Positions 1 through 64,000 of a stretch of 64,000 nucleotides of DNA are shown here, piece after piece. Below the pieces are notes generated by a model that made no database searches, was not told the DNA's origin, and worked only from the letters and a program-made list of their open reading frames with translations. Both the position numbers and the translations under genes were made by a program. This stretch comes from an uncultured Chloroflexia bacterium. Lineage in GTDB: Bacteria; Chloroflexota; Dehalococcoidia; DSTF01; JALHUB01. The DNA lies in contig OY969814.1 of the NCBI GenBank assembly GCA_963703345.1, forward strand, positions 992,001 through 1,056,000. Direction: 5' to 3'. The first letter of the stretch is position 1, and every line of letters starts with the position of its first letter.

Positions 1-2558
1 GGTTCCTCGGCTGGGCCGCCCTTCTGAACGTAGTCGCCGTCCTCATCTTCCGTCGAAATGAGAACTCCAACACCGCCTGGTGGCTCTTTCTCGCCAGCCT
101 GATCGTCCTCGTCTTCGGCGCCGCGGTAAGCCAGAGGACGGCCGTCGAAGGGCCCGCGCACGCCGTGCCAGATCGCTTGCGGGCGGTCCGGCAGGCTGCG
201 CTTCGCCGGCTGCTTTCCTGGCGGGGAATCGAGATCGCCGCCGTGCTGGCAATCGTCGGCCTTGCTGCGTGGTTGCGCTTCCTCCGCTTCGCCTCTCTGC
301 CCGAGGGCGTCTGGTTCGACGAAGCGGATTACGGCTTGCTTGTGCGCCGCATTCTTACCGATAGCTCGTTCCGTCCCATCTACGCGCCCGAGGCCAACAT
401 GGCCAGCCCCTTCCTGTACTTCATCGCCGCGTCCTTCAAGCTGTTCGGCGATAGTATTACTAGCCTGCGCCTGGTGAGCGCCCTGGCGGGCATCGCAACC
501 GTGCCTGTGTTCTACCTCCTGGCGCGACGCTTCATGCAGATACCCGCGGCGCTAGCGGCCACTACGCTCCTCGCCGTCTCCTTCTGGCACATCAACTTCA
601 GTCGAATCGGACTGCAAGGCATCCTCACGCCGCTGGCCACCGTAATAACGTTCCTCTTTCTACTCAGAGCGTGGAGGGGCGGCAAGCTGATCGACTTCGT
701 GCTTGCGGGAGTGGCAATGAGCGCCGGCGTGTGGGCGTACAACGCCTCGAACCTGCTGCCGATTGTCGCGGCGCTGTTCCTGCTTTTCGCCGCCATTCGC
801 GAATGGCGGCTGCTCCGCTCGCGGATCCCCGGCCTCATTCTCTTCGGTTTTTCCGCTTTGATTGCGATTTCGCCGCTGGCAATGTATGCGCTCAAGCATC
901 AGGACCAGTACTTCCTCCGCAGCCGGCAGACAAGCATCTTCCTGACGCCAGCAGGAAACGGCTACGACTGGGTGCCCGAAAGCCAGTGGCTGCCGGCGCT
1001 GAAGTCGAATATCCGCGTCCATCTGCTGATGTTCAACTTCCAGGGCGATCCGAACGGTCGCCACAACCTGCCGGGTCATCGGATGCTCGACGATGTCACC
1101 GGCGTGCTGGCCGTGCTGGGGCTGGCCTACGTCATCTCTCGAGCGTTTCGCCCCGACTATTTTCTGTTGCTTGCGGGCTTTGCCGTCGGCCTGGCCGGCG
1201 GCATAATCACGCTGACCTTCGAAGCGCCGCAGTCGCTGCGCTCGATCATGGCGCTGCCCTCGGTATTTCTCTTTGCCGGCATCGCACTGAACGCCGGCTG
1301 GGAGTTCGTTACTGCCGGCCGCCGGTTCCGTCTGCCCCGTGCGTCTCTCGCAGTCGCAGCCATGGTCCCTCTCGTCCTCTGGGCGGGCGGAAGCAACTAC
1401 GACACGTTCTTCAACCTGAAAGCGAACGACTTCTCATCCTGGGCGTCCTATTCCACGGCGCCTACGCTTGTTGCCCGGGAGATAAAGCGTCTGGGGCCCG
1501 ACTACCGTTATCTGATGTCAAGCGCGTATGTGAGCCAGCCCAGTCTGGAATTCGTGGACCCGGAACTCGGCACTGGCGCGCAGATGTCTCTCGATTTGAT
1601 ACGCGATGTGCCCGTTGCTGCCGACAGGCCCACGGCCATCTTCCTCGACCCGGACAGGGACGTCTATCTTCCATGGCTTCGTACCCTCTACCCGGACGCG
1701 ACGTTCAAGACGTTTAGTTCGCCGGGAAGGACCGATCCTGCCGCCCTTTACGAGATTATCATTCCGGCCGACCAGGCGGCGAAGATTCAAGGCATCGATG
1801 TGACTTACTCCGCGCCCGGCATATCTCCCGCAGGTGCGCGTCAACCCGCCATCGATTTGGACTGGACCTCGAACACCCCGCTGCCGACGCCGTTTAACGC
1901 CGATTGGTCCGGCGTAGTCCACATCCCAGAGGGCAAGCTGTATGCCCTGACGATGCAGGCGCCCGGTCAAATACAGCTATCGCTCGACGGGCAGTTGGTA
2001 GCTCAGGGTTCGGGGCAGGTTCAGGCCACCCAATTCCTCTATAAGGGCCAGCATCGCTTGGAGGTATCGGTCCACGTCGACGCGCCCGGAAGGGTGCTGC
2101 TCTCGGCCAACGGAGCGCCGTTGCCGGAGAGCATGTACTTCGTTCCTCCAGACGCAGGCCATGGCTTGCTGGGAAGCTTCTACTCGAACGACAGTTTCCT
2201 GGGGACCGCGGTGTTCCAGGAATTGGACCCGTTCATCGGCTTCGCCTATCACGCCGAGCTGCCGTGGGCCGGTCCCCTTTCCGTCATCTGGCGGGGGAAG
2301 ATAGAAGCGCCGTCGACGGGCAAGTACTCGTTCGCGGCAGAGGCTAACGGCAAAGTGGAGGTGCGGGTCAACGGTCAATTGGTGTCGGCCAGCGGCATGT
2401 CCCCGAAGCCCGAGGTTCAGGTGCCCCTTCTGACTCAAGGACTTCACGACATTGAGATCCGCTTCTCAAGCACCGGTGGCGCCCGCGTGAAGCTATCCTG
2501 GGCCCCCCCTGACGATACGCCCGGGCTCATTGCCTCCAAGTACTTCTACCCGCCTTAG
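1..2558 (+). CDS. ArnT/PMT-like (GT-C) membrane glycosyltransferase with C-terminal PA14-like domains; 5' partial
   Basis: Frame is open from base 3 (FLGWAALLNVV...), so the gene starts before the window. WFDEA motif, many TM helices, PA14-like C-terminus (GLLGSFYSN...WRGKIEAPSTGKYSF). Confidence 0.8.
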   Translation, partial: FLGWAALLNVVAVLIFRRNENSNTAWWLFLASLIVLVFGAAVSQRTAVEGPAHAVPDRLRAVRQAALRRLLSWRGIEIAAVLAIVGLAAWLRFLRFASLPEGVWFDEADYGLLVRRILTDSSFRPIYAPEANMASPFLYFIAASFKLFGDSITSLRLVSALAGIATVPVFYLLARRFMQIPAALAATTLLAVSFWHINFSRIGLQGILTPLATVITFLFLLRAWRGGKLIDFVLAGVAMSAGVWAYNASNLLPIVAALFLLFAAIREWRLLRSRIPGLILFGFSALIAISPLAMYALKHQDQYFLRSRQTSIFLTPAGNGYDWVPESQWLPALKSNIRVHLLMFNFQGDPNGRHNLPGHRMLDDVTGVLAVLGLAYVISRAFRPDYFLLLAGFAVGLAGGIITLTFEAPQSLRSIMALPSVFLFAGIALNAGWEFVTAGRRFRLPRASLAVAAMVPLVLWAGGSNYDTFFNLKANDFSSWASYSTAPTLVAREIKRLGPDYRYLMSSAYVSQPSLEFVDPELGTGAQMSLDLIRDVPVAADRPTAIFLDPDRDVYLPWLRTLYPDATFKTFSSPGRTDPAALYEIIIPADQAAKIQGIDVTYSAPGISPAGARQPAIDLDWTSNTPLPTPFNADWSGVVHIPEGKLYALTMQAPGQIQLSLDGQLVAQGSGQVQATQFLYKGQHRLEVSVHVDAPGRVLLSANGAPLPESMYFVPPDAGHGLLGSFYSNDSFLGTAVFQELDPFIGFAYHAELPWAGPLSVIWRGKIEAPSTGKYSFAAEANGKVEVRVNGQLVSASGMSPKPEVQVPLLTQGLHDIEIRFSSTGGARVKLSWAPPDDTPGLIASKYFYPP

Positions 2559-2661
2559 CGATGCTCCCTGCGCGAGACAAAAGCTTCCGTTGCACATCGA
2601 TCGTGGTGACAACGGACGTGGAGTCGACTCCGATGACGATTGGGGGGATGTCCGCCTGCTG

Positions 2662-5600
2662 CTACGATGTCGTTCCCGACGGCATAAGCGGCGGCAGCGC
2701 GACTACCTGGTAGATCTGCACCTTGTCGTTCTTGAACACGAGGTCTAGCTCGCGACCCGCCATCGCCTGGAACTTTCCCAGCCCCTGCTTCGAATAGTAG
2801 AGCTGCTCCACCTGGCCGACGATGATGTACTTCACGTCATACTTGCGCAGGAAGGCATCGGCGGCCGCGACGCTTGTGCCGGAGTAGAAGCTCGCAACCT
2901 CTTTCTCCCGTGCCGTCACCATATCCGCGTACTGGCCGCGTTGCTGCTGCTGGTGCCATACCCAGCCGACGACAGTGGGCAGTCCAGTGTAGATCGAGAA
3001 GCGGGCGCCCCAGCGATACCCGGGCGCGACCCCTTCGACGATCACCGGTGAGCCCTGCACATTCTCCCTCATCCACTGGATGGCGTCGTAGTCGTACGAG
3101 AGGTCGATCTCGCCGTTCTGGTCAACGTAGACACTGTATTGCATGTAGTCCATGCCGTCGTTCGTCTGGCCCATGTACTGCGGGAATCGCTCCGACACGC
3201 GGGCGCGCGTGCCCGAGATGGTGTAGACGAGCCCGCCGCCTACAAGGATGACCAGGGCGACGAGCCAAGCCGCCTTCAGGAGTTCGATGCGGCTCCACCA
3301 GCTGCTGCTGCTGCCTGACGGCTTCAGCGGACGCCAATCGAGGACGGCGAAGACGTACCAGACGCCATAGGCGCCGGCGAGCGCCAGCAGGAGCCAGACG
3401 TGGATGTAGAACTTAAACACCGTGTTCATGCGCTCGATGTCGCCGTCGAGCGTGATGATATCGACCATCGCGCTCAGCGCCAGCGCCACGGCGATCATCA
3501 CAAGGAGGAAGAGCCGCAGCGGCGCATCCGGGCGACTCCCCCGTAGCTCGCGCCAGGCGAGGAGCGCCAGCAGGGCGATCACCGCCAGCGAGAAGGCCAC
3601 CACCGGTATGCCGTTGGAAAACAGGTCACCCAGGAAGTCACCGGCGTTCAGCCCCTTGAACGTGATCGGCAGGTGCTTGCTCTCGCCGCTCAACGCCATC
3701 GCCACGCAAACGACCAGCAGCAGACCGACAAGCGTCCCAAGGTAGAGCAGCACTTTCCATCCCGGCCGACGTCGGAAGAAGCGCCAGCCCAGCGCCACCA
3801 CGAGTGTCGCAGCGGCGAATAGCAGTGTGCCGAATTGCGCGAGGTACTGGCTGAAGGGCGTCGTCCTGTCCACCTGGTTCAGAGAGGCAGCGTGGAACCC
3901 CTTGTAGAAGAGGTGGTAGTTCTGCCAGAAGGGGAAGAAGAAGACGATCGATAGCACCACCAGTACGGCGGACTTCGCCAGCGCCGTTCGCGTCGCCGCC
4001 CAACTGAGGCGCCCCTCGTTGGCGCGCTCCGCGATGAAGATGATGAGAACGCTGATGAGAAGGAAGGGCGGATAGTCCCAGGAGTTGATCGGCCGCAGCG
4101 CTCCGACCAGCAGGCCCAGCAGCGCTACACCCAACCAGCTCGTCAGGCTGCGGAGGCGCCCGTTCGGCAGCTCCTTGCGGTCCCCAAGCACCAGCGACAG
4201 CCCAACGCCCACTATCACGACATCGAACGGTATCGCCATCACGTGAGCGTGCAGGTCGGCGAAGAGGAAGCTGAAGAACGGGAACTCCGTGATGGCCGAC
4301 ATCAGCGGCGGCATCCGAGTGAGGTCAAAGTAGTTGAAGGGCGCCAAATGCACGCCGCCGACGAATGTCGCCTTCCAGAACCCGCCCACCATTCCGACGA
4401 AGCCGCTGATCAAGGGGACTCCCTCTCCGGCATGCCAATCGCTCACCTTGGAGAGATTGTCCGCTGTGTGGTAGACGCCGCGCAGGTTGCCGATCACGGC
4501 GACGAGCACGATGGCCAGGATACCCGCCGCCACCGGTCCATTGCCTCCGATACGCTTGAAGCCGGGCCGCCAGCGGACGCGCTTCCGCGTCGCCTCCGCT
4601 AGGTTGTAGACAACGGAGAAGGCGGCGCCGACCGTCATCGCGAAGAAGAGCGGCACCGCCAGGTTGAAGGCGATTTCCGGCAGAATGCCCGTCAGCTTGA
4701 TAAGCGTCGCCGTCATGAACTGGCCGAAGTAGTAGTAGTTCATGTAGCCGCCGGCGAACCAGGGGTCGTAGGGCGGCATCGTCGTGCTGCGGGTTACTGC
4801 GTTGAGGTACGCCAGTTCCATCGGCTTCTCGCCGCCGCGGGAGGGGTGCCACAGGTCCGGGTCGAGAGTGCGTATCCAGTAGAACGCGAGGAAAGCCGCA
4901 ATGAAGAGCGTTTCGTACAACAGGATGCGTCGCCAGTGCTCGCGGACGAACGCCAGCAGGTCGCTGCGCGTCAGCCGCGCGACGATGGCGCCGACGACGA
5001 TGAGCACGACGAGCATGGCGAAGATGCTCCCGCTGGTGAAATGGAAGAGCTTGACGCTTGCGCCCAACCATACCAGCCACGAGACCGCGAGCAGGCCGAG
5101 CGGCTTGGCCAGCAAGTAACCCCTGTCCGGCAGCGCGCGGAAGAGGAACAGGCCGAGCGGCAGCACCGCCAGCGACATGACTTCGATGGCGAGCAGCCAG
5201 GTCACGACCGGGAATCGATTGCTCAAGCTCGTCGCATTGAAGATGGACGTCCAGGTGCCGCCGGAGCGCTGCGTCGTGCAGTCGCCCGGCCGAAGCAGCA
5301 GCGCGTTCTGGGCGGCATCCGCCGGCACGAGCTGCGACACTGAATCCTCCTCGCATGCGGCCGACTCCACCGAAGCCATGAACGCCTCCGGCGTGTAGTC
5401 GGCGGTCTTCTGATAGAGGAGCACTTTGGGATGGTCGTAGACCGTGAAGTTGCCTTCGGCTGAGTCGTCGTTGATCGTGATGCCGAAGAGCGACGGGTAG
5501 GAGGTGAACGTTCGCACCAGCGTGAAGCCGGCAAGCTTGTTATCGAGGAGGAGCCTGTAGAAGGCGCTCGTAAGCGGCCACTTCGCCGGCGCCCGCGGTA

Positions 5601-7350
5601 TCGAGGCGTATACGCGATTGCTGCTGAGGACGAGGTAGTCGGCCTGGCTGATCTCCGACAGCATCTTCGACGAAGAATCCGACAGATCAGGTCCGTACGG
5701 CTCAATATCCAGGATCTTGAAGTCCGCCGGCTTGTTCGGCAGGTTGAACGGCACCGTGTCGTCCCAGACCTCGTGCGTGATCGTCGAGTTGGGCGGCAGA
5801 TTGTAGTTCATCCACGCCGACGCCTGCACGCGGCTGAGCGGGTGGCGATAGATATTCGTGAAGGCCAGCGCCCAGAGAACCGTCCCTCCGACGACTACGA
5901 CGACCGCTCCCTTGAGAACGAGTGGCGCCGCCCTCACGACTCGATCGCCCCATCGCTGCACGGACGTCTGCAGCCTCTCGCTGCCAGCGAATCGCCAGAT
6001 CCCATCGAGCGCCTGTGCGGCGAGAAGGACGAGCGCGGGATAGATCGGCAGGAAGTAGCGCGCCGTCATGTTGAACTCGCGGCCCCAGAAGAGGAAGTAG
6101 AACGCAATCCAGACTATCAGCAACAGGTTGGTGACTTCCCGCCGGCGCAGCAGCCGGTACGCCGACCACAGGAAGGCGGCGCAGGCGGCGATGCCGAGGG
6201 GCAGGCCCAGGCCCCAGAACACCATGTTCTGCAGTGGGAACAGGTACTTTGCGCGTCCCACCCACTCCCAGTTGAAAGGCACGTTGCCCCCCGACTGGAG
6301 GCCGATGAGACTGCGCATGTCGTCGAGGTATCGCTTGTCGGGCCCGATGTTCCAGATGTGCGGCCCGGAAAACGCGTACGGCTCCGCGATGCGGAAGATA
6401 GCGAAGGCCGCCAACACGGCAAGACAGAGCCCGAACACCGGCGCCGCGAAAAGCGCCAGCGTGTCGGGGGTCGGCGGATTCGTCGCCTCGCCCTCATCCT
6501 CAGGATCCGACGGAGGCGAAGGCGCCGCGCCCGTGGCCGTTATCGCCGGCCACATCCGCCACAAGACTGCGATGCCTATGATCGGCGCCAGGAAAGCCCC
6601 GCTCAGCTTGCAGGCGGTCGCCAGCCCGAGGCCCAGGCCGGCAAGAACGTAGTCGCTCCACCTCCCGTGCTTGACGATGCGCACGCAATAGAAAATCGTG
6701 AAGGCGGCAAAGAAGGTGAGGAACGAATCAACCGTAAAGTAGTGCGCGAGCTGGATATCCAGCACGGCCGTTGCCATCAGCAGCGCCGCCAGTAGCCCCA
6801 CGCGACGATCGTAGAGCAGCCTGCCGGTCAGGAAGACCATCAGAACGGTTCCGGTCGCGAAGATAGCCGACCACGTCCGGCCGATGAGGTCGATGTGGTC
6901 GTAGTCGTTCCAGCCGGTCATCCTGCCGGTGAACGCCTTCGCCAGCACATCCTTCAGCAGGTTCAGCGGGAAGAAGTCCTGGTGCTGAAGGACTTCGCCG
7001 GTCACTTTCGTCAGGAAGAGAGGAAAGGTGCCGTAGGCGAAGCCGCCGCCGCCCTGGCGATTGTAAGGGCTCATCGGCGATTGGTCGCTGTTGAAGTACT
7101 GCGACGGGCTGCTTGGGATCTTGATGCCGTCCGCGACCATCGTGATGAAGCGCTCGTCCGGGTGCAGGTGGGTGTAGGAGTCCCAACTGACGCCCCAGAA
7201 GCGCAAGACGAAGCCGAAGAGCAATACTGCGGCCAGGAGAAGCGTGAAGCGCGCTTTTGAGGGCGAGGGCGAGTGCAGGGGCAGCCTCTCCCTCGTGCTA
7301 GACGAACGGCTCGCGGCAGCTTCTTCGTTCTGTTCGACGACTTCTTTCAC
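2662..7350 (-). CDS. Large membrane protein: GT-C glycosyltransferase domain fused to DUF2298/YYY-type domain
   Basis: 1562 aa. HPDER motif, GGEKPME, DPWFAGGYMNYYYFGQ, EFPFFSFLFADLHAH, ERMNTVFKFY. Confidence 0.8.
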   Translation of the reverse strand: MKEVVEQNEEAAASRSSSTRERLPLHSPSPSKARFTLLLAAVLLFGFVLRFWGVSWDSYTHLHPDERFITMVADGIKIPSSPSQYFNSDQSPMSPYNRQGGGGFAYGTFPLFLTKVTGEVLQHQDFFPLNLLKDVLAKAFTGRMTGWNDYDHIDLIGRTWSAIFATGTVLMVFLTGRLLYDRRVGLLAALLMATAVLDIQLAHYFTVDSFLTFFAAFTIFYCVRIVKHGRWSDYVLAGLGLGLATACKLSGAFLAPIIGIAVLWRMWPAITATGAAPSPPSDPEDEGEATNPPTPDTLALFAAPVFGLCLAVLAAFAIFRIAEPYAFSGPHIWNIGPDKRYLDDMRSLIGLQSGGNVPFNWEWVGRAKYLFPLQNMVFWGLGLPLGIAACAAFLWSAYRLLRRREVTNLLLIVWIAFYFLFWGREFNMTARYFLPIYPALVLLAAQALDGIWRFAGSERLQTSVQRWGDRVVRAAPLVLKGAVVVVVGGTVLWALAFTNIYRHPLSRVQASAWMNYNLPPNSTITHEVWDDTVPFNLPNKPADFKILDIEPYGPDLSDSSSKMLSEISQADYLVLSSNRVYASIPRAPAKWPLTSAFYRLLLDNKLAGFTLVRTFTSYPSLFGITINDDSAEGNFTVYDHPKVLLYQKTADYTPEAFMASVESAACEEDSVSQLVPADAAQNALLLRPGDCTTQRSGGTWTSIFNATSLSNRFPVVTWLLAIEVMSLAVLPLGLFLFRALPDRGYLLAKPLGLLAVSWLVWLGASVKLFHFTSGSIFAMLVVLIVVGAIVARLTRSDLLAFVREHWRRILLYETLFIAAFLAFYWIRTLDPDLWHPSRGGEKPMELAYLNAVTRSTTMPPYDPWFAGGYMNYYYFGQFMTATLIKLTGILPEIAFNLAVPLFFAMTVGAAFSVVYNLAEATRKRVRWRPGFKRIGGNGPVAAGILAIVLVAVIGNLRGVYHTADNLSKVSDWHAGEGVPLISGFVGMVGGFWKATFVGGVHLAPFNYFDLTRMPPLMSAITEFPFFSFLFADLHAHVMAIPFDVVIVGVGLSLVLGDRKELPNGRLRSLTSWLGVALLGLLVGALRPINSWDYPPFLLISVLIIFIAERANEGRLSWAATRTALAKSAVLVVLSIVFFFPFWQNYHLFYKGFHAASLNQVDRTTPFSQYLAQFGTLLFAAATLVVALGWRFFRRRPGWKVLLYLGTLVGLLLVVCVAMALSGESKHLPITFKGLNAGDFLGDLFSNGIPVVAFSLAVIALLALLAWRELRGSRPDAPLRLFLLVMIAVALALSAMVDIITLDGDIERMNTVFKFYIHVWLLLALAGAYGVWYVFAVLDWRPLKPSGSSSSWWSRIELLKAAWLVALVILVGGGLVYTISGTRARVSERFPQYMGQTNDGMDYMQYSVYVDQNGEIDLSYDYDAIQWMRENVQGSPVIVEGVAPGYRWGARFSIYTGLPTVVGWVWHQQQQRGQYADMVTAREKEVASFYSGTSVAAADAFLRKYDVKYIIVGQVEQLYYSKQGLGKFQAMAGRELDLVFKNDKVQIYQVVALPPLMPSGTTS

Positions 7351-7530
7351 AGACCCTCTGAACAGCTACGCCGCCGCATCCCGACGGGGCGGTGCCCCTC
7401 CTTCTTGTCGGCAGGAACGATGCGCCCGTGAAGCGGTCGCGCCCGTCGAGTCCTGCGAGTCCGCAAACAAGTAACGACATTCTATCAGGGTCGGATAGCC
7501 CAGTGCCAGCCCCGATTCTGGCGCCGCGGG

Positions 7531-8829
7531 TCATGGCGAAGGTGAAGCCGGAGCAATCGGGGTACTTACGCGTGAGCGGGCGAAAGCGAACCACTGGCCG
7601 TTGGGAGACCAGCCGAGAAGGTTAAATCTCCAGTCTGCATTAGCCGCCATCGCCTGCCGCACTGTCCCATCCGGCACCTGCACGACTTGCAACCCGTCAT
7701 TTACAAAGGCCACGCCCCCTCCACCTAGCGAAAACGCATAGTCCCCATGGTCCCCCTTGCCGGAGATAGTACCTTCGCTTCCACCGGCAACGGGAATCAG
7801 CACCAGGTCTGGCAATGGTTCTCCACACGTCCCCTGCTCACCACACTTGGAGCGATACACGATCACCGTGCCGCCATCCGGCGACCAACCCTGCACATGG
7901 TCAAACAGCGTGGGGGAACCGCTCAGCTTGTGACTGGTGCCCGAGGCGACGTCCAGGACGTAGGTGCCCTTCGCATCCCCCTCGCCCGCACCATAGGCGA
8001 TCTGCGAGCCATCCGGAGACCAGGAGGCGCTGTTGAGGTCGCAAGTGTCGGGCAGCATCTGGCGGAGCCTACCGTCCGACACGTCCATGATCCAGAGGCT
8101 TGAGGAGTAACTGTTGGGAGCGCAGCCAGTGAATCCTCCCGTCACAATAAAGACGACACGAGAGGAATCTCGACTGAGTTCCGCCGCCGTCGCATCGGCT
8201 GGCTGCTTGACCTGCCGTGAGTTGCCGCTCGCCAGATCAAACTCGAACAATACGGTGCTCGGTTCCTCTTGCACTGTGGCAAGTAGGGTATGGTCATCCT
8301 TCCAGCCGAACACTGCCCCATACCCCGCCCACGAAGTGCTGTTTGCCAGGGTGCGCCGGTCGGATCCGCCAGCTCGCATCGCCTCAACCGCGACGGTGTC
8401 CTGCGTGCTGCTTTCCCAAGCCAACCACTCGCCATTGGGTGACCAGGCTGCGCTAGCCGGGTATCCAGTAATGTCTGCAGCGAAGATTTCTGTTCCCGCC
8501 TTGACTGACATGACATGCACTTTGTTGCCGGAGTACCCTCTGATGTCGGTCATGAGAGCAACGTGGTCATCGTCCGGTGCCCAGGCCCACATTGGAACGT
8601 TTGAAAGGGTTGTCAGAAGCTGTGGCTGCCCGTCAGCGTTCATGACATAAACTTCGATGGGGTCCGCTTGACTTACCGCCAGGGGCGTGCCAATTTCGGT
8701 CGGCTGTGGCGTCTGGCTCTGGACCGCAGTGCGACCGCAAGCGATTGAAAGCGACGCCTGCGCCACTGCGATGACGAGCAGCCAGAGACCACATCGATGC
8801 TTGTGTGAGGCGAGCGCCGGCACCTTCAT
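7531..8829 (-). CDS. Putative lipoprotein with TolB/PD40-like beta-propeller
   Basis: Repeated WSPDG/WSPNG motifs, signal peptide with SIAC lipobox, GGAGG RBS before ATG 8829. Confidence 0.7.
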   Translation of the reverse strand: MKVPALASHKHRCGLWLLVIAVAQASLSIACGRTAVQSQTPQPTEIGTPLAVSQADPIEVYVMNADGQPQLLTTLSNVPMWAWAPDDDHVALMTDIRGYSGNKVHVMSVKAGTEIFAADITGYPASAAWSPNGEWLAWESSTQDTVAVEAMRAGGSDRRTLANSTSWAGYGAVFGWKDDHTLLATVQEEPSTVLFEFDLASGNSRQVKQPADATAAELSRDSSRVVFIVTGGFTGCAPNSYSSSLWIMDVSDGRLRQMLPDTCDLNSASWSPDGSQIAYGAGEGDAKGTYVLDVASGTSHKLSGSPTLFDHVQGWSPDGGTVIVYRSKCGEQGTCGEPLPDLVLIPVAGGSEGTISGKGDHGDYAFSLGGGGVAFVNDGLQVVQVPDGTVRQAMAANADWRFNLLGWSPNGQWFAFARSRVSTPIAPASPSP

Positions 8830-8957
8830 CGTCCGTCCTCCTCGTACCGTCTTCAACGAGTTGTCGGACTTCTGGAAGGATTCTATCACCCGACGCGAGA
8901 GGCTGCTTGACGGGAAGCTTACGCCTTCCCTGCGCTTCTCCTACGGTGACGCCGCGT

Positions 8958-9971
8958 CTACACGCCCTTCGCCGCCATCACCGCGCACAGGTCCGCCGTC
9001 CGACACGAATAGCCCCACTCGTTGTCGTACCAGGCGAACAGCTTGACCATCGTCCCGTCGATGACCATCGTCAGCCCCGGATCGAAGATGGAGCTGGCCG
9101 GGTTGCCCTTGAAGTCGATGCCGACGAGCGGCTCCTCTTCGTACGCCAGTATGCCCTTCAGCTCGCTCTCCGACGCTGCTTTGAACGCCGCGTTCACCTC
9201 TTCGACCGTCGTGCCGCGCTCCAGGTCGGCGACGAAGTCGACCAGCGAGACGGTAGGCGTTGGTATGCGCAGGGCAAGCCCGTTCAGCTTCCCCTTCAGC
9301 TCGGGGAACACGTTGACGATAGCCTTGGTCGCGCCGCTGGTCGTCGGGATGATGCTCAAGGCCGCGGCGCGGGCTCGGCGCAGGTCTTTGTGGACAGTGT
9401 CGAGGATCACCTGGTCGTTGGTGTAGGAGTGAATCGTCGTCATCAGCCCGTGCTTGATGCCGAACGTCTCGTGCAGCACCTTCACCAGCGGCGCCAGGCC
9501 GTTCGTCGTGCAGGAGGCGTTGGAGATGACGTTGTGTCTGGTGTGGTCGTAGGCGGCGTCGTTGACGCCCATCACCAGCGTCAGGTCCTCGTTCTTGGCC
9601 GGCGCGGAGATGATGACCTTCTTTACGCTGTCGTGGATGTGCGCCTTCGCCAGCTCGCCGTCCGTGAAGCGGCCGGTCGATTCGATGACGATCTGCGCTC
9701 CGACCTCCTGCCAGGGCACCTTGCCCGGCTCGCGCTCCGAGAAGACGCGAATCGTGCGACCGTCAACCTTGAGGTTATCGCCTTCGACGCCGACAGTGCC
9801 CGGGAAACGCCCGTAGTTGGAGTCGTACTTGAGCAGATGCGCGTTCGTCGCGGGTGGCGCCAGGTCGTTGACCGCCGCCACTTCCAGCTCCTGCGCGTGG
9901 TATTCGGCGATTGCCCGCGTTATCAGGCGGCCGATCCGTCCGAAGCCGTTAATCCCGATCTTCGTCGCCAT
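8958..9971 (-). CDS. gap: Type I glyceraldehyde-3-phosphate dehydrogenase
   Basis: [27 protein letters not shown]. Confidence 0.97.
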
Positions 9972-10006
9972 TTGTCTCCTCCTGCCTTAAGTTGCTCAGA
10001 TTCCGC

Positions 10007-10321
10007 TCAGTCGATCTTCACGGCGGTTCCGGAGGCCGTGACCATGAGCATCGTGCCCTTCAGCGTCTCGTAGTCGATGTCAACGCCGACCACGGCGTTG
10101 GCGCCGAGCGACTCGGCTAACTGCTGCATCTCCGTGAGCGCCGTCTCGCGCGCCTTCGCGAGGTCCTTCTCGTAGCCGGACGCGCGCCCGCCGATGACGT
10201 CGCGAATCGACGCGCCGAAGTCCTTGAAGGCGTTTGCGCCCAGAATCGCCTCGCCGGTGACGATACCCAGGTACTCGCGGATAGGCCGCCCTTCGATGCT
10301 TGGGGTGGTTGTGGCAATCAC
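10007..10321 (-). CDS. YbjQ/UPF0145 family protein
   Basis: 104 aa. [12 protein letters not shown]...[13 protein letters not shown]...MVTASGTAV. Confidence 0.9.
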
Positions 10322-10369
10322 GATGGCTCCTTCCTTCGGCGACCCGTTTCTTCCTGCCTGGAACCGACC

Positions 10370-12179
<1,810 letters not shown>

Positions 12180-12354
12180 CGCTGCCAATCATATAGATCG
12201 GGCTGTCAGGCGACAAGACAGGCGAAGAGGCGCGACGCCCGCGTCCATGGGGCGTGCGATGAGTCAATGCGAGGTGCGATTCCGCGTTCTTGTTGCGCTC
12301 CGCGCCCGCCTTTGGCGGACTCGTCGCGCCGAACCCACGCTGGTATGAGCGGTC

Positions 12355-12430
12355 CCGCGGGCTGAAGCCTGTGGCACCGAAGCGACGCGCGCCTGCTTGT
12401 CCCGCTCACGCTGCGGACTGAAGTCCGCAG
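12355..12430. repeat. Two REP-like palindromes
   Basis: CCGCGGGCTGAAGCCTGTGG (12355) and CTGCGGACTGAAGTCCGCAG (12411-12430), both hairpins centred on TGAA. Confidence 0.45.
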
Positions 12431-12451
12431 TCGGGGGAATAGATATCTCGC

Positions 12452-12994
12452 CTACCCCTTCTTCCCTTCCAGCAGCGCTTGTTGCGACTCCAGCAACTCG
12501 ATCTGACGGTTCTGAATCGCGATGAGCTCTTCCCACTGCTTCTCCCGCAACTCGTCGAGCTTGCTGTGGAGCTGCTCGATCTCAATCTCCGCCTTCAGGT
12601 TGACCTCGTAGTCGTTCTCCGCGTGCAGCCGGTCGCGTTGCTCGGTCCGGTTCTGGCTCATCATGATCACCGGCGCCTGGATCGCCGCCAGCATCGACAG
12701 GAACAGATTCAGAAGGATGTAAGGGTACTCGTCAAAATGGTGGAAGAGAGCGATCGTGTTGATCAGCACCCAGATCCCCAGCACCAGGGCGAAGGAGAAG
12801 ATGAACCCCCAGCTCCCCGCGGTCTGCGCCAGCCTGTCCGAAACCCTCTGCCCGAACGTCAACTGCTCTTCGTGGATCGCGATGACGTTCCGGCTCACCT
12901 TCTCATGCCGGCGCACCTTCTCGCGAATCCGCTCCTCTACCGCCGCCATACGTCCGCGACTGCCCGGCCCCTCGTCAACCGTTTTCACCGTCAT
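12452..12994 (-). CDS. DUF1003 membrane protein
   Basis: FDEYPYILLNLFLSMLAAIQAPVIMMSQNR; GGAGG RBS before ATG 12994. Confidence 0.9.
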   Translation of the reverse strand: MTVKTVDEGPGSRGRMAAVEERIREKVRRHEKVSRNVIAIHEEQLTFGQRVSDRLAQTAGSWGFIFSFALVLGIWVLINTIALFHHFDEYPYILLNLFLSMLAAIQAPVIMMSQNRTEQRDRLHAENDYEVNLKAEIEIEQLHSKLDELREKQWEELIAIQNRQIELLESQQALLEGKKG

Positions 12995-13172
12995 TCCTAC
13001 CTCCTGTCGAATGCGACGCGTGGGGCCCCAGATCGCGACGCCCGCCGCCGCAAGAAACCGTAGCATTCGCCGGATCGTCCGTCAATCACCGACGAGGCTT
13101 GACCACCAGCCGCCAACCGCGCTATAGCGATGACAGACCTTAGTCGCCTCGCGCGCCAACGAAAGGGGAACC

Positions 13173-13964
13173 ATGGACCTCGAGACCGTCATCTACCAGA
13201 CCAGGGACAAGGTCGGCTACGTCATCATGAACCGGCCCGACAAGCGGAACGCCCTCAACCACCAGCTCCTCGACGACTTGGATAACGCCTTCGACATCGC
13301 CGAAGCCGACGATTCCGTCAACGTCGTCGTCCTCAAGGGTGCCGGGCCGTCGTTCTGCTCCGGCTACGACCTGGGCGGCAGCTACTACACCAGCATCCCC
13401 CGCGGCGCCGACCACTGGGACCTGAAGAACAGCCTCCTCACCCTGCGCGCCATCGAGGCCCGCTACCTGCGCATCTGGAACTTCCCCAAGCCGACAATTG
13501 CCCAGGTCCACGGCCACTGCCTCGCTGCCGGCTGCTACCTGCAGATGGTCTGCGACATCACCGTCGCCGCCGAGGACGCCAAGCTTGGCCATCCCGCGCA
13601 GCGATGGGGCGGCGTCAGCAGCATGCCCCTCTGGCAGATACTCATGGGCTCGAAGCACGCCCGCTACATGCTGTACACCGGACGTAGCGTCAGCGGCCTC
13701 GATGCCGAGCGCTGGGGCCTCGTCAGCCTCGCCGTCCCGGGCGACCAGTTGGAGGCGACCGTCGACCAGCTAGCCGACGAAGTAGCGGAAGTGCCGCCGC
13801 ACGGCATGCTCCAGAACAAAGAGGCGCTGAACACCGACCTGGAGCTGATGGGTGTCACCGCCATGTTCCGGTTCCACGGCCACCACAACGCCCTCGACCG
13901 CATCGTGCGCCCGGCCGTCGGCTTCGGCGAAGGCGTCCAGAAGCCGGAGACGCCGAAGAGCTAG
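13173..13964 (+). CDS. Enoyl-CoA hydratase/isomerase family protein
   Basis: NRPDKRNAL, FCSGYDL, KPTIAQVHGHCLAAG. Confidence 0.9.
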   Translation: MDLETVIYQTRDKVGYVIMNRPDKRNALNHQLLDDLDNAFDIAEADDSVNVVVLKGAGPSFCSGYDLGGSYYTSIPRGADHWDLKNSLLTLRAIEARYLRIWNFPKPTIAQVHGHCLAAGCYLQMVCDITVAAEDAKLGHPAQRWGGVSSMPLWQILMGSKHARYMLYTGRSVSGLDAERWGLVSLAVPGDQLEATVDQLADEVAEVPPHGMLQNKEALNTDLELMGVTAMFRFHGHHNALDRIVRPAVGFGEGVQKPETPKS

Positions 13965-14041
13965 AGCACCCGTTCTCCCATCGCCGACGTCAATCTTGAT
14001 GGTCTGTGCCGCGGGCGAGGCGAGAGCCAGTCGGTGCTCTG

Positions 14042-14404
14042 TTATTTCGCGTAGTTGCTCGCGCCTGACCAGTCGATGAGGACGACCGGCTCATCTCCGA
14101 CGACCCAGCCATCGTGTCCGGATGGAAGGGCGGACACCTCCCCCGGGCCGACCTCGAACTCGGAGCCATCAGCCATGAGGACGTGCAGGCGTCCGGACAC
14201 GTGGTACTGGAAATGAGGCGCCTCGCACCATTCGGTCCCGGCGATGGGCTTCACGTGCTTGGACCACCGCCAGCCCGGCTGCAGGGTCAGACGCCCGACG
14301 GTCCCGCCCCCTATGTTGATCAGCTCCAGCCTTCCCTTCTCGAAGGTCCTCGTCTCATCAGGTGATTTCAGGTCTTTGCGCTCGTATCGTACGGCGACAG
14401 CCAT
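14042..14404 (-). CDS. Cupin domain protein
   Basis: LQPGWRWSKHVKP...CEAPH...PSGHDGWVVG. Confidence 0.85.
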   Translation of the reverse strand: MAVAVRYERKDLKSPDETRTFEKGRLELINIGGGTVGRLTLQPGWRWSKHVKPIAGTEWCEAPHFQYHVSGRLHVLMADGSEFEVGPGEVSALPSGHDGWVVGDEPVVLIDWSGASNYAK

Positions 14405-14625
14405 TTCGGGTCCCTCTTTCTGTGGCTCACAAACTAGACTCCCTGTTCGGCCACCTTTCAGCGTAGCGCCGCCGAGTGCAGGTGATGTGTGAGTTTTGTC
14501 GCCGTGCCGTGAACGTTGGGTGAAGGTCTGAGGCTCAGAAGCGGGCGGCATCGTGCGCCCGGTCGTCAAGAAGCCCGAGGCGCCGAAGACCTAGACCAAT
14601 TACAACAGCGCCGCAGTGACACGAG

Positions 14626-15609
14626 TCAATCCTGTTGTCGCGACTTCTCGACCAGGACCTTCGGCAGTTGCGTAAGATCAGTGATGACCGTTGCATGCTT
14701 GCGGAGATGTCCTCGATTGATGAGGTCGGCGAACAGCTTCTCAGTGACTACAACATCGCAGTACATGACCATGGGGCCCATCTGCCCCCAGTCAATAAGC
14801 AAAGTTCGCGTGGCCCTCAGCGCCCTGTTCTTGATCCAGTAGCGATGCAAATGAACGTCCGCCCTCTGCGACGGCAGATCGTCGACAAACTCTATCAATC
14901 CCTCGCGCCCGAGCGCGAACAACTCCTCCCAAGAAACCCCGTGCCGAAGCAGGGCTTCACCAAGCGGCTCCCGAATGCCGTTGAGAGCGATAGCGTAGAG
15001 AGCTCTTTCGCGGGTCTCTGTATCGAGTTCTTCAAGACGCTCGGAAAGCGTATTCATCGCATCCTGAAATACTACTGCGCGCTCGGACGTGCCAACGCGA
15101 TGCGCCGTCTCGCCGGTCAAGAAATTGCTTCCACTCAACAGGCTCTTCTCAACGAGCTCTTCAATGGCTCGCTTCGTCCTCATCGAGACAACCTCAGGGA
15201 TGTGCACCTCGGGAAACGGCTCGGGGGCGACGCCTGCAATGCCCCGACCGAGTAATTGAAGCGGCTGAATGTGATCTGCTTGCGTTCGGCGTGGGAACCG
15301 GGCGCACAATGCTCCATCGAGTTCGTGGCGGAGTATTACGCTTGGGTCGGCTATCGTGGTCCCGCCCGATATATCCCACATCACTTCCGCCAACCTCCGG
15401 CGTCTTCCCAAGTCCCTAGTTACCTGCGTTTCTTGATAATGGCTGCCGGAGAGGGGGAAGCACGCCAGCCCCTGCGTCCGAGAGAAGCGGATGAACCGAA
15501 CAACGTCACTCAGGTCGCGGACGGGCCTCTTGCCGTACAGGAACCTGGCAAGCTCTATCCACTTGTTCTGATCCAAATATACGATGAGCACTTGGTCGGA
15601 TTGTACCAC
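14626..15609 (-). CDS. Hypothetical protein, PIN-like fold suspected
   Basis: N-terminal IVYLDQNKW and C-terminal YCDVVVTEK resemble PIN acidic motifs. Less GC-biased than neighbours. Confidence 0.5.
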   Translation of the reverse strand: MVQSDQVLIVYLDQNKWIELARFLYGKRPVRDLSDVVRFIRFSRTQGLACFPLSGSHYQETQVTRDLGRRRRLAEVMWDISGGTTIADPSVILRHELDGALCARFPRRTQADHIQPLQLLGRGIAGVAPEPFPEVHIPEVVSMRTKRAIEELVEKSLLSGSNFLTGETAHRVGTSERAVVFQDAMNTLSERLEELDTETRERALYAIALNGIREPLGEALLRHGVSWEELFALGREGLIEFVDDLPSQRADVHLHRYWIKNRALRATRTLLIDWGQMGPMVMYCDVVVTEKLFADLINRGHLRKHATVITDLTQLPKVLVEKSRQQD

Positions 15610-15623
15610 GTTCCCGGGAGAGT

Positions 15624-15673
15624 GCAGGGAGGGCGTGCCCTCCCTGCCGGGGGTTCAGGGGGTGTCCCCCTGA
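15624..15673. repeat. Double-hairpin REP-like element
   Basis: GCAGGGAGGGC-GT-GCCCTCCCTGC followed by TCAGGGGG-TGT-CCCCCTGA. Confidence 0.5.
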
Positions 15674-16148
15674 TTCCCGATAAACATTACTCGGGCGGGC
15701 GGGTGGGAAGAGATAGCGCACTCTTGCAACAGCGGCAGCGGGCGGGCCACCGCAGACTCGTCTCTAGACAGGCGGGAAGAGACGATGTCTTGCCGACGCG
15801 CCGGCCGGGCAGGGGAGCGCAGACCCGCCAGTGCCACCTCCCCCTTGGAAACCGCGCGACGCTGTGCTCTAATAGATGCGACAGCGCGCACCGGCAGGCG
15901 CCGCGCAGCCAAGAGCCCTTTTCGACGGTCAATTACACAAATCTACCCCTAACAGCTTCGGAAAAGTCGACATTTTTACAAACAAATACAATCATACTTG
16001 CCCGTCTGGGCCTGCCCGTCTGGGCCTACCCGTCGGGGCCGGCCCGCCGCCCCCGACCTCCCCTCCGCCCCCAACCCCCCGCTCCATGTGGTATATTGAA
16101 CCTAGAGTCGACAGCGCATAGCGGGACGCCCTTCCGGAGCACAAGGAC

Positions 16149-17465
16149 GTGTTCGATACCGTAACCTCCGCCCGCGCCCTAATGGGCACGGCCCTCGGCT
16201 TCCACATCATCTTCGCCACCGTCGGCATCGGCCTGCCGCCCCTACTGTTCGCCGCCGAAGGCCTCTACCTGCGCACCGGCAAGGAGATGTACCGCGACAT
16301 GGCCAAGCGATGGGCCGTCGTCGTCGGCGTCCTCTTCGCCGTCGGCGCCGTCTCCGGCACCATCCTTTCGTTCTCCTTCGGCCTCCTCTGGCCGAGCTGG
16401 ACCACCTTCTCCGGCGGCATCATCGGCCTGCCGTTCTTCCTGGAAGGCTTCGCCTTCTTCACCGAGGCCATCTTCCTGGGCCTCTACCTCTACGGCTGGA
16501 ATAAGCTCAGCCCGAAGGCCCACTGGCTCACGACGATTCCTATCGCCGTCGCCGCTCTCGCCTCCGCCTTCTTCATCATCAGCGCCAACTCCTGGATGAA
16601 CCAGCCGACCGGCTTCGACATCGTCAACGGCGTCGTCACCAACGTCAACCCGACCGCCGCCATGCTCACAAACCGCGCCTTCCCCTACGAGTTCGTCCAC
16701 GGCGCCCTCGCGGCCTACGTCGCGCTGGGCCTGGGCGTTGCCGGCATCTACGCCCTCGCCATGCTCCGCGGCGACCGCTCCGACTACAACAAGAAGGCGC
16801 TGATGCTCGGCCTCGGGCTCGCCGCCGTCTTCGCGCCGGTGCAGGTCGTCTCCGGCGACCTCAGTGCGCGACACCTGGCGCACAACCAGCCCGAGAAGTT
16901 CGCCGCCATGGAGGGCCAGTTCGCGACCCAACGAGGCGCACCGCTGCGCATCGGCGGCATACCCTTCCCCGGCGACCACGAGACGAAGTTCGCCATCGAG
17001 ATCCCCAAGCTGGCCAGCATCCTCGCCTTCGAGCACGCCGATGCCGAGATCAAGGGCCTCGACAGCTTCCCGCAGGACGAGATACCTAACGTCTGGCTCG
17101 CCCACTTCCCGTTCCAGATCATGGTTGCGCTCGGCTTCACCTTTGTCGGCGTCTCCGCCCTGTTCTGGGGGCATGCCTGGTGGAAGAAGAGAGTCGATCC
17201 GCCGCGGCTGCTCCTCGCCATCCTTGTGCTGATGGGCGTTCTCGGCTTCTTCGCCATCGAGATGGGCTGGTTCGTCACCGAATTCGGCCGCCAGCCATGG
17301 ATGATCTACCACGTCATGCGAACTGAGGGCGGCGCGACGCCTCGCGCAGGCATCTGGGTGCTGCTCGTGCTGTTCGGTCTCGTCTACGTGGCGCTGACCA
17401 TCGGGCTGGCCGGCGTCCTGTTGCTCCAGCAGCGCGGCCGCACCAAGACGGCGCGGACTGAGTAG
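16149..17465 (+). CDS. cydA: Cytochrome bd quinol oxidase subunit I
   Basis: GFHIIF, EGFAFFTEAIF, ANSWMNQP, QPEKFAAMEG, GWFVTEFGRQPW. Confidence 0.93.
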   Translation: MFDTVTSARALMGTALGFHIIFATVGIGLPPLLFAAEGLYLRTGKEMYRDMAKRWAVVVGVLFAVGAVSGTILSFSFGLLWPSWTTFSGGIIGLPFFLEGFAFFTEAIFLGLYLYGWNKLSPKAHWLTTIPIAVAALASAFFIISANSWMNQPTGFDIVNGVVTNVNPTAAMLTNRAFPYEFVHGALAAYVALGLGVAGIYALAMLRGDRSDYNKKALMLGLGLAAVFAPVQVVSGDLSARHLAHNQPEKFAAMEGQFATQRGAPLRIGGIPFPGDHETKFAIEIPKLASILAFEHADAEIKGLDSFPQDEIPNVWLAHFPFQIMVALGFTFVGVSALFWGHAWWKKRVDPPRLLLAILVLMGVLGFFAIEMGWFVTEFGRQPWMIYHVMRTEGGATPRAGIWVLLVLFGLVYVALTIGLAGVLLLQQRGRTKTARTE

Positions 17466-17476
17466 GAGGGCCACGA

Positions 17477-18490
17477 TTGACCCTTGACAAGATAGCGGCG
17501 ATCGTCGCGCTGACCGGCGTCATGGCCTACGCGATATTCGGCGGCGCCGACTTCGGCAGCGGCATCTGGTCGGCGCTCGCGAGCGGGCCGCGCGCCGGGC
17601 AACAGCGCAACGCTCTCTACAAGGCGATAGGCCCCGTCTGGGAGACGAACAACGTCTGGCTTATCCTCATCGTCGTCGTCCTTCTGATGGCGTTCCCCGG
17701 CGCCCTGGCTAATCTCTCGACCGCGCTGCTCGTCCCGCTGTGCGTGGGCCTCATCGGCATCGTCTTCCGCGGCGCCGGATTCGCCTTCCGCAACTACTCG
17801 CGCGAATCGGGGGCGGGCATGGTGCCGCTGCACGGCGTCTTGTTCGCTATCGCCAGCGTCATAACGCCTTTCGCCTTCGGCGTGGCGCTGGGCGCGACCG
17901 GCGGCGGCGAGATCAAGCTCAACGACGGCGCCGTCACCTCCGGCCTCTTCGCGCCCTGGATGCACCCCTTCCCGATACTCTTCGGACTGACCGCAGTCTG
18001 CGCCTGTGCCTTCCTGACGATGAGCTACATGACGATCCGCTCTTCCGGCGACCTGCGCGAGGACTTCCGCCTGCGTGGCCTGCTGGCGGGCGTCGCCGTC
18101 GGTCTGATGGCGATAGTCACGCTTGCAGTCGCCCGCTGGGACGCCACCGGCTTCTGGGACCTCTGGCAACGAGCCGCGCCCGAGTGGATGCTCGGTGTCG
18201 CGGCGGCGAGTGGCCTGGTCGCCCTGCTCGTGCTCTGGCGGCGCTGGTACATGCTGGCGCCGGCCGCGTCCGGCGGCGCCGTGGCGCTGCTCGTCGCGGC
18301 ATGGGGAGTCATCCAGTACCCGTACTTCATCGTGCGGAGCGAGAGCATATTCGACGTCGCCTCCAACCAGACGATGATCCGCTCAGCGCTGGTCGGCTTG
18401 CTGTGCGGCGCGGTGATACTGATACCGTCGCTGCTGCTGCTGTACCTTAGCTTCGTCGCTGAGAGCGCCGAAGAGGCGCCGGAGAGCTAA
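17477..18490 (+). CDS. cydB: Cytochrome bd quinol oxidase subunit II
   Basis: GGADFGSG, IGPVWETNNVWLI; directly follows cydA. Confidence 0.9.
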   Translation: MTLDKIAAIVALTGVMAYAIFGGADFGSGIWSALASGPRAGQQRNALYKAIGPVWETNNVWLILIVVVLLMAFPGALANLSTALLVPLCVGLIGIVFRGAGFAFRNYSRESGAGMVPLHGVLFAIASVITPFAFGVALGATGGGEIKLNDGAVTSGLFAPWMHPFPILFGLTAVCACAFLTMSYMTIRSSGDLREDFRLRGLLAGVAVGLMAIVTLAVARWDATGFWDLWQRAAPEWMLGVAAASGLVALLVLWRRWYMLAPAASGGAVALLVAAWGVIQYPYFIVRSESIFDVASNQTMIRSALVGLLCGAVILIPSLLLLYLSFVAESAEEAPES

Positions 18491-18533
18491 CGCGCGTTTG
18501 CCGACGCGTGGCGCAGGCTGCTAGAATAGTCGA

Positions 18534-18562
18534 AGGGCTGGTTCCCGAGGGCCAGCCCTTTT
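18534..18562 (+). terminator. Intrinsic terminator-like hairpin after cydB
   Basis: AAGGGCTGG-loop-CCAGCCCTTTT. Confidence 0.5.
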
Positions 18563-18569
18563 CGGTGTC

Positions 18570-21500
18570 GTGATGAACCTGAGAGGCGTCCTGCCCCTAA
18601 TCGAAGAAGCGCTCGCCGCCGAAGGGCGGCTGGAGGCGCCCGCCGGCCGCCTCACTGTCGGCGCGCCCGACGGCGCCAAGGCTGCGGTCATCGCGCTGCT
18701 CGCACAAGGGAGCGATGCGCCGCTCGTCGTCGTCACCGCGCACGCCAACCGAGCGCAGGCGCTGATCGAAGGGCTGGCGGCGTGGCTGGGCGGCGACGAG
18801 CGACTCCGCCTGTTCCCGCGACGCGCCGCTCTCCCCTATGAGCGCCTCGCCCCCGACGCTGAAGCCGTGCGCGACCGCCTCCGCGTCCTGGCGCTCTTGC
18901 CTGCCGGTAGACATGGGCTCGCCGGCCGCTACGACGCGCCGCCCATCGTAGTCGCGCCCGTCCAGGCGCTGGCCGAGGCCACCCTTTCGCCGGAGGAGAT
19001 GGCGAGCTCCCATGAGACGCTCACCGCCGGCGGCAGGCTGGCGCCGGAGCCGTTCCTGCGCCGCCTCGTCGAGCGCGGCTATCAGTTCTCGCCCCTCGTC
19101 GATACGCCCGGGCAGGCCGGACGGCGCGGCGGCATCATCGACGTCTTCCCGCCGGAGAACGAGCTGCCACTGCGTATTGAGCTGCTCGGCGAGCGGATCG
19201 AAAGCCTGCGCCTGTTCGATCCGGCGACGCAGCGCACCATCCGGCTCGTCAACTCGTCGGCAATCGGGCCGGCGCGGGAGATGCTCCTTCCCCAGCCGAG
19301 CGCTGTGGACCTCCTGTCGAAGCTCGACTTCGACTCCTGCAAGCCGGAGGTGACCGCCCGCTTTCGCGATGAAGCGGCCCTGCTGGCGCAAGGCGAAAGC
19401 TTCCCCGACGACATCTTCTACGTGCCGTTCCTGGCCTGCTGCAGCCTCCTCGACCATCTGCCGCGGAACGCCCTCCTCGTCCTCGACGAGCTCTCGGACA
19501 TAGCGACCGCGGAGGAGGAGCTCGACCGGCAGGTTATCGAGATCGAAGACGAAATGACGCACCGCTGCGAGCTGCCGCGAGGGTTGCCTTTCCCGCAAAA
19601 GCCGTGGCAGGAGCTGCGCGAGGCGCTAACGTCGCGCCCCGGCGTCGTCGAGCTGTCGCGCTGGGCCAGCGGCGAGGAGTGCGAGGGCGACTTCCGCCTG
19701 CCCTTCACCGCCGCGGGCGCATACGGCGGCCGCCTCCTGGAGCTTGCGAAGGACCTTTCCGGCGCAGCTCAGCGACGCCAGACGACCGTCATCGTCTCGC
19801 AGCAGGCGGCGCGCATCGCCGAAGTGCTCAGCGAGAACGATCTCTTCGCCACGCCGCTCGCCGCCGTCGAGTCGCCGCTGCCGGCGGGCGCGCTGGCGGT
19901 CGTGCACGGCTCGCTTCCGGAAGGCTGGAGCTTGCGCTCGCCCCAGGGAGACGGACTCACACTGCTCACGGACTCCGAGCTCTTCGGGTTCGTCAAGCAG
20001 CGCCGTTTCACGCGTCCGACCGCGGGCCGCCGCATCGACTTCCTTGCCGACCTCAGTCCCGGCGACTTCGTCGTCCACATCGAGAATGGCATCGGCAAGT
20101 TCGCCGGCCTGACGCATCTTCAGACCGATGGCGAACAGGAGCGGGAGTACCTGGAGCTGCGCTACGCGGAAGGCGACCGCCTCTTCGTGCCGACGGACCA
20201 GGTCGACCGCGTCAGCCGCTACGTCGGCCCCGGCGACCACAGCCCGACGCTTACGCGACTCGGCACGCAGGAATGGCGTCGCGCCAAGGAGCGGGTGCAG
20301 CGGTCGGTCCGCAACCTGGCGCGCGAGCTGCTGGCGCTTTACGCTTCGCGGCAGGTGCTGCACGGGCACGCCTTCTCGCCGGACACGACCTGGCAGCAGG
20401 AGCTCGAAGCATCGTTCCCCTACGTCGAGACGCCGGACCAGGCGGCGGCGATGGCGGAGGTCAAGCTGGACATGGAGAGCCAGCGCCCGATGGACCGCCT
20501 GGTCTGCGGCGACGTGGGCTACGGCAAGACGGAGATCGCCATCCGCGCGTCGTTCAAGGCCGTGATGGACGGCATGCAGGCGGCGATGCTGGTGCCGACG
20601 ACGGTGCTCGCCCAGCAGCACTTCCAGACGTTCTGCGACCGTCTCTCCGGCTTCCCCGTCCGCGTCGAGATGCTGTCCCGCTTTCGCTCCGACAGGGAGC
20701 AGCGGGACATCGTACGCGACCTGGCGGCGGGCTCCGTAGACATCGTTATCGGCACCCACCGCCTCCTGCAATCGGACGTCGCCTTCCGCGACCTTGGCCT
20801 GGTGATAATCGACGAGGAGCAGCGCTTCGGCGTCGCCCACAAAGAGCGCCTGAAGCACATGCGCCAGCAGGTCGACGTGCTGACGCTCTCGGCGACGCCT
20901 ATCCCGCGCACGCTGCACATGGCGCTCGGCGGCATCCGCGACATGTCGGTCATGGACACACCGCCGGAGGACCGCCTGCCGATCAAGACCTACGTGCTCG
21001 AGTTCGATGAGCACTTCGCCCGCGACGCAATGCTGCGCGAGCTTGAACGCAACGGGCAAGTCTACTTCGTTCACAACCGCGTGTTCAACATCGAGGGCGT
21101 CGCCGACCGGCTGCGACGCCTGCTGCCGGAGGCGGAGATAGCCGTCGGCCACGGGCAGATGCCGGAGGACCAGCTCGAACGCGTGATGCTTGACTTCGCC
21201 CGCGGCGCCGTCGACGCCCTCGTCTGCACGACGATCATCGAATCGGGACTCGATATTCCCAACGTCAACACGATAATGATCAACCAGGCGGACCGGCTGG
21301 GCCTGGCGCAGCTCTACCAGCTTCGCGGCCGCGTCGGGCGGGGCGCCAGCCGAGCATACGCCTACCTCTTCTACGACCGCCATCGCTCGCTGACGGAGCC
21401 CGCCCAGAAACGCCTCCAGGCCATCTTCGAGGCGACGGAGCTGGGCGCCGGCTTTCAGATCGCCCTCCGCGACCTGGAGATCAGGGGCGCCGGCAACCTC

Positions 21501-22079
21501 CTGGGCGCCGAGCAGAGCGGCCAAATCGGCGCCGTCGGCTTCGACCTGTACACACGGCTGCTGGCCGACGCCGTCGAAGGGCTGAAGGCGCTCGAGCGCG
21601 GCGAGAAGCCGCCGACGCCGTCGACCGCACTGCTACCGCTGGCCATCGACCTGCCGCTCGTCGCCCACATCCCGGAGAGCTACGCACCGGACCTGAACGT
21701 GCGCCTCGCCCTCTACCAGCGGATGACGCGCGTCAAGCATCCGCAGGAGGCGGACGAACTCGCGCAGGAGTTGCGCGACCGCTTTGGGCCCCTGCCGGAG
21801 CCCGTTCAGACGCTGCTCTACGTGGTGCGCGTACGGGCCCTAGCGCGTGAGGCGGGAGTGCAGTCGGTGCAAACGGAGGACGGCCAGATAGTGCTTCGTA
21901 TGGTGCAGGGACGTCGCCTGCCCCAGGAGCAGTTGCGGCGCCAGCTTCCCGAAGGCGCTTGGGTCGGCCCAACCTCCGTGCGGCTCAGTCGCGTCCGCCT
22001 CAGCGACGGTTGGCGCGATGCGCTGTTGGGCGTCATGGAAAGACTAGTCGAGCTCGCCGCCTCTGCGCCTGCCCCTTAG
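18570..22079 (+). CDS. mfd: Transcription-repair coupling factor
   Basis: UvrB-like N-terminus, CarD-like RID, GDVGYGKT, DEEQRFG, QLRGRVGR, TRCF C-terminus. Confidence 0.97.
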   Translation: MMNLRGVLPLIEEALAAEGRLEAPAGRLTVGAPDGAKAAVIALLAQGSDAPLVVVTAHANRAQALIEGLAAWLGGDERLRLFPRRAALPYERLAPDAEAVRDRLRVLALLPAGRHGLAGRYDAPPIVVAPVQALAEATLSPEEMASSHETLTAGGRLAPEPFLRRLVERGYQFSPLVDTPGQAGRRGGIIDVFPPENELPLRIELLGERIESLRLFDPATQRTIRLVNSSAIGPAREMLLPQPSAVDLLSKLDFDSCKPEVTARFRDEAALLAQGESFPDDIFYVPFLACCSLLDHLPRNALLVLDELSDIATAEEELDRQVIEIEDEMTHRCELPRGLPFPQKPWQELREALTSRPGVVELSRWASGEECEGDFRLPFTAAGAYGGRLLELAKDLSGAAQRRQTTVIVSQQAARIAEVLSENDLFATPLAAVESPLPAGALAVVHGSLPEGWSLRSPQGDGLTLLTDSELFGFVKQRRFTRPTAGRRIDFLADLSPGDFVVHIENGIGKFAGLTHLQTDGEQEREYLELRYAEGDRLFVPTDQVDRVSRYVGPGDHSPTLTRLGTQEWRRAKERVQRSVRNLARELLALYASRQVLHGHAFSPDTTWQQELEASFPYVETPDQAAAMAEVKLDMESQRPMDRLVCGDVGYGKTEIAIRASFKAVMDGMQAAMLVPTTVLAQQHFQTFCDRLSGFPVRVEMLSRFRSDREQRDIVRDLAAGSVDIVIGTHRLLQSDVAFRDLGLVIIDEEQRFGVAHKERLKHMRQQVDVLTLSATPIPRTLHMALGGIRDMSVMDTPPEDRLPIKTYVLEFDEHFARDAMLRELERNGQVYFVHNRVFNIEGVADRLRRLLPEAEIAVGHGQMPEDQLERVMLDFARGAVDALVCTTIIESGLDIPNVNTIMINQADRLGLAQLYQLRGRVGRGASRAYAYLFYDRHRSLTEPAQKRLQAIFEATELGAGFQIALRDLEIRGAGNLLGAEQSGQIGAVGFDLYTRLLADAVEGLKALERGEKPPTPSTALLPLAIDLPLVAHIPESYAPDLNVRLALYQRMTRVKHPQEADELAQELRDRFGPLPEPVQTLLYVVRVRALAREAGVQSVQTEDGQIVLRMVQGRRLPQEQLRRQLPEGAWVGPTSVRLSRVRLSDGWRDALLGVMERLVELAASAPAP

Positions 22080-22219
22080 GGGCCGCATCACATCTTCTTC
22101 ACGAGCGCGAGGCCCCGCTTCATATCCGCAACACGCGCCGAGACTACGATAGCGTGTCTGAGAGGCGCGCGCCGTCAAACGGACGGTGGAGCCTCCCGGG
22201 GACGATTTGGAGGTGTGAC

Positions 22220-22438
22220 ATGCGGCAAACAGACGAGAACAGGCCGATATCGCAGGCAGTGAACGAGGAAGAAATCGAGCAGACGGCGCCTCTACGGGAG
22301 TTCTTCTGCGAGCCTTCCGGCTGCGGGCTCTTCGACACGGTTGGGAGCGAAATCAGCGAGTACGTGGGTGGCCTTCGGGAGCCGTTCTGCACGGGCCACA
22401 AGGTTCAAGCATCGCCGATGGCAAGCTATTTCGAGTAG
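22220..22438 (+). CDS. Small hypothetical protein (72 aa)
   Basis: Strong GGAGGTG RBS, ATG at 22220, followed by a terminator. Confidence 0.55.
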   Translation: MRQTDENRPISQAVNEEEIEQTAPLREFFCEPSGCGLFDTVGSEISEYVGGLREPFCTGHKVQASPMASYFE

Positions 22439-22486
22439 TCGCCAGAACGGCGGCCCCACGCGGGCCCCGCCGGCACATAACGGATG

Positions 22487-22518
22487 AAGGGCCCGGTCTT
22501 CGGATCGGGCTCCTTTTC
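22487..22518 (+). terminator. Intrinsic terminator
   Basis: GCCCGGTC-TTCG-GATCGGGC then T-rich tract, between convergent genes. Confidence 0.65.
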
Positions 22519-22529
22519 TCGCGATATCC

Positions 22530-23513
22530 CTAGTGCGGGGACTCCGCGTAACCGACGTGCCACTGCCCGCTACTGCTCTTCGCCGAATACCAGAGCTTGA
22601 ACAGCCGCGCGCCGGCATCGTAGAGAAGCGTCGAGCGATAAATGCGCTCGTTGTCCCAGCCGCTGGAGGGGCTAAGCAGCGGGCTGGAGTAGGTGGTCCA
22701 CTGGAGGCCGTCGTTGCTCGTCGCCAGCATCAGATGGGAGCCGGCGTTCGGCGAATCGACGTAGTCCATCACGTACTGCTTGTCGACATAAAGTACGTCG
22801 AGGTGCCAGGGCGTCGCCGCCAGGTCGACCTTCTGGACGGGCGACCAGGTGATGCCGTCCTTGCTCGTCGCGTGAAGCACACCGCTGCCGGCCGCCGTCC
22901 ACATGTGGAAGGTGCCGTTTACGAGCACGACGGCCGGGGACAGGAAGAGGGGGTAGCTGTCAAGGTTCCAGTGCATCACCGGCTGCGGCGCGCTCCAGCG
23001 AACGCCGTCGGCGGAGGTCAGCAGGAGGATGTCGTTGGTGTTCTGGCCGGTGCAGCGCTTCGACCGGGCCTGGCGGGTGTAGTAGAGGTAGAGCTTGTCG
23101 TTGGCGGGGTTGTAGACGAGGTCGGGGTCGCTGTTGTGGTCGCAGGGCGGCGCCGGAACGATGGGATTGGTAAGGCTGGCTGGCGGCGACCAGGTTTGGC
23201 CGTCGTCCGAGACCAGCATGCTCGGGTTCTCACGCGAATCGGCGCCGTTTGGATAGGGCGTCAGGGCCATCCAGTACTTATGGTTGTGCCAGCCCTTGGG
23301 GAAGTAGACGACGTCTGGGTGGGCGGCCTGGCCGGAGCCGTCGTAGGTCGGGATGTCGAGAGGGGCCGCGGCGTTGAGGAAGGAAGGCGGCGACCAGGGC
23401 GTCGGCGAGGCGGCCCGCCGCAGTGGGTTGAACGCCGCGCTACCGCCGCGGCAGCCGACAGCCGTCGCCAGCGGCAGCAGGCAAAGCGCCAGCAGAACGA
23501 CGCTCTTTCGCAA
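22530..23513 (-). CDS. Lipoprotein, glycoside-hydrolase-like beta-propeller with Asp-box-like repeats
   Basis: AVGC lipobox, repeated SxDGxxW motifs, HPDV/ENP/SDPD motifs. TTG start after GGAGG. Confidence 0.65.
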   Translation of the reverse strand: MRKSVVLLALCLLPLATAVGCRGGSAAFNPLRRAASPTPWSPPSFLNAAAPLDIPTYDGSGQAAHPDVVYFPKGWHNHKYWMALTPYPNGADSRENPSMLVSDDGQTWSPPASLTNPIVPAPPCDHNSDPDLVYNPANDKLYLYYTRQARSKRCTGQNTNDILLLTSADGVRWSAPQPVMHWNLDSYPLFLSPAVVLVNGTFHMWTAAGSGVLHATSKDGITWSPVQKVDLAATPWHLDVLYVDKQYVMDYVDSPNAGSHLMLATSNDGLQWTTYSSPLLSPSSGWDNERIYRSTLLYDAGARLFKLWYSAKSSSGQWHVGYAESPH

Positions 23514-23604
23514 CCCCCTGTCCTCCCCGCTGAAATCGCTCTTCCAAGGGTGACGATCCGCGCCCTTTCGGTCAAGAGGAAAATGCCTTAGGTTCTCTTT
23601 CGGT

Positions 23605-23634
23605 TTGACACCCCGCCGCGACAACGGCTAGAAT
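23605..23634 (+). promoter_or_regulatory. Sigma70-type promoter
   Basis: TTGACA-N18-TAGAAT upstream of the CDS at 23710. Confidence 0.55.
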
Positions 23635-23709
23635 GCCAGCGCTGTCACTTCGACGGCCCCCGCCAAAGCGGTACAGCGATCATTGTGGGGAGCAAGGAGG
23701 GAGCCATCC

Positions 23710-24552
23710 TTGGACGGTGAAGCGCCGGTCGGAGGCGCGGCATCCGGCCTCCTGGACCGTGTTGCACTCCCGCCGGCCAGCCGAATTCCCATCGTCGCCG
23801 GCGTCTACGCGCTGGGCGTCGCGCTCTTCCTCCTGCTCGAGCCGACGCGCGCTGTCTGGCTGCTGCTCACGACACTCATCGTCGGCCTGGGCAGCGACGG
23901 GATCGTTCGCTCCTACGCCGGCGGGTCGCTTCGCGGTCCCCTCGACACTGCGCCCTATCTGCTGGTGCCGGCGATCTTCAGCCTCGCCGCCGGCTTCTTC
24001 CTTCAGGAGACCGTCAGCGGCTACTGGAAGCTCCTGGCCGCCGTCGCCGCCGGAGGCATGATGGGCGGCATTCTATACGGCGAATGCCTATCGCTGGACA
24101 TCCACAGCGAGCTTTACGGAACGGGGCGATTCATCCTGAATATCGCCAGCTATCTCGCCGCGTTCGCCCTGTACGCGGTCATGTACAGCTATGGTGTCAA
24201 CCTCGTGCCCGCGGCGATCTGCGTCGGCCTCCTGACGACGGTGCTGGCTGCCGAAATTCTGCGCGAGACGGAGCTGATGCCGCCGCCGGTAGGGCGAAGG
24301 AGCCTGCGCTCACTCGGGTTCGCCCTCGCGATCGGCTTCGTCGTCGCCGAGGCGCGTTGGGCGTTGTACTTCGTGCCGCTGGAGGGTTTTCTAGCGGCCG
24401 TATTCCTGCTGCTATTCTTCTACGTTGCCAGCGGCATCGCGCAGCACCATCTCACGGGCCACCTGTCGCGACCGGTCGCAACGGAGTATGGGCTCGTGGC
24501 GTTTGTCGGGCTCGTGATGGTGATTCTGGGTCGATGGCTCGGCGGCGGCTAG
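23710..24552 (+). CDS. Polytopic membrane protein of unknown function
   Basis: About 9 hydrophobic segments; AAGGAGG RBS before a TTG start. Confidence 0.7.
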   Translation: MDGEAPVGGAASGLLDRVALPPASRIPIVAGVYALGVALFLLLEPTRAVWLLLTTLIVGLGSDGIVRSYAGGSLRGPLDTAPYLLVPAIFSLAAGFFLQETVSGYWKLLAAVAAGGMMGGILYGECLSLDIHSELYGTGRFILNIASYLAAFALYAVMYSYGVNLVPAAICVGLLTTVLAAEILRETELMPPPVGRRSLRSLGFALAIGFVVAEARWALYFVPLEGFLAAVFLLLFFYVASGIAQHHLTGHLSRPVATEYGLVAFVGLVMVILGRWLGGG

Positions 24553-24599
24553 CATGGATGCTTGTGGAGGCGTGCGGCGTTTGGTAGGATAGGGCGGGT

Positions 24600-24676
24600 C
24601 GGGGTGTAGCGCAGCCCGGTAGCGCACCTGAATGGGGTTCAGGAGGTCGTGGGTTCGAATCCCACCGCCCCGACCA
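24600..24676 (+). tRNA. tRNA-Pro(GGG), intact; integration site
   Basis: Cloverleaf with CGGGGTG/CGCCCCG acceptor, CCTGA/TCAGG anticodon stem with GGG, GTTCGAATC T-loop, encoded CCA. Confidence 0.97.
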
Positions 24677-24717
24677 GTTTCCCTACAAACTGGCACAGAA
24701 CAGCCCATTATCGGGGT

Positions 24718-24750
24718 GGAAACCCGCCGAAAAGGCGGGTTTCCTGCTTT
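24718..24750 (+). terminator. Terminator downstream of tRNA-Pro
   Basis: GGAAACCCGCC-GAAAA-GGCGGGTTTCC followed by TGCTTTT. Confidence 0.7.
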
Positions 24751-24921
24751 TCTGGGGCGTTTTGGGGGCTCTCACCCATCCATCGTAAACGCCCCAGATG
24801 CGCGCGGTGAGCCGGTTACGGTACCTGAAACGGTGTTCTATTTTGCAACAGTCTTAGGGCATTCAGGCGAACAGCGATTTTGACAGGGCGGCAATTAACG
24901 GTGATCTGGGAGGAAGCTAGC

Positions 24922-26013
24922 ATGAAGATGAGAAAACGAAACCCAAGGTGGCAGGACATGGACAAGAAGAACACCCCGTTCAACCGCCTGATCGACGACT
25001 TCCTGCTGGCCAAACGCTCGGCCGGCTGCTCGGAGAAGACGGTCTCCTGGTACCGCGACAACATCCTGAGCTATGTGCGCTTTCTCGAGGGCGAGGGCAA
25101 CCCGGCCGTGCTGAAGAGCTTCTCAGCCGACAGCGTGCGCCGCTACACGGTCCACCTGCAGGGACGTAGGGTGAAGTTCGAAAACAATCCCCTGCGGCGG
25201 ACGGTCGGCGAGGCGCTGTCCAGCCAGACCGTCTTCGGCTACGTCGCCACCCTCGGCGTCTTCGCCACCTGGCTGGCTGCCGAGGGCTACACGCGTAGCA
25301 ATCTCCTGCAGGGGGTACCGCGGCCGCGGAAACGGAAGACGGCGGTCAGCGGTCTCAGCCGGGAGGAGATCGAGAGCCTTCTGGCCCGGGTTCCCAAGCA
25401 TACGCTGGTCGGTACCCGTGACCGGGCGATCCTGATAACCCTCCTGGACTGCGGCCTCCGCGCCTCCGAGCTCTGCGACCTGACGCTGAACGAGGCCCAC
25501 ATCGAGGGGGGCTACCTGAAGGTGCTGGGCAAGGGGAACAAGGAGCGGATAGTGCCGGTCGGCGCCGCCGCCTGCCGGGCGATCCTCCGCTACCGTGACT
25601 TCTTTCGCCGGGATCAGGGCAAGCCGGCGCCCAACCTCTTTCTGTCCGTTCACGGCGGCAGATTGAGCCCGGAGGCGCTCCGTCTAATGGTGCAGAGATG
25701 GGCCAAGTCGGCGGGAATCAAAGGTGCGACCGTGCACAAGCTCCGTCACACCTTCGCCCTCCAGTACCTGATGGCCGGCGGCGATGCCTTCAGCCTGCAG
25801 AAGATCCTCGGCCATACGACGATGGACATGACGCGGAACTACGTCAACATACTGCCGGCGCAGCTCGTGGAGAAGCACCGCCTTCACTCGCCGATGGACC
25901 GGATGACGATCGGCTTTCCCTCGACAAAGGGGCGAACGGACGGCAGGGACGAGTGTGGGCGTTTCGCGTCCTCCCTCCCCCGTCGCCGTAGCAGCGGTCG
26001 CGGTCGCGGATGA
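24922..26013 (+). CDS. Tyrosine recombinase/integrase
   Basis: GLRASE, GKGNKER, HKLRHT, LGH and RNY catalytic motifs; GGAGGA RBS. The last codons run into an IS remnant. Confidence 0.9.
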   Translation: MKMRKRNPRWQDMDKKNTPFNRLIDDFLLAKRSAGCSEKTVSWYRDNILSYVRFLEGEGNPAVLKSFSADSVRRYTVHLQGRRVKFENNPLRRTVGEALSSQTVFGYVATLGVFATWLAAEGYTRSNLLQGVPRPRKRKTAVSGLSREEIESLLARVPKHTLVGTRDRAILITLLDCGLRASELCDLTLNEAHIEGGYLKVLGKGNKERIVPVGAAACRAILRYRDFFRRDQGKPAPNLFLSVHGGRLSPEALRLMVQRWAKSAGIKGATVHKLRHTFALQYLMAGGDAFSLQKILGHTTMDMTRNYVNILPAQLVEKHRLHSPMDRMTIGFPSTKGRTDGRDECGRFASSLPRRRSSGRGRG

Positions 26014-26792
26014 GGTAGCGCGGCTGCTCGCCCCAAGGCGTCGCCGCGATCAGCTGGCGCCAGACCCACTCAGCGGTCGGATGAGCAGTCACGTTCAGGT
26101 GAACCAAACTCCGCCGGTGATGGGCAATGAACAAGAACACATACAAGGTCTTGAAGGTCACGGTCTGGACCGTGAAGAAGTCAGCGGCCCAGATGTGCGG
26201 TGCATGATTGCGGAGGAAGGTGCGCCAGGATTGGGACGGCGGCCGCCGCAGGGCGGAGCGGCGGTAGCAGCGGACAGATTCGGCACTGACCTGGAAGCCG
26301 AGCTTGGCGAGCTCGCCGCGGATGCGCACGCTTCCCCAGCGCGGGTTCTCCCTCGCCAGCCGCCGGATCAACTCCCTCACCTCAGTAGGGACAGGCGGCC
26401 TTCCCGGACCCCGATGCTGTCTGCTCCTCCAGGTCCAGTACTGTCGCCAGGCTTTGCGCTGCCACCGGACTACGGTGTCCGGCTGCACGATGACCAAGGT
26501 CCTCCGCCAATCAGACCAGAGGCGCGAGAGCCAGGACCAGAACAGACGGTCAGTCGCCCTCAACCTCGGCCGGCGAGATTGGCGGGAGAGGACGGCGAGC
26601 TGCTGGCGAAGGGCGATGTTCTCAAGCACGAGACACTGCCGCGAACGCAGGGTGCTGCGCAGGAGGGAGCAGAGGAGGAGGAGATATGCGATCAAGGACG
26701 GACCTCCCTGAGGGCAGAGTGCCTCAAGGCTGGTCCACTCACATCACAAGGTCAACCCTCTCTAGATACGGATGAGATTCTTGGCTCCCACA
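25984..26792 (-). mobile_element. Truncated IS (integrase-core/rve transposase, IS481-like)
   Basis: ORF from 26695 closely matches 62535-63566 but breaks after RDRDRCYG. One terminal repeat at 26764-26792 ending ACA. Confidence 0.85.
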
Positions 26793-26793
26793 G

Positions 26794-27273
26794 GTGACGA
26801 TACCCGAAGCGAGGTCGGGGGGACGCGAGGTATGGGGCTACCCTAAGTTCCTGACGCAGATACCGAGCGACGTCGCCGACAAGCAGTTCAAGTTCGCGGT
26901 GCTGGACCCCGATTCCGGCGAGCCCATCGTCGACGTAAAGGGAGAGATGGGACGCGGCCTCTCGGTGGGCGCGTTCAACATGATCACGTTCAGCAACCAC
27001 GACGACAAGATCCTGCGGACGGTGGTGGAAGCGGAGGGCAAGCTCAGACTCTCCGGCTGCAAGGGCATCGAGGTGAAGGTCGCGTTGACCAGCCACCGGA
27101 TGGCGGAGAGCCTGAGGGCGCTGGGGCTGGAGACGGCCAAGCCGTTCGGCATTATGAGCTCCGATTACATGCGGACGAAGCTGAACCCGGGAATACCCGT
27201 CGCGGAGTACAAGACGCCGGAACTGCCGTATCGCTACGCCGAGGAGCTGGAGTTCCTCAAGAGCAGGGCGTAG
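26794..27273 (+). pseudogene. Acetoacetate-decarboxylase-family gene, 5' truncated by the IS
   Basis: GREVWGYPK motif only about 10 codons from the IS end, so the N-terminal part is missing. Confidence 0.65.
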
Positions 27274-27384
27274 GGACTTCGGAGACGAACCACCAGCGCC
27301 GCGACTATAGCACTGCCTTTTCCGCCCGTCAACGCTCGTTCTGGCGCGGCACTATGTCCTCTCTGTATCCTTACCCTGCTATGT

Positions 27385-27535
27385 TAAAGGTCAGCACAGC
27401 GAAGCGGGCTGACCCTACCATGTCCTGGCTGTGTGCCTTTGATCCGACTTGTCGCCTGTTCGCTGTGCTCACGGGGCTTGACCTGATAGGGGCCCGTCTT
27501 CGACCCGAGAGAGGCTAGTCAGCCCCTGAGACTGC
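27385..27535 (+). ncRNA. Predicted IS110 bridge RNA (target- and donor-binding loops)
   Basis: Stems 27393-27414/27451-27469 and 27468-27482/27518-27530 enclose loops that match the insertion site and the element ends. Transcript ends are approximate. Confidence 0.75.
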
Positions 27536-27553
27536 GCTCGGAGGGAGGCATAG

Positions 27554-28615
27554 ATGATCACGATTGGGGTTGACGCCCACAAGCGAATGCATGTCGCTCT
27601 GGCACTCGATGATGCTGGGCAGGAGCTCGGCCACTGGCGCGGCGCCAACAGCGCCGTGGGCTGGCGGAGCCTGGCCCAGTGGGCAAGTGAACTGGGGTGT
27701 CAGCGGCGGTGGGCAATCGAAGGCGCTTGGAACTACGGCCGGGGCTTAGCGCAACAGCTGGTGACGGCAGGGGAGACGGTGTACGAGGTCAACCCGCGCT
27801 GGACCGCCCTGGGCCGACGGAGCGCCCGAAAGCCTGGCAAGACGGACAGGTTGGACGCGCACGCCGTGGCGCTTCTGGCCCGACGGGAGGCGTCCACTCT
27901 GCCGCGTGTCTCGCCGGAAGATGACACCGCTATCCTCGCCTTGCTCACGACAGAGCGCGAGGCGGCGCTTGGCGAGGCAACGCGCCTTGGCAACCAGATT
28001 CACGCCCTTCTGATGCAGCTTAACCCCGAATACGATGGTCACCTGCCCAACCTCCGCTCCAAGGCAGGCCTCGATGCACTGGAGAGCTACGCCTCGCCCA
28101 GCGGCTGCTTGCTGCAAGACGAGCGGGCGGCAGCCGTGCGAAGGCTAGCCAAACGTCTACGGCTGGCTCTTAGTCAGGCAAAGGAACTGGCCCGACAGAT
28201 CGCAGCGCATGCCGAGGCTGGCTTCTCGCCTCTAACTCGGTTGTGTGGTGTCAATCTCCTCACTGCCGGCATGCTGGCCGGTATTCTCGGCCCGGGGCGT
28301 GGGTTCTCTACTGATGCCGAACTGGCCGCCTATGCAGGCGCTGCGGCGCTTGAGGCTTCTTCCGCTGGACTTACTCGTCATCGTCTGAATCGCGGCGGCA
28401 ATCGGCGGCTCAACTCCATCCTCTATTGGATCGCGCTAACCCAGGCCCATTATTCGCCTGAGGCACGCGCCTATCTTGATCGCCGAGTTTCCGAGGGGAA
28501 GAGCCGACGAGAGGCCATTCGTGCTCTGAAGCGCTTCATCGTTCGCGCTATTTGGCGGCTCTGGCAGGAGTGCGAGGCCAGTTCTATCAAGCCGCGGGTC
28601 GAGAATGCCGCCTGA
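27554..28615 (+). CDS. IS110 family DEDD recombinase/transposase
   Basis: IGVDAHK, AIEG, GKTDRLDA, SSAG...RLNRGGNRRLN, RALKR. Confidence 0.93.
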   Translation: MITIGVDAHKRMHVALALDDAGQELGHWRGANSAVGWRSLAQWASELGCQRRWAIEGAWNYGRGLAQQLVTAGETVYEVNPRWTALGRRSARKPGKTDRLDAHAVALLARREASTLPRVSPEDDTAILALLTTEREAALGEATRLGNQIHALLMQLNPEYDGHLPNLRSKAGLDALESYASPSGCLLQDERAAAVRRLAKRLRLALSQAKELARQIAAHAEAGFSPLTRLCGVNLLTAGMLAGILGPGRGFSTDAELAAYAGAAALEASSAGLTRHRLNRGGNRRLNSILYWIALTQAHYSPEARAYLDRRVSEGKSRREAIRALKRFIVRAIWRLWQECEASSIKPRVENAA

Positions 28616-28728
28616 TCTTGTACATAGGAGCGTCGGATCGTGTCTGCTGGCCGAGACCGTCAAGCTGAGACAAGTTACAATGAAGCGTCGCGGCTTCGTA
28701 GACGGTGAGATTGGACGGCTAAAGCCAG

Positions 28729-29826
28729 ATGCTCGCACTACAAGAGATAAGGCGGAAGAGACTCCAGTTCGGACTTATAACCCTCATCGTCGGTCTCGTG
28801 GTCTACCTGCTAGTGATGATAAGCGCACTGGGAAGTGGTCTGATGTCGGCCATGTCCGGCGCGGTGGATTCCTTCAACGCCGACCTGGTGGTGTTCAGTG
28901 CAGACTCAAACAAAAGCTTCCTAAGGAGCGAGCTCACCGCCGACCAGCAGGGCGCCATGGTAGGGCTGTTGGGTGCGGATAGGACCGGAGCAGTCGGCTA
29001 CATGGTCGCCACGGCGCAACGAACGGTAGGGAGCGAGGAAGTTGCCCTCTTCGGCTTCCAGCCGGGCAGCATCGCCGAGCCCGCTGTGAGGTCGGGTCGG
29101 CCGATTGAGGGCCAAGATGAGATCCTGATCGACGCGAGCCTGTCCCGCTCCAGCGGCTTGCGGCTCGGCGATGTCGTTGTTATGCGCAGCGCCCTGAAGG
29201 ACTACGAGTTTACGGTCGTCGGCGAGGTCGAAAGTGGACAGTTCTTGGGGCTCCCTGCGGCCTGGGTCAGCATCGACCGCTGGCGCGAGATGCGCTACCC
29301 GGGGCAGGGTAAGGATGCCCCCGCCGCCAGCGTTCTCCTGATCCGAGGTGGCGGAGCCGACGTGGGTGGCCGTGTGGAGGCGGCGGTCGGCAATACAAGC
29401 GTTGTCACAAAGAGCGCTGCCATAGCCTCCATCGGAGGTGTAAAGCAGCAGCAGCAGGTTGTGATGACGATAGAGCTTTTCGGGTTCGTTATCGGAGCTC
29501 TGGTGATCGGCTCCTTCTTCTTCGTCCTGACGATGCAGCGGTCATACGAGATCGCCATATTCAAGGCGATTGGTGCTTCCAACTGGTGGGTTTTTGGCCA
29601 ACTGATCCGCCAGGTGATGGTCGTAGCCCTGGCCGGCGTCGCTATGGGTATACCGCTGGCTCTGCTGACGGCAGCGGTTATCCCTTCGGACGTACCCTTG
29701 GAAGTGACGGCGAGTGCCTTCCTAACAGGAGGGATCAGCATAACCATCGCGGCGCTTATTGGTGGCGTCTTTTCGGCTCGTCAGGTGGTCCGGGTGAACC
29801 CCCTGAGCGCGCTGGGGCAGGTGTGA
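28729..29826 (+). CDS. ABC transporter permease (MacB/FtsX-like)
   Basis: N-terminal TM, extracytoplasmic domain, EIAIFKAIGAS, three C-terminal TMs. Confidence 0.85.
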   Translation: MLALQEIRRKRLQFGLITLIVGLVVYLLVMISALGSGLMSAMSGAVDSFNADLVVFSADSNKSFLRSELTADQQGAMVGLLGADRTGAVGYMVATAQRTVGSEEVALFGFQPGSIAEPAVRSGRPIEGQDEILIDASLSRSSGLRLGDVVVMRSALKDYEFTVVGEVESGQFLGLPAAWVSIDRWREMRYPGQGKDAPAASVLLIRGGGADVGGRVEAAVGNTSVVTKSAAIASIGGVKQQQQVVMTIELFGFVIGALVIGSFFFVLTMQRSYEIAIFKAIGASNWWVFGQLIRQVMVVALAGVAMGIPLALLTAAVIPSDVPLEVTASAFLTGGISITIAALIGGVFSARQVVRVNPLSALGQV

Positions 29827-30524
29827 TGATTGAGGATGATCAGGGACTGATAGCGCAGTCGCTGGCAAAAGTCTACGCGTCCGGCGAAACGACCGTAGAA
29901 GCAGTCCGCGAGGCTTCCCTCACCGTACGTCCGGGTGAGTTCGTTGCGGTCGTGGGGCCGAGCGGCTCCGGGAAGACGACCCTGCTGGCGATGCTTGGCG
30001 GGTTGGTCACCCCCACCCGCGGACGCGTCATCGTCGGCGCCACTGACATCGCCCACTTGAGCGAGGCGAAGCGAGCGCGCTTCCGCAGGGAACGGGTAGG
30101 GTTCGTATTCCAGGGCTTCAACCTAGTTCCCTACCTGACCGCGGAGCAGAACATCCTGACAATCGCCTCCATTTCCGGCAAACTCAATGGAGAAGCGCGG
30201 AGAAGGGCTCGCCAGCTACTACAGGAGTTAGGCATGGGGGAACGATCCCATCATCTTCCGGGTAAGCTATCAGGTGGGGAGAGGCAGCGGGTCGCCATCG
30301 GTCGGGCACTTATGAACGACCCTCTTCTGGTGCTGGTAGACGAGCCCACCTCAAACCTGGACTCTGAGCAGGGCAGCGCTGTGGTGCGTAGTTTGGCTGA
30401 TGAGGTAAAGGTACGTAACAAGATCGGTGTCATGGTCACGCACGATCGACGGATGTTGACGTACGTGGACAGAGTACTTGAGATGGCCGACGGACAGCTT
30501 CTGTCGCCTCGGGAAACCCACTGA
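29826..30524 (+). CDS. ABC transporter ATP-binding protein (LolD/MacB-like)
   Basis: GPSGSGKTT, LSGGERQRVA, DEPT; TGATG coupling to the permease. Confidence 0.92.
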   Translation: MIEDDQGLIAQSLAKVYASGETTVEAVREASLTVRPGEFVAVVGPSGSGKTTLLAMLGGLVTPTRGRVIVGATDIAHLSEAKRARFRRERVGFVFQGFNLVPYLTAEQNILTIASISGKLNGEARRRARQLLQELGMGERSHHLPGKLSGGERQRVAIGRALMNDPLLVLVDEPTSNLDSEQGSAVVRSLADEVKVRNKIGVMVTHDRRMLTYVDRVLEMADGQLLSPRETH

Positions 30525-30762
30525 GAGTCTCGGCCACGAGCACGCATGAATGCGGTCTTGGAGCGGGACTCGATATCCGTGGCCCACACGATGCACGCTT
30601 AGTGTGCGTTCCTGCCGACGCCAGAGCGTCGCTGCCGTCAGCCGTGGAGGAAAGCGATGCCCGACCTTTTCTCGCCCGCCTTGTGAGATTCAACGGCGTG
30701 GAGCAAGGCGGCACGGGCGGCGTTTGCAGAACTACCCCGGCATACCGAGCACGAGAGTTCCT

Positions 30763-32640
30763 CTAATTCCCACCCATCAGGTCTTGCGCGATGCCCAGAT
30801 GATATTGGCTCATCGCGTCGTTCCCCAGCCAGGCATATACGCTTGCAACCTCCTGGCGCACCGTCAGATTGTAGGGGTCTAGAGCGACGGCCTCTTCCAG
30901 CAACCGGTACACGTCTTCCACCGGCTCAACCCGCAGATTCGCCAGTTCACCCCGCACCGACGCGAGCATCAGCACGGAATACGCGTCCGGCGCATAGTCT
31001 CGGGTCACCCGTTCGTAGGTGGCCTCCGACCGTTCAAGCCAGGCGGTCGACTCGGTTGACGCCACCGCCAGGTCGTATTCGTACTGCCCACGGTCCAGTA
31101 GATACTGACGTTCCAAGGGATTAAGTGTAGACGCTTGTTGCGAGAGACGGACAGCGTTTTCGAGGTCGCCGGCCGCCGCCGCTCGCTGCGCTTCCCCGGC
31201 AGCCAAGTCGCCACCAACGAGGGTGGCCGCCCACGCCAGCGCAACGAAGCCGCCGACCAACGCGGCCGCTCCGAACGCCCAGCGAGAAAGCCGTCGCCGT
31301 CCCGTCGTTGGTTGGCAGTTCGATGGCGCGACGCCGCTTGCTGCGCCGACCGCGGCGCCCATCAGAAGCCAGAGCACCCAAGTCGTCATGCCCTCCGTGA
31401 AACCGAAGTAGAGGGCGGAAACATAGCCGACGATTGCTGCCATCGACCCCACCAGGCCGTAACGCAATCGTCTGTCGCAACAAAGAGACGTGCTGCTCCA
31501 AGAGACGGTCAACACAGTGACCAACAGCCAGACGAAGGCGCCAAGCCCAAGGAGACCGGTCCCGGTCCCCAGATCGAGGAAGACGTTGTGGGCGCTTTCG
31601 GGCCGAACGTTATCGGTGCCAATGCCCGGCTGGTTAGGCCGACGGTACTTCGAGAAGAGGATGGGAAAGGCATCTTGCCCTCCGCCAAAGATAGGTCGAT
31701 CTGCCATCATCTCCAGCGCGGATCGCCACAGGCCAATTCTCATCGCCACGGACGTCTCGGTGAAATCGGTTGCTGACGCGATGCGCTCAGCGCCATGACT
31801 CGCTACGCTCCTGCCTTGAGCCATGGTTACGAACAGAGTGCCGCTTAGGATTAGGCCGAGCAGCACACAGAGAACACCGAACCTTGTCCACCGGACGCTG
31901 TGTATCAAGGAGGCTGCCAGGATGACCGCGACTGCGGCTGCTCCAATCCAGCCGGCCCGGCTCGACGTCAGGAGCAGGGCGATCACCATCACGACGGCTC
32001 CGACGGCCAACAGCCAGCGCCAGGAGCTCCCTCGGCCCACAAACAGTCCCGCCGTGGCTGCCAGGCTGACCACGAGGAAGGCACCCAGCACATCGGGTTG
32101 GCCAAACGTGGAGCCAACGCGGCCCTCTGGAATCTGTACCCACTCAATCCAGTCCAGCCCTAGCCGTTGGATCAGCGCATAGCCGGCCACCGCTGTCCCT
32201 GAGACAAACATGCCGCCCAGCACTATGCTCAAGTCCCGGCGCGATCGTACGAAAGCGGCCGAAACCAAGAAGAGCGCAACGTAGAGAAGAGTAGGAAGCA
32301 GACCTTGGTACCGCTCACTCTCGCCGAGAAGGCTAGCCCGTCGGTCAACGGCGAATGCGACGGCAACTACGTTGGCGATGATGAAGGCCAGAAGAGGCAA
32401 GACAACCGCTGCCCGAAGGCTCCAGTCCTCGCCCTTGCCACGGGCCGCCATGTATGCGATCCACAAGAGCCCGCCGCCGACGAACGCAGCGGTCGCGGCC
32501 AGCCGAGGCAGCACCAGTTGGTCAGCCAGTGGCTCCACAACCACAAGCGGAACCACCACCGCCAAGAGGGCCAGCCAGAGAGCGCCCGTGACACCAGGCG
32601 ATGCGCCGGCGAGATCACGCAGTCTCAGCGAGGTACGCAA
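30763..32640 (-). CDS. O-antigen ligase/O-oligosaccharyltransferase-like membrane protein with TPR-like C-terminus
   Basis: RVGSTFGQP, TSSRAGW, RIGLW, SAHNVFL (Wzy_C-type motifs). Confidence 0.85.
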   Translation of the reverse strand: MRTSLRLRDLAGASPGVTGALWLALLAVVVPLVVVEPLADQLVLPRLAATAAFVGGGLLWIAYMAARGKGEDWSLRAAVVLPLLAFIIANVVAVAFAVDRRASLLGESERYQGLLPTLLYVALFLVSAAFVRSRRDLSIVLGGMFVSGTAVAGYALIQRLGLDWIEWVQIPEGRVGSTFGQPDVLGAFLVVSLAATAGLFVGRGSSWRWLLAVGAVVMVIALLLTSSRAGWIGAAAVAVILAASLIHSVRWTRFGVLCVLLGLILSGTLFVTMAQGRSVASHGAERIASATDFTETSVAMRIGLWRSALEMMADRPIFGGGQDAFPILFSKYRRPNQPGIGTDNVRPESAHNVFLDLGTGTGLLGLGAFVWLLVTVLTVSWSSTSLCCDRRLRYGLVGSMAAIVGYVSALYFGFTEGMTTWVLWLLMGAAVGAASGVAPSNCQPTTGRRRLSRWAFGAAALVGGFVALAWAATLVGGDLAAGEAQRAAAAGDLENAVRLSQQASTLNPLERQYLLDRGQYEYDLAVASTESTAWLERSEATYERVTRDYAPDAYSVLMLASVRGELANLRVEPVEDVYRLLEEAVALDPYNLTVRQEVASVYAWLGNDAMSQYHLGIAQDLMGGN

Positions 32641-32757
32641 GACGTGTATGCGCCCAACGAATAGGTATTAGCGGAGAGCCGGCACACTCGAGCGACAGCC
32701 AATGCCGAAGTCCGAGAGCTCCTCACCAAAGAGGTGCGGTAAGCCAGCGCCAGCAGG

Positions 32758-33144
32758 TCACCAAGGCCACCACCGTCGAACAAGGCCCGGCGGCGACGGC
32801 GCGTGTGGCGGTGACACATGGCCCGGCGGCGACACCTGGCCCGGTGCCGACACTTGGCCCGGCGATGACACATGGCCCGGCGGTGACACTTGGCCCGGCG
32901 GTGACACTTGGCCCGGCGATGACACATGGCCCGGCGGCGACAGATGGCCCGGCGGCGACACTTGGCCCGGCGATGACACATGGCCCGGCGGCGACACATG
33001 ACCCATCTGAGCTGCTGCGTTCCCCGTGGGCCCATTTAAGGAGGGCACGATTATCGCCATTGCCACCGTGCCAACCAGTGCCGCGAGGACGAGCGCAACC
33101 ACCACGAGGAGCCTAGCTGGGATCCGAAAAGCGGATAACTTCAT
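32758..33144 (-). CDS. Small exported protein with 11 G(H/Q)VS(P/S)P repeats
   Basis: N-terminal hydrophobic helix, repeat tract, RRWWPW end; same strand as and just upstream of the ligase-like gene. Confidence 0.7.
   Translation of the reverse strand: MKLSAFRIPARLLVVVALVLAALVGTVAMAIIVPSLNGPTGNAAAQMGHVSPPGHVSSPGQVSPPGHLSPPGHVSSPGQVSPPGQVSPPGHVSSPGQVSAPGQVSPPGHVSPPHAPSPPGLVRRWWPW
32807..33003. repeat. 18-bp tandem repeat, about 11 copies
   Basis: Unit approximately GACAC(A/T)TGGCCCGGCG(G/A)(T/C). Confidence 0.95.
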
Positions 33145-33408
33145 GGCGCGACCTTTCTGTCGGCGGCGATGCCATTGGGCGAGGAGTTCTATGGATGAGC
33201 CACCAGCAGCGAAAGTGTAGCATAGGTTAGGGGATTGTCAAGCAGCGATATTCATCGTCCTCCGCACAGGAATCGGGGAATCGGGCCGAATTCGCAGGCT
33301 AGTCGGAGTCTATGCAAACACCATGGGGACTTAGTGTCGGGTCCAAGGGTTCTTGCGCGCTCGCCAATGGCGTGAGATCCGAGGAGTGACCGCGGCGCGG
33401 GGGCAAGG

Positions 33409-33451
33409 CGGCAAAAGGGCGGAGAGCCCCCTTTTCGGAAGGCTCTCCGCC
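33409..33451 (-). terminator. Intrinsic terminator on the minus strand
   Basis: Minus strand reads GGCGGAGAGCC...GGCTCTCCGCC-CTTTT. Confidence 0.65.
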
Positions 33452-33610
33452 GACTAGCGTTGCTTGCCTGGAGTTTGCCGGTTGTCCTCACGAGGAGCGC
33501 GTCAGCCGGGCCTAATGCCCCTTCAGCAATGACAGGAACTGATTCGACGCGGCGCGTTCCATTGGTCATTCTTGTCGCAGCCGCCGCCGTCTGATAGGAT
33601 TCCAGCGGTT

Positions 33611-33650
33611 GGGGCGTAACGCAGCCCGGTAGCGCACGTGAATGCGGGGT
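33611..33650 (+). pseudogene. Degenerate 5' half of tRNA-Pro
   Basis: GGGGCGTAACGCAGCCCGGTAGCGCACGTGAATG versus intact GGGGTGTAGCGCAGCCCGGTAGCGCACCTGAATG. Confidence 0.75.
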
Positions 33651-34038
33651 ATCCCCGAGAATGCAAGCTAGTTAGGTGCACGCCCCAAGTCTGATTTCGT
33701 ATCTAAGACCCTTGCGAAGCCAGTCTATTTGGGCGCACTCATGAGAACAGGACTCATTGACGCTGGCGCTACGATCTTTCTGTGAGAAGGAATACCCCAT
33801 CCCGCTGCCCGCGCTGTCGCGGCTTCCTCACTGTCGACGGCTACGAACGCAACGGCACATTGTACGCATCAACTGCGGCCATGTCGCGTGGCCGGCCCGA
33901 GTCTTGGGACCTTCTGGGTGTGAAGCATCTGAGCATGAGCGCTGTGCATCAGAATCAGCACCCCCCCAGCGAAAACGCGGAAGTTATCATCTGGAAAATG
34001 GGCCATTAGGCGCGACTGCGACTAGTCCCAGCTGTACG

Positions 34039-34425
34039 TCACTGCTGAGAAATAATGTCCTTGAATGTTACAGGGTCTGTCGCATAGAGAACCGCTCGTT
34101 CCAAGGCTTCTTCGCGGAAACTATGAACCTTGAGATAGTCGGGGTTGTTGACCATTTTGAGGAACGCCTTGCGGGACGGATATTGGACGAGAATCACAGT
34201 ATCCCACGTCTCTATTCCATAAAGTAACTCCTTTGCATTGCCGAAATAGAGCAGCTTGGCGCCGACGTTTTCGAGGAATGGGCCCGATTCCTTGATGTAC
34301 CGAGAATAAGCCTCCCAGCCTCCTTCGTTCTTAAACTTCAGGAGATTGAGCATGACAACTGGTCTTTCATTCGTATTAGCGGCTAATTCCTGGAATTGAT
34401 CTTCGTTGGTTTTTATGCCAGTCAT
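34039..34425 (-). CDS. DUF1330 family protein
   Basis: PVVMLNLLKF, WDTVILVQYPSRKAF, YLKVHSFREEAL; AT-richer than flanks. Confidence 0.8.
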   Translation of the reverse strand: MTGIKTNEDQFQELAANTNERPVVMLNLLKFKNEGGWEAYSRYIKESGPFLENVGAKLLYFGNAKELLYGIETWDTVILVQYPSRKAFLKMVNNPDYLKVHSFREEALERAVLYATDPVTFKDIISQQ

Positions 34426-34455
34426 CCTATTCTCTCTCCTCGGTGTTGCCGGGCT

Positions 34456-34507
34456 TGGTGGGCGATGCAGGGCTCGAACCTGGGCCCTTCTGGGTGTAAA
34501 GCAGATG
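34456..34507 (-). pseudogene. 3' half of tRNA-Val(TAC), att-like remnant
   Basis: Minus strand CATCTGCTTTACACCCAGAAGGGCCCAGGTTCGAGCCCTGCATCGCCCACCA; no 5' half. Confidence 0.7.
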
Positions 34508-35001
34508 ACGACCGCAGGTGGGCATCCCGTAACAGACCCCCAAGTCCACTCGTTATCAGTGTAGAGGCTACGCACCCCAACCTGCGAACGATTGTAGCGC
34601 AAACCGGGGTTAGCGCGGCCCTACTCTTTTGCCTTTGGCCCGTGTGGGGTGCCAATATTCCGTCCGTATCCGGGAGAGCGGCGAGTGGCAAACCAGGACC
34701 GCCGAATGCCGGCAGAGGAGCGCAAACCCTCTGCCTGTCACGCAGGGGGTTGACGGCCCGTGGTCTGTGCCGTTCATCAGGCACAAGGGCGACTCAGAGT
34801 GCGAGCTCCACAGATACGGATGGGGCTTTGGCACCCCACACGTGGGCCGGACTCCTGCCGCCGGGCGATTGTCCTCTCTGGGCAACCCTCGAGCAGAAGA
34901 CGGGCGACTGGGTCCCGGTGGCGACTCAGCACTAGGCCGTCAGCCACCTTGCCGTGACACTGTCATCGTTGTTCGGCTTTGAGCACCTCCGCCCGCGCCG
35001 G

Positions 35002-36304
35002 TCACCCCAGCATGGGTGGCAGGCGCGAGTTGAGCCCGTGCAGCCTAGCGTGCAAGAGGATCCAGAACGAGTGCAAAGGATTCAGGGGCACCATGTCAAG
35101 CGGCCTCACCTTCATCAGGGTGGTCAAGCCGGCGATTATGCCGCGCAGGTCATTGTGGGCGCCCACCTCGATGATCCGGCGACCAGGATAGCGTCGCCGC
35201 AGCTCCGCCCCCCGCTCGCCGATGGCGCATGGCCCCACGACTAGGATGTCGCCGGGCAGGTTCTCCAGGTCGGCGTCCCGGAAGCCCTTGCCGAAGACAA
35301 TAGTAAACCCGCCCTGGCCGGAATAGTCGTTGGTCAGTATCTCCAGGATGACTTCGCTGTTCCCCTTGCAACCCTCGACGCACGCACGCTCGCGGCCCTC
35401 GACAATGCGCACGTCGGGGTGGAAGCGTCGCAGGATGGCATAAGGATAGCGTGTCTGGAAGCGGCCGAGGTCGCCGATGACCTCGATACGCTCCAGCCGT
35501 CCCTCACCCAAGCCCCACTCCGCTGTCAGGCGTAGGTGCTCCACTTCTTCGATGTCGTAGCCCATCACCCTGGCGCCCACCGCGTCCACAGCTACCGTAT
35601 CCTGGCCGCCGACGAGGATATTGAGTTGGGCGCTGCACTCGTCCAGCAGCGTCCGCGGCGGCGCGTTCCCGTGAAACACAGCCGTAATCCCCTCGATGAT
35701 GCAGAAGTCGGGCCGCACCATCCGGTAGAGACTGGCGAGACGGAGGTGCAACGTGTCGTGATTATGGAAGTTCATGCGGTTCTCATGAATCGGGAACGCC
35801 TGCTGATTCTTCACGCCCAGTGTCACCGTCGTCATGGAGTGGGTCTTCAGCTTGGGCAGGCTCAGGTAGAAGTTTCCCGGTCGTTGCGACGGGTCGATGA
35901 ACGTCTCGTAGAGCCGGCGGGAGATGCGTATCGGCGTCTCCTCGCCCCCCAGCGTGTACGGCACCGTCCTTCCCTCGTCCAAGTAGACCAGCTCGGCGCC
36001 GTGGCGGCGGGCGATGTCGGCATAGCCGGTCACCGCGAAGACAAGACGGGTGGCGACACCATGAGAAGAGTTCTCCATCAGGGCCGCGCGACGGTAGCCG
36101 TTGTCACCCAGCCAGCCCAGCAGGGCGTTCGACTACGGCTGGCTCCGTGTACGTCCCCGCAGAGAAGTGCACGCCGTTAGGCTTGACGTAGACCCGGCTT
36201 CCGCTGGGGATGACGTTGGCGATGCCCCCGTAAGGCGCAAAGATCGCCTCCAGCGCGGCGGACACGCCGTTGCTTGTGTCGGCAATGGTGACGGCTGGTC
36301 GCAC
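35002..36304 (-). pseudogene. DUF362 family (Fe-S) protein, frameshifted
   Basis: VYVKPN in the upstream frame, PKLKTH...TLGVKN downstream. Removing one base at 36128-36129 restores EPAVVDALLGWLGDNGYRRAALMENS. Confidence 0.75.
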
Positions 36305-36522
36305 GGTCGGTACGTCCTCCGGGCTATTCGCCTCAGGTTAACACGGACCTACTCTCGTCGTGAATACGTTCGAGGCGCCAAGGCTCGACCCCCTACGGGC
36401 TCAGGTGACAATGCGGGCCGGCAGGCACGCCCGCGACCCTTTGCCTGGAAAGCAGATGGCCGCCGCTTTGAGGCGAAAGAGGCTGGGCATCCTGCACAGC
36501 CTTCATTAGTGTATGTGTGTTC

Positions 36523-36572
36523 TGGAGCGGGAAACGGGACTCGAACCAGTGACCCTCTGCTTGGGAAGCAAA
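36523..36572 (-). pseudogene. 3' half of tRNA-Gly(CCC)
   Basis: Minus strand TTCCCAAGCAGAGGGTCACTGGTTCGAGTCCCGTTTCCCGCTCCA. Confidence 0.75.
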
Positions 36573-36806
36573 GGCTGCAGCCATCGCCGTCTTGAGACTC
36601 AAGCGGGAACCAGAAAGCCTTGACCGACCGCGACCGGCACGTCACAATAGCGCTGCCTGGCGTCGCGCCGTATCAGCTACGAGCTGAGCAGCGGAAGATT
36701 CAGGAGAGACACTCGGCCTAGCCAGATTCTGCACCTGAATCTTCTCCAAGGACGGCCGCCGGCAGATTCGGAATCGGCGCTTTCGGCTGGATTCCCGACC
36801 TGATTG

Positions 36807-36894
36807 ATGGGGTTCAGGAGGTCGTGGGTTCGAATCCCACCGCCCCGACCAGTTTCCCTACAAACTGGCACAGAACAGCCCATCATCGGGGTGG
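36807..36894 (+). repeat. tRNA-Pro 3' half plus 43 bp (att repeat 2)
   Basis: Matches 24632-24719 at 87 of 88 positions. Confidence 0.95.
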
Positions 36895-36935
36895 CGAATC
36901 GGTTACGAACTGACGACGCCGTGGGCTTCGCCAGC

Positions 36936-38543
36936 CTAGACTTGCGAACCCTTTCGCTGATCCGGGTTGGGGCGGCGTCCTATGCGGCGCGCGATGTCGG
37001 CGGCGAAATTAGCGGCTGTTCCCACGACGCCGCGCTGGTGGGGGATGGGGCGCATCGCGTTCGACAGTTCCGGGTGCTTCTCGGCGTAAGCCCGCACCTC
37101 CTCCAGCGTCACGCCGTAGGCGTCGAGCACGCGCTGCAGCTCCCCACGGGCCTTGTCTTTCGCCTCCTGCAGCTTCATCTGCACCCGGCTCTTGACCAGC
37201 ACCTCGCCGTCTCCTGTCGTCTCGATGGGGATAAAGACCGTGTCGGCCAGGTCGCTCACCACCTTCGCCTGGACGCCATCGCTGATCGTACTGGGCATGC
37301 AGCCGAAAGGCTTGATGGAGATCATCATGTGAGCCTTGGCGTGTCGCACCATGTATATGTGCTTGGTGACCTCCAAGTGACCCTCGCCAGCGATGAGGCG
37401 CTTCTCGTAGTAGCCTTCGGAGTAGCGGTCGAGCATGTCCATCGCTGGGAAACCCTGCGGCTTCATATTCATGATGGCGCGGTAGAAGGTGTAGAGGATC
37501 TCCCCGAAGTGCTTGCCTACACGGAGTCCGAACCAGATGAGCCAGGGGTTGGCCGTGCCCATCCCCTGCGGGTCTGACTTGACGAAGAGGCGGTCCCGCA
37601 CCTTGAGCTCGTTGAGCCAGATCATGTACTCGAACCAGGCCCCGACCGTGTCCAGCATCACCTCGGCGCCCTCGTCCTCCAGCCAGTGCAGGAGACGGTG
37701 GTTCGACTCGTCCTCCGCGTGCTTGAGGAAGAACTCGCCGGTGACCTTCACCCGTGGCTTGACCCTCAGGTAATCGACCTCGATGCGGCCGAGCTTGACC
37801 CTGATAGCCGCCATCGTCTTCGAGATGGAGAGCCCTTCTCTTGCTGCCACACGCAACATCTCGCGGGCCTCCGCCAGCGCCCTGTCGGTTGCCCCGGGGA
37901 CGACCTCGTAGGGCCGGATCTGGCAGGCGAGGTCGCCCAGGAGGTCGGCGGCGATCGCCACCTTGGCGAGGCGCCAGAACACCTTGGGCGTCATCTGCAC
38001 CCCCGCCGACTCCTGATTGATGTCGAGGCCGTGGGCGATATCCAGCATCGCGATCCGGAAGTTGGGGAAGCCGGCCGCCTTGAGCGCCTTGCGCATGTCC
38101 GCCTCGTACATCCCCATCCGGCAGGGCCCGCAGTCGCTGGCCCAAAGGAGGGCAAAGCGCTCTTCGATCTCGCTGTCGGACAGCCCTTCCCGCCGTCGCT
38201 CGAATAGGAACTTGAGCAGGGTGCCGATCGTGTAGTAGGTGGGGTTGCACTGCCCGCGGTTACAGAACTCCTTGCCGATGGCGAGCGACTCCTGATCAGG
38301 GCTGGGAAGTCGCTGCGCTTTGTAGCCGAGCCCCTCCAGCAACCCCAGAAGCACCTCCTGGAGAGTGGCGGGAAGCGCGCAAAAGACGATGGTCGTCTCG
38401 GCCTTGCTTATCGGCGTGCAGGGTTCGGCGGGCCGCTTGAAATGGCGTACCTTCGGTCCCTCGACGCCCATCTCCTGGACGAGAGCGCGCCGGAAGGCCT
38501 CAACCTCCGCCTCGATCTCAGCCACTGACTCTATCGTGGACAC
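36936..38543 (-). CDS. 2-hydroxyacyl-CoA dehydratase activator-associated protein (C-terminal partner subunit)
   Basis: GKEFCNRGQCNP, CGPCRMG, RPYE, GEF, KPFGCMP. Confidence 0.75.
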   Translation of the reverse strand: MSTIESVAEIEAEVEAFRRALVQEMGVEGPKVRHFKRPAEPCTPISKAETTIVFCALPATLQEVLLGLLEGLGYKAQRLPSPDQESLAIGKEFCNRGQCNPTYYTIGTLLKFLFERRREGLSDSEIEERFALLWASDCGPCRMGMYEADMRKALKAAGFPNFRIAMLDIAHGLDINQESAGVQMTPKVFWRLAKVAIAADLLGDLACQIRPYEVVPGATDRALAEAREMLRVAAREGLSISKTMAAIRVKLGRIEVDYLRVKPRVKVTGEFFLKHAEDESNHRLLHWLEDEGAEVMLDTVGAWFEYMIWLNELKVRDRLFVKSDPQGMGTANPWLIWFGLRVGKHFGEILYTFYRAIMNMKPQGFPAMDMLDRYSEGYYEKRLIAGEGHLEVTKHIYMVRHAKAHMMISIKPFGCMPSTISDGVQAKVVSDLADTVFIPIETTGDGEVLVKSRVQMKLQEAKDKARGELQRVLDAYGVTLEEVRAYAEKHPELSNAMRPIPHQRGVVGTAANFAADIARRIGRRPNPDQRKGSQV

Positions 38544-41500
38544 GTCCCCCTCCTACCAGAAGTATCTCTTCCTGCAGACGCTTGCGATAGCTCGCCACCC
38601 GCCGCTCGATCTCCTGCTCTGTCTCACGGCGACGTTGCATATCCTCCAGCCGACGGCGGAGGAAATAGTCGATCGTCTCCACCCGCAGCTTGATGGAGCC
38701 GACCGGCCGGTTCTCGTCGAGGTCATGGAAGGCGAAGTAAGGCGTACCGGCCGCCTCGAGTATCCCTTCGATCACGTGGTAGATAGGGGAGTCGAGGCCG
38801 CACTTGAAGGAGGAGAAATCGATACCGGCCAGGTTGGGATGGCGAGCGACGAACTTCGCCGCCCAGACCTTGCGGCTGGTGTTCTCGCTGAAGGTATGTT
38901 TCCAGACATCGTGGATGTCCCGGGGGTCGCCGATCTCCCCCCAGCGCACCTCCTCGCCGAAGAGCCGGTCGAGGATATCATCGTCCATGGGCAGCGAGTC
39001 GATGGTGAAGACGGGGTATCCCAGCCGCTGGATCAGCTCCGGTATGTCGTGATTCACGCCCGGGTCGTTGTGGTAGGGGCGACCAAGCAGTACTATCCCG
39101 AGACGGCCCTCGTCCTCGAGCCGGTCGAGGACCTCCCGCGCCCGTCTCCTCAGGCTGCCGCGGAACGCTGCCAGCGCTCGGTAGCCCTCCCGCATCGCCG
39201 CCGCATTCTCCTCCGGGCTCACGCCGAGGATCGGGCGGACGAAGGTCAACATCTGCTGCTCGAAAAGGTTGGGCTCGGCCATGTGGAGCACGGGGGCGTA
39301 GAAGCAAGCTCCTTTCTCGGCGAAGGCGTCTTTCTCCGTGGTGAAGGCAGCCTTTACCACCTCCGGTATCCCCTGCACCGTGGGACAACTCCAGCCTGCC
39401 TGGCACTCATAGATGTCACTGGGCACGTTCATCATCTCCGGGAAGAACACAATGTCCGGCTGCTTCTTGGTGAGGAGGTTGTGAACGTGGGAGACAGCGA
39501 TCTTCGCCGGGTAACACGGGTCGATGGAGCCGCGCCGCGAGCCCTCGCGGAACATCTGGTCGTCCGTGTAGTCGGACCAGAGGATGTTGCGATGCAGCAC
39601 GCCTAGGCTCTCCAGATACGCGGTGAAGAACGGGGCATAGGAGTACATGGTGAGCAGCCGTGGGATGCCGATGCGCACCGTCGCCCGCCGCTCCCGCAGC
39701 CGCGCCACCGTCCCGCTGCCGTCCCAAACCGACAGGAAGCGCCGGCCGCTGCCGTTGGTGGCAGCGACGCTCTGCGGCGAGTAGCTGTGGAACGCCTCGC
39801 GGGCGGCGATCTCGATGAAGTTGGGGTTCGCCTTCTTCACCGCATTCTCGCGGGTGTTGAAGACCCTCACCGCGTCGATGCTCTCCGCCATCCCTCGCTC
39901 GCAGGTGGCGGAGATGAAGCGGGTCGTGTGTTCGGGCGAGGTCCTGATGTCGACGAAAGTGCGGAGGCACTTGTTCTTGCAGAACGAGCAGCGGGTCGAT
40001 TCGTCGCGGGTGGTGGTGAAGGTGAGCGCCTCCACCCGGTCGAACCCGATGAACGAGCTCTCCCCGCCGTCGCTCACGCGGATCGCCTCGCTGGCAGCGC
40101 CGAGGGCGCCGCTCTCACCGGCGTGCGGATGGACGTGGATCTTCGCGTCCGGCACGCGAGCCTTGATGAAGTCGTACTGCGCCTTGACCACGGCGAGGTT
40201 GTAGTGCGTCCCTCCCTGCAGGAGGAAGGTCTTGCCGAAGCGGGCCAGGTTCGTCTCCTGGACGACGTAGAGCCAGACGTTCTTGGGCAGGGTGAGAGCA
40301 AGGCCGGCCATGATCTCGGACGGCTGCCAGCCGAGCTGCTGGAAGTGCGAGATGTCCTGCTCCAGGAAGACGGCGCAACCGTAGTGAAACGCCGGCGCCC
40401 GCTCGGCGCTGAGGGCGACATCGGCCCACTGATTGAGGTCGTAGCCGAAGCGGGCGGTCGTGCTCTGGAGGAAATAGCCGTTGCCGGCCGAGCACTGCGT
40501 GTTGAGCTTGAAATCCTTGACGGCGCCCGCCTTCATGATGATGACCTTGATGTCCTGCCCCCCAACGTCGGCGATGACGTCCACGTCGGGGTAGTAGCGG
40601 AGGGCGGACCGGGCGTGGGCGACTGTCTCCGGGATCGCCAGGTCGGCGCCGAGCGCCTCCTTCAGTAGGTCCTTGGCGTAGCCCGTCGTGGCCATGCCGA
40701 GGATGCGCAGGCGCGCGCCCTGCCCCTCCACCTGGCGGCGCAGCTCGCCCAGTATCTCCTTGGCATCCTGGAGCGGGTTACCTTTGCAGAGCTGGTAGGC
40801 CTTCGCCAGCAGATTGCCTCCAACGTCCGTGAGGACGGCCTTCGTCGAGGTTGAACCGCCGTCCAGCCCCATGTATGCTTCCACAACCTGGCCGGGCGAG
40901 AAGGCGAGAGGGGTGAACGGTTTAGTGCCGTAAAGACGGCGGAACTCCTCGAGGTCTTCGCCGGGGGCGAGAGGACCCCGCTGGCCGGTGTGCTGCTTCG
41001 CCTTCCGCCGACCGAGGTCGATGTACTCCTCCAGCGCCGCCGTCCCGGCGTAAGTGCCGGCGAGTCCCTCCTCCTGCTGGCCGTAGAGAGCCGTCCCCAA
41101 GGCGGCATAGTACAGGGAGTGCTCCGGCACAACGATTAGCTCCTCGGCGGTGGAGCCGGCGGGCAGCGCCAGCCCCCGTTCCTCCCAGAGGCGCGGCACA
41201 TGTCGCCGCCATGCCTCCTGCAGACAGGGGAAGAAGGTGTTGGGGCCGCCCAGGAGGAGCACCTTGGGGCGCAGAACGTTGCCGCGGGTGAGCACGCTGA
41301 GGTTCTGCTGGACAATCGCCTCAAACAGGGAGACCATCAGATCCTCGGGGGGGACGCCCTGCTTCTGAAGGCTGTTCATATCGGTCTCCGCGAAGACGCC
41401 GCACTTGCCGGCGACGGGGTACACCTTCGCGCTGGCATACCGCATTTCCCGGAGCTGCGCCGGGCTCAGGTGCAGCTTCGCCGCGATGCGGTCGATGACA

Positions 41501-42000
41501 GCGCCCGTGCCGCCGGCGCACTTATCGTTCATGTTGGCGAGCTTCCGCTTGCGGCCCGTCTTCGGGTCCTCCCGCCAGATGATGATCTTGGCGTCCTGCC
41601 CTCCCAACTCGATGACTGAGCCCACGTCCGGCTGCAGTGCCTCCGCGGCCAGGGAGACGGCGTTGACCTCCTGCACGAACCGCGCCCCAATGTGAGGGGC
41701 GAGCGTCGCGCCGCCGCTTCCGGTGACGAAGATGCGGAACTGCTCGACGGGCAAGAGGAAGCGCTCTTCTATCTCCTTGAGGACCTCGAGGACCTTCTCC
41801 GGCTGGCACGTCTCATGGAGGCGGTAGTCGGCGCAGAGGATCTCCTTGCTGTCGGGCGCGACGACCACGTACTTGACGGCTGTCGAGCCAACGTCAAGCC
41901 CGATGATGAGCTCGCAGTGAGACGAGCCGTCGCCGTCCTGATGCGGTGTCAAGACCGAGGACGACAAAGCATGTGTGGTACCGTCACCCTCAACCTCCAA
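38518..42000 (-). CDS. CoA-substrate-specific enzyme activase (2x BadF/BadG/BcrA/BcrD ATPase plus DUF2229-like domain)
   Basis: GLDVGST, ELGGQDAK, MNDKCAGGTG, DGGSTSTK, DVGGQDIK, CSAGNG, RPYH. Confidence 0.85.
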   Translation of the reverse strand: MEVEGDGTTHALSSSVLTPHQDGDGSSHCELIIGLDVGSTAVKYVVVAPDSKEILCADYRLHETCQPEKVLEVLKEIEERFLLPVEQFRIFVTGSGGATLAPHIGARFVQEVNAVSLAAEALQPDVGSVIELGGQDAKIIIWREDPKTGRKRKLANMNDKCAGGTGAVIDRIAAKLHLSPAQLREMRYASAKVYPVAGKCGVFAETDMNSLQKQGVPPEDLMVSLFEAIVQQNLSVLTRGNVLRPKVLLLGGPNTFFPCLQEAWRRHVPRLWEERGLALPAGSTAEELIVVPEHSLYYAALGTALYGQQEEGLAGTYAGTAALEEYIDLGRRKAKQHTGQRGPLAPGEDLEEFRRLYGTKPFTPLAFSPGQVVEAYMGLDGGSTSTKAVLTDVGGNLLAKAYQLCKGNPLQDAKEILGELRRQVEGQGARLRILGMATTGYAKDLLKEALGADLAIPETVAHARSALRYYPDVDVIADVGGQDIKVIIMKAGAVKDFKLNTQCSAGNGYFLQSTTARFGYDLNQWADVALSAERAPAFHYGCAVFLEQDISHFQQLGWQPSEIMAGLALTLPKNVWLYVVQETNLARFGKTFLLQGGTHYNLAVVKAQYDFIKARVPDAKIHVHPHAGESGALGAASEAIRVSDGGESSFIGFDRVEALTFTTTRDESTRCSFCKNKCLRTFVDIRTSPEHTTRFISATCERGMAESIDAVRVFNTRENAVKKANPNFIEIAAREAFHSYSPQSVAATNGSGRRFLSVWDGSGTVARLRERRATVRIGIPRLLTMYSYAPFFTAYLESLGVLHRNILWSDYTDDQMFREGSRRGSIDPCYPAKIAVSHVHNLLTKKQPDIVFFPEMMNVPSDIYECQAGWSCPTVQGIPEVVKAAFTTEKDAFAEKGACFYAPVLHMAEPNLFEQQMLTFVRPILGVSPEENAAAMREGYRALAAFRGSLRRRAREVLDRLEDEGRLGIVLLGRPYHNDPGVNHDIPELIQRLGYPVFTIDSLPMDDDILDRLFGEEVRWGEIGDPRDIHDVWKHTFSENTSRKVWAAKFVARHPNLAGIDFSSFKCGLDSPIYHVIEGILEAAGTPYFAFHDLDENRPVGSIKLRVETIDYFLRRRLEDMQRRRETEQEIERRVASYRKRLQEEILLVGGGRVHDRVSG

Positions 42001-42257
42001 GATCTGCCCGCGATGCCGTCCCCAGAAAAGGATGAGCCCCGCCGGCGTAAGACGCGCTGTAGAGTGGAAGCTCGGCTCCTGCGATCTCTAATAATACCAG
42101 TGACCCCCTTCAAGAGCGCTACCCCAGTCTATGTTAGTGCGACCACCACCCCAAGCCGTAACGAGTCGGAGCATCTGCTCGGGAATCGGATGGTTGCCGC
42201 GTCGGAAACGCGAAAGGCTGGGCAAAATGCCCAGCCTTGCCTCTGTATGTCAACGGC

Positions 42258-42294
42258 GGAGCGGGAAACGGGACTCGAACCCGCGACCCTCTGC
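42258..42294 (-). pseudogene. Second tRNA-Gly 3' fragment
   Basis: GGAGCGGGAAACGGGACTCGAACCCGCGACCCTCTGC, homologous to the 36524 copy. Confidence 0.7.
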
Positions 42295-42508
42295 CCGGAA
42301 TCAGCTGCCGCACGCATCTTCTTGACTGGCAGCAGCCAGCACGCCACAATAGCGCTGCCTGGCGCCGCGCCGTATCAGCTACGAGCTGAGCAGCGGAAGA
42401 TTCAGGAGAAACACTCGGCCTGGTCAGATTCTCCGCCTGAATCTTCTCCAATGGCGGCCGCTGGCAGATTCGGGATCGGCGCTTTCGGCGGGATTCCCGC
42501 CCTCAATG

Positions 42509-42553
42509 ATGGGGTTCAGGAGGTCGTGGGTTCGAATCCCACCGCCCCGACCA
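42509..42553 (+). repeat. tRNA-Pro 3' half (att repeat 3)
   Basis: 45 bp identical to 24632-24676. Confidence 0.95.
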
Positions 42554-42998
42554 GAATGAAATCAGAGGGTCGCTTTCGAAGCTGGAGAAAAGGCAGCGCG
42601 GCTCTTTTTAGGTGGACGCACCAACGCCTAACGAGTGGGTTCAGGAGGTCGGTCTGGCAAAGGCGACCTCCTGAATGGTATCGGACCAGATCACATTACG
42701 TCACACCTGCTCACAGCTTGTCTCGCGCCTGAACACCAGAGAAGCGCGATAAGGTGTCAGGCGATAGTAAGAGTTGCTACTTGCCCACCCTCATCCGCCC
42801 CTGCAGTTGACCTCGGTTGTCTCTCTGGCCTCGGTGGGTCGCTTGTGTGGTGGCCCTCTTCTTGTCGCAGTCCTCCAACGAGGACTAGCCCATTTCCACC
42901 TCAGGGGGCAAACCCGGCGCCTCCCCCACCGGGGTGACACGAACCGCTTTACGTCTCAAGCGGCCGAGAGATAGGCTGGCGATTGCTTATCAAGAGAG

Positions 42999-44663
42999 AT
43001 GATGGACACCTCAGGCACACAGTCGCAGTGCGCCGCCCGGTACTACCTTGTGAGCGAACAGAGAACGAGCCTCAGAAACCACAGAGGCCTCCTGCGCCTT
43101 CGAGGGCGAGGCCGCCTGCTGTCGTTGCTCGAGATGCCGGCCATCCTCACCCGACTGAACGTCGCGCCCGATGGACGCTTCGTTCCCGAGATGCAGGATT
43201 GGGAGTCTTTCTGGGCACCGGCGCATGAGCTAGCCAACCCGCAGATCGATCACGTCCTGGAGAGGCTTCACGCTTCCTGGCAGGACTACATCCGATCTCG
43301 CTTCGACCGATCGCTGCAGCGGGAGTACTGCCTCTGGTACTTCTCCCTCCTGGATCTCATCTTGGCGACGCCCGTTGGCCGGCGGGATTCCCTCCCCTGG
43401 CAGCGGGCGCTACGGGCCGTCGTGGGCTTCGAGTGTTTCGGCATAAGGGCACCAGCCCTCGGCGCGGAGGCTCTGGCTGCGGGCACGATGACCCTTCGCA
43501 ACCCCTGTTACGTCCTTGCCAAGCTCAGATGGCCGGACGCCTTGGACGATACCCAGTTCCTTCCCCTCATCGGCCCACCACACGGCAAGCCTGCCAGCCT
43601 CTACTACCACTACCGGCAGTACCGGCTCTCAAAGGATTCACCTATGTCGCTTCTTCTGTATGTGGCGGCCGCTCCCACGCATCGCTTGACGAGCTTCAGA
43701 CTCGTTGAGTCGTTGGCGCGGGGCGTCAGTTCAGGCGGCGATCCTCGCACTGGGCAGCGGGCGCGACGCCTGTGGGAGAAGGTTCTCAGGCCGATCGTCC
43801 AAACTGCCCGCACCGATGCAACGACAGCAATGCCCGTTGAGTTAGTTGACGTCGGCGCGGGCAGTGGCGCCCTGACCGCTGCTCTCTGCCATAGGCTCCT
43901 GGCCTGGGGCGTGGCAAACGGACTCTTGCCTCGGCTTCGCGTATGGTTTGTGGACTTGTGCCTCTCCGACCCGGCGCGGTTCTTTCGGGCCGCTGGCCTG
44001 AGAAACCGCATCGACAGTCTGACGTTCCTGGGCGACGACTATCGCCGTTGGCTGGCGCGGCCGGGGCCGCTGCCCGAATCCTCAGGTATTCGAGTGGCGC
44101 TAATCTCGAAGCTCTTCAACAACTTGAGCCGTTTCTCAGTTTGCCGTTGTCGCACAGATGTGCTATCCTCCTCGTCAACTGGCACACCGTTCATCGACGG
44201 GCGAAGGCACCTGCCGTCTTTCTGTTTGGCGCCCGACGGTGCGGGTCCGGAGGCTCTCGTGATCTCCACTTCACGCCTTGGCTTGGCTGAGGGCCGGACC
44301 TTTGCCCAAGCCTCACTCTCAGACTACTACCGTGCGCTCCAGCTGGCGCTCGCGGACGGCAAAGAGGAGGAGGTATCGGAGGACGGAGCCTGGCTGCCAC
44401 TGAGGGCCCTCGATCCTGGATGCCTCATCGCCGCCGACGGGACGAGTGTACTCGCGCGGCTCTTGGAGCACTGCGACTACCTCATCGTTGAGGACGCCGA
44501 TCTGAGGCCGAAGGACATCGTCAAACACCTGCGAGCGTTCTCGCTGGATGGGCTGGCCGCCCTTGACATGACCAAGACGCTGGGCCTCATCGGGAACCAC
44601 GCATACCTACTCTCAAGCAAGGGTGAAAAGAAGACTTCACTACCGGGGGAGCGAATATGGTAG
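42999..44663 (+). CDS. Uncharacterised protein with a class I SAM-dependent methyltransferase-like motif
   Basis: ELVDVGAGSG motif I and later VWFVD; N-terminal half unrecognised. Confidence 0.55.
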   Translation: MMDTSGTQSQCAARYYLVSEQRTSLRNHRGLLRLRGRGRLLSLLEMPAILTRLNVAPDGRFVPEMQDWESFWAPAHELANPQIDHVLERLHASWQDYIRSRFDRSLQREYCLWYFSLLDLILATPVGRRDSLPWQRALRAVVGFECFGIRAPALGAEALAAGTMTLRNPCYVLAKLRWPDALDDTQFLPLIGPPHGKPASLYYHYRQYRLSKDSPMSLLLYVAAAPTHRLTSFRLVESLARGVSSGGDPRTGQRARRLWEKVLRPIVQTARTDATTAMPVELVDVGAGSGALTAALCHRLLAWGVANGLLPRLRVWFVDLCLSDPARFFRAAGLRNRIDSLTFLGDDYRRWLARPGPLPESSGIRVALISKLFNNLSRFSVCRCRTDVLSSSSTGTPFIDGRRHLPSFCLAPDGAGPEALVISTSRLGLAEGRTFAQASLSDYYRALQLALADGKEEEVSEDGAWLPLRALDPGCLIAADGTSVLARLLEHCDYLIVEDADLRPKDIVKHLRAFSLDGLAALDMTKTLGLIGNHAYLLSSKGEKKTSLPGERIW

Positions 44664-45628
44664 ACGTCATCAGGGCGGGCCGCAGGTCGGCGGTCCTGAC
44701 GCCGTCCGACCTCCCTTGCCTCTCGACGATCCCAACCATCAACCTCACCGCCGGCTGTCTCCACGGCTGCGCCTACTGCTACATCCGCGGCTACAGCACG
44801 TTCCCCGGCGAGGGTCGGGTGGTCCTGTACGAGAACACGCTGGAGAAGCTCCAGCATGAACTTGTGCGACGGCGGGCGAAACCGCGTGCGGTCTACTTCA
44901 GCCCCTCCAGCGACCCCTTCCAGCCAGCACCGGAGGTTCTCGAGCTCGCCCGGGCGGTGCTTGCGTTTCTGCTCAGGGAGGGGATCGGCGTTGCCTTCTT
45001 GACCAAGGGCCGCATTCCCGACAATATAATGCGGCTTCTCGTCGAGCACGCCGAGTTGGTGCGGGCCCAGGTCGGCATCACCACCTTGGACGACGCTGTC
45101 TCGCGGGCGTTCGAGCCCAACTCCGCCAGCCCCGAACAACGCCTGGCGCAGATGCAGGCGCTCATCGCCGCCAACGTGCCGACGGAGGCGCGGCTCGACC
45201 CTGTCCTGCCGGGTCTGACGGACGACCCGCGGTCGATGGATCGCCTCTTCGCCGCCCTGACCCGGATCGGCGTCAGGCGGGCGGCGGCGAGCGTGCTCTT
45301 CCTCAGACCGGCCATCGTGCAATCTCTTCGATGGAACGTGCCCGACAAGGAGATGCTGGCGCGGCTCCTCAGCGCCTACCAGGGGAGCGAGCGTATAGGG
45401 CTCCGCGGCACCGGATCACACGTCCAGACGCTGCCGTCCGCGGTCAGAGGCGAACTCTTCGCGCGGATGCGGGAGATAGCGTTGGCGCACAGCATCGAGT
45501 TGAGTATCTGCGCCTGCAAGAACCCTGACCTGGCGAGCGGCTCCTGCAATATCGCCGGCAGATGGCCCAAGCAGGAGGCCTGGTCCGTTCAGCCTGTCCT
45601 TGCAGGTGAGTTTGCCAGCAGGCAGTGA
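44657..45628 (+). CDS. Radical SAM protein, spore-photoproduct-lyase-like family
   Basis: GCLHGCAYCY, SDPFQP, FLTKG, FEP, C-terminal CACKN; overlaps the upstream gene. Confidence 0.85.
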   Translation: MVDVIRAGRRSAVLTPSDLPCLSTIPTINLTAGCLHGCAYCYIRGYSTFPGEGRVVLYENTLEKLQHELVRRRAKPRAVYFSPSSDPFQPAPEVLELARAVLAFLLREGIGVAFLTKGRIPDNIMRLLVEHAELVRAQVGITTLDDAVSRAFEPNSASPEQRLAQMQALIAANVPTEARLDPVLPGLTDDPRSMDRLFAALTRIGVRRAAASVLFLRPAIVQSLRWNVPDKEMLARLLSAYQGSERIGLRGTGSHVQTLPSAVRGELFARMREIALAHSIELSICACKNPDLASGSCNIAGRWPKQEAWSVQPVLAGEFASRQ

Positions 45629-45640
45629 AAAGGTGAACGC

Positions 45641-46274
45641 ATGCTTCAGGATATCCCTATTGATAGCCTTGTCGCCCATCCTGACAACAGCAACCACATG
45701 AGCACCGAGATGCTCAAGAAGCTGCGTCGGCATATCGAACGGACGGGAAGATACGAGCCGCTGACTGTCCGCCCGCACCCGAGCGCGGAGGACAAGTATG
45801 AGGTTCTCAACGGTCACAACCGGCTGCGCGTCCTTCGGGCTATCGGACGAAACTCGGCGTGCTGTGTCGTGTGGGATGTCGACGACTCCCAGGCCAGGCT
45901 CTATCTCGCCACACTCAACCGCCTCGCCGGCAGCGATACTCCGGAACGGCGGGCGGCTCTTCTGGAGAACCTTCTAGGCACCTTCGATATGACGGAGCTT
46001 TTGGGGGTTGCTCCCTGATAGTCAACGCCAAATCGAGGAGCTCCAGCGGCTGTCACGCCTGGACACAGAAGAACTCATCTCTTCCGGCATGACTGACAGA
46101 GACGAATCTGGCGTGCCCGTTATCCTAGACTTCGTTCTGGAGGAGTCCGAGGCCAAGGAAGTGAACCTCGCCCTGGACATGGTCCGAGCCCCTGAAGGAC
46201 AGAGCATCTCCAGCGGCCAGGCGCTTGTCCGGCTCGCACGCTTCTATCTCGCTGGCTGCAAGCCAAGCTGCTGA
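45641..46274 (+). pseudogene. ParB/Sulfiredoxin N-domain protein split by a frameshift
   Basis: HPDNSN, EPLTVR, YEVLNGHNR. Dropping one G from G5 at 46003-46007 joins it to LLPDSQRQIEEL. Confidence 0.75.
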
Positions 46275-46317
46275 GAGTAGGCCGCCGCTCCATGCTCCCA
46301 ATCTGAGGCAGGCTTCT

Positions 46318-46716
46318 ATGGGGAACGACCACTTTTCAGAGCTGCTGCGGCACTTCAAGCGGAGTGAGGCTCCCGAGGCCGTCCTCCTCGTAGCCGACGA
46401 CCCAACGCTTACCAAGATCGTCGTGGCATGGAACAATCTTGACCTACGGCCGGGCAAGAAGCCTAGGCGATCCCCCGGAGAGTCGGAGCATGACCAGTGG
46501 GACTGGCTCTGGGCCAACGTCAGCTATTCCCTCGAGGACTTGGCCGAGAGAAGCGGTCTCACTGTCGCTCTCATCGAGCGGAAGCTTAAGCCGCTCATCG
46601 GGAACCGCATTCTGTATCCCGACGGTTCTGTGAACTCGTTCGTGCAGCGGTATCTGCGGGAACGGGTACTCAAGCTGTTCGATGCGAAACCGAGGAAGCC
46701 GGCCAAAACCGGTTGA
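46318..46716 (+). CDS. Hypothetical protein, possible winged HTH
   Basis: 132 aa; SLEDLAERSGLTVALIERKLKPL resembles an HTH. Confidence 0.6.
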   Translation: MGNDHFSELLRHFKRSEAPEAVLLVADDPTLTKIVVAWNNLDLRPGKKPRRSPGESEHDQWDWLWANVSYSLEDLAERSGLTVALIERKLKPLIGNRILYPDGSVNSFVQRYLRERVLKLFDAKPRKPAKTG

Positions 46717-46968
46717 CACTCTTCACAACGGCCGCAGGCGCCATTCCGCCAGCGCAGTACCTACGGCTGTTTGCTCGATCCGCTGTGTCTGACCTACAAG
46801 CACATGCGGCCGGAGGACTCAGCCCATCTCATTAGTCTACGCCACCCTCGCCACAATCCGTGGCTGGCCGACTAACCGCCCCGCCGCGGATTTGCGGGTC
46901 ACACCAGGAATACAGGCGGCGGGGGCAGCTACGGACAGCGTTTTGCCTCCACACCTCTGGCGCCCCAC

Positions 46969-47015
46969 TTGCATGTCATCGGAATGTCAAATATAGTTTG
47001 ACCTATGAGTGACAT
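46969..47015 (+). promoter_or_regulatory. Promoter with overlapping inverted-repeat operator for the abiE pair
   Basis: TTGCAT-N17-TATAGT. TGTCA/TGAC half-sites flank the -10. ATG is 7 nt after the -10 (leaderless). Confidence 0.6.
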
Positions 47016-47643
47016 CAATGCCGCATCGCGCACCCGCCGACCTGCTTCCCAACCGGATCGCGCCCGACTCTTCGATATCGCTTCAGAGCAGGGTGGCTAC
47101 TTCACGGCTGAGCAAGCCCGGGTTTCTGGTTTTAGCCGATCACTTGTCTCGCATCACGTGAAGAGCGGCCGGTTCATCAGAGTACGTCGGGGACTGTATC
47201 GCTTTCGTGAGTATCCGGCGTCGCCGCGTGAGCACGTGCTCGCCGCGTGGCTCGCAGTAGGGAAGGACGTAGCCGTCGTCTCGCACGAAAGCGCACTTGA
47301 CCTGCTCGACCTCAGCGACGTGATACCGGATGCGGTACACCTTACTGTTCCTCGGTCGCGGCGCAACGTCCTCACGCTCCCCGGTGTGAAGGTCCACACC
47401 ACTGCTCGATCACCAAGGTCGGAAGACGTTGTCGTGCGCGATGGTATGGCCATCACCTCGGCCACGCGCAGCATCCTCGACGCAGCCGAGATGGGGACAG
47501 CACCGGAGCAGCTTGAGATGGCTGTCATTCAGGCGATTGAGCGCGGCCTGGCCACCCCGCGACAACTGCGGCAGGATGCCGTAGCGCGCGGACGGCGAGT
47601 GGCAACACTGATCGAGGAAGCGCTTCGCAGGTTTCGGCAATGA
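47005..47643 (+). CDS. Type IV TA antitoxin, AbiEi family
   Basis: ASEQGGYFT, RVRRGLYR, VSHESAL. Confidence 0.85.
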   Translation: MSDINAASRTRRPASQPDRARLFDIASEQGGYFTAEQARVSGFSRSLVSHHVKSGRFIRVRRGLYRFREYPASPREHVLAAWLAVGKDVAVVSHESALDLLDLSDVIPDAVHLTVPRSRRNVLTLPGVKVHTTARSPRSEDVVVRDGMAITSATRSILDAAEMGTAPEQLEMAVIQAIERGLATPRQLRQDAVARGRRVATLIEEALRRFRQ

Positions 47644-48524
47644 AATACGCCACTCCCGGCGCATTCCGTAGGGCTCTCGAACAGTGACTCCTGACGATGG
47701 CCAGGGAGACAGATGTCCCACTGATGCGGCTGCGCAAGCTCGTTGTCTTCGACCGCTTGATGGCGCGCCTGGTGGTCGTGGCTCCGAACCGCTGGGTCGT
47801 CAAGGGTGCGGCGGCCCTCCTCTTTCGCCTGGGAGCCAGGTCTCGCACCACGAAAGACCTCGATCTCGGGCGCCAAGATAACGAGGAGGCGGCAACGGCC
47901 GACTTTCTTGCAGCACAGTCGCTCGATCTTGGTGACCACTTCACGTTTGCCATCGAGCGCACGAAGAAGCTGGACGCGATGCTGGAAGGTGTCGCGGTGC
48001 GGTACCACGTTGTCGCAGAGTTCGGCGGGCGCGTGTTTGAGGACGTGACGGTCGACGTCGGCTTCGGGGATCCCGTCGTCGCTGATCCAGAGCTCGTGCG
48101 CGGACCAGATCTACGGAGCTTCGCGGATATCCCTCCCGCCGAAGTGCCGGCGTTGCCTCTGGAACAGCATGTCGCCGAGAAGATTCATGCCTACACCCGG
48201 AGCTACGTCGGCGGCCGCCCGAGCACCCGTGTCAAGGACCTTCTCGACCTCGCCATGATGGGGTCGCTCTTCAGCTTCCAGGCTGGCCGCCTGCGGCGAG
48301 CCCTTGAGGCCACGTTTGCTGCTCGTGATACCCATCTGCTGCCATCTGTGCTTCCTGCGCCACCGCCCCAGTGGGGTGTTGCGTACCGAAGGACGGCTAC
48401 CGAGGTCGGTTTGGACTCTGACATGTCGATGGGGTACGAGCAGGCGGCGGCGTTTCTCAATCCGATCTTGGCGGGGACAACTCCATCTGATGCCCGATGG
48501 GATCCCGTGCAGCGTACCTGGTAG
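47640..48524 (+). pseudogene. AbiEii-family nucleotidyltransferase toxin with an early in-frame TGA
   Basis: ATGA-coupled start MKYATPGAFRRALEQ*LLTMAR with TGA at 47685-47687; KGAAAL, RTTKDLD, AEKIHA, STRVKDL. Confidence 0.8.
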
Positions 48525-48804
48525 TAGGAGGGGTCACGAGACGGCATGGAGTAGTAGGATAAGGCCTCGCCTCAGACACGAGAATGGGCCCGATAGCGCC
48601 GTCCAGGATCACACGGGAGGACTTGCGCCGAACTTCAAAACCTTGGGTATCGCTTCTTGGCCAGCGCCGCCTGCCCCTTGCACAATATGCTGAAATAGCT
48701 AGAATTAGCTCGAATTAGGTGCGGCGCGACCGCCTGAATAGGCGCCGAAGGCGGTCCGCATCGAATCTGAAAAGGCCGGTTTCGCCTCGAAACTCAGCCT
48801 CCAA

Positions 48805-48849
48805 ATGGGGTTCAGGAGGTCGTGGGTTCGAATCCCACCGCCCCGACCA
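48805..48849 (+). repeat. tRNA-Pro 3' half (att repeat 4)
   Basis: 45 bp identical to 24632-24676, followed by a terminator hairpin at 48864-48905. Confidence 0.95.
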
Positions 48850-49026
48850 GAATGAAATCAGGAGGTCGGTTTCGAGGCTAACAGCCCGCGAAACCGACCG
48901 TTTTTGCGTTCCTCCAAGGCCGCCTGTAATCAGGAGGTCGCTTCCACAAGCAGGCAGCCTCCGGAGGATCGTCTCACCACATCACACCGCGTCACACCTG
49001 CTCACAACCCGTCACAGGGCGCCCCG

Positions 49027-49091
49027 GCTCAGGCGGAGAGTTCGGTTTCCTAAACCGAAGGGCGCAGGTTCGAGTCCTGCCGGGAGTATCA
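49027..49091 (+). pseudogene. Decayed tRNA-Arg(CCT)
   Basis: TCGGT-TTCCTAA-ACCGA anticodon arm and GCAGG-TTCGAGT-CCTGC T arm; 5' acceptor strand missing. Confidence 0.7.
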
Positions 49092-49094
49092 CAC

Positions 49095-49220
49095 CCGAAT
49101 GGATTGTCGGCACACTACAGCGCCGGATCGTCGCTCTACCGGTTCTCGGTGGCCTTCACCACGAGTACGATTGGGTGGCCGCTTGAGGTACGCAGATGGA
49201 TCCAATATTGTTCCCTCACA
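49095..49220 (+). mobile_element. Internally deleted 3' end of an IS481-like element
   Basis: Encodes IVGTLQRRIVALPVLGGLHHEYDWVAA* (compare the 62535 transposase end); terminus ...CCCTCACA. Confidence 0.75.
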
Positions 49221-49326
49221 GGGTGCGGCATGAGCCGCCCGCAGCTCGGATCGGGGTCCTTCGACCCCACAACGGTCTGCGCAGGCCTTAGCGTGGATCT
49301 GAGATAAGCATGCGAACGCCCTGGAA

Positions 49327-50790
49327 TCACCCGCCCCAGCCGCCGCTGCCGGTGGAAGGCGGCAGGATTTCAGCGGAAGGCGGCGCAGACTCCGCGCGGG
49401 AAGGCAGCTGTGGCGACGGTGACTCGGGAGCCGACGAGTTTGCCCCCTCGCAACGCAGCAACACCGGTTCTTCCATGTCCCCCGCCGTCACCACGACCGG
49501 TACACCCTGAAGAACTCCCGACAGAGGAGTGACGGTCGCGACGGCCACGCCATCAACCGTCTTCGCAGTCCTCGGCATCGCAACGCCCAGTGCCTTGATG
49601 TCAAAATGCACCTCATTGCCGTTGACCACCGGATTGCCCTCGGCATCAGTGACGGCCACAGACACCGTCGAGCTGGCGGCGCCGTCACAGACAAGGTTCC
49701 CCGGTTCCAAAGCGATCTTGAGGTTCGCGGGCGGGCCTCTGACCGTAAACTGGACATGTTTGTGGCTGATTTCGGCCATCGGATCCAGTTCAAAGGGACA
49801 TTCACCGCTTTCGTAGCAGAGGCTGCCGTCCAGGCGCGCCGTTAGGGGGACGGTCCCGGCGGTGACGGTCACGCTGCCGGTCTCGTCCGTACCGCAGAGA
49901 ACGTTCGCTGTGACGATTCCCAGATTACCCATATCGAGCGTAGGCGTAGGGGAATCGGCAACGATTCCCCTACGCCGGTCATCTGTCTTCCAGTCGATAA
50001 AGGCGCCGGCCACCGCAGTGCCCTCCTTGTCGAAGGCCCGCGCGAGGATGACGGTCTTCTCGGGGAGCGGCAGCGCGTCGGCAAAGCCGCTGGTTGTGGT
50101 CTCCAAAGGACAAGTGTCGGCATCAAGCCCCGTCTGAATGGCGTTCTCCGCCGTGACGACCTCTACTCTGCGGGGCTCACCGACGACGGTGAAATCCAGA
50201 CTGGCCGTGCGATTTCCCTGGCTTACGGTGACCGTCCCCGGGCCAAGGTTCGATGTCTGAGGACATGTTCCCGCTGCCGGATTGCCGTCCGCGCAAGGCC
50301 AGAGCCAGGCAACCACGACACCGTCATCCCGTACGCCATCGCCGTCGCAGTCCTCGTCCTGGCTATCGCATACCCATTCGCGGCCCTCATCGCCCCATAG
50401 GGCCGTGCTGTCAAACATGCCCGCGCTCGTCTTGAACGTCACAGGCTCATCACTCTTCACGAATGCCAGGATGAATAGCTGTCCGTCCTTGTTGTGCATC
50501 TGGTTTGCGTCCAAGTCGATTGCCGCGAAGTCATCCGGCTTGAGAGGGGGAGCGCTATCGGGGTTCGCCAGTGCGGCGACGCTCTGGAGGCTCAGCGGGA
50601 GATTCATTGAGTAGCAGTCGAGAGGGATAGGAGTGTTGTCCTTCATAAGCAGCGCGAGGCAGATTGAGGGTGACAGCGCCAGGAGTTCGGGCGATCTAGC
50701 CGCTTCCCCTGTCCCCAGCCCGGGCAATCCTCCGAGAAAGACGGCGCCCGACACGGCCAGAGACACCGCGACACGCTTACAGAGTCTCAT
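49327..50790 (-). CDS. Secreted Cys-rich protein with invasin/Ig-like domain and PPSTG C-terminal motif
   Basis: Signal-like N-terminus, VTDAEGNPVVNG...DGVAVATVT, LPPSTGSGG end. Confidence 0.65.
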   Translation of the reverse strand: MRLCKRVAVSLAVSGAVFLGGLPGLGTGEAARSPELLALSPSICLALLMKDNTPIPLDCYSMNLPLSLQSVAALANPDSAPPLKPDDFAAIDLDANQMHNKDGQLFILAFVKSDEPVTFKTSAGMFDSTALWGDEGREWVCDSQDEDCDGDGVRDDGVVVAWLWPCADGNPAAGTCPQTSNLGPGTVTVSQGNRTASLDFTVVGEPRRVEVVTAENAIQTGLDADTCPLETTTSGFADALPLPEKTVILARAFDKEGTAVAGAFIDWKTDDRRRGIVADSPTPTLDMGNLGIVTANVLCGTDETGSVTVTAGTVPLTARLDGSLCYESGECPFELDPMAEISHKHVQFTVRGPPANLKIALEPGNLVCDGAASSTVSVAVTDAEGNPVVNGNEVHFDIKALGVAMPRTAKTVDGVAVATVTPLSGVLQGVPVVVTAGDMEEPVLLRCEGANSSAPESPSPQLPSRAESAPPSAEILPPSTGSGGWGG

Positions 50791-50914
50791 GAGACAGATC
50801 CCTTGCAAAAGCTTTCATGCCTCGCCCAGTGGCGGTCCTCCTCGTTGCTGGATGGCACGCCTCGCTCGCGGCTCGATCTTCGCCGTTCCCGGCGAGCGCG
50901 CCTAGCGGCTCGTC

Positions 50915-53900
50915 TCACCCTGGTCCCCCTATCGACTGCAGCAGCCCTTCGATTTGCCGCCGCACATCGGGGATTTCGACGAGCTTGCGAGCCTCGTCGA
51001 TCTCCGCCCGCGCGTCATCAAGGTGACCCTGCGCCTGGGACAGGAGCGCTCGGTGATAGTACAGCTCAGCGCCCGCCTCCGGAGGAAGCGTCTCAAGGCC
51101 GCGCAGCGCCTCATCGAGGTCCGCCGCCGCACGTTGATAATCGCCGAGCACAAAGTACGCATACCCGCGTCGGTCATAACCCGGCGTGTACGTTGGGTCG
51201 AGTGCGAGCGCCGCATTGATGTCCTCCAACCCAAGTTGGACCTGGCCAGAATCAACGTAGGCCTGCCCTCGGCTGCTCAGCAGATAAGCAGTCGGCTGTC
51301 CCTCCTGTAGCAGCGTGGTGGCGTCTTCTATCGCGGTTTCGTACTGTCCTGAGTAGCGGGCGACATACAGGCGGGTGTAGAGCTCGCTCTGATCTAGCTC
51401 TACAGCGCGGTTCGCATCGGCCATCGCTTCCGGCTTGAGGTCAAGGTACAGGCGCGCGATGGCTCGATTGCTGTAGGCGCCGGCCTTGTCAGAGTCGAGG
51501 GCGATAGCCTGCGACAGGTCCGACTCCGCCTCCTGATAACGACCCATGTCTCTGTAAGCAGTGCCCCGGTTGAGCCACACGGTTGCGTTGCCTGGCTGAA
51601 TCGCTAGTTGCTTTGTCGTATATTCAACCGCGGCCCCGTAGTCACCGCGACTGAACGCTATGTCCGTGAGTTCGTCGAGGGAGACCATATGGTCCGGGTT
51701 CAGCTCAAGAACACGCTGGCAGTCGGGCTCAGCCCGCTCGTAGTCTTTGACAGCAGCAAGAGCCAGACAGCGGACGAAATAGGCGTCCCAGGCTTCGGAA
51801 CCAGCAGGGAGAGGCTGAGTTGCTGCGTCGAAATCCGCGGCAGCGGAAGTCAGATCCCCCTGCTTTGCTTCCGCCCATGCTCGAATGGCATGACCGGCTG
51901 GATGGTCAGGCCGCAGCTCTACGAGGCGATCGCCGTCAGCCTTGGCAGCTTCTAGATCGCCCTCTTGTATCAGCACGCGGCCTCGCGCCAGGTAGCTGGC
52001 AGGGAACCCGTCATCAAGCTCTATCGCCCGGTCAAGATCGACGCGTGCATGTTCGAAATCGCCTTCGGCCAGGTAGCGCTCGCCCCGCAAATAGTAGGCC
52101 ATGCTCACGTCTGGGAATATCTTGACCAGTCGATTGAAAGCTCCAATGTTCCCCGGCGTGTCGACCTCGTTCGCGGAGACTATGACCGCCTGCCTCATTC
52201 CAAACCAGACCACAAGCCCGAAGACTATCGCCAAGATCAGCGGCACCTCGAATCCAAAGAGGCCGAGGTGGCGGACGGCTATCTTCGCGCGCAGCCGACG
52301 GCTGGCCAGCGACGTGGCGACCACGCCGGCAGCCATCGCCGCTGACGCAGCAACCAGGACACCGGCGAACAGTCCCGGCGATAGACCCACTTGCGCGCCA
52401 GCATCTGGCAATACGCGAAACTGGTAACACGTCAGCAACGCCCAGGCTAGTGCCCCGCCGCCGGCTACCAGCAACCCCAGTTGCCGCACAGAAGCCCAGC
52501 GCCGTCCCTCTTCGATCTGGCGCGGGCCCAAAGGCGTCCGGCGAACGCTCGCCCAGCCTCGTGCCTGCGACCGCAGCAGCGCTGTCCAGGCAACGGCCAC
52601 GAGGAGAGTGCCGATGACGACAGCGATTACCAGTGAGTGGTCACCAAGCAACAGCCGCAGCGTTGCCGCGCCAACGTACATCGACGATAGCCGATCGAGC
52701 GCACCGAACCGCAGCAGTCCGACGAGCGCCCCGAACCCTAGGAGAACCGACGCCAGGCCCAACAACCAGCCGCTCAACGCCACACGGATGAGAAGTGGCA
52801 GGGAGACCTTCCGACGCATCAGGATCGGCACTGCCAGGTGCGCAAAAGCGATCCCCGCGAGAAGCAAGGGCAGCCCTCCCAGGGCGACGGCCAGCAGCAC
52901 CGACGAGAGATTGAAATCGATTACCTCAAGGGGCAGGCCGAGCGTAAGCAAATTGGGTTGCGGGCGGCGGGTTGCGAAAAGCAGGAACTCGGGGAGAACC
53001 AGCAGCAGCGCAAGCGATGCCTGGACCGCCGCCGCCGCCGCGCGGGTCACTCCCGCGGGCCGCCTGTGGCCGCTATACACTCCTGCTAGAGAAGCCATAT
53101 TCAAGAGGCGGCTGGCAGTCCGGCGATAATTCCTCGCCTCCGAGGGCGCTTGCAGTCTGTCGGCGCGCTCTCCGGCAGCCAGGTAGTATGCTGCGGCCCG
53201 CTCCGTGTGCCCGGCTTCGCGATAGTGGAAAGCCATCTGTTCCGGCTCTACCTCTATTCCTTCCTCTCGCACCAGCTCCAGGGATTCCGCTGCCCTCAGG
53301 TGCAGTTCCGCACGCTTGCGCCGCAGCACCGCCTCATAGAGCGCCTGCTGCACTACAGAGTGCCGGAATCGGTAGCCACGGTGATCGGTGCCGGGCAGCT
53401 CGTCGAGCAACCCGACTTCGCACAGTTGGGCCAGAGACTCGTGCAGCCGTTCGCTGACTGTCGCGACTATCTTCAACGGTTCCTCGTAGAACATCTGCCC
53501 AAAGATACTCGCGTCCAGGAGTAGCTGGCGGCTCGTTTCGTCCAGCTCGTCAACGCGGGCGACCACCGCCGTTTCAAGGGACTCGGGAAGGCGCGCTTCT
53601 TCGGGTGCCGCAATGGCGGCGGCCGCAAGCAGCTCCAAGTAGAGGGGATTTCCACCCGCCTGCGAGAGAATATCCGTTGCTCTTTCCACGGATACCCCGG
53701 GAGCGGCGGCGAGCACTAATCCGCGTGCCTCCTCCTCGGCAAGAGGCTCCAGCGTGATGGAGTCCTCCGTGGGCAAACGGTGGAGCTGGCGACCCTTGGG
53801 CTGCCGGAGCAGCACACTCAGCACCGGCAACGCAGCCAGGCGTGGCAAGAGCTTCTGGACCACAGCGACGGTGGCGCCGTCGGCGCGGTGCATGTCATCG

Positions 53901-54907
53901 AGAACGAAGGCAACGGGGCCGTTTCTCGTCAGCGCTTCGATTACTTCGGCCAGCCCATCGACCAGCCAACCGGGCTCAACCTCAGGGACCTCCGCCAGCT
54001 CGTGGGCGCGCGCCAGCGCCTCCAGCCGCTCGCGGAAACTCGGCGCCAGGTTGTCCCTCAGGGAAGGAAGCAGCTGCAACAACGGTCCAAACGTCCGAGG
54101 TGGCGTATCCGCGCGAGCGTAGAGGATCTGCTCGGGAGCTGTCCCGGCCATCGCGAAGTGATGCGCCAGTAGTCTCGTCTTACCGACGCCGGCCTCTCCA
54201 ACGACTTGCAGCACGCGCGCGGGCCCCGCTTTGGTCGCGGACCATAACTCCCGTATACGCCGCAAGTACTGCTCGCGACCCACGAAGGGCGTCTCGCTCG
54301 GCGCGGGGACCAGCCCGATGTGGGCCGGGGCCAGCGCTTCCACGCCGTAACAGATGACCGGCTCTGCGCGGCCTTTGACGGTGAGCTCGCGTCCATTGCC
54401 CCACTGGAACCGACGACGCGCCAGACGCCGGGTCATGTCGCCCACCATCACTGCGCCCGGCTGGGCCGCCTTCTCCAAACGCGCGGCGACGTTCACGGCA
54501 TCGCCCGTGACCGTGTACCCACCCGGGCCGACCGCGCCGGTCACCACAAGCCCGGTGTTGATCCCGATCCTAATGCTCAATCCATGGCCGAGTCGTTCGG
54601 TGAGCTGCGGCGTCAGATCGTCGAGCGCATGGTGCATCGCCAGCGCTGCCGCCACCGCCTTGCCGGCGTCGTCCTCCTGCGCCTTTGGAGCGCCGAAGAG
54701 CGCCATTATCTCGTCGCCGACGACCTTGTTAACGTAGCCACCGAACCGTTTGATCTCGGCGGAAAGGCGGTCGAAGCAGATACTCAACGTGGATTGAACC
54801 AGCTCGGGGTCGCGCGTCTCGGAGACGGACGTGTAGCCGACCAGGTCAGCGAAGAGGATCGTTACGAGCCTGCGCTCTTGCGGATGGTCTGCACGCTCTT
54901 GGCTCAT
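50915..54907 (-). CDS. Class III nucleotide cyclase - AAA/STAND-like ATPase - multi-TM - TPR protein
   Basis: ILFADLVGYT, GDEIMALFG, GDAVNVAARLE, GEAGVGKT, FVLDDMH, about 6 TM helices, then many TPRs. Start codon uncertain. Confidence 0.85.
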   Translation of the reverse strand: MSQERADHPQERRLVTILFADLVGYTSVSETRDPELVQSTLSICFDRLSAEIKRFGGYVNKVVGDEIMALFGAPKAQEDDAGKAVAAALAMHHALDDLTPQLTERLGHGLSIRIGINTGLVVTGAVGPGGYTVTGDAVNVAARLEKAAQPGAVMVGDMTRRLARRRFQWGNGRELTVKGRAEPVICYGVEALAPAHIGLVPAPSETPFVGREQYLRRIRELWSATKAGPARVLQVVGEAGVGKTRLLAHHFAMAGTAPEQILYARADTPPRTFGPLLQLLPSLRDNLAPSFRERLEALARAHELAEVPEVEPGWLVDGLAEVIEALTRNGPVAFVLDDMHRADGATVAVVQKLLPRLAALPVLSVLLRQPKGRQLHRLPTEDSITLEPLAEEEARGLVLAAAPGVSVERATDILSQAGGNPLYLELLAAAAIAAPEEARLPESLETAVVARVDELDETSRQLLLDASIFGQMFYEEPLKIVATVSERLHESLAQLCEVGLLDELPGTDHRGYRFRHSVVQQALYEAVLRRKRAELHLRAAESLELVREEGIEVEPEQMAFHYREAGHTERAAAYYLAAGERADRLQAPSEARNYRRTASRLLNMASLAGVYSGHRRPAGVTRAAAAAVQASLALLLVLPEFLLFATRRPQPNLLTLGLPLEVIDFNLSSVLLAVALGGLPLLLAGIAFAHLAVPILMRRKVSLPLLIRVALSGWLLGLASVLLGFGALVGLLRFGALDRLSSMYVGAATLRLLLGDHSLVIAVVIGTLLVAVAWTALLRSQARGWASVRRTPLGPRQIEEGRRWASVRQLGLLVAGGGALAWALLTCYQFRVLPDAGAQVGLSPGLFAGVLVAASAAMAAGVVATSLASRRLRAKIAVRHLGLFGFEVPLILAIVFGLVVWFGMRQAVIVSANEVDTPGNIGAFNRLVKIFPDVSMAYYLRGERYLAEGDFEHARVDLDRAIELDDGFPASYLARGRVLIQEGDLEAAKADGDRLVELRPDHPAGHAIRAWAEAKQGDLTSAAADFDAATQPLPAGSEAWDAYFVRCLALAAVKDYERAEPDCQRVLELNPDHMVSLDELTDIAFSRGDYGAAVEYTTKQLAIQPGNATVWLNRGTAYRDMGRYQEAESDLSQAIALDSDKAGAYSNRAIARLYLDLKPEAMADANRAVELDQSELYTRLYVARYSGQYETAIEDATTLLQEGQPTAYLLSSRGQAYVDSGQVQLGLEDINAALALDPTYTPGYDRRGYAYFVLGDYQRAAADLDEALRGLETLPPEAGAELYYHRALLSQAQGHLDDARAEIDEARKLVEIPDVRRQIEGLLQSIGGPG

Positions 54908-55003
54908 CTGGGCTGTCCGGAGTGAACCCCAAGCCGGCATGGGACGGGCGAAGAATCGAGAGTAACTATACCACAGCCTTGCCAATTTGTAACACGAATC
55001 CTC

Positions 55004-55031
55004 TTGACAGAATGCATGAGGGTGCTATAAT
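55004..55031 (+). promoter_or_regulatory. Consensus sigma70 promoter
   Basis: TTGACA-N16-TATAAT with TGn extended -10. Confidence 0.75.
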
Positions 55032-55112
55032 TCTGTCCGCATCCCCCCGTCCTCGAAGGTGGTGGCTCACCTAGGCACGTTAGGGCCCCTTGTGGCGGGC
55101 AAAGGGGATCCC

Positions 55113-58100
55113 ATGGACAGCAGGACGCTTCCAGCGGCCAAAGTTACGGGCAAGATGCCTTCCGAAGCCTCAGGCGGGCGGATTAGGCGCCGATTCCTCG
55201 CGCCCTTGCGATTCCGCATTTCGGCTTCATCCACGCGCGGGCGGCTGCACATAGCCGCGGCGCTCGTGCTCGCGCTGCTGGCGGGGATCCTGCTCACCGA
55301 CGGCGCCGCCGCGGCCACACCCACCCCCGACGCCACCTCCATCCCCACACCCACCCCCGTCGCCACCTCCATCCCCACACCCGCACACGAGGGCACCATC
55401 GTGACCCTTGACACCGTAGGAGATGTGGGCCAGTACACCTCGCTGAAGCTGGACGCCGGCGGCAGGCCCGTGGTCAGCTACTACGACGCCACCAAAGGCG
55501 ACCTGAAGGTGCTGCACTGCGGCTATGCCGATTGCTCCGCCGGCAACGTCATCACCTCTCCCGACACGGCGGGCGATGTGGGCCGGTACACGTCGCTGGT
55601 TCTGGACGCCGCCGACAAGCCGGTAGTCAGCTACTACGACGTGACCAACGGCAACCTGAAGGTGCTCCACTGCGGCAACGCCAACTGCACGGCCGGGGCC
55701 GGCAACGTCATCACCTCTCCCGACACGGCAGGCGATGTGGGCCAGCACACCTCGCTGGTGCTGGACGCCGCCGGCTTCCCGGTGGTCAGCTACGACGACG
55801 TGACTAACGGCAACCTGAAGGTGTTGCACTGCGGCAACGCCAACTGCACCGCCGGCAATAGCATCAGCTCTCCCGATACGGCACCGCTGGTCGCCACCGT
55901 AGCGGCCGGAACTCACCCCTGGGGCGTTGCCGTCAACCCCAGCACGAACCGCATCTACGTGGTGAACGAATACAGCAACAACATCTCCGTCATCGACGGC
56001 GCCGGCAACACGGTCGTCGGCACCCCCGTACCGGTCGGGAGTTACCCCTTAGGCGTGACCGTCAACCCCACCACGAACCGCATCTACGTGGCAAACAGTG
56101 GCAGCAACAACGTCACCGTCATCAACGGCGCCACCAACACCGTCGTCGGCACCCCCGTGCCGGTCGGGAGTCACCCTGTAGGCGTGGCCGTCAACCCCAG
56201 CACGAACCGCATCTACGTGGCGAACTCGCACGACAACAACGTCTCCGTCATCGACGGCGGCAGCAACAGCGTCGTCGGCACCCCCGTGCCGGTCGGGAGT
56301 TGGCCCGAGGGCGTGGCCGTCAACCCCAGCACGAACCGCATCTACGTGTCGAACGATAACAGCAACAACCTCACCGTCATCGACGGCGCCACCAACACCG
56401 TCGTCGGCACCCCCGTGCCGGTCGGGAGTTGGCCCGAGGGCGTGGCCGTCAACCCCAGCACGAACCGCATCTACGTGGCGAACTATGGCAGCAACAGCGT
56501 CTCCGTGATCGACGGCGCCAGCAACACGCTGGTCGGTACCCCCGTACCGGTCGGCACTAACCCCGGCGACGTGGCCGTCAACCCCAGCGCGAACCTCATC
56601 TACGTCGCGAATGAGGGCAGCAACAACGTCACCGTCATCGACGGCGCCAGCAACACCGTCGTCGGCACCCCCGTGCCGGTCGGGAGTTCCCCCGAGGGCG
56701 AGGGCGTGGCCGTCAACCCCAACACGAACCTCATCTACGTGGCGAACTACAGCAGCAACAACGTGTCCGTCATCAATGGCGCCAGCACCGGCGATGTCGG
56801 CCAGCACACCTCGCTGGTTCTGGACGCCGGCGGCAACCCTGTGGTCAGCTATTACGACAGCACCAACGGCGACCTGAAGGTGCTGCACTGCGGCAACGCC
56901 AACTGCACCGCCGAACCCGTCAGCCAGGTCAGTGCGGGCGACATGCACACCTGCGGGGTGAAGACGGACGGCACCCTGGCCTGCTGGGGGGCCAACACCG
57001 TCGGGCAGGCGAGCCCACCCGCCGGCACCTTCAGCCAGGTCAGCGCGGGCGGTGGTTTCACCTGCGGCGTGAGGACGGACGGCACCCTGGCCTGCTGGGG
57101 GGTCAACAACTTCGGGCAGACAAGTCCCCTCCCCGCCGGCACCTTCAGCCAGGTCAGCGCGGGCACTTTCCACACCTGCGCGGTGAAGACAGACGGCACC
57201 CTAGCCTGCTGGGGGCACAACGGCAACGGGCAGGCGAGCCCACCCGCCGGCACCTTCAGCCAGGTCAGCGCGGGCGGTTTCCACACCTGCGGGCTCAGGA
57301 CGGACGGCACCGTGGCCTGCTGGGGGTGGTACGACGACTATGGGCCGCCGACGGCCCCCGCCGGCACCTTCAGCCAGGTCAGCGCGGGCTACGGTCACAC
57401 CTGCGGGGTGAAGACGGACGGCACCCTGGCCTGCTGGGGGGACGACACCTACCACCAGACGGAGGCCCCGGGCGGCACCTTCAGCCAGGTCAGCGCGGGC
57501 TGGGGCCACACCTGCGGGGTGAAGACGGACGGCAGCCTGGCCTGCTGGGGGGACAACAGCTACGGGCAGTTGAACAACATCCCCACCGGCACCTTCAGCC
57601 AGGTCGACGCGGGCGGCTATCACACCTGCGGGGTGAAGACGGACGGCACCCTGGCCTGCTGGGGGTGGAACGCCTACCCCCAGGCGACGCCCCCCGCCGC
57701 CGACAGCATCACCTCTCCCGATACGGCAGGCGATGTGGGACAGTACACCTCGCTTGCCCTGGACGCCGGCGGCAACCCCGTGGTCAGCTATTTCGACGAG
57801 AACAACGGCTACCTCAAGGTGCTGCACTGCGCCGACGCCGGCTGCACCGCCGGCACCTTCAGCCAGGTCAGCACGGGCTACGAGTTCACCTGCGGAGTGA
57901 AGACGGACGGCAGCCTGGCCTGCTGGGGGGACAACTCCTACGGGCAGACGGCGCCCCTCCCCACCGGCGCCTTCAGCCAGGTCAGCGCGGGCCTCTATCA
58001 CACCTGCGGGGTGAAGGCGGACGGCAGCCTGGCCTGCTGGGGATGGAACAACTACGGGCAGTCAACACCGCCCGACGGCGCCTTCACCCAGGTTAGCGCG

Positions 58101-60188
58101 GGTACACGTCACACTTGTGGGGTGAAGACGGATGGTACGCTGGCCTGCTGGGGGTGGAACCTCTACGGGCAGGCGCCTCCATCGCCCTTCCCCAACGACA
58201 CCTTCAGCCAGGTCAGCGCGGGCGGCGACTACACCTGCGGACTGAAGACGGACGGCAGCCTGGCCTGCTGGGGGATCAACAACTTCGGGCAGTTGAACAA
58301 CATCCCCACCGGCACCTTCAGCCAGGTCAGCGCGGGCGGCGACCACACCTGCGGGGTGAGGACGGACGGGACCCTGGCCTGCTGGGGATACAACTACTAT
58401 GGGCAGGCGACACCACCCAGCGGCACCTTCAGCCGGGTCAGCGCGGGCGACGTGCACACCTGCGGGCTGAGGACGGACGGCACCCTGGCCTGCTGGGGGT
58501 GGAACGCCTACGGGCAGTCAACGCCCCCCGCCGGCACCTTCAGCCAGGTCAGCGCGGGCTTAGAGTACACCTGCGGGTTGAGGACGGACGGGACCCTGGC
58601 CTGCTGGGGGTGGAACCAGGCGACGCCCCCCGCCGCCGACAGCATCACCTCTCCCGACACAACAGGCAACGTGGGCCAGTACACCTCGCTCGCGCTAGAC
58701 ACCTCAGGCAACCCCGTGGTCAGCTACTACGAGGCCCCCGACGGCGGCGGCGGCCTGAAGGTGCTGCACTGCGGCGATGCCGACTGCGCCACCGGCAACA
58801 GCATCACCTCCCCCGACACAACAGGCGATGTGGGCGAGTACACGTCGCTGGCCCTGGGCGCCGGCGGCTACCCCGTGGTCAGCTACTACGACCACAACAA
58901 CGGCGACCTGAAGGTACTGCACTCCGACACCCCGACCGGCGGGCCGCCCATCATCAGCACCATGGCCGGCAAAAACGGCACAGCAGGCTTCGTTGACGGC
59001 GCCACAGCAGACTCGCGGTTCGACTCCCCGCATGGCATGACAGAATCGGCGGATGGAAACCTCCTGGTAGCCGACACGAGTAACGACGCGATCCGCAAGA
59101 TAGACGCTGCGACGGGGAGCGTCAGCACCGTCGCCGGTATCCCGCCGGGCGGCAGCGCTGGCTGCGTGGGCCACACGTCGCCGCCCTACGACGGCTGTCT
59201 GGCGATAAACGCGACTCTCTCTGCACCTAGGGATGTCTTCGATCTAAACCCGCCGGGTGACACCTACATTGCGGATACGGGCGACAACCGCATCCGCAAG
59301 GTAGACGGAGCGGGCGTCATCACCACCGTCGCCGGCAACGGTACCCCAGGGTACACCGGAGACGACGTTCTGGCGACTGCTACCGAACTGAACGGCCCCA
59401 GCGGCGTCGCCGTCGACTCCGCAGGCAACATCTACATCGCCGATACGGGGAACAACCGCATCCGCAAGGTAGACGCGGCAACCAGCATTATCACCACCAT
59501 CGTCGGCAACGGCAGCGGCTGTGACGCGAACCACACAGCGCCTTACGATGGCTGCCTGGCGACTCAAGCCACGCTCAGCAGCCCACGCGACGTTTTTCCC
59601 TGGGGCTCAATGTACGCGGGAACGACCGACCTGCTCATCGCCGACACGGGCAACAACGTCGTCCGCTGGGTCCATGGCCCTTCCGGCCTGATCGGTACCC
59701 TTGCCGGCACGGGAAGCCCCGGTTTCTCCGGCGACGGCGTTGCCGTTCAGGTCAAGCTCGACGGCCCGGAGGCGGTGGCGTCCGATGGTTCCCTCGCTGT
59801 CCTCATCGCCGATACTCAGAACAACCGCCTGCGCCGCGTCACCTTCGGTGATGCCACCATCACCACCGTCGCCGGCGGCGGCAGCGGCTGCGATGCGAAT
59901 CAGACGGCGCCCTACGACGGCTGCCCGGCGACGGACGCTGTCCTCGATCATCCAGCGGGAGTCGCTCTCGGGAGTTGCCAGACGTCGGACACCGGCAGTC
60001 AGGCTATCCGCGGGATAGATTCCTGCACCGGGTTGCCGGTCGGCGGCTTCACCGGGTCCACGGGTTGCACATACGGCACCACTGCAACCATCGACTTGGC
60101 CTTCATGCTCTTACCCCTCGGACTAATCCTCAGCCGAAGGCGGATTCGGATTGCGTTTAGACAGATTCGGAGGGTGGGAAGGCCATGA
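55113..60188 (+). CDS. Giant surface protein with multiple beta-propellers (YVTN-type, 2x RCC1/BLIP-II-type, NHL) and C-terminal anchor
   Basis: Signal helix, 7 [13 protein letters not shown] repeats, 14 SQVSAG..HTC..CWG repeats, [10 protein letters not shown] repeats, C-terminal TM plus RRR. Start codon uncertain. Confidence 0.85.
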
Positions 60189-62233
60189 CATTCATGCGCG
60201 GGAAGACAACGGGATCGGCCCGCCGCCAGGAGTCGGCCATGTCCGCATGCCGTCACGGCGCGAAGGAACGCGCTCCCACGAGGCGCAGGATGTCGGCAGG
60301 CGGTCTTGGGCTCATCGTCTTGGTCGCGTTGTTCCTGGCCCCGGGCAACGCTAACAGCGCCCTTGCTGCCTATTCCAGCACCCTGAGTTGGGACGTGTCC
60401 ATGACCGCCGCCGGCTCGCCGTGTCCCAATGACGGCGACAGCAACATCGATCCAGGCGAGTGTCCCAATGTGACCACCAGCTTCCAGATTCAACCTGCGG
60501 GCGGACCGGGCGGCAGCCAGTCGATGTTTGACAGGGCCAACGTCATCTGGACCACGGGGCCCCTTTCTGGGGATGGGAGCGATGTGACGGCGCCGCAAGA
60601 CGGCTTGGCCCCTAAGCGGGTCAATACGGTGGGCGCCAAGGTGGGCATGGTCAGCATTCAGATGCAGTCGAACATGTTCACGGGAACGTTGACCCAGAAC
60701 AACGTTGACGATGTCGCCAATGCAAGGGACCCTACTGTCGCGGGCCAACCCCCGCGCTGCGGGGCCGACATCAACGGCGATCACCTGGCAGACACGCTGT
60801 CACTCGCGGACTCCTTCGAGCTCTGGAACGCCGTATTCCGTCAGGATGGCAAGGACCCCATCATCGACTACTGGAACACGCAGGCGCCGGACCCCAACCA
60901 CCCCTACCCCCTCGGCTGTGATCCGACAGGTAAGATTGCCGGCCAAGCCTGCGCACCTCAGGGGGTAACCTATCTACCGAGGCCCATACTGGCCCTCGAG
61001 ACCGCCATGGGCTTGACGTCGGCTTCCAGGGTGAGTCGCGCCTACGGTATCGCCAAGCTTCCCATCGTCGGCGGCATCACCAGTAATCTCGACGTCAACT
61101 TCCTGGTCTACAGCCTGCATAACAAAGGGACAAACGGCTACTTGAGTGTCACCCTCATCCAGTATCCGGGCCTGCCCTCAGCAGATCCAACCAACGCGAA
61201 CTACAACCCGCTGTCGCAGAGCGTCCAGACCTGTCCTCCCTATTGGAGCTCGGCCACCGTCTACGGCGTCACTTCCAGCCCTGATTTCGATGAGGACGGA
61301 GTGTCTGACCTAGCCGTGACGTCGGAGATCAACCGCCTAGTTCAGCCGCAAACGGTGACGGGGAAGTCCTACGACTACTACATCGAGACCTCCATGGCCG
61401 CCGACTACGACGGCGATGGGATTCCCGCCTATGCCGACCGCTGTCGCACCGATCCCGCTTCGGGCAGCGCCACCAGCGACAGCGACGGCGACGGCCTATC
61501 GGGGACCTGCGACACGAACGGCCAGAACAACACTCCAGCGAGTGGGAGCTGGAAGAGTAAGCCGCCCTGGGACGACAACCAGGACGTGGACCATGACGGG
61601 ATCCTGAACTCTGTGGACAACTGCCCGACCGCCTGGAACCCCGACCAGAAGGACACAGACGGCGACAGCGTGGGGGATGCCTGTGACCCTGCCCCCACAA
61701 TCCCGGGCGACGGGCACGGCTACGCTAGCCCGGCCCCCGGCATGTTCGTCCGCTATGTCAACATCTGCCGGGATCCGTGGACTGTCGGCCAGCCTGAGCT
61801 GAGCGGCAGCGGCGACCCCGGTCGACAGTGCTTGAAACAAGACGGCGTGATCACGAACTGGCAGGACTCCAATAATGACGGCGTGCCCGACTACCTAGAC
61901 ATGAGATCCTTAACCCCACCCGGCCCCCTTCTGGCTGACTGCCACAGCGATAGCGACCACGACGGATTCGTGGATGCAATGGAGGCGGCGCCCACTAATG
62001 TGGAGCCCTGTCCGGCATTCGGGTTTGCCAAAGCCAGCGACCCACTCGATGCCTCCTCTCCAGGAGGTGGGGTAGCTGTTGGCGGGATAGCGGAGCCACC
62101 CGATGAATACGGCTCCAGCGCTGCGCAGTCGGGCGGACCGCCCCTGGGTGTCCTCACCATCGCGGTGCTGGCGGCGGGCGCACTCTTGTTCGCAGCCGGT
62201 GGGCAGTACAGCCGCAAACGCTGGCGCCGCTAA
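60185..62233 (+). CDS. Secreted/anchored protein with thrombospondin type-3-like Ca-binding repeats
   Basis: [34 protein letters not shown] helix, RKRWRR; ATGA-coupled to the upstream gene. Confidence 0.8.
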
Positions 62234-62296
62234 GGATTTCCCCGCTCAGGAAGACCAGAGCCGGGAAAGAACCATCTCGCAGCGAGCATCGCTTGT

Positions 62297-62498
62297 TCTC
62301 GAAGAAGTCCCCCTGTTCCTGTCTTCCCTTATGAGCAACGTGCCGTGTTCGACGACGGTGCGAGCGATCACCAATAGTGAGGCCTGGTTCATCGAGCGGG
62401 CGGATTTTGCAGATCTCGTGGAGCACTGCCCGGGGCTCTGGCGCAATCTGTGCCGCATATTGAGTCACAGGCTAGCTCAGACAAGTCACAGATTGGGC
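62297..62498 (+). pseudogene. cNMP-binding-domain remnant
   Basis: LEEVPLF...PCSTTVRA...IERADFADLV...ILSHRL; central barrel strands missing and cut by the IS. Confidence 0.55.
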
Positions 62499-63660
62499 TG
62501 TGGGGCCCAAGAATCTCATCCGTATCTACGCAAGTCAAGCGGCCACCCACTCGTACTCGTGATGGAGGCCACCAAGCACGGGCCGGGCAACGATGCGGCC
62601 GGAAGCGAGCCGGACGACAGGCCGGCCGTCGGGGGAGTCCAGCGCGAGCGCGCGATGGGGGCGCGCCGCATTGTAATGCGCGACGTACTCCGCCAGCAGC
62701 GCCCGCAGGTGCCGCTCGTTCACAACGATCAGGTGGTCCAGACACTCGCGCCGCAGCGTCCCGACGAGGCGCTCGGCGATCGCGTTCGCCTTCGGCGCCC
62801 GGACCGGCGTGAGCAGGGTTCGGATGCCGATGCTGGCGGCGCGCGGGATGAACGCGCCGCCGTAGCAGCGGTCGCGGTCGTGGATGAGGTAGCGCGGCTG
62901 CTCACCCCACGGCGTCGCCGCGATCAGCTGGCGCCAGACCCACTCGGCGGTCGGATGCGCGGTGACGTTCAGATGGATGATCCGCCGCCGGTCATGCGTA
63001 ATAAAGAAGAAGACGTACAGGGTGTGGAAGGTGACCGTCGGTGCGGTGAAAAAGTCGGCGGCCCAGATGTGCGGTGCATGATTGCGGAGGAAGGTGCGCC
63101 AAGACTGTGATGGCGGCCGCCGCAGGGCGGAGCGGCGGTAACAACGGACAGTTTCGGCGCTGACCTCGAAGCCCAGCTTTCGGAGCTCACCTTGAATCCG
63201 CACGCTCCCCCAGCGCGGGTTCTCGCGGGCGAGGCGCTGAATGAGCAGTCGAAGCTCAGGGGAGAGGCGTGGGCGGCCCGGCCCGCGGCGTCGGCTCTTC
63301 CAGGCCCAGTAGCGTCGCCAGCCGGTGCGGTGCCAGCGGACCACAGTGTCCGGCTGGACGATGACGAGCGCCGATCGCCAGCGAGGCCAGGCACGCGAGA
63401 GCCACGACCAGAACAGGCGGTCCGCCCTCGTGAGGCGCGGCCGTCGGGGCGAGCGCGTGAGCACCACGAGCTGCTGCCGCAGGGCGAGGTTCTCCAGGGT
63501 GACGTCGCACCGCGAGCGTACGGCGCTGCGCAGGAAGTGGCAGGCGAGCCAGAGGTAGGTGAACAAGGCGCGGCCTCCTTCAGGACGGATGCGGTAAGGC
63601 TCGCGCGGACGCCGTCTTGGGTCAATCAGTCAGATACGGATGAGATTCTTGGCCCTCACA
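62499..63660 (-). mobile_element. IS481-like element with 29-bp terminal inverted repeats
   Basis: TGTGGGGCCCAAGAATCTCATCCGTATCT (62499-62527) and the inverse at 63632-63660, 27/29 match; TGT...ACA ends. No target duplication seen. Confidence 0.85.
62535..63566 (-). CDS. Integrase-core (rve, DDE) transposase
   Basis: AADFF, LIHDRD, PKANAIAER, RRECLD, RPH. Confidence 0.9.
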   Translation of the reverse strand: MFTYLWLACHFLRSAVRSRCDVTLENLALRQQLVVLTRSPRRPRLTRADRLFWSWLSRAWPRWRSALVIVQPDTVVRWHRTGWRRYWAWKSRRRGPGRPRLSPELRLLIQRLARENPRWGSVRIQGELRKLGFEVSAETVRCYRRSALRRPPSQSWRTFLRNHAPHIWAADFFTAPTVTFHTLYVFFFITHDRRRIIHLNVTAHPTAEWVWRQLIAATPWGEQPRYLIHDRDRCYGGAFIPRAASIGIRTLLTPVRAPKANAIAERLVGTLRRECLDHLIVVNERHLRALLAEYVAHYNAARPHRALALDSPDGRPVVRLASGRIVARPVLGGLHHEYEWVAA

Positions 63661-63713
63661 GGAAGGTGGGCTCGTTTTCGGGGGGCAGGTCAAGTGTCGG
63701 AACTGGAGGACGA

Positions 63714-64000
63714 CTAGGGAGTCTCGACGTACTGGGCGTCCCTCCCCACTTTGGGCTGCTTGTCGAAATCAGCGGGGGGATTCGGCGCGGTGCAGCTCTT
63801 GGTCAACTCGTAGCTGACGATGTCGCCGACGGCCACCCACTTGCCGTTCTCGACCTTGTTGATGACGAGTGCCTCGCTGATCTTGTGATCGGTTGGGCTT
63901 GTGCTCACCGGCGCAAAGCAGGTCGAGCACCAGAAGTCGCACGCCGACTCGGCAGCGTCAAGGAAGGTCTCGCGGGTGAGGTTCTTCCCGGCCATCTCCA
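63714..64000 (-). CDS. C-terminus of a probable ABC substrate-binding protein (branched-chain amino acid type); 5' partial
   Basis: AGKNLTRETFLDAAES...SPTDH...ENGKWV; runs off the window. Confidence 0.55.
   Translation of the reverse strand, partial: EMAGKNLTRETFLDAAESACDFWCSTCFAPVSTSPTDHKISEALVINKVENGKWVAVGDIVSYELTKSCTAPNPPADFDKQPKVGRDAQYVETP

Follow-up and report, generated by a model that had tools for sequence, protein, structure and literature searches.

Tandem accretion and cis-mobilizable elements (CIMEs) have been defined for islands related to ICESt1 (PMC5704250). Among the ssrA islands of Dehalococcoides described in PMC3146451, 16 have an integration module and 15 lack one, and the latter were proposed to be CIMEs. 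The Islander description assigns tRNA-targeting genomic islands that use the anticodon loop to a site class of their own, site A (PMC4383910). Among the titles listed in our literature search, none concerned such arrays in the bacterial family considered here.

Here we analyse such an array in a window of 64,000 nucleotides from an uncultured Chloroflexota bacterium, by which we mean the whole stretch of DNA studied. The reading we prefer, at a probability of about 0.62, is a stack of units at the anticodon loop of tRNA-Pro(GGG), three of the four integrase-free, whose ends likely derive from at least two element families and which are likely moved only with a matching helper. It draws on identical cores, family-specific end pairs, missing integrase genes, an empty site and differing arrays in relatives. 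By analogy, the array fits tandem accretion of cis-mobilizable elements, as published for the Dehalococcoides ssrA islands. New here are the stereotyped ends and a built-in pseudo-tRNA-Arg site.

Architecture of the tRNA-Pro(GGG) array

The 45-bp core that delimits the units lies at 24632-24676, 36807-36851, 42509-42553 and 48805-48849 and is 100% identical among all four. It is the 3′ half of tRNA-Pro(GGG), its first base falling exactly at the anticodon loop and its end reaching CCA. The original prediction had placed identical tRNA-Pro 3′ halves at these four positions and units of about 12.2, 5.7 and 6.3 kb between them, and the measured core-to-core distances of 12175, 5702 and 6296 bp bear this out. 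As in Islander site A, the repeat is a 3′ fragment from the anticodon loop in the same orientation, with an empty site in a relative. This genome holds five exact copies of the core, and a reversed-pattern control for the search gave 0 matches in 61 of 61 genomes. G045, a genome flagged as unpublished, counts in search tallies alone, and none of our claims depends on it. Unit 4, once thought to be open-ended, continues past the window and ends at genome position 1096377, where it is closed by a type B right end (window-scale 104163-104280, 86% like that of unit 3) and, next to it, the fifth core, which is inverted (window-scale 104377-104422, 55.5 kb beyond core 4 and outside the window). The outermost att of the array is gone.

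The predicted sharing of ends was also found. Units 1 and 2 agree at 97.7% over the 43 bp past CCA on the left and at 78% over 409 columns, core included, on the right (167 of the 188 nearest bases); we call these ends type A. Units 3 and 4 have another left end in common (type B; 74% over 215 columns including the core). Unit sizes range from 2 to 63 kb and gene orientation is mixed, with the cargo of unit 2 and the first genes of unit 4 on the minus strand and that of unit 3 on the plus strand. The features are as follows, with the strand in brackets where one is assigned.

24600-24676 (+): tRNA-Pro(GGG) gene; its 3′ 45 bp (24632-24676) are the att core
24677-24921 (+): left end type A, which is the integrase leader; terminator-like hairpin 24718-24744; inverted core-like half sites at 24824 and 24863
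24922-26013 (+): tyrosine integrase, family A; open frame, full catalytic set, SAM-like N-terminus, not IntI
25981-26794 (−): IS481/IS3-like remnant directly behind the integrase; terminal repeat near 26763-26792
26794-33144: unit 1 cargo; ADC-like gene, IS110 transposase, FtsX permease and ABC ATPase, O-antigen-ligase-like gene, ORF with 18-bp tandem repeats
33568-33647 (+): degenerate tRNA-Pro 5′ half with upstream flank
33905-34505 (−): nested tRNA-Val(TAC)-type mini-cassette; Val core, DUF1330 gene, Val-array end
34641-34842: 200-bp piece; IS-type inverted repeats at its borders, part of a Gly-family arm inside
35002-36310 (−): DUF362 gene with a frame break near 36100
36436-36570 (−): tRNA-Gly(CCC) 3′ half and downstream arm, pointing away from the Pro core
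36571-36806 (+): unit 1 right end type A; sigma70-like promoter 36620-36648 facing the core; GATTCAGG, CCTGAATC and CAGATTC motifs at fixed spacing
36807-36894 (+): core 2 and truncated type A left end of 43 bp
36936-42000 (−): unit 2 cargo; 535-aa ORF without Pfam or NCBIfam match, BadF-type CoA activase
42258-42508: tRNA-Gly(CCC) piece (minus strand) and unit 2 right end type A; promoter-like boxes 42322-42350
42509-42720 (+): core 3 and left end type B; TCACA repeats at about 42691-42717; leader of a family B integrase, the gene itself absent
42999-48524 (+): unit 3 cargo; 554-aa ORF, radical SAM gene, ParB-like gene, AbiEi/AbiEii toxin-antitoxin pair
48679-48804 (+): unit 3 right end type B
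48805-49018 (+): core 4 and left end type B; 51 nt identical to the integrase leader of locus L169; hairpin; TCACA repeats
49019-49091 (+): pseudo-tRNA-Arg(CCT) in the place of the integrase gene
49138-49221 (+): solo IS481-like end
49327-64000: start of unit 4 cargo; Ig-like gene, adenylate-cyclase/TPR gene, RCC1/NHL repeat gene, IS481-like copy

Nested within the units, though not noted in the original prediction, are fragments of further tRNAs (Val, Gly and Arg) and a Pro 5′ half. The Val-type mini-cassette is 93% like one cassette in this genome's tRNA-Val array. The Pro 5′ half is likely the scar of an element targeting that half; integrases targeting the 5′ half lie upstream of the tRNA-Pro gene in G002 and at five metagenome loci. 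The pseudo-tRNA-Arg(CCT) is a candidate secondary docking site; integrases adjacent to Arg(CCT) occur in G027 and G042.

Unit 2, with a left end of merely 43 bp, may be dead. In unit 3, the 554-aa ORF is methyltransferase-like, a lead only, and the ParB-like gene has a frame break near 45999. One short-read contig from a near-identical population (depth 2.6) lacks this break, which could be an error of the consensus. Of the earlier observation that cores stay identical while cargo genes decay, the part on the cores stands; decay is limited to the IS481-like remnant and the breaks in the DUF362 and ParB-like genes.

End families and their integrases

The gene opening with ATG at 24922 encodes the only tyrosine integrase among the four units, as had been proposed. 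The original prediction had also staked itself on the absence of decayed integrases, and profile and tblastn searches found neither a tyrosine integrase nor a remnant in units 2-4. PF00239 has four matches in the whole genome and none in the array, PF02534 and PF13814 have none in this genome, and no primase, polymerase or helicase was matched among the scanned window ORFs of units 1-3. Neither a relaxase, the mark of an integrative mobilizable element, nor the coupling protein that often accompanies it was found in unit 1 among PF02534/PF13814 and ORF profile matches.

Five integrase types use this tRNA, each lying behind the core. In a quick tree, which gave long-branch warnings, the 24922 integrase clusters with tRNA-adjacent integrases. 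The 24922 protein shares 31-39% identity with the three other short-leader types; the family B integrase (38% identical) was not found in this genome. In units 3 and 4 the left end follows the leader of the family B integrase at L169 and departs from it about 20 bp short of the start codon. A search for this integrase in 93 genomes of the order, run without a positive control, found none at E 1e-75, and direct comparison with those four of this genome's six integrases that are not Xer-like gave 39% at best.

Left and right end classes are associated in 16 complete units (0 of 100000 permutations), the classes having been defined post hoc and the units stemming from few related genomes. The 51 junctions comprise 18 end combinations, and the pairing of ends at junctions also departs from randomness (p 0.001). 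A motif of the type B right end recurs in the left end tied to another, arm-type integrase, and units 3 and 4 could therefore be hybrids. Type A right ends are conserved as short motifs at fixed spacing: 18 of 23 keep the promoter boxes and their spacing while the spacers vary. A conserved RNA or attC-like fold was not supported by the consensus fold of these 23 ends (-10.7 kcal/mol, main helix nearly invariant); folding covered type A. Rfam gave tRNA matches and, on the tRNA halves, sub-threshold tmRNA matches.

Relatives and competing explanations

In G003 the site is empty: within 68 bp the tRNA gene meets DNA that resumes 92 kb later in this genome. G008 carries, on one contig, its own four-copy array of three units with no integrase. 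Across four genomes, 11 of 14 complete units have neither integrase nor remnant (profile, tblastn). Unit 2 cargo recurs at 91-94% in G007 beside different neighbours, and G015, a member of another genus, has unit 3 immediately after its tRNA gene at 88.5-94% identity (3050 of 6251 bases comparable), against 67-78% for flanking host genes and 80% for GAPDH; this putative case of cross-genus transfer represents one lineage, L122 and L144 being 99.7-100% G015. Units switch position and neighbours among relatives, and the absence of shuffling that would have told against the original prediction does not hold.

Under the preferred reading of a helper-dependent stack, autonomous parents with integrase, relaxase and coupling protein would enter the intact tRNA gene, and new arrivals would shift older units outward. 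G006 offers a model for such a parent, an element with an orthologous integrase, two Replic_Relax genes and a coupling protein. The integrase gene would then be lost, partly through IS481-type deletions, while both ends stay; 9 of 11 IS481-like ends lie within tRNA-array regions, which, as drawn by hand, make up 12% of the genome. The 24922 integrase could serve unit 1 and perhaps unit 2, with their type A ends, and units 3 and 4 would depend on an outside family B integrase. Between cells, units might ride with a neighbouring relaxase-bearing element or travel by DNA uptake. Movement in trans is what we infer, and the data are matched no less well by cis-mobilization with a neighbour. Comparison of four public runs (contigs) with the window showed no circle, att junction, excision or bridged core, and no joint was listed in the closest run. 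L181, which joins a type B right end, a core and a unit 3 left end, was considered as a unit 3 circle and rejected, its flanks differing from unit 3. Viral contigs held no exact core, and plasmids only 4 short tRNA matches.

The original prediction let one integrase serve every unit in an integron-like system. That the resident 24922 integrase shuffles the whole array is, in our judgement, quite unlikely. It is the only integrase at the locus, its frame is intact, and it has no Pfam arm-binding domain, so relaxed specificity is possible; because core-like half sites occur in the arms of all families (TCAGGAG is 17-fold enriched across 164 arms), cross-action is possible too. The type B leader, however, comes from a different integrase family and end pairs are family-specific; the protein scores 54.2 bits against the IntI model TIGR02249, whose cut-off is 265; cargo strand varies from unit to unit; and of the 13 genomes with enough sequence, 3 have a family A integrase behind the tRNA, 2 have one of type C and 8 have none there. 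If instead each unit had brought an integrase of its own, lost it where it stood and never moved again, the array would be a fossil record. An integrase or a piece of one lies downstream of 8 of 20 intact genes and 2 of 25 internal cores (Fisher p 0.014; 45 distinct metagenome sites, each with at least 1 kb of downstream sequence), broken integrases exist (G006, L097, L147, G013), IS ends are scattered across units, and the lost outermost att and flipped fifth core would suit this reading. Such stasis is nonetheless unlikely. Of the left end with pseudo-tRNA-Arg in place of an integrase there are 17 distinct copies, spread over at least two genera and with differing cargo behind them, unit 3 is integrase-free at the identical point in two genera at high identity, and the right-end promoter boxes are kept.

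Units might also have spread through transformation and RecA-type recombination at shared cores or arms, with no integrase involved. All 5 genomes searched have ComEC (in G008 it is split), this genome gives no match to PF02534 or PF13814, and a G012 copy turns from Arg to Asn tRNA sequence within the shared T-arm, resembling homology-driven exchange. We nevertheless consider this improbable. The flanks switch at two set positions, on the left at the anticodon loop and on the right at the CCA end; the constant spacing of arm motifs points to bound proteins; and 45 bp is little homology for RecA. Misassembly at the repeat can be rejected almost outright because the G003 site is empty and G008 has its array on a single contig. 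The closest public run has no contig across any core, and at least one consensus indel is likely, but that run covers 28 of 30 bins over units 1-4 at similar, low depth, and each core has distinct flanks that recur beside it in independent genomes and 88 metagenome loci.

A bolder reading remains tentative, and we hold it to be possible rather than probable. The integrase-free units would not be decayed islands but a self-propagating family of non-autonomous cassettes relaying cargo between tRNA loci, with the pseudo-tRNA-Arg as landing pad for Arg-site elements, a right end bearing a Gly site and promoter, and visiting helpers supplying integrases. Together with this genome's integrase-free tRNA-Val and tRNA-Lys arrays, they would form a distributed, tRNA-based counterpart of the integron.

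Significance and comparison with described systems

Islander-type searches, as described, resolve tandem members only where each has its own integrase (PMC4383910), and because of this need such arrays would be under-counted. Integrase-free tRNA islands are usually taken for dead remnants. Because the ends, candidate helper integrases and empty site are all defined here, liveness and end-pair specificity are testable in one plasmid assay. The matched small set of integrases with one common 45-bp core should also aid studies of att specificity.

Integrons combine IntI, attI and attC with an enzyme-free cargo array beside one recombinase. The present array shares the enzyme-free units next to one recombinase, but it has no IntI, no attC-like fold in its type A ends, units of 2-63 kb and mixed orientation. 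Its strands differ among units, unlike cassettes oriented from a common promoter, and its occupant varies among 13 genomes, unlike a fixed integrase platform. The integron-like label is therefore dropped.

The Dehalococcoides ssrA islands likewise stand in tandem behind one RNA gene, with a tRNA-like locus inside an element, but as described they target ssrA, have a repeat of 20 bp and rely on the serine recombinase DsiB (PMC3146451), whereas here the target is a tRNA-Pro anticodon loop, the repeat 45 bp and the enzymes several tyrosine integrase families, with PF00239 absent from the array. Prochlorococcus tycheposons also have tRNA-targeted tyrosine integrases, with neighbours separated by partial tRNAs, partial tRNAs also scattered about, and newcomers driving older elements deeper into the island, but are described as having their own integrase and often replication genes (bioRxiv 10.1101/2020.12.28.424599); three of our four units carry no integrase, and units 2-4 lack both. 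Small gene cassettes inserted additively at tRNAs with partial-tRNA direct repeats and cross-genus transfer are reported for Ca. Actinomarinales, in a main text that does not use the word 'integrase' and gives no enzymes or end structures (PMC7771536); here both are identified by sequence. CIMEs are described as having lost integration and transfer genes while keeping attL and attR, and as standing in tandem with an integrase-bearing element, the elements sharing a site while their integrases are distantly related (PMC5704250). Units 2-4 agree in having no tyrosine integrase, PF00239, PF02534 or PF13814, and unit 1 is the integrase-bearing neighbour at the same site. Their cores and arms are present by sequence, the unit 2 left end being cut at 43 bp and the unit 4 right core flipped. 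The array differs from described CIMEs in its integrase-free majority, stereotyped ends across genera and nested att pieces of other tRNAs, and its mobilization is putative.

The tRNA-Pro array and its extent

The array lies in the 2.28-Mb single-contig source genome (G000), of which the window covers G000:C1:992001-1056000, behind this gene:

24600-24676, tRNA-Pro(GGG), called by ARAGORN

The last 45 bases of the gene, which begin with the first anticodon-loop base and end at CCA, form a core, and anticodon-loop crossover is a site class recognised for tRNA islands (PMC4383910). As the original prediction stated, the copies at 24632, 36807, 42509 and 48805 are identical, with ends shared between units 1 and 2 and between units 3 and 4 (a unit being the DNA between successive cores). 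Unit 4, previously described as open-ended, is closed by a fifth exact core, which is situated in inverted orientation beyond the window and preceded by a right end 86% similar to the one in unit 3, giving a unit of 55.5 kb. Around this core about 150 bp are inverted, with a type B right end on one side and a TCACA/Arg module on the other (G000:C1:1096163-1096671, locus L192). Native synteny with two related genomes, G003 and G002, restarts at genome position 1108624 with no terminal core there, and the island therefore spans about 92 kb and no longer has its final att; in G003 the tRNA-Pro insertion site is empty.

The core was present in 15 of 61 related genomes, 8 of which besides G000 carry multiple copies, and a reversed-core control matched none of the 61. 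Single-contig genome G008 has the tRNA-Pro gene and three repeats. An exact core search of metagenomes returned 88 loci, several of them near-identical to genomes already counted and so not all independent, in which the same end types were found again. Public runs consist of contigs only, and none bridges the cores. The array is not an artefact.

The cargo includes large repeat-rich genes at 55059-62233 (RCC1, NHL, thrombospondin type 3), whose repeats have paralogues at several sites elsewhere in G000, a short minus-strand open reading frame with an internal 18-bp tandem repeat (32753-33040), and the following gene:

G000:C1:1086487-1095393 (L191), GH94 glycoside phosphorylase-like gene (2968 aa), at the distal end of unit 4

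DNA of this gene occurs at 87-91% identity and at differing positions in unit 2 of G008, in genome G001 and in locus L131. The AbiE pair (46908-48536; 95%) and the ADC-like gene (26793-27282; 98%) have copies near each other on contig C6 of G002, not beside a Pro core.

Integrase families and the pairing of ends

G000 encodes six tyrosine recombinases, one of them at the tRNA-Pro locus, and gives four serine recombinase matches, none within the array. The tRNA-Pro integrase, family A, starts at 24922 in unit 1, has retained the catalytic residues and shares 92% identity with the G004 ortholog; as an integron integrase it was rejected, scoring 54 bits on that model against a cut-off of 265. Its relatives adjoin Lys, Arg and Gly tRNA genes, several beside Replic_Relax relaxases, and an element in G006 combines an orthologous but broken integrase with a pair of these relaxases plus a coupling protein. 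These neighbourhoods suggest that the parents of the units were likely integrative mobilizable elements, of which unit 1 would have lost the relaxase and coupling-protein genes. Of genes bearing on the route of transfer, ComEC was found in five of five genomes and a coupling protein in one of five. An IS481-like remnant lies directly behind the unit 1 integrase; 9 of 11 IS481-like ends fall inside tRNA arrays, and such ends may trim elements.

The array had been proposed to be served by one integrase. We found instead several types behind the core: family A with left-end type LA, the L169 type with LB, the L157/L117/L175 type, type C, and, in reverse orientation, an integrase whose N-terminal part is long. 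The second, third and fourth share 31-39% identity with the 24922 protein. In units 3 and 4 the left end can be aligned to the L169 leader across a hairpin, additional TCAGGAGG half sites and four TCACA repeats, unit 4 departing from it about 20 bp ahead of the start codon, and no L169-type integrase occurs among the six tyrosine recombinases of G000; it is mainly for this reason that we reject service by one integrase. Left- and right-end classes are associated in 16 complete units (0 of 100000 permutations), whereas 51 classified junctions mix them in 18 combinations, albeit non-randomly (p 0.001); these p values overstate the case because classes were set post hoc and the units are related. 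Counting against a multi-family reading, right-end type RB has a motif in common with the left end of another family. Core-like half sites also occur in the arms of all end types, so one integrase could possibly act across families on foreign ends.

Conservation among 23 aligned copies of right-end type RA, one of which (L145) is not a true RA, is confined to short motifs with fixed spacing. A predicted sigma70-like promoter with a 17-bp spacer points at the core in 18 of the 23. Excision of ICEclc joins a promoter to the integrase gene (PMC5812530); here LA has a terminator-like hairpin between the predicted promoter and the integrase gene. Covariation across the 23 copies gave no support to an attC-like fold in RA. 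Type C left ends (in genomes G008, G007, G012 and G013) bear a second symmetric core-like site about 100-150 bp inward with a different 7-bp spacer, possibly an accessory or secondary recombination site, and pseudo-cores resembling it occur in Gly and Lys arms.

Integrase-free units, nested tRNA pieces and probable movement

Searched with a profile of 32 integrases and by tblastn with those 32 sequences, 3 of 14 complete Pro units in four genomes gave matches, and the remaining 11 showed no integrase remnant. Among metagenome loci with at least 1 kb downstream (53 of 88; 45 distinct), an integrase or a piece of one adjoins the core in 10 of 45: 8 of 20 at intact genes, as against 2 of 25 at internal cores. 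The 15 tRNA-Pro gene copies in genomes include 13 with enough sequence, in which an integrase (two types) comes next in 5 and none in 8. This distribution agrees with the arrival of new autonomous elements at the gene and is at odds with a fixed platform.

Pieces of other tRNA genes are nested within the units. Unit 1 contains a Pro 5' half and a mini-cassette of Val type that resembles one of the G000 Val array at 93%, and an inverted Gly half lies just outside RA in units 1 and 2 and in several metagenome loci. In unit 4 a degenerate whole tRNA-Arg(CCT) occupies the place of the integrase gene. This module has 17 distinct copies, 3 called as tRNA by ARAGORN; the sequence past its CCA end varies, 5 of 17 matching DNA 3' of the tRNA-Arg gene of G000 itself. 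Three different Pro left ends are each followed by the module and then by the first cargo of unit 4, which in two further loci is inverted ahead of a right end. The module would be a secondary att site, a landing pad or a scar; a tRNA-like locus within the element is also described for Dehalococcoides ssrA islands (PMC3146451).

In G015, a genome of another genus, unit 3 immediately follows the tRNA gene, with its leader at 94% and its genes at 88.5-88.8% (3050 bases comparable); that contig's host genes are at 67-78%, and GAPDH at 80%. This match suggests that, in one lineage, a unit without an integrase crossed between genera. In G007 the cargo of unit 2 is found at 91-94%, flanked by different neighbours and with a different left context, which we read as rearrangement rather than transfer because G007 host genes are at 93%. 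Over 164 bases, locus L181 matches the unit 3 left end at 96%, and different cargo follows. We infer that integrase-free units are mobile.

Other arrays and known systems

Further arrays occur elsewhere in G000:

G000:C1:1252833-1259685 (L193), tRNA-Val(TAC) array, five integrase-free units of 0.75-2.5 kb
G000:C1:568379-594902, tRNA-Lys(TTT) array, four integrase-free units, two arm types alternating
G000:C1:2241582-2283752 and 1-8481, tRNA-Gly(CCC) array, two units, one with an integrase mid-unit

The Val array is the most integron-like of G000; most of its units share a conserved terminal arm of about 125 bp, and its cargo includes DUF1330, Usp and hemerythrin genes. More Val sites lie near 1919-1922 kb, 1982 kb and 2126 kb. 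Upstream of the tRNA-Asn gene stand three 28-bp copies of its 5' end at 103-bp spacing (G000:C1:1810704-1811108), and a 3' repeat follows 320 bp downstream.

Our literature search found nothing on tRNA arrays of this bacterial family. The proposed integron-like system survives as a loose analogy, in that the array works somewhat like an integron, but it fails each integron feature tested. The array is a real, well-defined case of tandem accretion. What is added here is a resolved anatomy: several integrase families share one core, an integrase gene has been lost cleanly from behind its leader, a pseudo-tRNA-Arg site is built in, and one transfer has probably crossed genera. The arrangement, judged by sequence, agrees with the definition in PMC5704250 of accretion and of cis-mobilizable elements, which keep attL and attR and have lost integration and transfer genes. 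Its integrase-free units match the module-less islands among the Dehalococcoides ssrA islands described in PMC3146451 (15 without versus 16 with an integration module), and its arrangement matches those described for tycheposon islands and for the additive cassettes of Actinomarinales.

Follow-up and report, generated by a model that had tools for sequence, protein, structure and literature searches.

An IS110 element with a predicted bridge RNA, probably guided into the spacer of a host palindrome with one base shared at the crossover

Introduction

In IS621, top-strand cleavage follows position 9; once the top strands have been exchanged, the right guides pair with the incoming positions 8 and 9 and the handshake bases with positions 6 and 7 (PMC11208158). 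Our own reading of the bottom-strand numbering in that paper gives a 4-nt stagger, in agreement with PMC13626964, which expects a bottom strand that is unligated and mismatched. The DNA of an uncultured Chloroflexota analyzed in this study (64,000 nucleotides; hereafter, the window) contains an element for which the initial annotation proposed a bridge RNA, four guides, and a GTC core. The locus raises three questions: where the element begins and ends, which bases its target and donor share, and what kind of site its guides select.

Results

Identity and copy number of the element

Judged by guide–junction covariation, protein domains, and a consensus RNA fold, 27360–28634 is a real bridge-RNA element of the IS110 group of the IS110 family with four readable guides, as initially annotated (Table 1). 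The guide segments quoted at that time (27417–27424, 27441–27448, 27486–27493, and 27508–27514) were confirmed letter for letter, as were the 353-residue ORF and the two promoter-like hexamers. The left end is 194 bp long and the right end 19 bp. Long left and short right noncoding ends are a trait of the IS110 group, as is the lack of a multibase target duplication, and the empty alleles described below show one shared base. Positions 27359 and 28634 are the same shared C, which leaves a one-base ambiguity in the placement of the ends. The element occurs once in its own 2.28-Mb genome, and no second copy was found elsewhere in that genome. The homologue set comprises at least 12 genome loci, mostly from Chloroflexota or its subgroups, at least 60 metagenome loci, and a further 30 from relatives. 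A junction parser applied to loci L001–L102 returned 51 left ends with guides (L019 counted twice).

Table 1. Features of the element and of the neighboring host palindromes (positions in the window)
Feature	Positions	Strand	Remarks
Left target, left half of the split host palindrome	27350..27359	+	Left target 27351–27359 (IS621 positions 1–9); target core 27358–27359
IS110 element	27360..28634	+	1,275 bp; based on empty alleles, other insertions, and the family register
Right donor, positions 10–14	27360..27364	+	Complement of 27508–27512; conserved element start in homologues
−10-like hexamer of the predicted circle-junction promoter	27366..27371	+	
Target-binding stem–loop of the predicted bridge RNA	27394..27468	+	Consensus fold with compensatory changes
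Left target guide (9 nt)	27417..27425	+	Covaries with the 9 nt preceding the element
Right target guide	27441..27448	+	27441–27445 complement the right target; 27446–27448 complement the donor-derived triplet at the right junction
Donor-binding stem–loop of the predicted bridge RNA	27473..27527	+	Consensus fold with compensatory changes
Left donor guide (8 nt)	27486..27493	+	Matches 28624–28631
Right donor guide	27508..27515	+	27508–27512 complement the right donor; 27513–27514 complement the target-derived core at the left junction
IS110 recombinase, 353 aa	27554..28615	+	D7/E56/D98/D101 and serine motif at 269–270 present
−35-like hexamer in the 19-bp right end	28618..28623	+	
Left donor (28624–28631) and donor triplet (28632–28634; donor core 28633–28634)	28624..28634	+	Triplet conserved across elements with differing targets and covaries with the right target guide; 28634 is also the end of another insertion
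Right target (28635–28639) and right palindrome arm (28640–28642)	28635..28642	+	
Unoccupied host palindrome, next in the array	30587..30604	.	Same family as the split site
Unoccupied host palindrome	33319..33336	.	Same family as the split site

Junction register

The two junctions were compared in 24 unique elements having both ends and a typical right end (L024, L028, and L030 were left out). Position 9 is the same at both junctions in all 24, position 8 in two (it differs in the other 22), and the next position in 15. The shared base is usually C, with T in L007 and L018 and G in L027, L032, and L042. These switches occur jointly in both junctions and in both right guides, and the variants fall on three separate branches of a quick tree.

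Contigs of runs X7 and X4 carry the empty allele: they match the window up to 27359, after which the right target and arm follow directly; the X7 piece aligns over 34 letters with two differences. Another X7 contig tracks the element to 28634 and continues into a different target, and contigs of X3 and X5 share the window from 27350 on, with different DNA upstream. The site that is occupied in L013 is empty in the genome of the present copy (C1:1,900,716; flanks 79% and 83% identical) and contains no GTC triplet. A 14/14 match to the guides of this copy exists unoccupied at one site in its own genome, as counted by mismatch matching, which may miss weaker sites. Registers with two or three extra target bases gave no genomic match within two mismatches. 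A flank search among 40 relatives found no empty allele; G002 shares the upstream gene and diverges before the site. The boundaries are 27359/27360 on the left and 28634/28635 on the right, with one shared base, and the GTC belongs to the right end of the element. With the element at 27360–28634, the target core is therefore CC, the donor core is TC, and 17 bp separate the promoter-like hexamers.

The initial annotation had proposed that a GTC core of 3 nt is duplicated at the two ends, that the target measures 13 nt, and that the junction promoter has 18-bp spacing. GTC is indeed present at both junctions of this copy and of L014, but these are the only 2 of the 24 elements in which all three bases agree in that register, and the left GTC is one base out of the register of the family. 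A GTC core is almost certainly wrong, because the empty alleles, which have one more base than it predicts, and the 24 two-ended homologues place the junction one base further right. Moreover, its target has 38 genomic matches at two mismatches and none better, and the spacing of the host palindromes described below is N12, not N11. An empty allele, or copies with other boundaries, had been named beforehand as what would refute the initial annotation, and for the core such evidence was found. The reconstructed target and donor were not confirmed, as the empty alleles pass from 27359 directly into the right target, and the N18 spacing becomes 17 when the ends are joined.

Some homologues have atypical ends. 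The right end of L005 reads left donor, triplet, right donor, a second left-donor-like copy, and then target; it appears to be a remnant resembling a donor junction, and this order fits the corrected register. L050 has a short duplication at its right junction. In L024, L028, L030, L039, and L062, the donor triplet does not follow the left donor, as if the ends had been joined via a partial match. At L019:275–430, there is a second left end with a near-complete bridge RNA and no transposase; it follows another site half and precedes the full element by ~1 kb.

Covariation of the guides with the junctions

As read from the aligned homologues, the guides covary with the target and donor junctions, a pattern whose absence had been named as refuting the initial annotation. 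The left target guide agrees with the 9 nt before the element at 0.85 in register and at 0.21–0.24 when shifted by 1–2 nt (41 unique pairs, leaving out L011, whose parse is ambiguous). Among 29 distinct left target guides, 224 of 261 positions match (shuffled mean 105.6, maximum 146 in 20,000 shuffles), and for the right target 5-mer, 73 of 90 positions match in 18 guides (shuffled mean 31.0, maximum 51; rows L005, both L019, L024, L028, L030, and L050 were dropped), although these shuffle tests overstate the agreement because related elements share sequence and are not independent. In this copy, the left target guide matches 27351–27359 at 8/9 positions. The segment first assigned to it, 27417–27424, is present, but the guide is 9 nt long and extends to 27425. 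Likewise, the right guide described as longer consists of 5 nt for the true right target and 3 nt matching the donor-derived GTC at the right junction. The pairing partners of the latter (27446–27448) are the core base at position 9 and, in a handshake-like manner, positions 8 and 7.

The right donor guide matches the left junction at position 9 in 21/21 elements and at position 8 in 19/21 (8.0 expected). For the right target guide and the right junction, position 8 agrees in 17/18. Position 9 of the left guide matches in only 22/29 (17.5 expected), which suggests that it may not pair. In 23 of 29 elements, the left donor guide and the left donor have the same sequence, and in three more (the subgroup of this copy) they differ by one G/A; guide and donor change together in two variants. 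Compared with IS621, this guide is displaced by 2 nt away from the cut; it ends 3 nt short of the cut and omits the core. Position 9 of the left donor guide was considered as a core-pairing base and was rejected, as it showed no covariation with the core.

Predicted bridge RNA and circle-junction promoter

The RNA alignment included 27 of 35 distinct RNA regions, and a fourth helix was added by hand. The consensus fold consists of two stem–loops, each with an internal loop and an inner hairpin. Over 30 pairs in 27 homologues, 95.2% of the 810 cells are paired, and 19 of the 30 pairs show two-sided changes; the check by folding and covariation suggested in the initial annotation thus came out in favor of the bridge RNA. 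None of 500 shuffles reached this level, and controls with slid pairings gave 39–48%. The single-sequence fold of 27392–27531 had a z score of −2.16, and that of 27356–27556 alone was uninformative (z score of −0.70). The guide register is fixed because the two loops are pseudosymmetric. A search of Rfam gave no match to the bridge RNA region. In the left end of L021, the 5′ half of the target-binding loop is tandemly duplicated, with slightly different guides.

Joining the ends places the two hexamers 17 bp apart, and 17 is the best spacing in 17 of 26 elements. Neither the circle junction nor a bridge RNA transcript was seen in the eight runs examined as contigs, among which the sole RNA run covered 32 letters of the window, within the transposase gene.

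Recombinase and state of this copy

The 353-residue protein contains the DEDD_Tnp_IS110 (PF01548) and Transposase_20 (PF02371) domains and scores 167 bits against NF033542 (cut-off 140). A RuvC-like DEDD domain and a Tnp domain with the conserved serine (S269/S270) were both found. Its relatives of known structure, IS621 and ISCro4, are distant (E values of 1.6e-6 and 5e-6).

The protein had been described as probably intact. The catalytic D7/E56/D98/D101 and the serine motif are present, but this copy carries three private changes, D157N, R250G, and P265A, at sites conserved in 61/64, 57/58, and 55/57 homologues, respectively. The changes are absent from every homologue, including L013 and L014 at 89–90% identity, and in the alignment with IS621 and ISCro4, R250 and P265 fall on conserved residues. 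The total number of departures at conserved residues is five, which is mid-range among the homologues. Intactness is doubtful because the element is single-copy and the three private changes fall on near-invariant residues, and the copy may be inactive.

Host palindromes and their arrays

The target belongs to a family of repeated host palindromes, a feature missed in the earlier reading from sequence only. The element interrupts a CAC-N12-GTG palindrome within its 6-bp spacer, directly behind the fourth spacer base. In the genome of this copy, the form with 5-bp arms occurs seven times at N12 and 0–2 times at the other spacings from 6 to 19, and the degenerate form occurs 31 times at N12 and 2–13 times at the others. 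Fifteen of the 21 strong sites lie <10 kb from another (null mean 3.4, maximum 14 in 10,000). The set of 110 distinct sites has symmetric arms, whose letters are partly fixed by the search pattern, and a low-information 6-bp center. Most of the palindromes lie between genes and delimit small clusters of unrelated genes in islands, several of which are near tRNA genes. The site pattern matches in 35 of 41 relatives, with few matches to the reversed pattern; other site patterns match in 22/101 genomes of the class and 18/201 of the phylum, a patchy distribution.

Ordered CAC-N12-GTG arrays with distinct 6-bp spacers were observed at G000:C1:1,890,557–1,939,591 (L123–L125), in the window (30587 and 33319), and on contigs C15, C20, and C43 of G036 (L161–L163). 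Three spacers occur in the same order in the island of the window and in the island at 1.89–1.94 Mb. The three G036 contigs share an ordered series of spacers with different cargo, and several homology blocks end at the sites. These arrays divide gene modules next to a dedicated tyrosine recombinase family (described below) and resemble a system for cassette exchange whose sites are heterospecific. Genes for a primase-polymerase, a small terminase, and a ParB-methylase are also found in the largest array.

In the window, 24600–26790 contains tRNA-Pro followed by a tyrosine integrase (24880–26013) and an insertion-sequence fragment, which truncates the 5′ end of an acetoacetate-decarboxylase-like gene at 26794. 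A 30-bp repeat at ~26763–26794 was considered as a cassette site and proved to be the end of this fragment. At 32758–33144 (minus strand), a small ORF without a Pfam match encodes proline-rich repeats of six residues in tandem, and an AbiEi/AbiEii type IV toxin–antitoxin pair lies in the island at 47005–48521.

The elements at palindrome sites form one branch of 21 rows (support 86; three label changes versus 14 when shuffled, in a quick tree), and elements of the other branches have other targets. L002, from another branch, occupies a perfect palindrome of a different kind, whose 7-bp arms flank 5 nt. The 11 two-ended elements of the palindrome branch have both arms, and 6 of their 11 spacers are also found among 72 free spacer types. 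As regards a possible direct reading of the arms, both arms are present in five of six clade elements with 2–3 guide mismatches, small numbers in which the guides may have drifted after insertion; for noncoding matches in the genome of this copy, both arms are present in 2/5 at two mismatches and 3/21 at three.

Link to a tyrosine recombinase

Tyrosine-recombinase sites such as loxP and dif consist of inverted arms around a variable spacer of 6–8 bp. The palindromes fit this layout, with inverted arms and a variable 6-bp spacer. A family of tyrosine recombinases of 310 residues is present in 22 of the 41 genomes. Among 30 loci fetched, 25 copies have an intact 5′ end, and in 15 of these a site (≤1 mismatch) lies within 150 bp upstream (background 1.8%). 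Some site-bearing genomes, for example, G016 and G019, gave no match to this recombinase at an E value of 1e-30. Observations relating to crossover in the spacer are that homology breaks at the sites and that a module lies between half-matching sites. In L176:430–1520, compared with L178:1350–1520, a metallo-β-lactamase-fold gene is located between two half-matching sites before the recombinase, where the relative has a single site; this layout is consistent with insertion by crossover in the spacer.

Other enzymes and site classes were considered and rejected. Host XerC/XerD and the integrase adjacent to tRNA-Pro were set aside as enzymes for the palindromes, since none of the five other tyrosine recombinases has a site upstream and the island integrases are only 25–30% identical to each other. 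The palindromes do not correspond to XerC/XerD dif or pdif sites, as their arms are symmetric, their distribution is patchy, and the linked enzyme is neither XerC nor XerD, and they are unlike the predicted dif of Dehalococcoides (as given in PMC3025954). A loose scan for canonical dif returned 62 weak matches and no clear candidate. The integron system (IntI and attC) was also rejected, the linked enzyme scoring 36.6 bits with TIGR02249 (cut-off 265).

Discussion

We propose that the predicted two-loop bridge RNA of this IS110 element probably directs the recombinase to a host palindrome, likely a cassette site of a tyrosine recombinase, for insertion into its 6-bp spacer, and that only one base is shared at the crossover. 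By analogy with IS621, both junctions would be cut in the top strand behind position 9 and the ends joined to form a circle, so that the −35/−10 promoter with its 17-bp spacing would arise. The covariation shows that the target loop matches 9 nt to the left and 5 nt to the right of the cut and that the donor loop matches 5 nt to the right and the 8-nt left donor set 2 nt back. In the junction sequences, position 9 is common to target and donor and position 8 differs, each right-hand guide fitting position 8 of the other partner. Because position 8 differs and each right guide matches the base of its partner, position 8 may be a third handshake base, which would pair only after top-strand exchange. 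The bottom strand would then be repaired or copied from the joined top strand, and both junctions would therefore keep top-strand letters. Reactions dominated by the top strand have been described for CazIS110-1 (10.1101/2025.10.25.684509) and for the excision of IS621 (10.64898/2026.08.31.748434). One subclade sits in CAC-N12-GTG palindromes, with guides that match different spacers. If the palindromes are recombination sites in accessory islands, insertion into them would spare genes.

Two alternatives bear on separate parts of this proposal. Plain IS621 chemistry might operate, with a core nominally of 2 nt in which a mismatch at position 8 is simply tolerated, a bulged pairing in place of an offset donor guide, and matched cores performing as well or better. 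The first core base of IS621 is indeed less conserved, with GT, AT, and TT cores working (PMC11208158), and mismatches next to the core on the unligated bottom strand are expected in IS621 products (PMC13626964). However, the difference at position 8 in 22/24 elements is accompanied by right guides tuned to the base of the partner (19/21 and 17/18), which makes the mismatch look selected rather than tolerated, and the left donor guide covers the core in IS621 (PMC11208160) but not here; we consider this explanation unlikely. The palindromes, in turn, could serve a DNA-binding regulator as operators or the recombinase as sites of autoregulation, the element targeting a repeated intergenic motif as IS621 targets REP. 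They are symmetric, short, and intergenic, and the recombinase-proximal site is just downstream of a −35-like hexamer. Such a role is nevertheless quite improbable in view of the spacers that recur in fixed order with different cargo between them, the homology between arrays that ends at sites, the gene module between two half-matching sites before the recombinase where a relative has one, and the same left flank joined to different right flanks at a site.

Insertion into likely cassette sites with one shared base, the reading that we prefer, can be extended to a wider and more tentative one. Possibly, though this is less likely than not, the clade consists of bridge recombinases that need only one shared base (C, T, or G) between any target and donor, have an out-of-register donor guide, and hunt the crossover sites of an ordered cassette-exchange system. 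The RNA would read the variable spacer, the protein (or a bound tyrosine recombinase) would be responsible for the constant arms, and the guide would be retuned for each spacer type.

The element resembles IS621 and ISCro4/IS622 (PMC11208160, PMC11208158, and 10.1101/2025.05.14.653916; PDB IDs: 8wt6 and 9t56) in its DEDD and serine recombinase, in the long left end with a two-loop RNA, in having four guides in the same order and with the same strand logic, and in the handshake-type matches and the predicted junction promoter. In contrast to these systems, the protein similarity is only distant, there is no CT core, and position 8 differs between target and donor; the IS621 rule of an identical dinucleotide core at both ends does not hold here. 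IS621 includes the core in all four guides (PMC11208160), whereas the left donor guide here is set 2 nt back and omits it, and the target is a recombinase-linked palindrome, not REP. CazIS110-1 (10.1101/2025.10.25.684509) and ISEc21 (PMC11187229) are also IS110-group elements with an upstream guide RNA. The top-strand-dominated excision and integration of the former and the lack of target duplication in the latter fit the junction pattern observed here, but their targets differ, and the available texts describe no systematic mismatch at position 8 and no offset donor guide.

Insertion at recombination sites has other precedents. The IS1111-attC group (ISKpn4 and ISPst6; PMC11187229) consists of RNA-guided DEDD elements that target the recombination sites of gene cassettes. 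Those elements have a downstream RNA, subterminal repeats, and a folded attC as the target, whereas the IS110-group element described here splits a short duplex-type palindrome. In the IS1202 family, ISAjo2 homes to the tyrosine-recombinase sites that separate gene modules in Acinetobacter dif modules (PMC10132070). It uses a DDE enzyme, inserts 5 bp beside the site with a 5-bp duplication, and does so at sites of the host XerC/D; here, a predicted RNA-guided insertion occurs inside the spacer, the arms are symmetric, and the recombinase family is a separate one. ISPpu10 (10.64898/2026.03.19.712850) is a precedent for a layer of specificity beyond guide pairing, provided there by a target stem–loop; in the present elements, the palindrome arms that lie beyond the guides are conserved and might act as such a layer. 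The literature searched, consisting of texts and part of the supplements, contains no paper on one-base cores, on a donor guide that is offset, or on this family of palindromes.

The corrected register is of practical importance, as target and donor would both be wrong in any construct designed from the GTC model. Matched dinucleotide cores are the basis of bridge editing with IS621 and IS622, and a natural family with a one-base core (C, T, or G) would loosen this rule. Because the natural junctions keep top-strand letters at the mismatched core position, they would also permit a direct test of the open question of whether the recombinase exchanges both strands or the top strand only. The palindromes point to a module-shuffling system in uncultured Chloroflexota, of which we found no description in the literature searched, and the element is a further, RNA-guided case of an insertion sequence homing to what are likely cassette recombination sites.

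Follow-up and report, generated by a model that had tools for sequence, protein, structure and literature searches.

SplB-like radical SAM genes belong to SOS regulons across many phyla, and what these enzymes act on outside spores is the question addressed by a four-gene cassette (G1–G4) in the 64,000-nucleotide stretch of DNA analyzed here (the window). In this cassette the radical SAM enzyme comes with a constant methyltransferase-fold partner and a predicted clamp tether, and there are two natural states, one with a LexA box and QxxLF motif and one without either; these features make the substrate question testable in a compact 3.7-kb operon. The answer would either explain how bacteria of anaerobic sediments deal with DNA damage in the absence of oxygen or reveal a new DNA modification. 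An earlier reading of the window (the sequence-only reading) had held that the parts of the operon point to DNA, which the analysis bore out.

Layout and conservation of the cassette

Four co-oriented, tightly spaced genes are present as first described (Table 1), and the G1 and G2 reading frames overlap by 7 nt. The unit around them is att-bounded, as had also been proposed. It lies between 75-nt repeats with 95% identity, and the first 46 nt of each repeat equal the 3′ end of an intact tRNA-Pro(GGG) elsewhere in the window. The repeat flank also stands 3′ of the intact tRNA-Pro in three related loci (L005, L029 and L030), where the cassette is located directly behind the tRNA. No integrase was found among the ORFs of the repeat-bounded unit; the intact tRNA-Pro(GGG) and the integrase-like ORF beside it anchor a tandem island array.

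Table 1. Positions of the cassette genes and associated features in the window
Feature	Positions	Strand	Remarks
Intact tRNA-Pro(GGG)	24600-24676	+	With integrase ORF, spans 24600-26013
Tyrosine integrase-like ORF beside intact tRNA-Pro	24880-26013	+	Label from translation
Left att-like repeat, tRNA-Pro(GGG) 3′ 46 nt plus flank	42509-42583	+	
Predicted promoter of G1	42934-42977	+	GTGACA, 8 nt, -35-like TTTACG, 18 nt, -10-like TAGGCT
G1, orphan protein, ~200-aa N-terminal region plus predicted class-I SAM-dependent methyltransferase fold	42999-44663	+	Start alternatives 43002 or GTG 43050
G2, SplB-like radical SAM enzyme	44657-45628	+	Nearest models PA0069/Rv2578c, sub-cut-off
Degenerate clamp-binding motif, C-terminus of G2	45590-45604	+	Q and L retained, F lost
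G3, ParB-like, ~210 aa: ParB_N, degenerate helix-turn-helix region, short C-terminal domain	45641-46274	+	Frame broken
G4, 132-aa orphan, invariant tryptophans, basic tail, possibly winged-helix	46318-46716	+	
AbiEi-AbiEii type IV toxin-antitoxin pair	47005-48524	+	Pfam, PADLOC
Right att-like repeat, tRNA-Pro 3′ end plus flank	48805-48879	+	

The cassette genes co-occur elsewhere. G2 follows G1 in 88/93 related loci, G3 follows G2 in 47/62 and G4 follows G3 in 34/37, which is far beyond chance; roughly one locus in four lacks G3 and G4. G1–G4 form a genuine conserved cassette that moves from one bacterium to another as a small, tRNA-adjacent island. The G1 family has 399 representatives at 50% identity, and G4 has 1355 relatives. 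The cassette has a sparse, patchy distribution (G4 is present in 13 of 401 same-class genomes), which sets it apart from core repair genes. No G1 relatives were found in the viral contigs, phages and plasmids searched, no G4 relatives in the viral contigs or plasmids searched, and PHROGs returned nothing for either protein. A quick version of the tree was used, and rows shorter than 400 aa (L072) were left out. The dN/dS ratio was 0.07–0.32 in 29 of 30 comparisons, with the remaining value of 0.63 at a dS of 0.03. These ratios rule out a pseudogene or decay, and they indicate that the clade of the window copy is under purifying selection despite the absence of the LexA box and of the phenylalanine in the clamp motif.

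A literature search outside subscription journals and bioRxiv supplements retrieved no description of the gene set. PADLOC-DB 2.0 gave only weak, unrelated matches to G1–G4 (E 0.054; 2e-6 for the ParB part; 0.027), none of them convincing. By these searches the four-gene operon is undescribed and matches no named system, in agreement with the sequence-only reading, and its G1 and G4 represent two protein families that Pfam does not model.

The AbiE pair is an ordinary member of its type IV toxin-antitoxin family (Pfam 2.7e-12 and 8.6e-27; PADLOC e-62 and e-79 for AbiEi and AbiEii). It had been placed beside the operon in one unit, where it is indeed present, but it is not conserved beside the cassette in relatives. 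The AbiE proteins of the window matched 1 of 103 loci (L031; 31%, opposite strand), which rules out AbiE as a fifth component. Pfam added one AbiEii locus (L062), the sole case among the 24 loci where 1.2 kb or more of sequence follows G4. Judged from these comparisons, the pair is a passenger in the island unit, outside the conserved cassette.

Neighboring genes bear on the proposal of an anti-phage system that chemically attacks or tags foreign DNA. This would apply to the window's clade at least, whose loss of LexA control would make the system constitutive. By hand count, toxin-antitoxin or defense-like genes (AbiE, PIN, nucleotidyltransferase, OLD plus UvrD, and TIR) lie within ~2.5 kb of ~9/22 window-clade loci, the window included, compared to ~2/21 loci in the sister clade, and the island location is consistent with such a role. 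However, the counted loci include near-copies, the neighbors vary from locus to locus, and tRNA islands collect such genes anyway. No effector domain (nuclease, NADase or membrane pore) was detected, and PADLOC offers no system that G1–G4 would fit. An anti-phage function is quite unlikely, and it is the least supported of the three originally proposed (DNA modification, repair or anti-phage) because the AbiE link is incidental.

Predicted properties of the four proteins

G1 has no Pfam match, and its structure model (pLDDT 84) was used for fold comparison. Model residues ~206–543 matched many class-I enzymes with VIA Z scores of 11–13.6. The top matches included the arginine methyltransferase MidA (Z 13.6, rmsd 3.3, 203 aligned), histamine and O-methyltransferases, and METTL16, all within ~1.5 Z; MidA is tied with other class-I enzymes, and such tied matches reflect the shared fold only. 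The DxGxGSG motif is conserved, with D284, G286, G288 and G290 retained in 67 distant rows and D319 in the close set. Class I SAM-dependent methyltransferases have a seven-stranded Rossmann-like core, a glycine-rich motif I and, past strand 2, an acidic residue. On these features G1 is assigned a predicted fold of this class, and the methyltransferase-like label given earlier holds. The N-terminal ~200 residues had no match in whole-protein searches, from which no claim of a new fold follows. A G1–G2 complex prediction scored 0.00 and was counted neither for nor against.

By fold, G1 is nearest to methyltransferases of proteins and small molecules rather than to nucleic-acid enzymes. This favors a scheme in which the enzymes act on protein, RNA, nucleotide or a small molecule in the SOS response, for example with a protein of the replisome or of repair as the methylation target of G1. 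Such a scheme is very unlikely, given that the fold matches are tied, that the closest solved relative of G2 is spore photoproduct (SP) lyase, and that DNA is the target indicated by G3 and the clamp motif.

N6-adenine and N4-cytosine DNA methyltransferases have the catalytic motif IV (D/N/S)PP(Y/F), and C5-cytosine DNA methyltransferases have a catalytic Pro-Cys after strand 4. The (D/N/S)PP(Y/F) motif is not conserved in the G1 alignments, where the segment after strand 4 is S-K-L-F-N-N-L-S. There was no N6_N4_Mtase or D12 Pfam match in G1, the PADLOC MTase_II match reached only E 0.054, and the methyltransferase domain has no invariant Cys over 67 rows that could form a Pro-Cys motif.

PF04055 matched G2 with 55 bits (cut-off 29.5), and the three cysteines of its CxxxCxxC motif (C34, C38 and C41) are invariant. 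These sequence features assign G2 to the radical SAM superfamily. Four extra cysteines (C21, C285, C287 and C297) are invariant in 20/20 aligned proteins. The best NCBIfam matches were 108.5 of 360 bits (PA0069, NF033668) and 90 of 430 bits (Rv2578c, NF038135), and by these scores G2 is a relative, not a member, of the two families. They and G2 lie on a common radical SAM branch, and the cassette has predicted LexA control in most relatives. G2 differs in being far under the family cut-offs, in its four additional invariant cysteines and in belonging to a mobile cassette that couples it to orphan methyltransferase-fold, ParB-like and orphan partner genes.

The closest solved relative of G2 is SP lyase (SplB, PDB 4FHC; profile E 0.0013–0.003), and the SPL-like radical SAM assignment of the sequence-only reading is upheld. 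G2 retains the CxxxCxxC and two flanking tyrosines of SP lyase. It differs in the absence of a sporulation context and in its additional partners, and it scored 22.5 of 400 bits against TIGR04070 and 16.2 of 27 against Pfam SPL. The cysteine in the SP lyase segment FEAACTSD is the hydrogen donor. It aligns with Ser/Pro in G2 (F-S-P-S-S-D), and only a few G2 relatives have a Cys near this position. Because G2 lacks this cysteine, its substrate is proposed to differ from that of SP lyase.

The G3 gene is broken in the window by one surplus base in a T/G run at 45998–46007. In each of the 46 related loci with both halves, these lie in one frame, which is free of stops in 45, and a contig from run X1, otherwise identical over 372 nt, does not have the surplus base. 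The frameshift is therefore likely an assembly error. A five-gene reading with a ParB-N gene and a separate 88-aa ORF was ruled out in favor of a single frameshifted gene. ParB_N was found in 30/30 G3 members, which confirms the predicted ParB-N gene, and G58 and R61 of the GxxR P-motif are invariant; these two features identify G3 as a predicted ParB-CTPase fold protein. G3 aligns to Noc over profile positions 3–155, with the Glu of Noc ENLQR aligned to a Leu. The accessible text of bioRxiv 2025.10.10.680097 describes the nucleotide specificity of ParB-like proteins as not predictable from sequence. The parA gene expected of ParABS was found neither in the unit nor among 142 neighbors scanned. 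A ribbon-helix-helix pattern suggested for the C-terminal 55 residues of G3 has no Pfam support.

G4 had been called HTH-like. Atlas matches to winged-helix clusters (0.81–0.84, under the tool's reliable range) weakly favor this label, but G4 has no Pfam or PDB match and its structure model has a pLDDT of 53.

LexA boxes and the clamp motif

A LexA box, AGAAC-N4-GTTCT, was derived from Dehalococcoidia genomes, where it is carried by 29/30 lexA promoters with at most 2 mismatches (1.9 expected). The box (at most 1 mismatch) was present 5′ of G1 in 20/39 lineages compared to 0.22 expected, mostly just behind the -10 hexamer, and matrix scores in the sister clade were 11.7–20.2 in 21/22. Because the lineages with a box belong to a single clade, their 20 boxes do not count as independent gains. 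The lexA gene itself (TIGR00498, 177 bits, above cut-off) ends 28 nt before G1 in one Planctomycetota locus (L167), and in another (L168) it is parted from G1 by an IS-like insert. Host-type boxes and lexA operons place the cassette family in the predicted LexA regulon. The E. coli-type LexA box was not enriched. SplB-like radical SAM genes are reported as SOS members in the available portions of PMC3323433, PMC7739468 and PMC3765255, and a LexA ChIP peak at Rv2578c/Rv2579 in that of PMC3381160.

The window's G1 promoter had a LexA matrix score of 2.2, which is background (shuffle 95th percentile 6.9), and the highest-scoring site anywhere in the unit (9.7) lies within G1. The window's clade lacks the box in 14/14 rows by the 1-mismatch rule, and 13/14 are at background by matrix. 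The window copy thus scores as outside the LexA regulon at its G1 promoter. The element upstream of G1 is a putative promoter, and its exact GTGACA was found in 20/40 upstream regions compared to 1.5 expected.

The beta-clamp-binding consensus was applied as given in the available text of PMC12309361. A strict QxxLF-type C-terminal tail is present in 29/47 G2 lineages (null 0.001 per sequence window) and in 0/12 lineages closest to the window copy. This tail is a putative sliding-clamp tether in the relatives that carry it. Read by eye, 10/11 partner SPL-family enzymes also have a clamp motif, which lies N-terminally.

Proposed damage processing and DNA modification

The damage-switch and clamp-tether marks in most relatives suggest that the cassette acts on damaged DNA. 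Our preferred reading, held tentatively at a little short of even confidence, is an SOS-induced, sliding-clamp-tethered module that processes damaged DNA. Repair or damage processing is the part of the original three-way proposal that is best supported, by the LexA boxes, lexA operons and clamp motif. Additional SPL-family genes, which lie inside or beside the cassette in L010, L038, L055, L092, L124 and L167, fit this reading as well. DNA damage would relieve LexA repression of the operon, and G2 would dock on the beta clamp where forks have stalled or repair gaps exist. G2 would then form the 5′-deoxyadenosyl radical and take hydrogen from a damaged or modified base in the manner of SP lyase, on another substrate. 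G1, whose N-terminal region may recognize the substrate, would bind SAM and move a methyl or other SAM-derived group onto the lesion or the G2 product. G3 may be a nucleotide-binding accessory that provides access to duplex DNA, like the ParB partners of phage thymine dioxygenases, which activate the enzyme on dsDNA (available text of PMC13229309), and G4 may bind DNA and serve G2 as an adaptor.

The window's clade lacks both the box and the strict clamp motif, so the SOS reading rests on relatives; without the box and the motif Phe, the window copy would be active irrespective of DNA damage. Genes of mobile elements and conflict genes are likewise under SOS control, so such control is no proof of repair. 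The imuA-imuB-dnaE2 SOS mutagenesis cassette is mobile, LexA-boxed, often beside lexA, and has a clamp-binding subunit. G1–G4 differ from it in having no polymerase or RecA-like gene, and no sequence relation was detected.

Post-replicative DNA modification is a somewhat doubtful alternative. G1 would methylate a base or add a SAM group, and G2 would convert the product to a hypermodified base by radical chemistry; the clamp motif would couple the reaction to new DNA, SOS would time it to stress or element excision, and the window's clade would be constitutive. Modification stays a candidate because a sister cassette has a ParB_N-N6/N4 DNA methyltransferase fusion in place of G1 and G3, followed by an SPL-family enzyme and G4 (L055, L126, L128, L132 and L133). 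The near-obligate pairing of G1 and G2 also fits, as do the enrichment of ParB-methyltransferase fusions in prophages and the ParB activation of phage thymine dioxygenases described in the accessible parts of bioRxiv 2025.10.10.680097 and PMC13229309, respectively. Against modification, G1 has neither catalytic motif, no recurrent nuclease partner was found among the 142 neighbors scanned, and relatives of G1 and G4 are absent from the viral and plasmid sequences searched, and those of G1 from the phages.

The sister cassette and the G1–G4 cassette have G4 and LexA boxes in common, both occur at tRNA sites, and in both the radical SAM enzyme carries a clamp motif; parts have been swapped between the two. 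The sister cassette differs in having a recognizable DNA amino-methyltransferase fused to ParB_N and a radical SAM enzyme of another subfamily with ~25% identity to G2. The ParB-dependent phage thymine dioxygenases (5mYOX plus ParB) are similar in that a small ParB homologue is accessory to a co-encoded DNA-base enzyme. They are phage systems with oxygen-dependent Fe/2OG chemistry and without radical SAM, and LexA control is unreported in the available text of PMC13229309.

An unlikely extension is a DNA chemistry new to science, oxygen-independent and clamp-coupled, in which the orphan G1-family methyltransferase and G2 would act sequentially on a DNA base with a ParB-like loader. The window's clade, freed from LexA and the replisome, would be a constitutive DNA-marking or anti-phage system, with an SOS repair module turning into a conflict system.

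Gene content and predicted proteins

The sequence-only reading proposed a co-oriented operon, and G1, G2, G3 and G4 were all found at 42999-46716, with the ParB_N ORF and the 88-aa ORF merging into G3. These two ORFs are one gene; the G3 halves share a single frame in 46/46 related loci containing both. A contig from sequencing run X1 has one base fewer in the run at 45998-46007 and is otherwise identical over 372 nt. The shared frame and this contig make an assembly error the likely source of the extra base in the window's G3, although the error is not proven because the X1 contig has a depth of 2.6 and X1 may derive from another sample.

Coordinates of the cassette and of flanking features in the window
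Feature	Position	Length	Remark
tRNA-Pro(GGG)	24600-24676
Tandem island array	24600-48879		at tRNA-Pro(GGG)
Hexapeptide-repeat ORF	32758-33144	128 aa
Direct repeat	36619-36852 and 42321-42554	234 nt	91% identical
tRNA-Pro(GGG) 3' copies	36807, 42509, 48805	46 nt
Further tRNA fragments	34457, 36524, 42258, 49019
Short repeats	42557-42700 and 48853-48990		behind both att copies
GTGACA element	42934-42939		8 nt upstream of -35
G1	42999-44663	554 aa
G2	44657-45628	323 aa
ParB_N ORF	45641-46018		first part of G3
88-aa ORF	46008-46274	88 aa	second part of G3; start overlaps end of ParB_N ORF
G4	46318-46716	132 aa
AbiEi/AbiEii pair	47005-48524

G1 had no match in Pfam or PHROG. Its predicted model (pLDDT 84) matches class-I SAM methyltransferases across residues ~206-543, and the best structural match (Z = 13.6, rmsd 3.3, 203 aligned) is tied among protein, RNA and small-molecule enzymes. 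A non-DNA substrate is a quite improbable alternative. Over 67 distant rows, five residues do not vary (W68, W72, D284, R469 and D499) and motif I is retained, which suggests that the SAM site is active. G1 lacks the catalytic motifs of N6/N4 and C5 DNA methyltransferases. G2 is a radical SAM enzyme whose nearest models, PA0069 and Rv2578c, score under the cut-off. Its closest solved relative is SP lyase; G2 has Ser/Pro at the position of the SPL cysteine and four additional invariant cysteines. The alignment of G3 to ParB/Noc runs through the helix-turn-helix region, with GxxR retained and Leu replacing the ENxxR glutamate. G4 has 1355 relatives; it had no PDB hit, and its predicted model reached a pLDDT of 53.

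Distribution, LexA boxes and clamp motifs

Searches gave 169 G1 relatives among 7992 scored candidates, and the family has 399 representatives at 50% identity. The loci compared were 23 from genomes and the best 80 of 87 from metagenomes. Most of the named hosts belong to Dehalococcoidia or to Chloroflexota outside that class; single bins carry the labels Gemmatimonadota, Bacillota, Fibrobacterota and Planctomycetota. The genes co-occur elsewhere: where flank was sufficient, and counting near-copies, G2 follows G1 in 88/93 loci, G3 follows G2 in 47/62 and G4 follows G3 in 34/37. The cassette is rare, with G4 in 13/401 same-class genomes and strong G1 matches in 6/401 Planctomycetota genomes. 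dN/dS was 0.07-0.32 in 29/30 comparisons.

Neighbour genes vary between loci (142 neighbours scanned), and AbiE, the pair next to the window's cassette, is not conserved among them. Defence-like neighbours include an OLD-TOPRIM + UvrD pair (L007:670-4301), an S8 peptidase + AAA pair (L101:1165-4676), an AEP-TOTE helicase (L016:5323-8064) and a TIR protein (L077:302-982). A PADLOC search of G1-G4 gave no matching system, in keeping with the initial failure to recognise a named one, and an anti-phage role is improbable. No description of the cassette was found in the open-access text searched.

The host-type LexA box was derived from lexA promoters, taking the best 30 loci found in 51/61 class genomes with lexA. 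AGAAC-N4-GTTCT occurs with ≤2 mismatches in 29/30 of these promoters (1.9 expected) and with ≤1 in 22/30 (0.14 expected). With lineages defined by 80% identity clusters, 20/39 have the box upstream of G1, against an expectation of 0.22, mostly directly behind a -10 hexamer. Independently of the boxes, two Planctomycetota loci have lexA itself ahead of G1-G2-G3. By eye, related locus L168 carries an IS-like insert with inverted ends between lexA and G1 (2370-3745).

A C-terminal QxxLF-type motif is present in G2 of 29/47 lineages, and the partner SPL enzyme begins with one in 10/11. On the host contig (G000:C1 ~1413240, minus strand), a 435-aa ORF that presumably resembles the exonuclease VII large subunit ends in a QxxLF motif, which suggests clamp binding. 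QxxLF is the general clamp-binding consensus (excerpt of PMC12309361), and SplB-like genes are reported within SOS regulons (excerpts of PMC3323433, PMC7739468, PMC3381160 and PMC3765255). The locus is of a known kind, the SOS-linked SplB-like radical SAM locus; what is new is a variant of such a locus and two unclassified protein families.

Our preferred though tentative reading is a damage-induced, clamp-tethered module that processes damaged DNA, with chemical steps that we infer. G2 would act on a damaged base through a radical reaction, the lesion or the G2 product would receive a SAM-derived group from G1, and G3 and G4 would provide access to duplex DNA. A ParB activator of phage thymine dioxygenases is a precedent for the proposed G3 role (PMC13229309).

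Modular variants

G4 is also the last gene of a sister cassette consisting of a ParB_N-N6/N4 methyltransferase, an SPL-family enzyme and G4. The DNA methyltransferase in this arrangement favours the main rival, post-replicative DNA modification, which we consider rather unlikely. Gene orders among related loci include G1-G2-G3-SPL-G4 (L092), G2-SPL-G4 (L124), SPL-G4 (L123), the two cassettes in tandem (L055) and the G1-G2 pair alone. The constant element is the SplB-like radical SAM enzyme. At L024:11519-12427, L101:11544-12470, L023:12309-13331 and L050:403-1287, another PA0069-like radical SAM enzyme (~25-30% identity) replaces or joins G2; by this similarity, G1 pairs with more than one radical SAM subfamily.

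The sister cassette was seen at L055:5381-8241, L126, L128, L132 and L133, its SPL-family enzyme carrying an N-terminal clamp motif; the L126 methyltransferase has an internal deletion. The host genome encodes two more ParB_N-DNA methyltransferase-like genes (G000:C1 1898555-1899751 and 2263225-2264415).

The window's clade and its tRNA-Pro island

In a quick G1 tree (42 rows, midpoint root), the window belongs to a 14-row clade without the box (SH-aLRT 94; 95 omitting locus L090), and 19/21 members of the sister clade are boxed. The LexA matrix score is 2.2 at the window's G1 promoter; 13/14 clade members fall below the shuffle 95th percentile (locus L009 scores 8.5), and 21/22 in the sister clade score 11.7-20.2. 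The strict clamp motif occurs in 0/12 G2 lineages nearest the window versus 29/35 of the remainder. The host LexA code is unchanged, because the host's own lexA promoter is boxed and, at L038, where G1-G2 is unboxed, the SPL gene downstream of the pair retains box and motif. Planctomycete outgroups have lexA linkage (2/6) and the strict motif (6/6), so loss within the window's clade would be the simpler reading on a midpoint root.

The promoter appears to be retained in this clade, including GTGACA, which is found in both cassette clades and exactly in 20/40 upstream regions (1.5 expected). The element may serve SOS-linked promoters as an activator site or as an extension of the promoter. In the host genome, a LexA box lies downstream of 3/7 GTGACA-N8-TTG sites (background 0.8%; G000:C1 620912, 622611 and 646907, minus strand). 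Toxin-antitoxin or defence-like neighbours look commoner in the window's clade (~9/22 loci versus 2/21 in the sister, a hand count of non-independent loci).

The window's three displaced repeats copy the 3' end of tRNA-Pro(GGG). An integrase-like ORF directly follows this tRNA; none was found within the cassette unit. At L005, L029 and L030 the cassette sits immediately behind an intact tRNA-Pro with the flank seen in the window, so later insertions likely pushed the window's cassette away. Same-genus genomes also hold multiple copies of the tRNA-Pro(GGG) end, in similar arrays. Other loci place the cassette near different tRNAs or tmRNA, and a T-arm pattern lies nearby in 16/42 loci with enough flank (~10% expected).

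A fourth 3' copy is inverted at G000:C1 1096369-1096421, and many further tRNA fragments lie in the array. The 234-nt repeat ends in the att copy and brackets the unit at positions 36.8-42.5 kb, which has two genes resembling acyl-CoA dehydratase activase proteins, as labelled from translations. The short repeats are TTCAGGAGGTCG-like words that may be integrase arm-type sites. The 128-aa ORF has a signal-like N-terminus and ~ten tandem GHVSPP/GQVSPP hexapeptide repeats.
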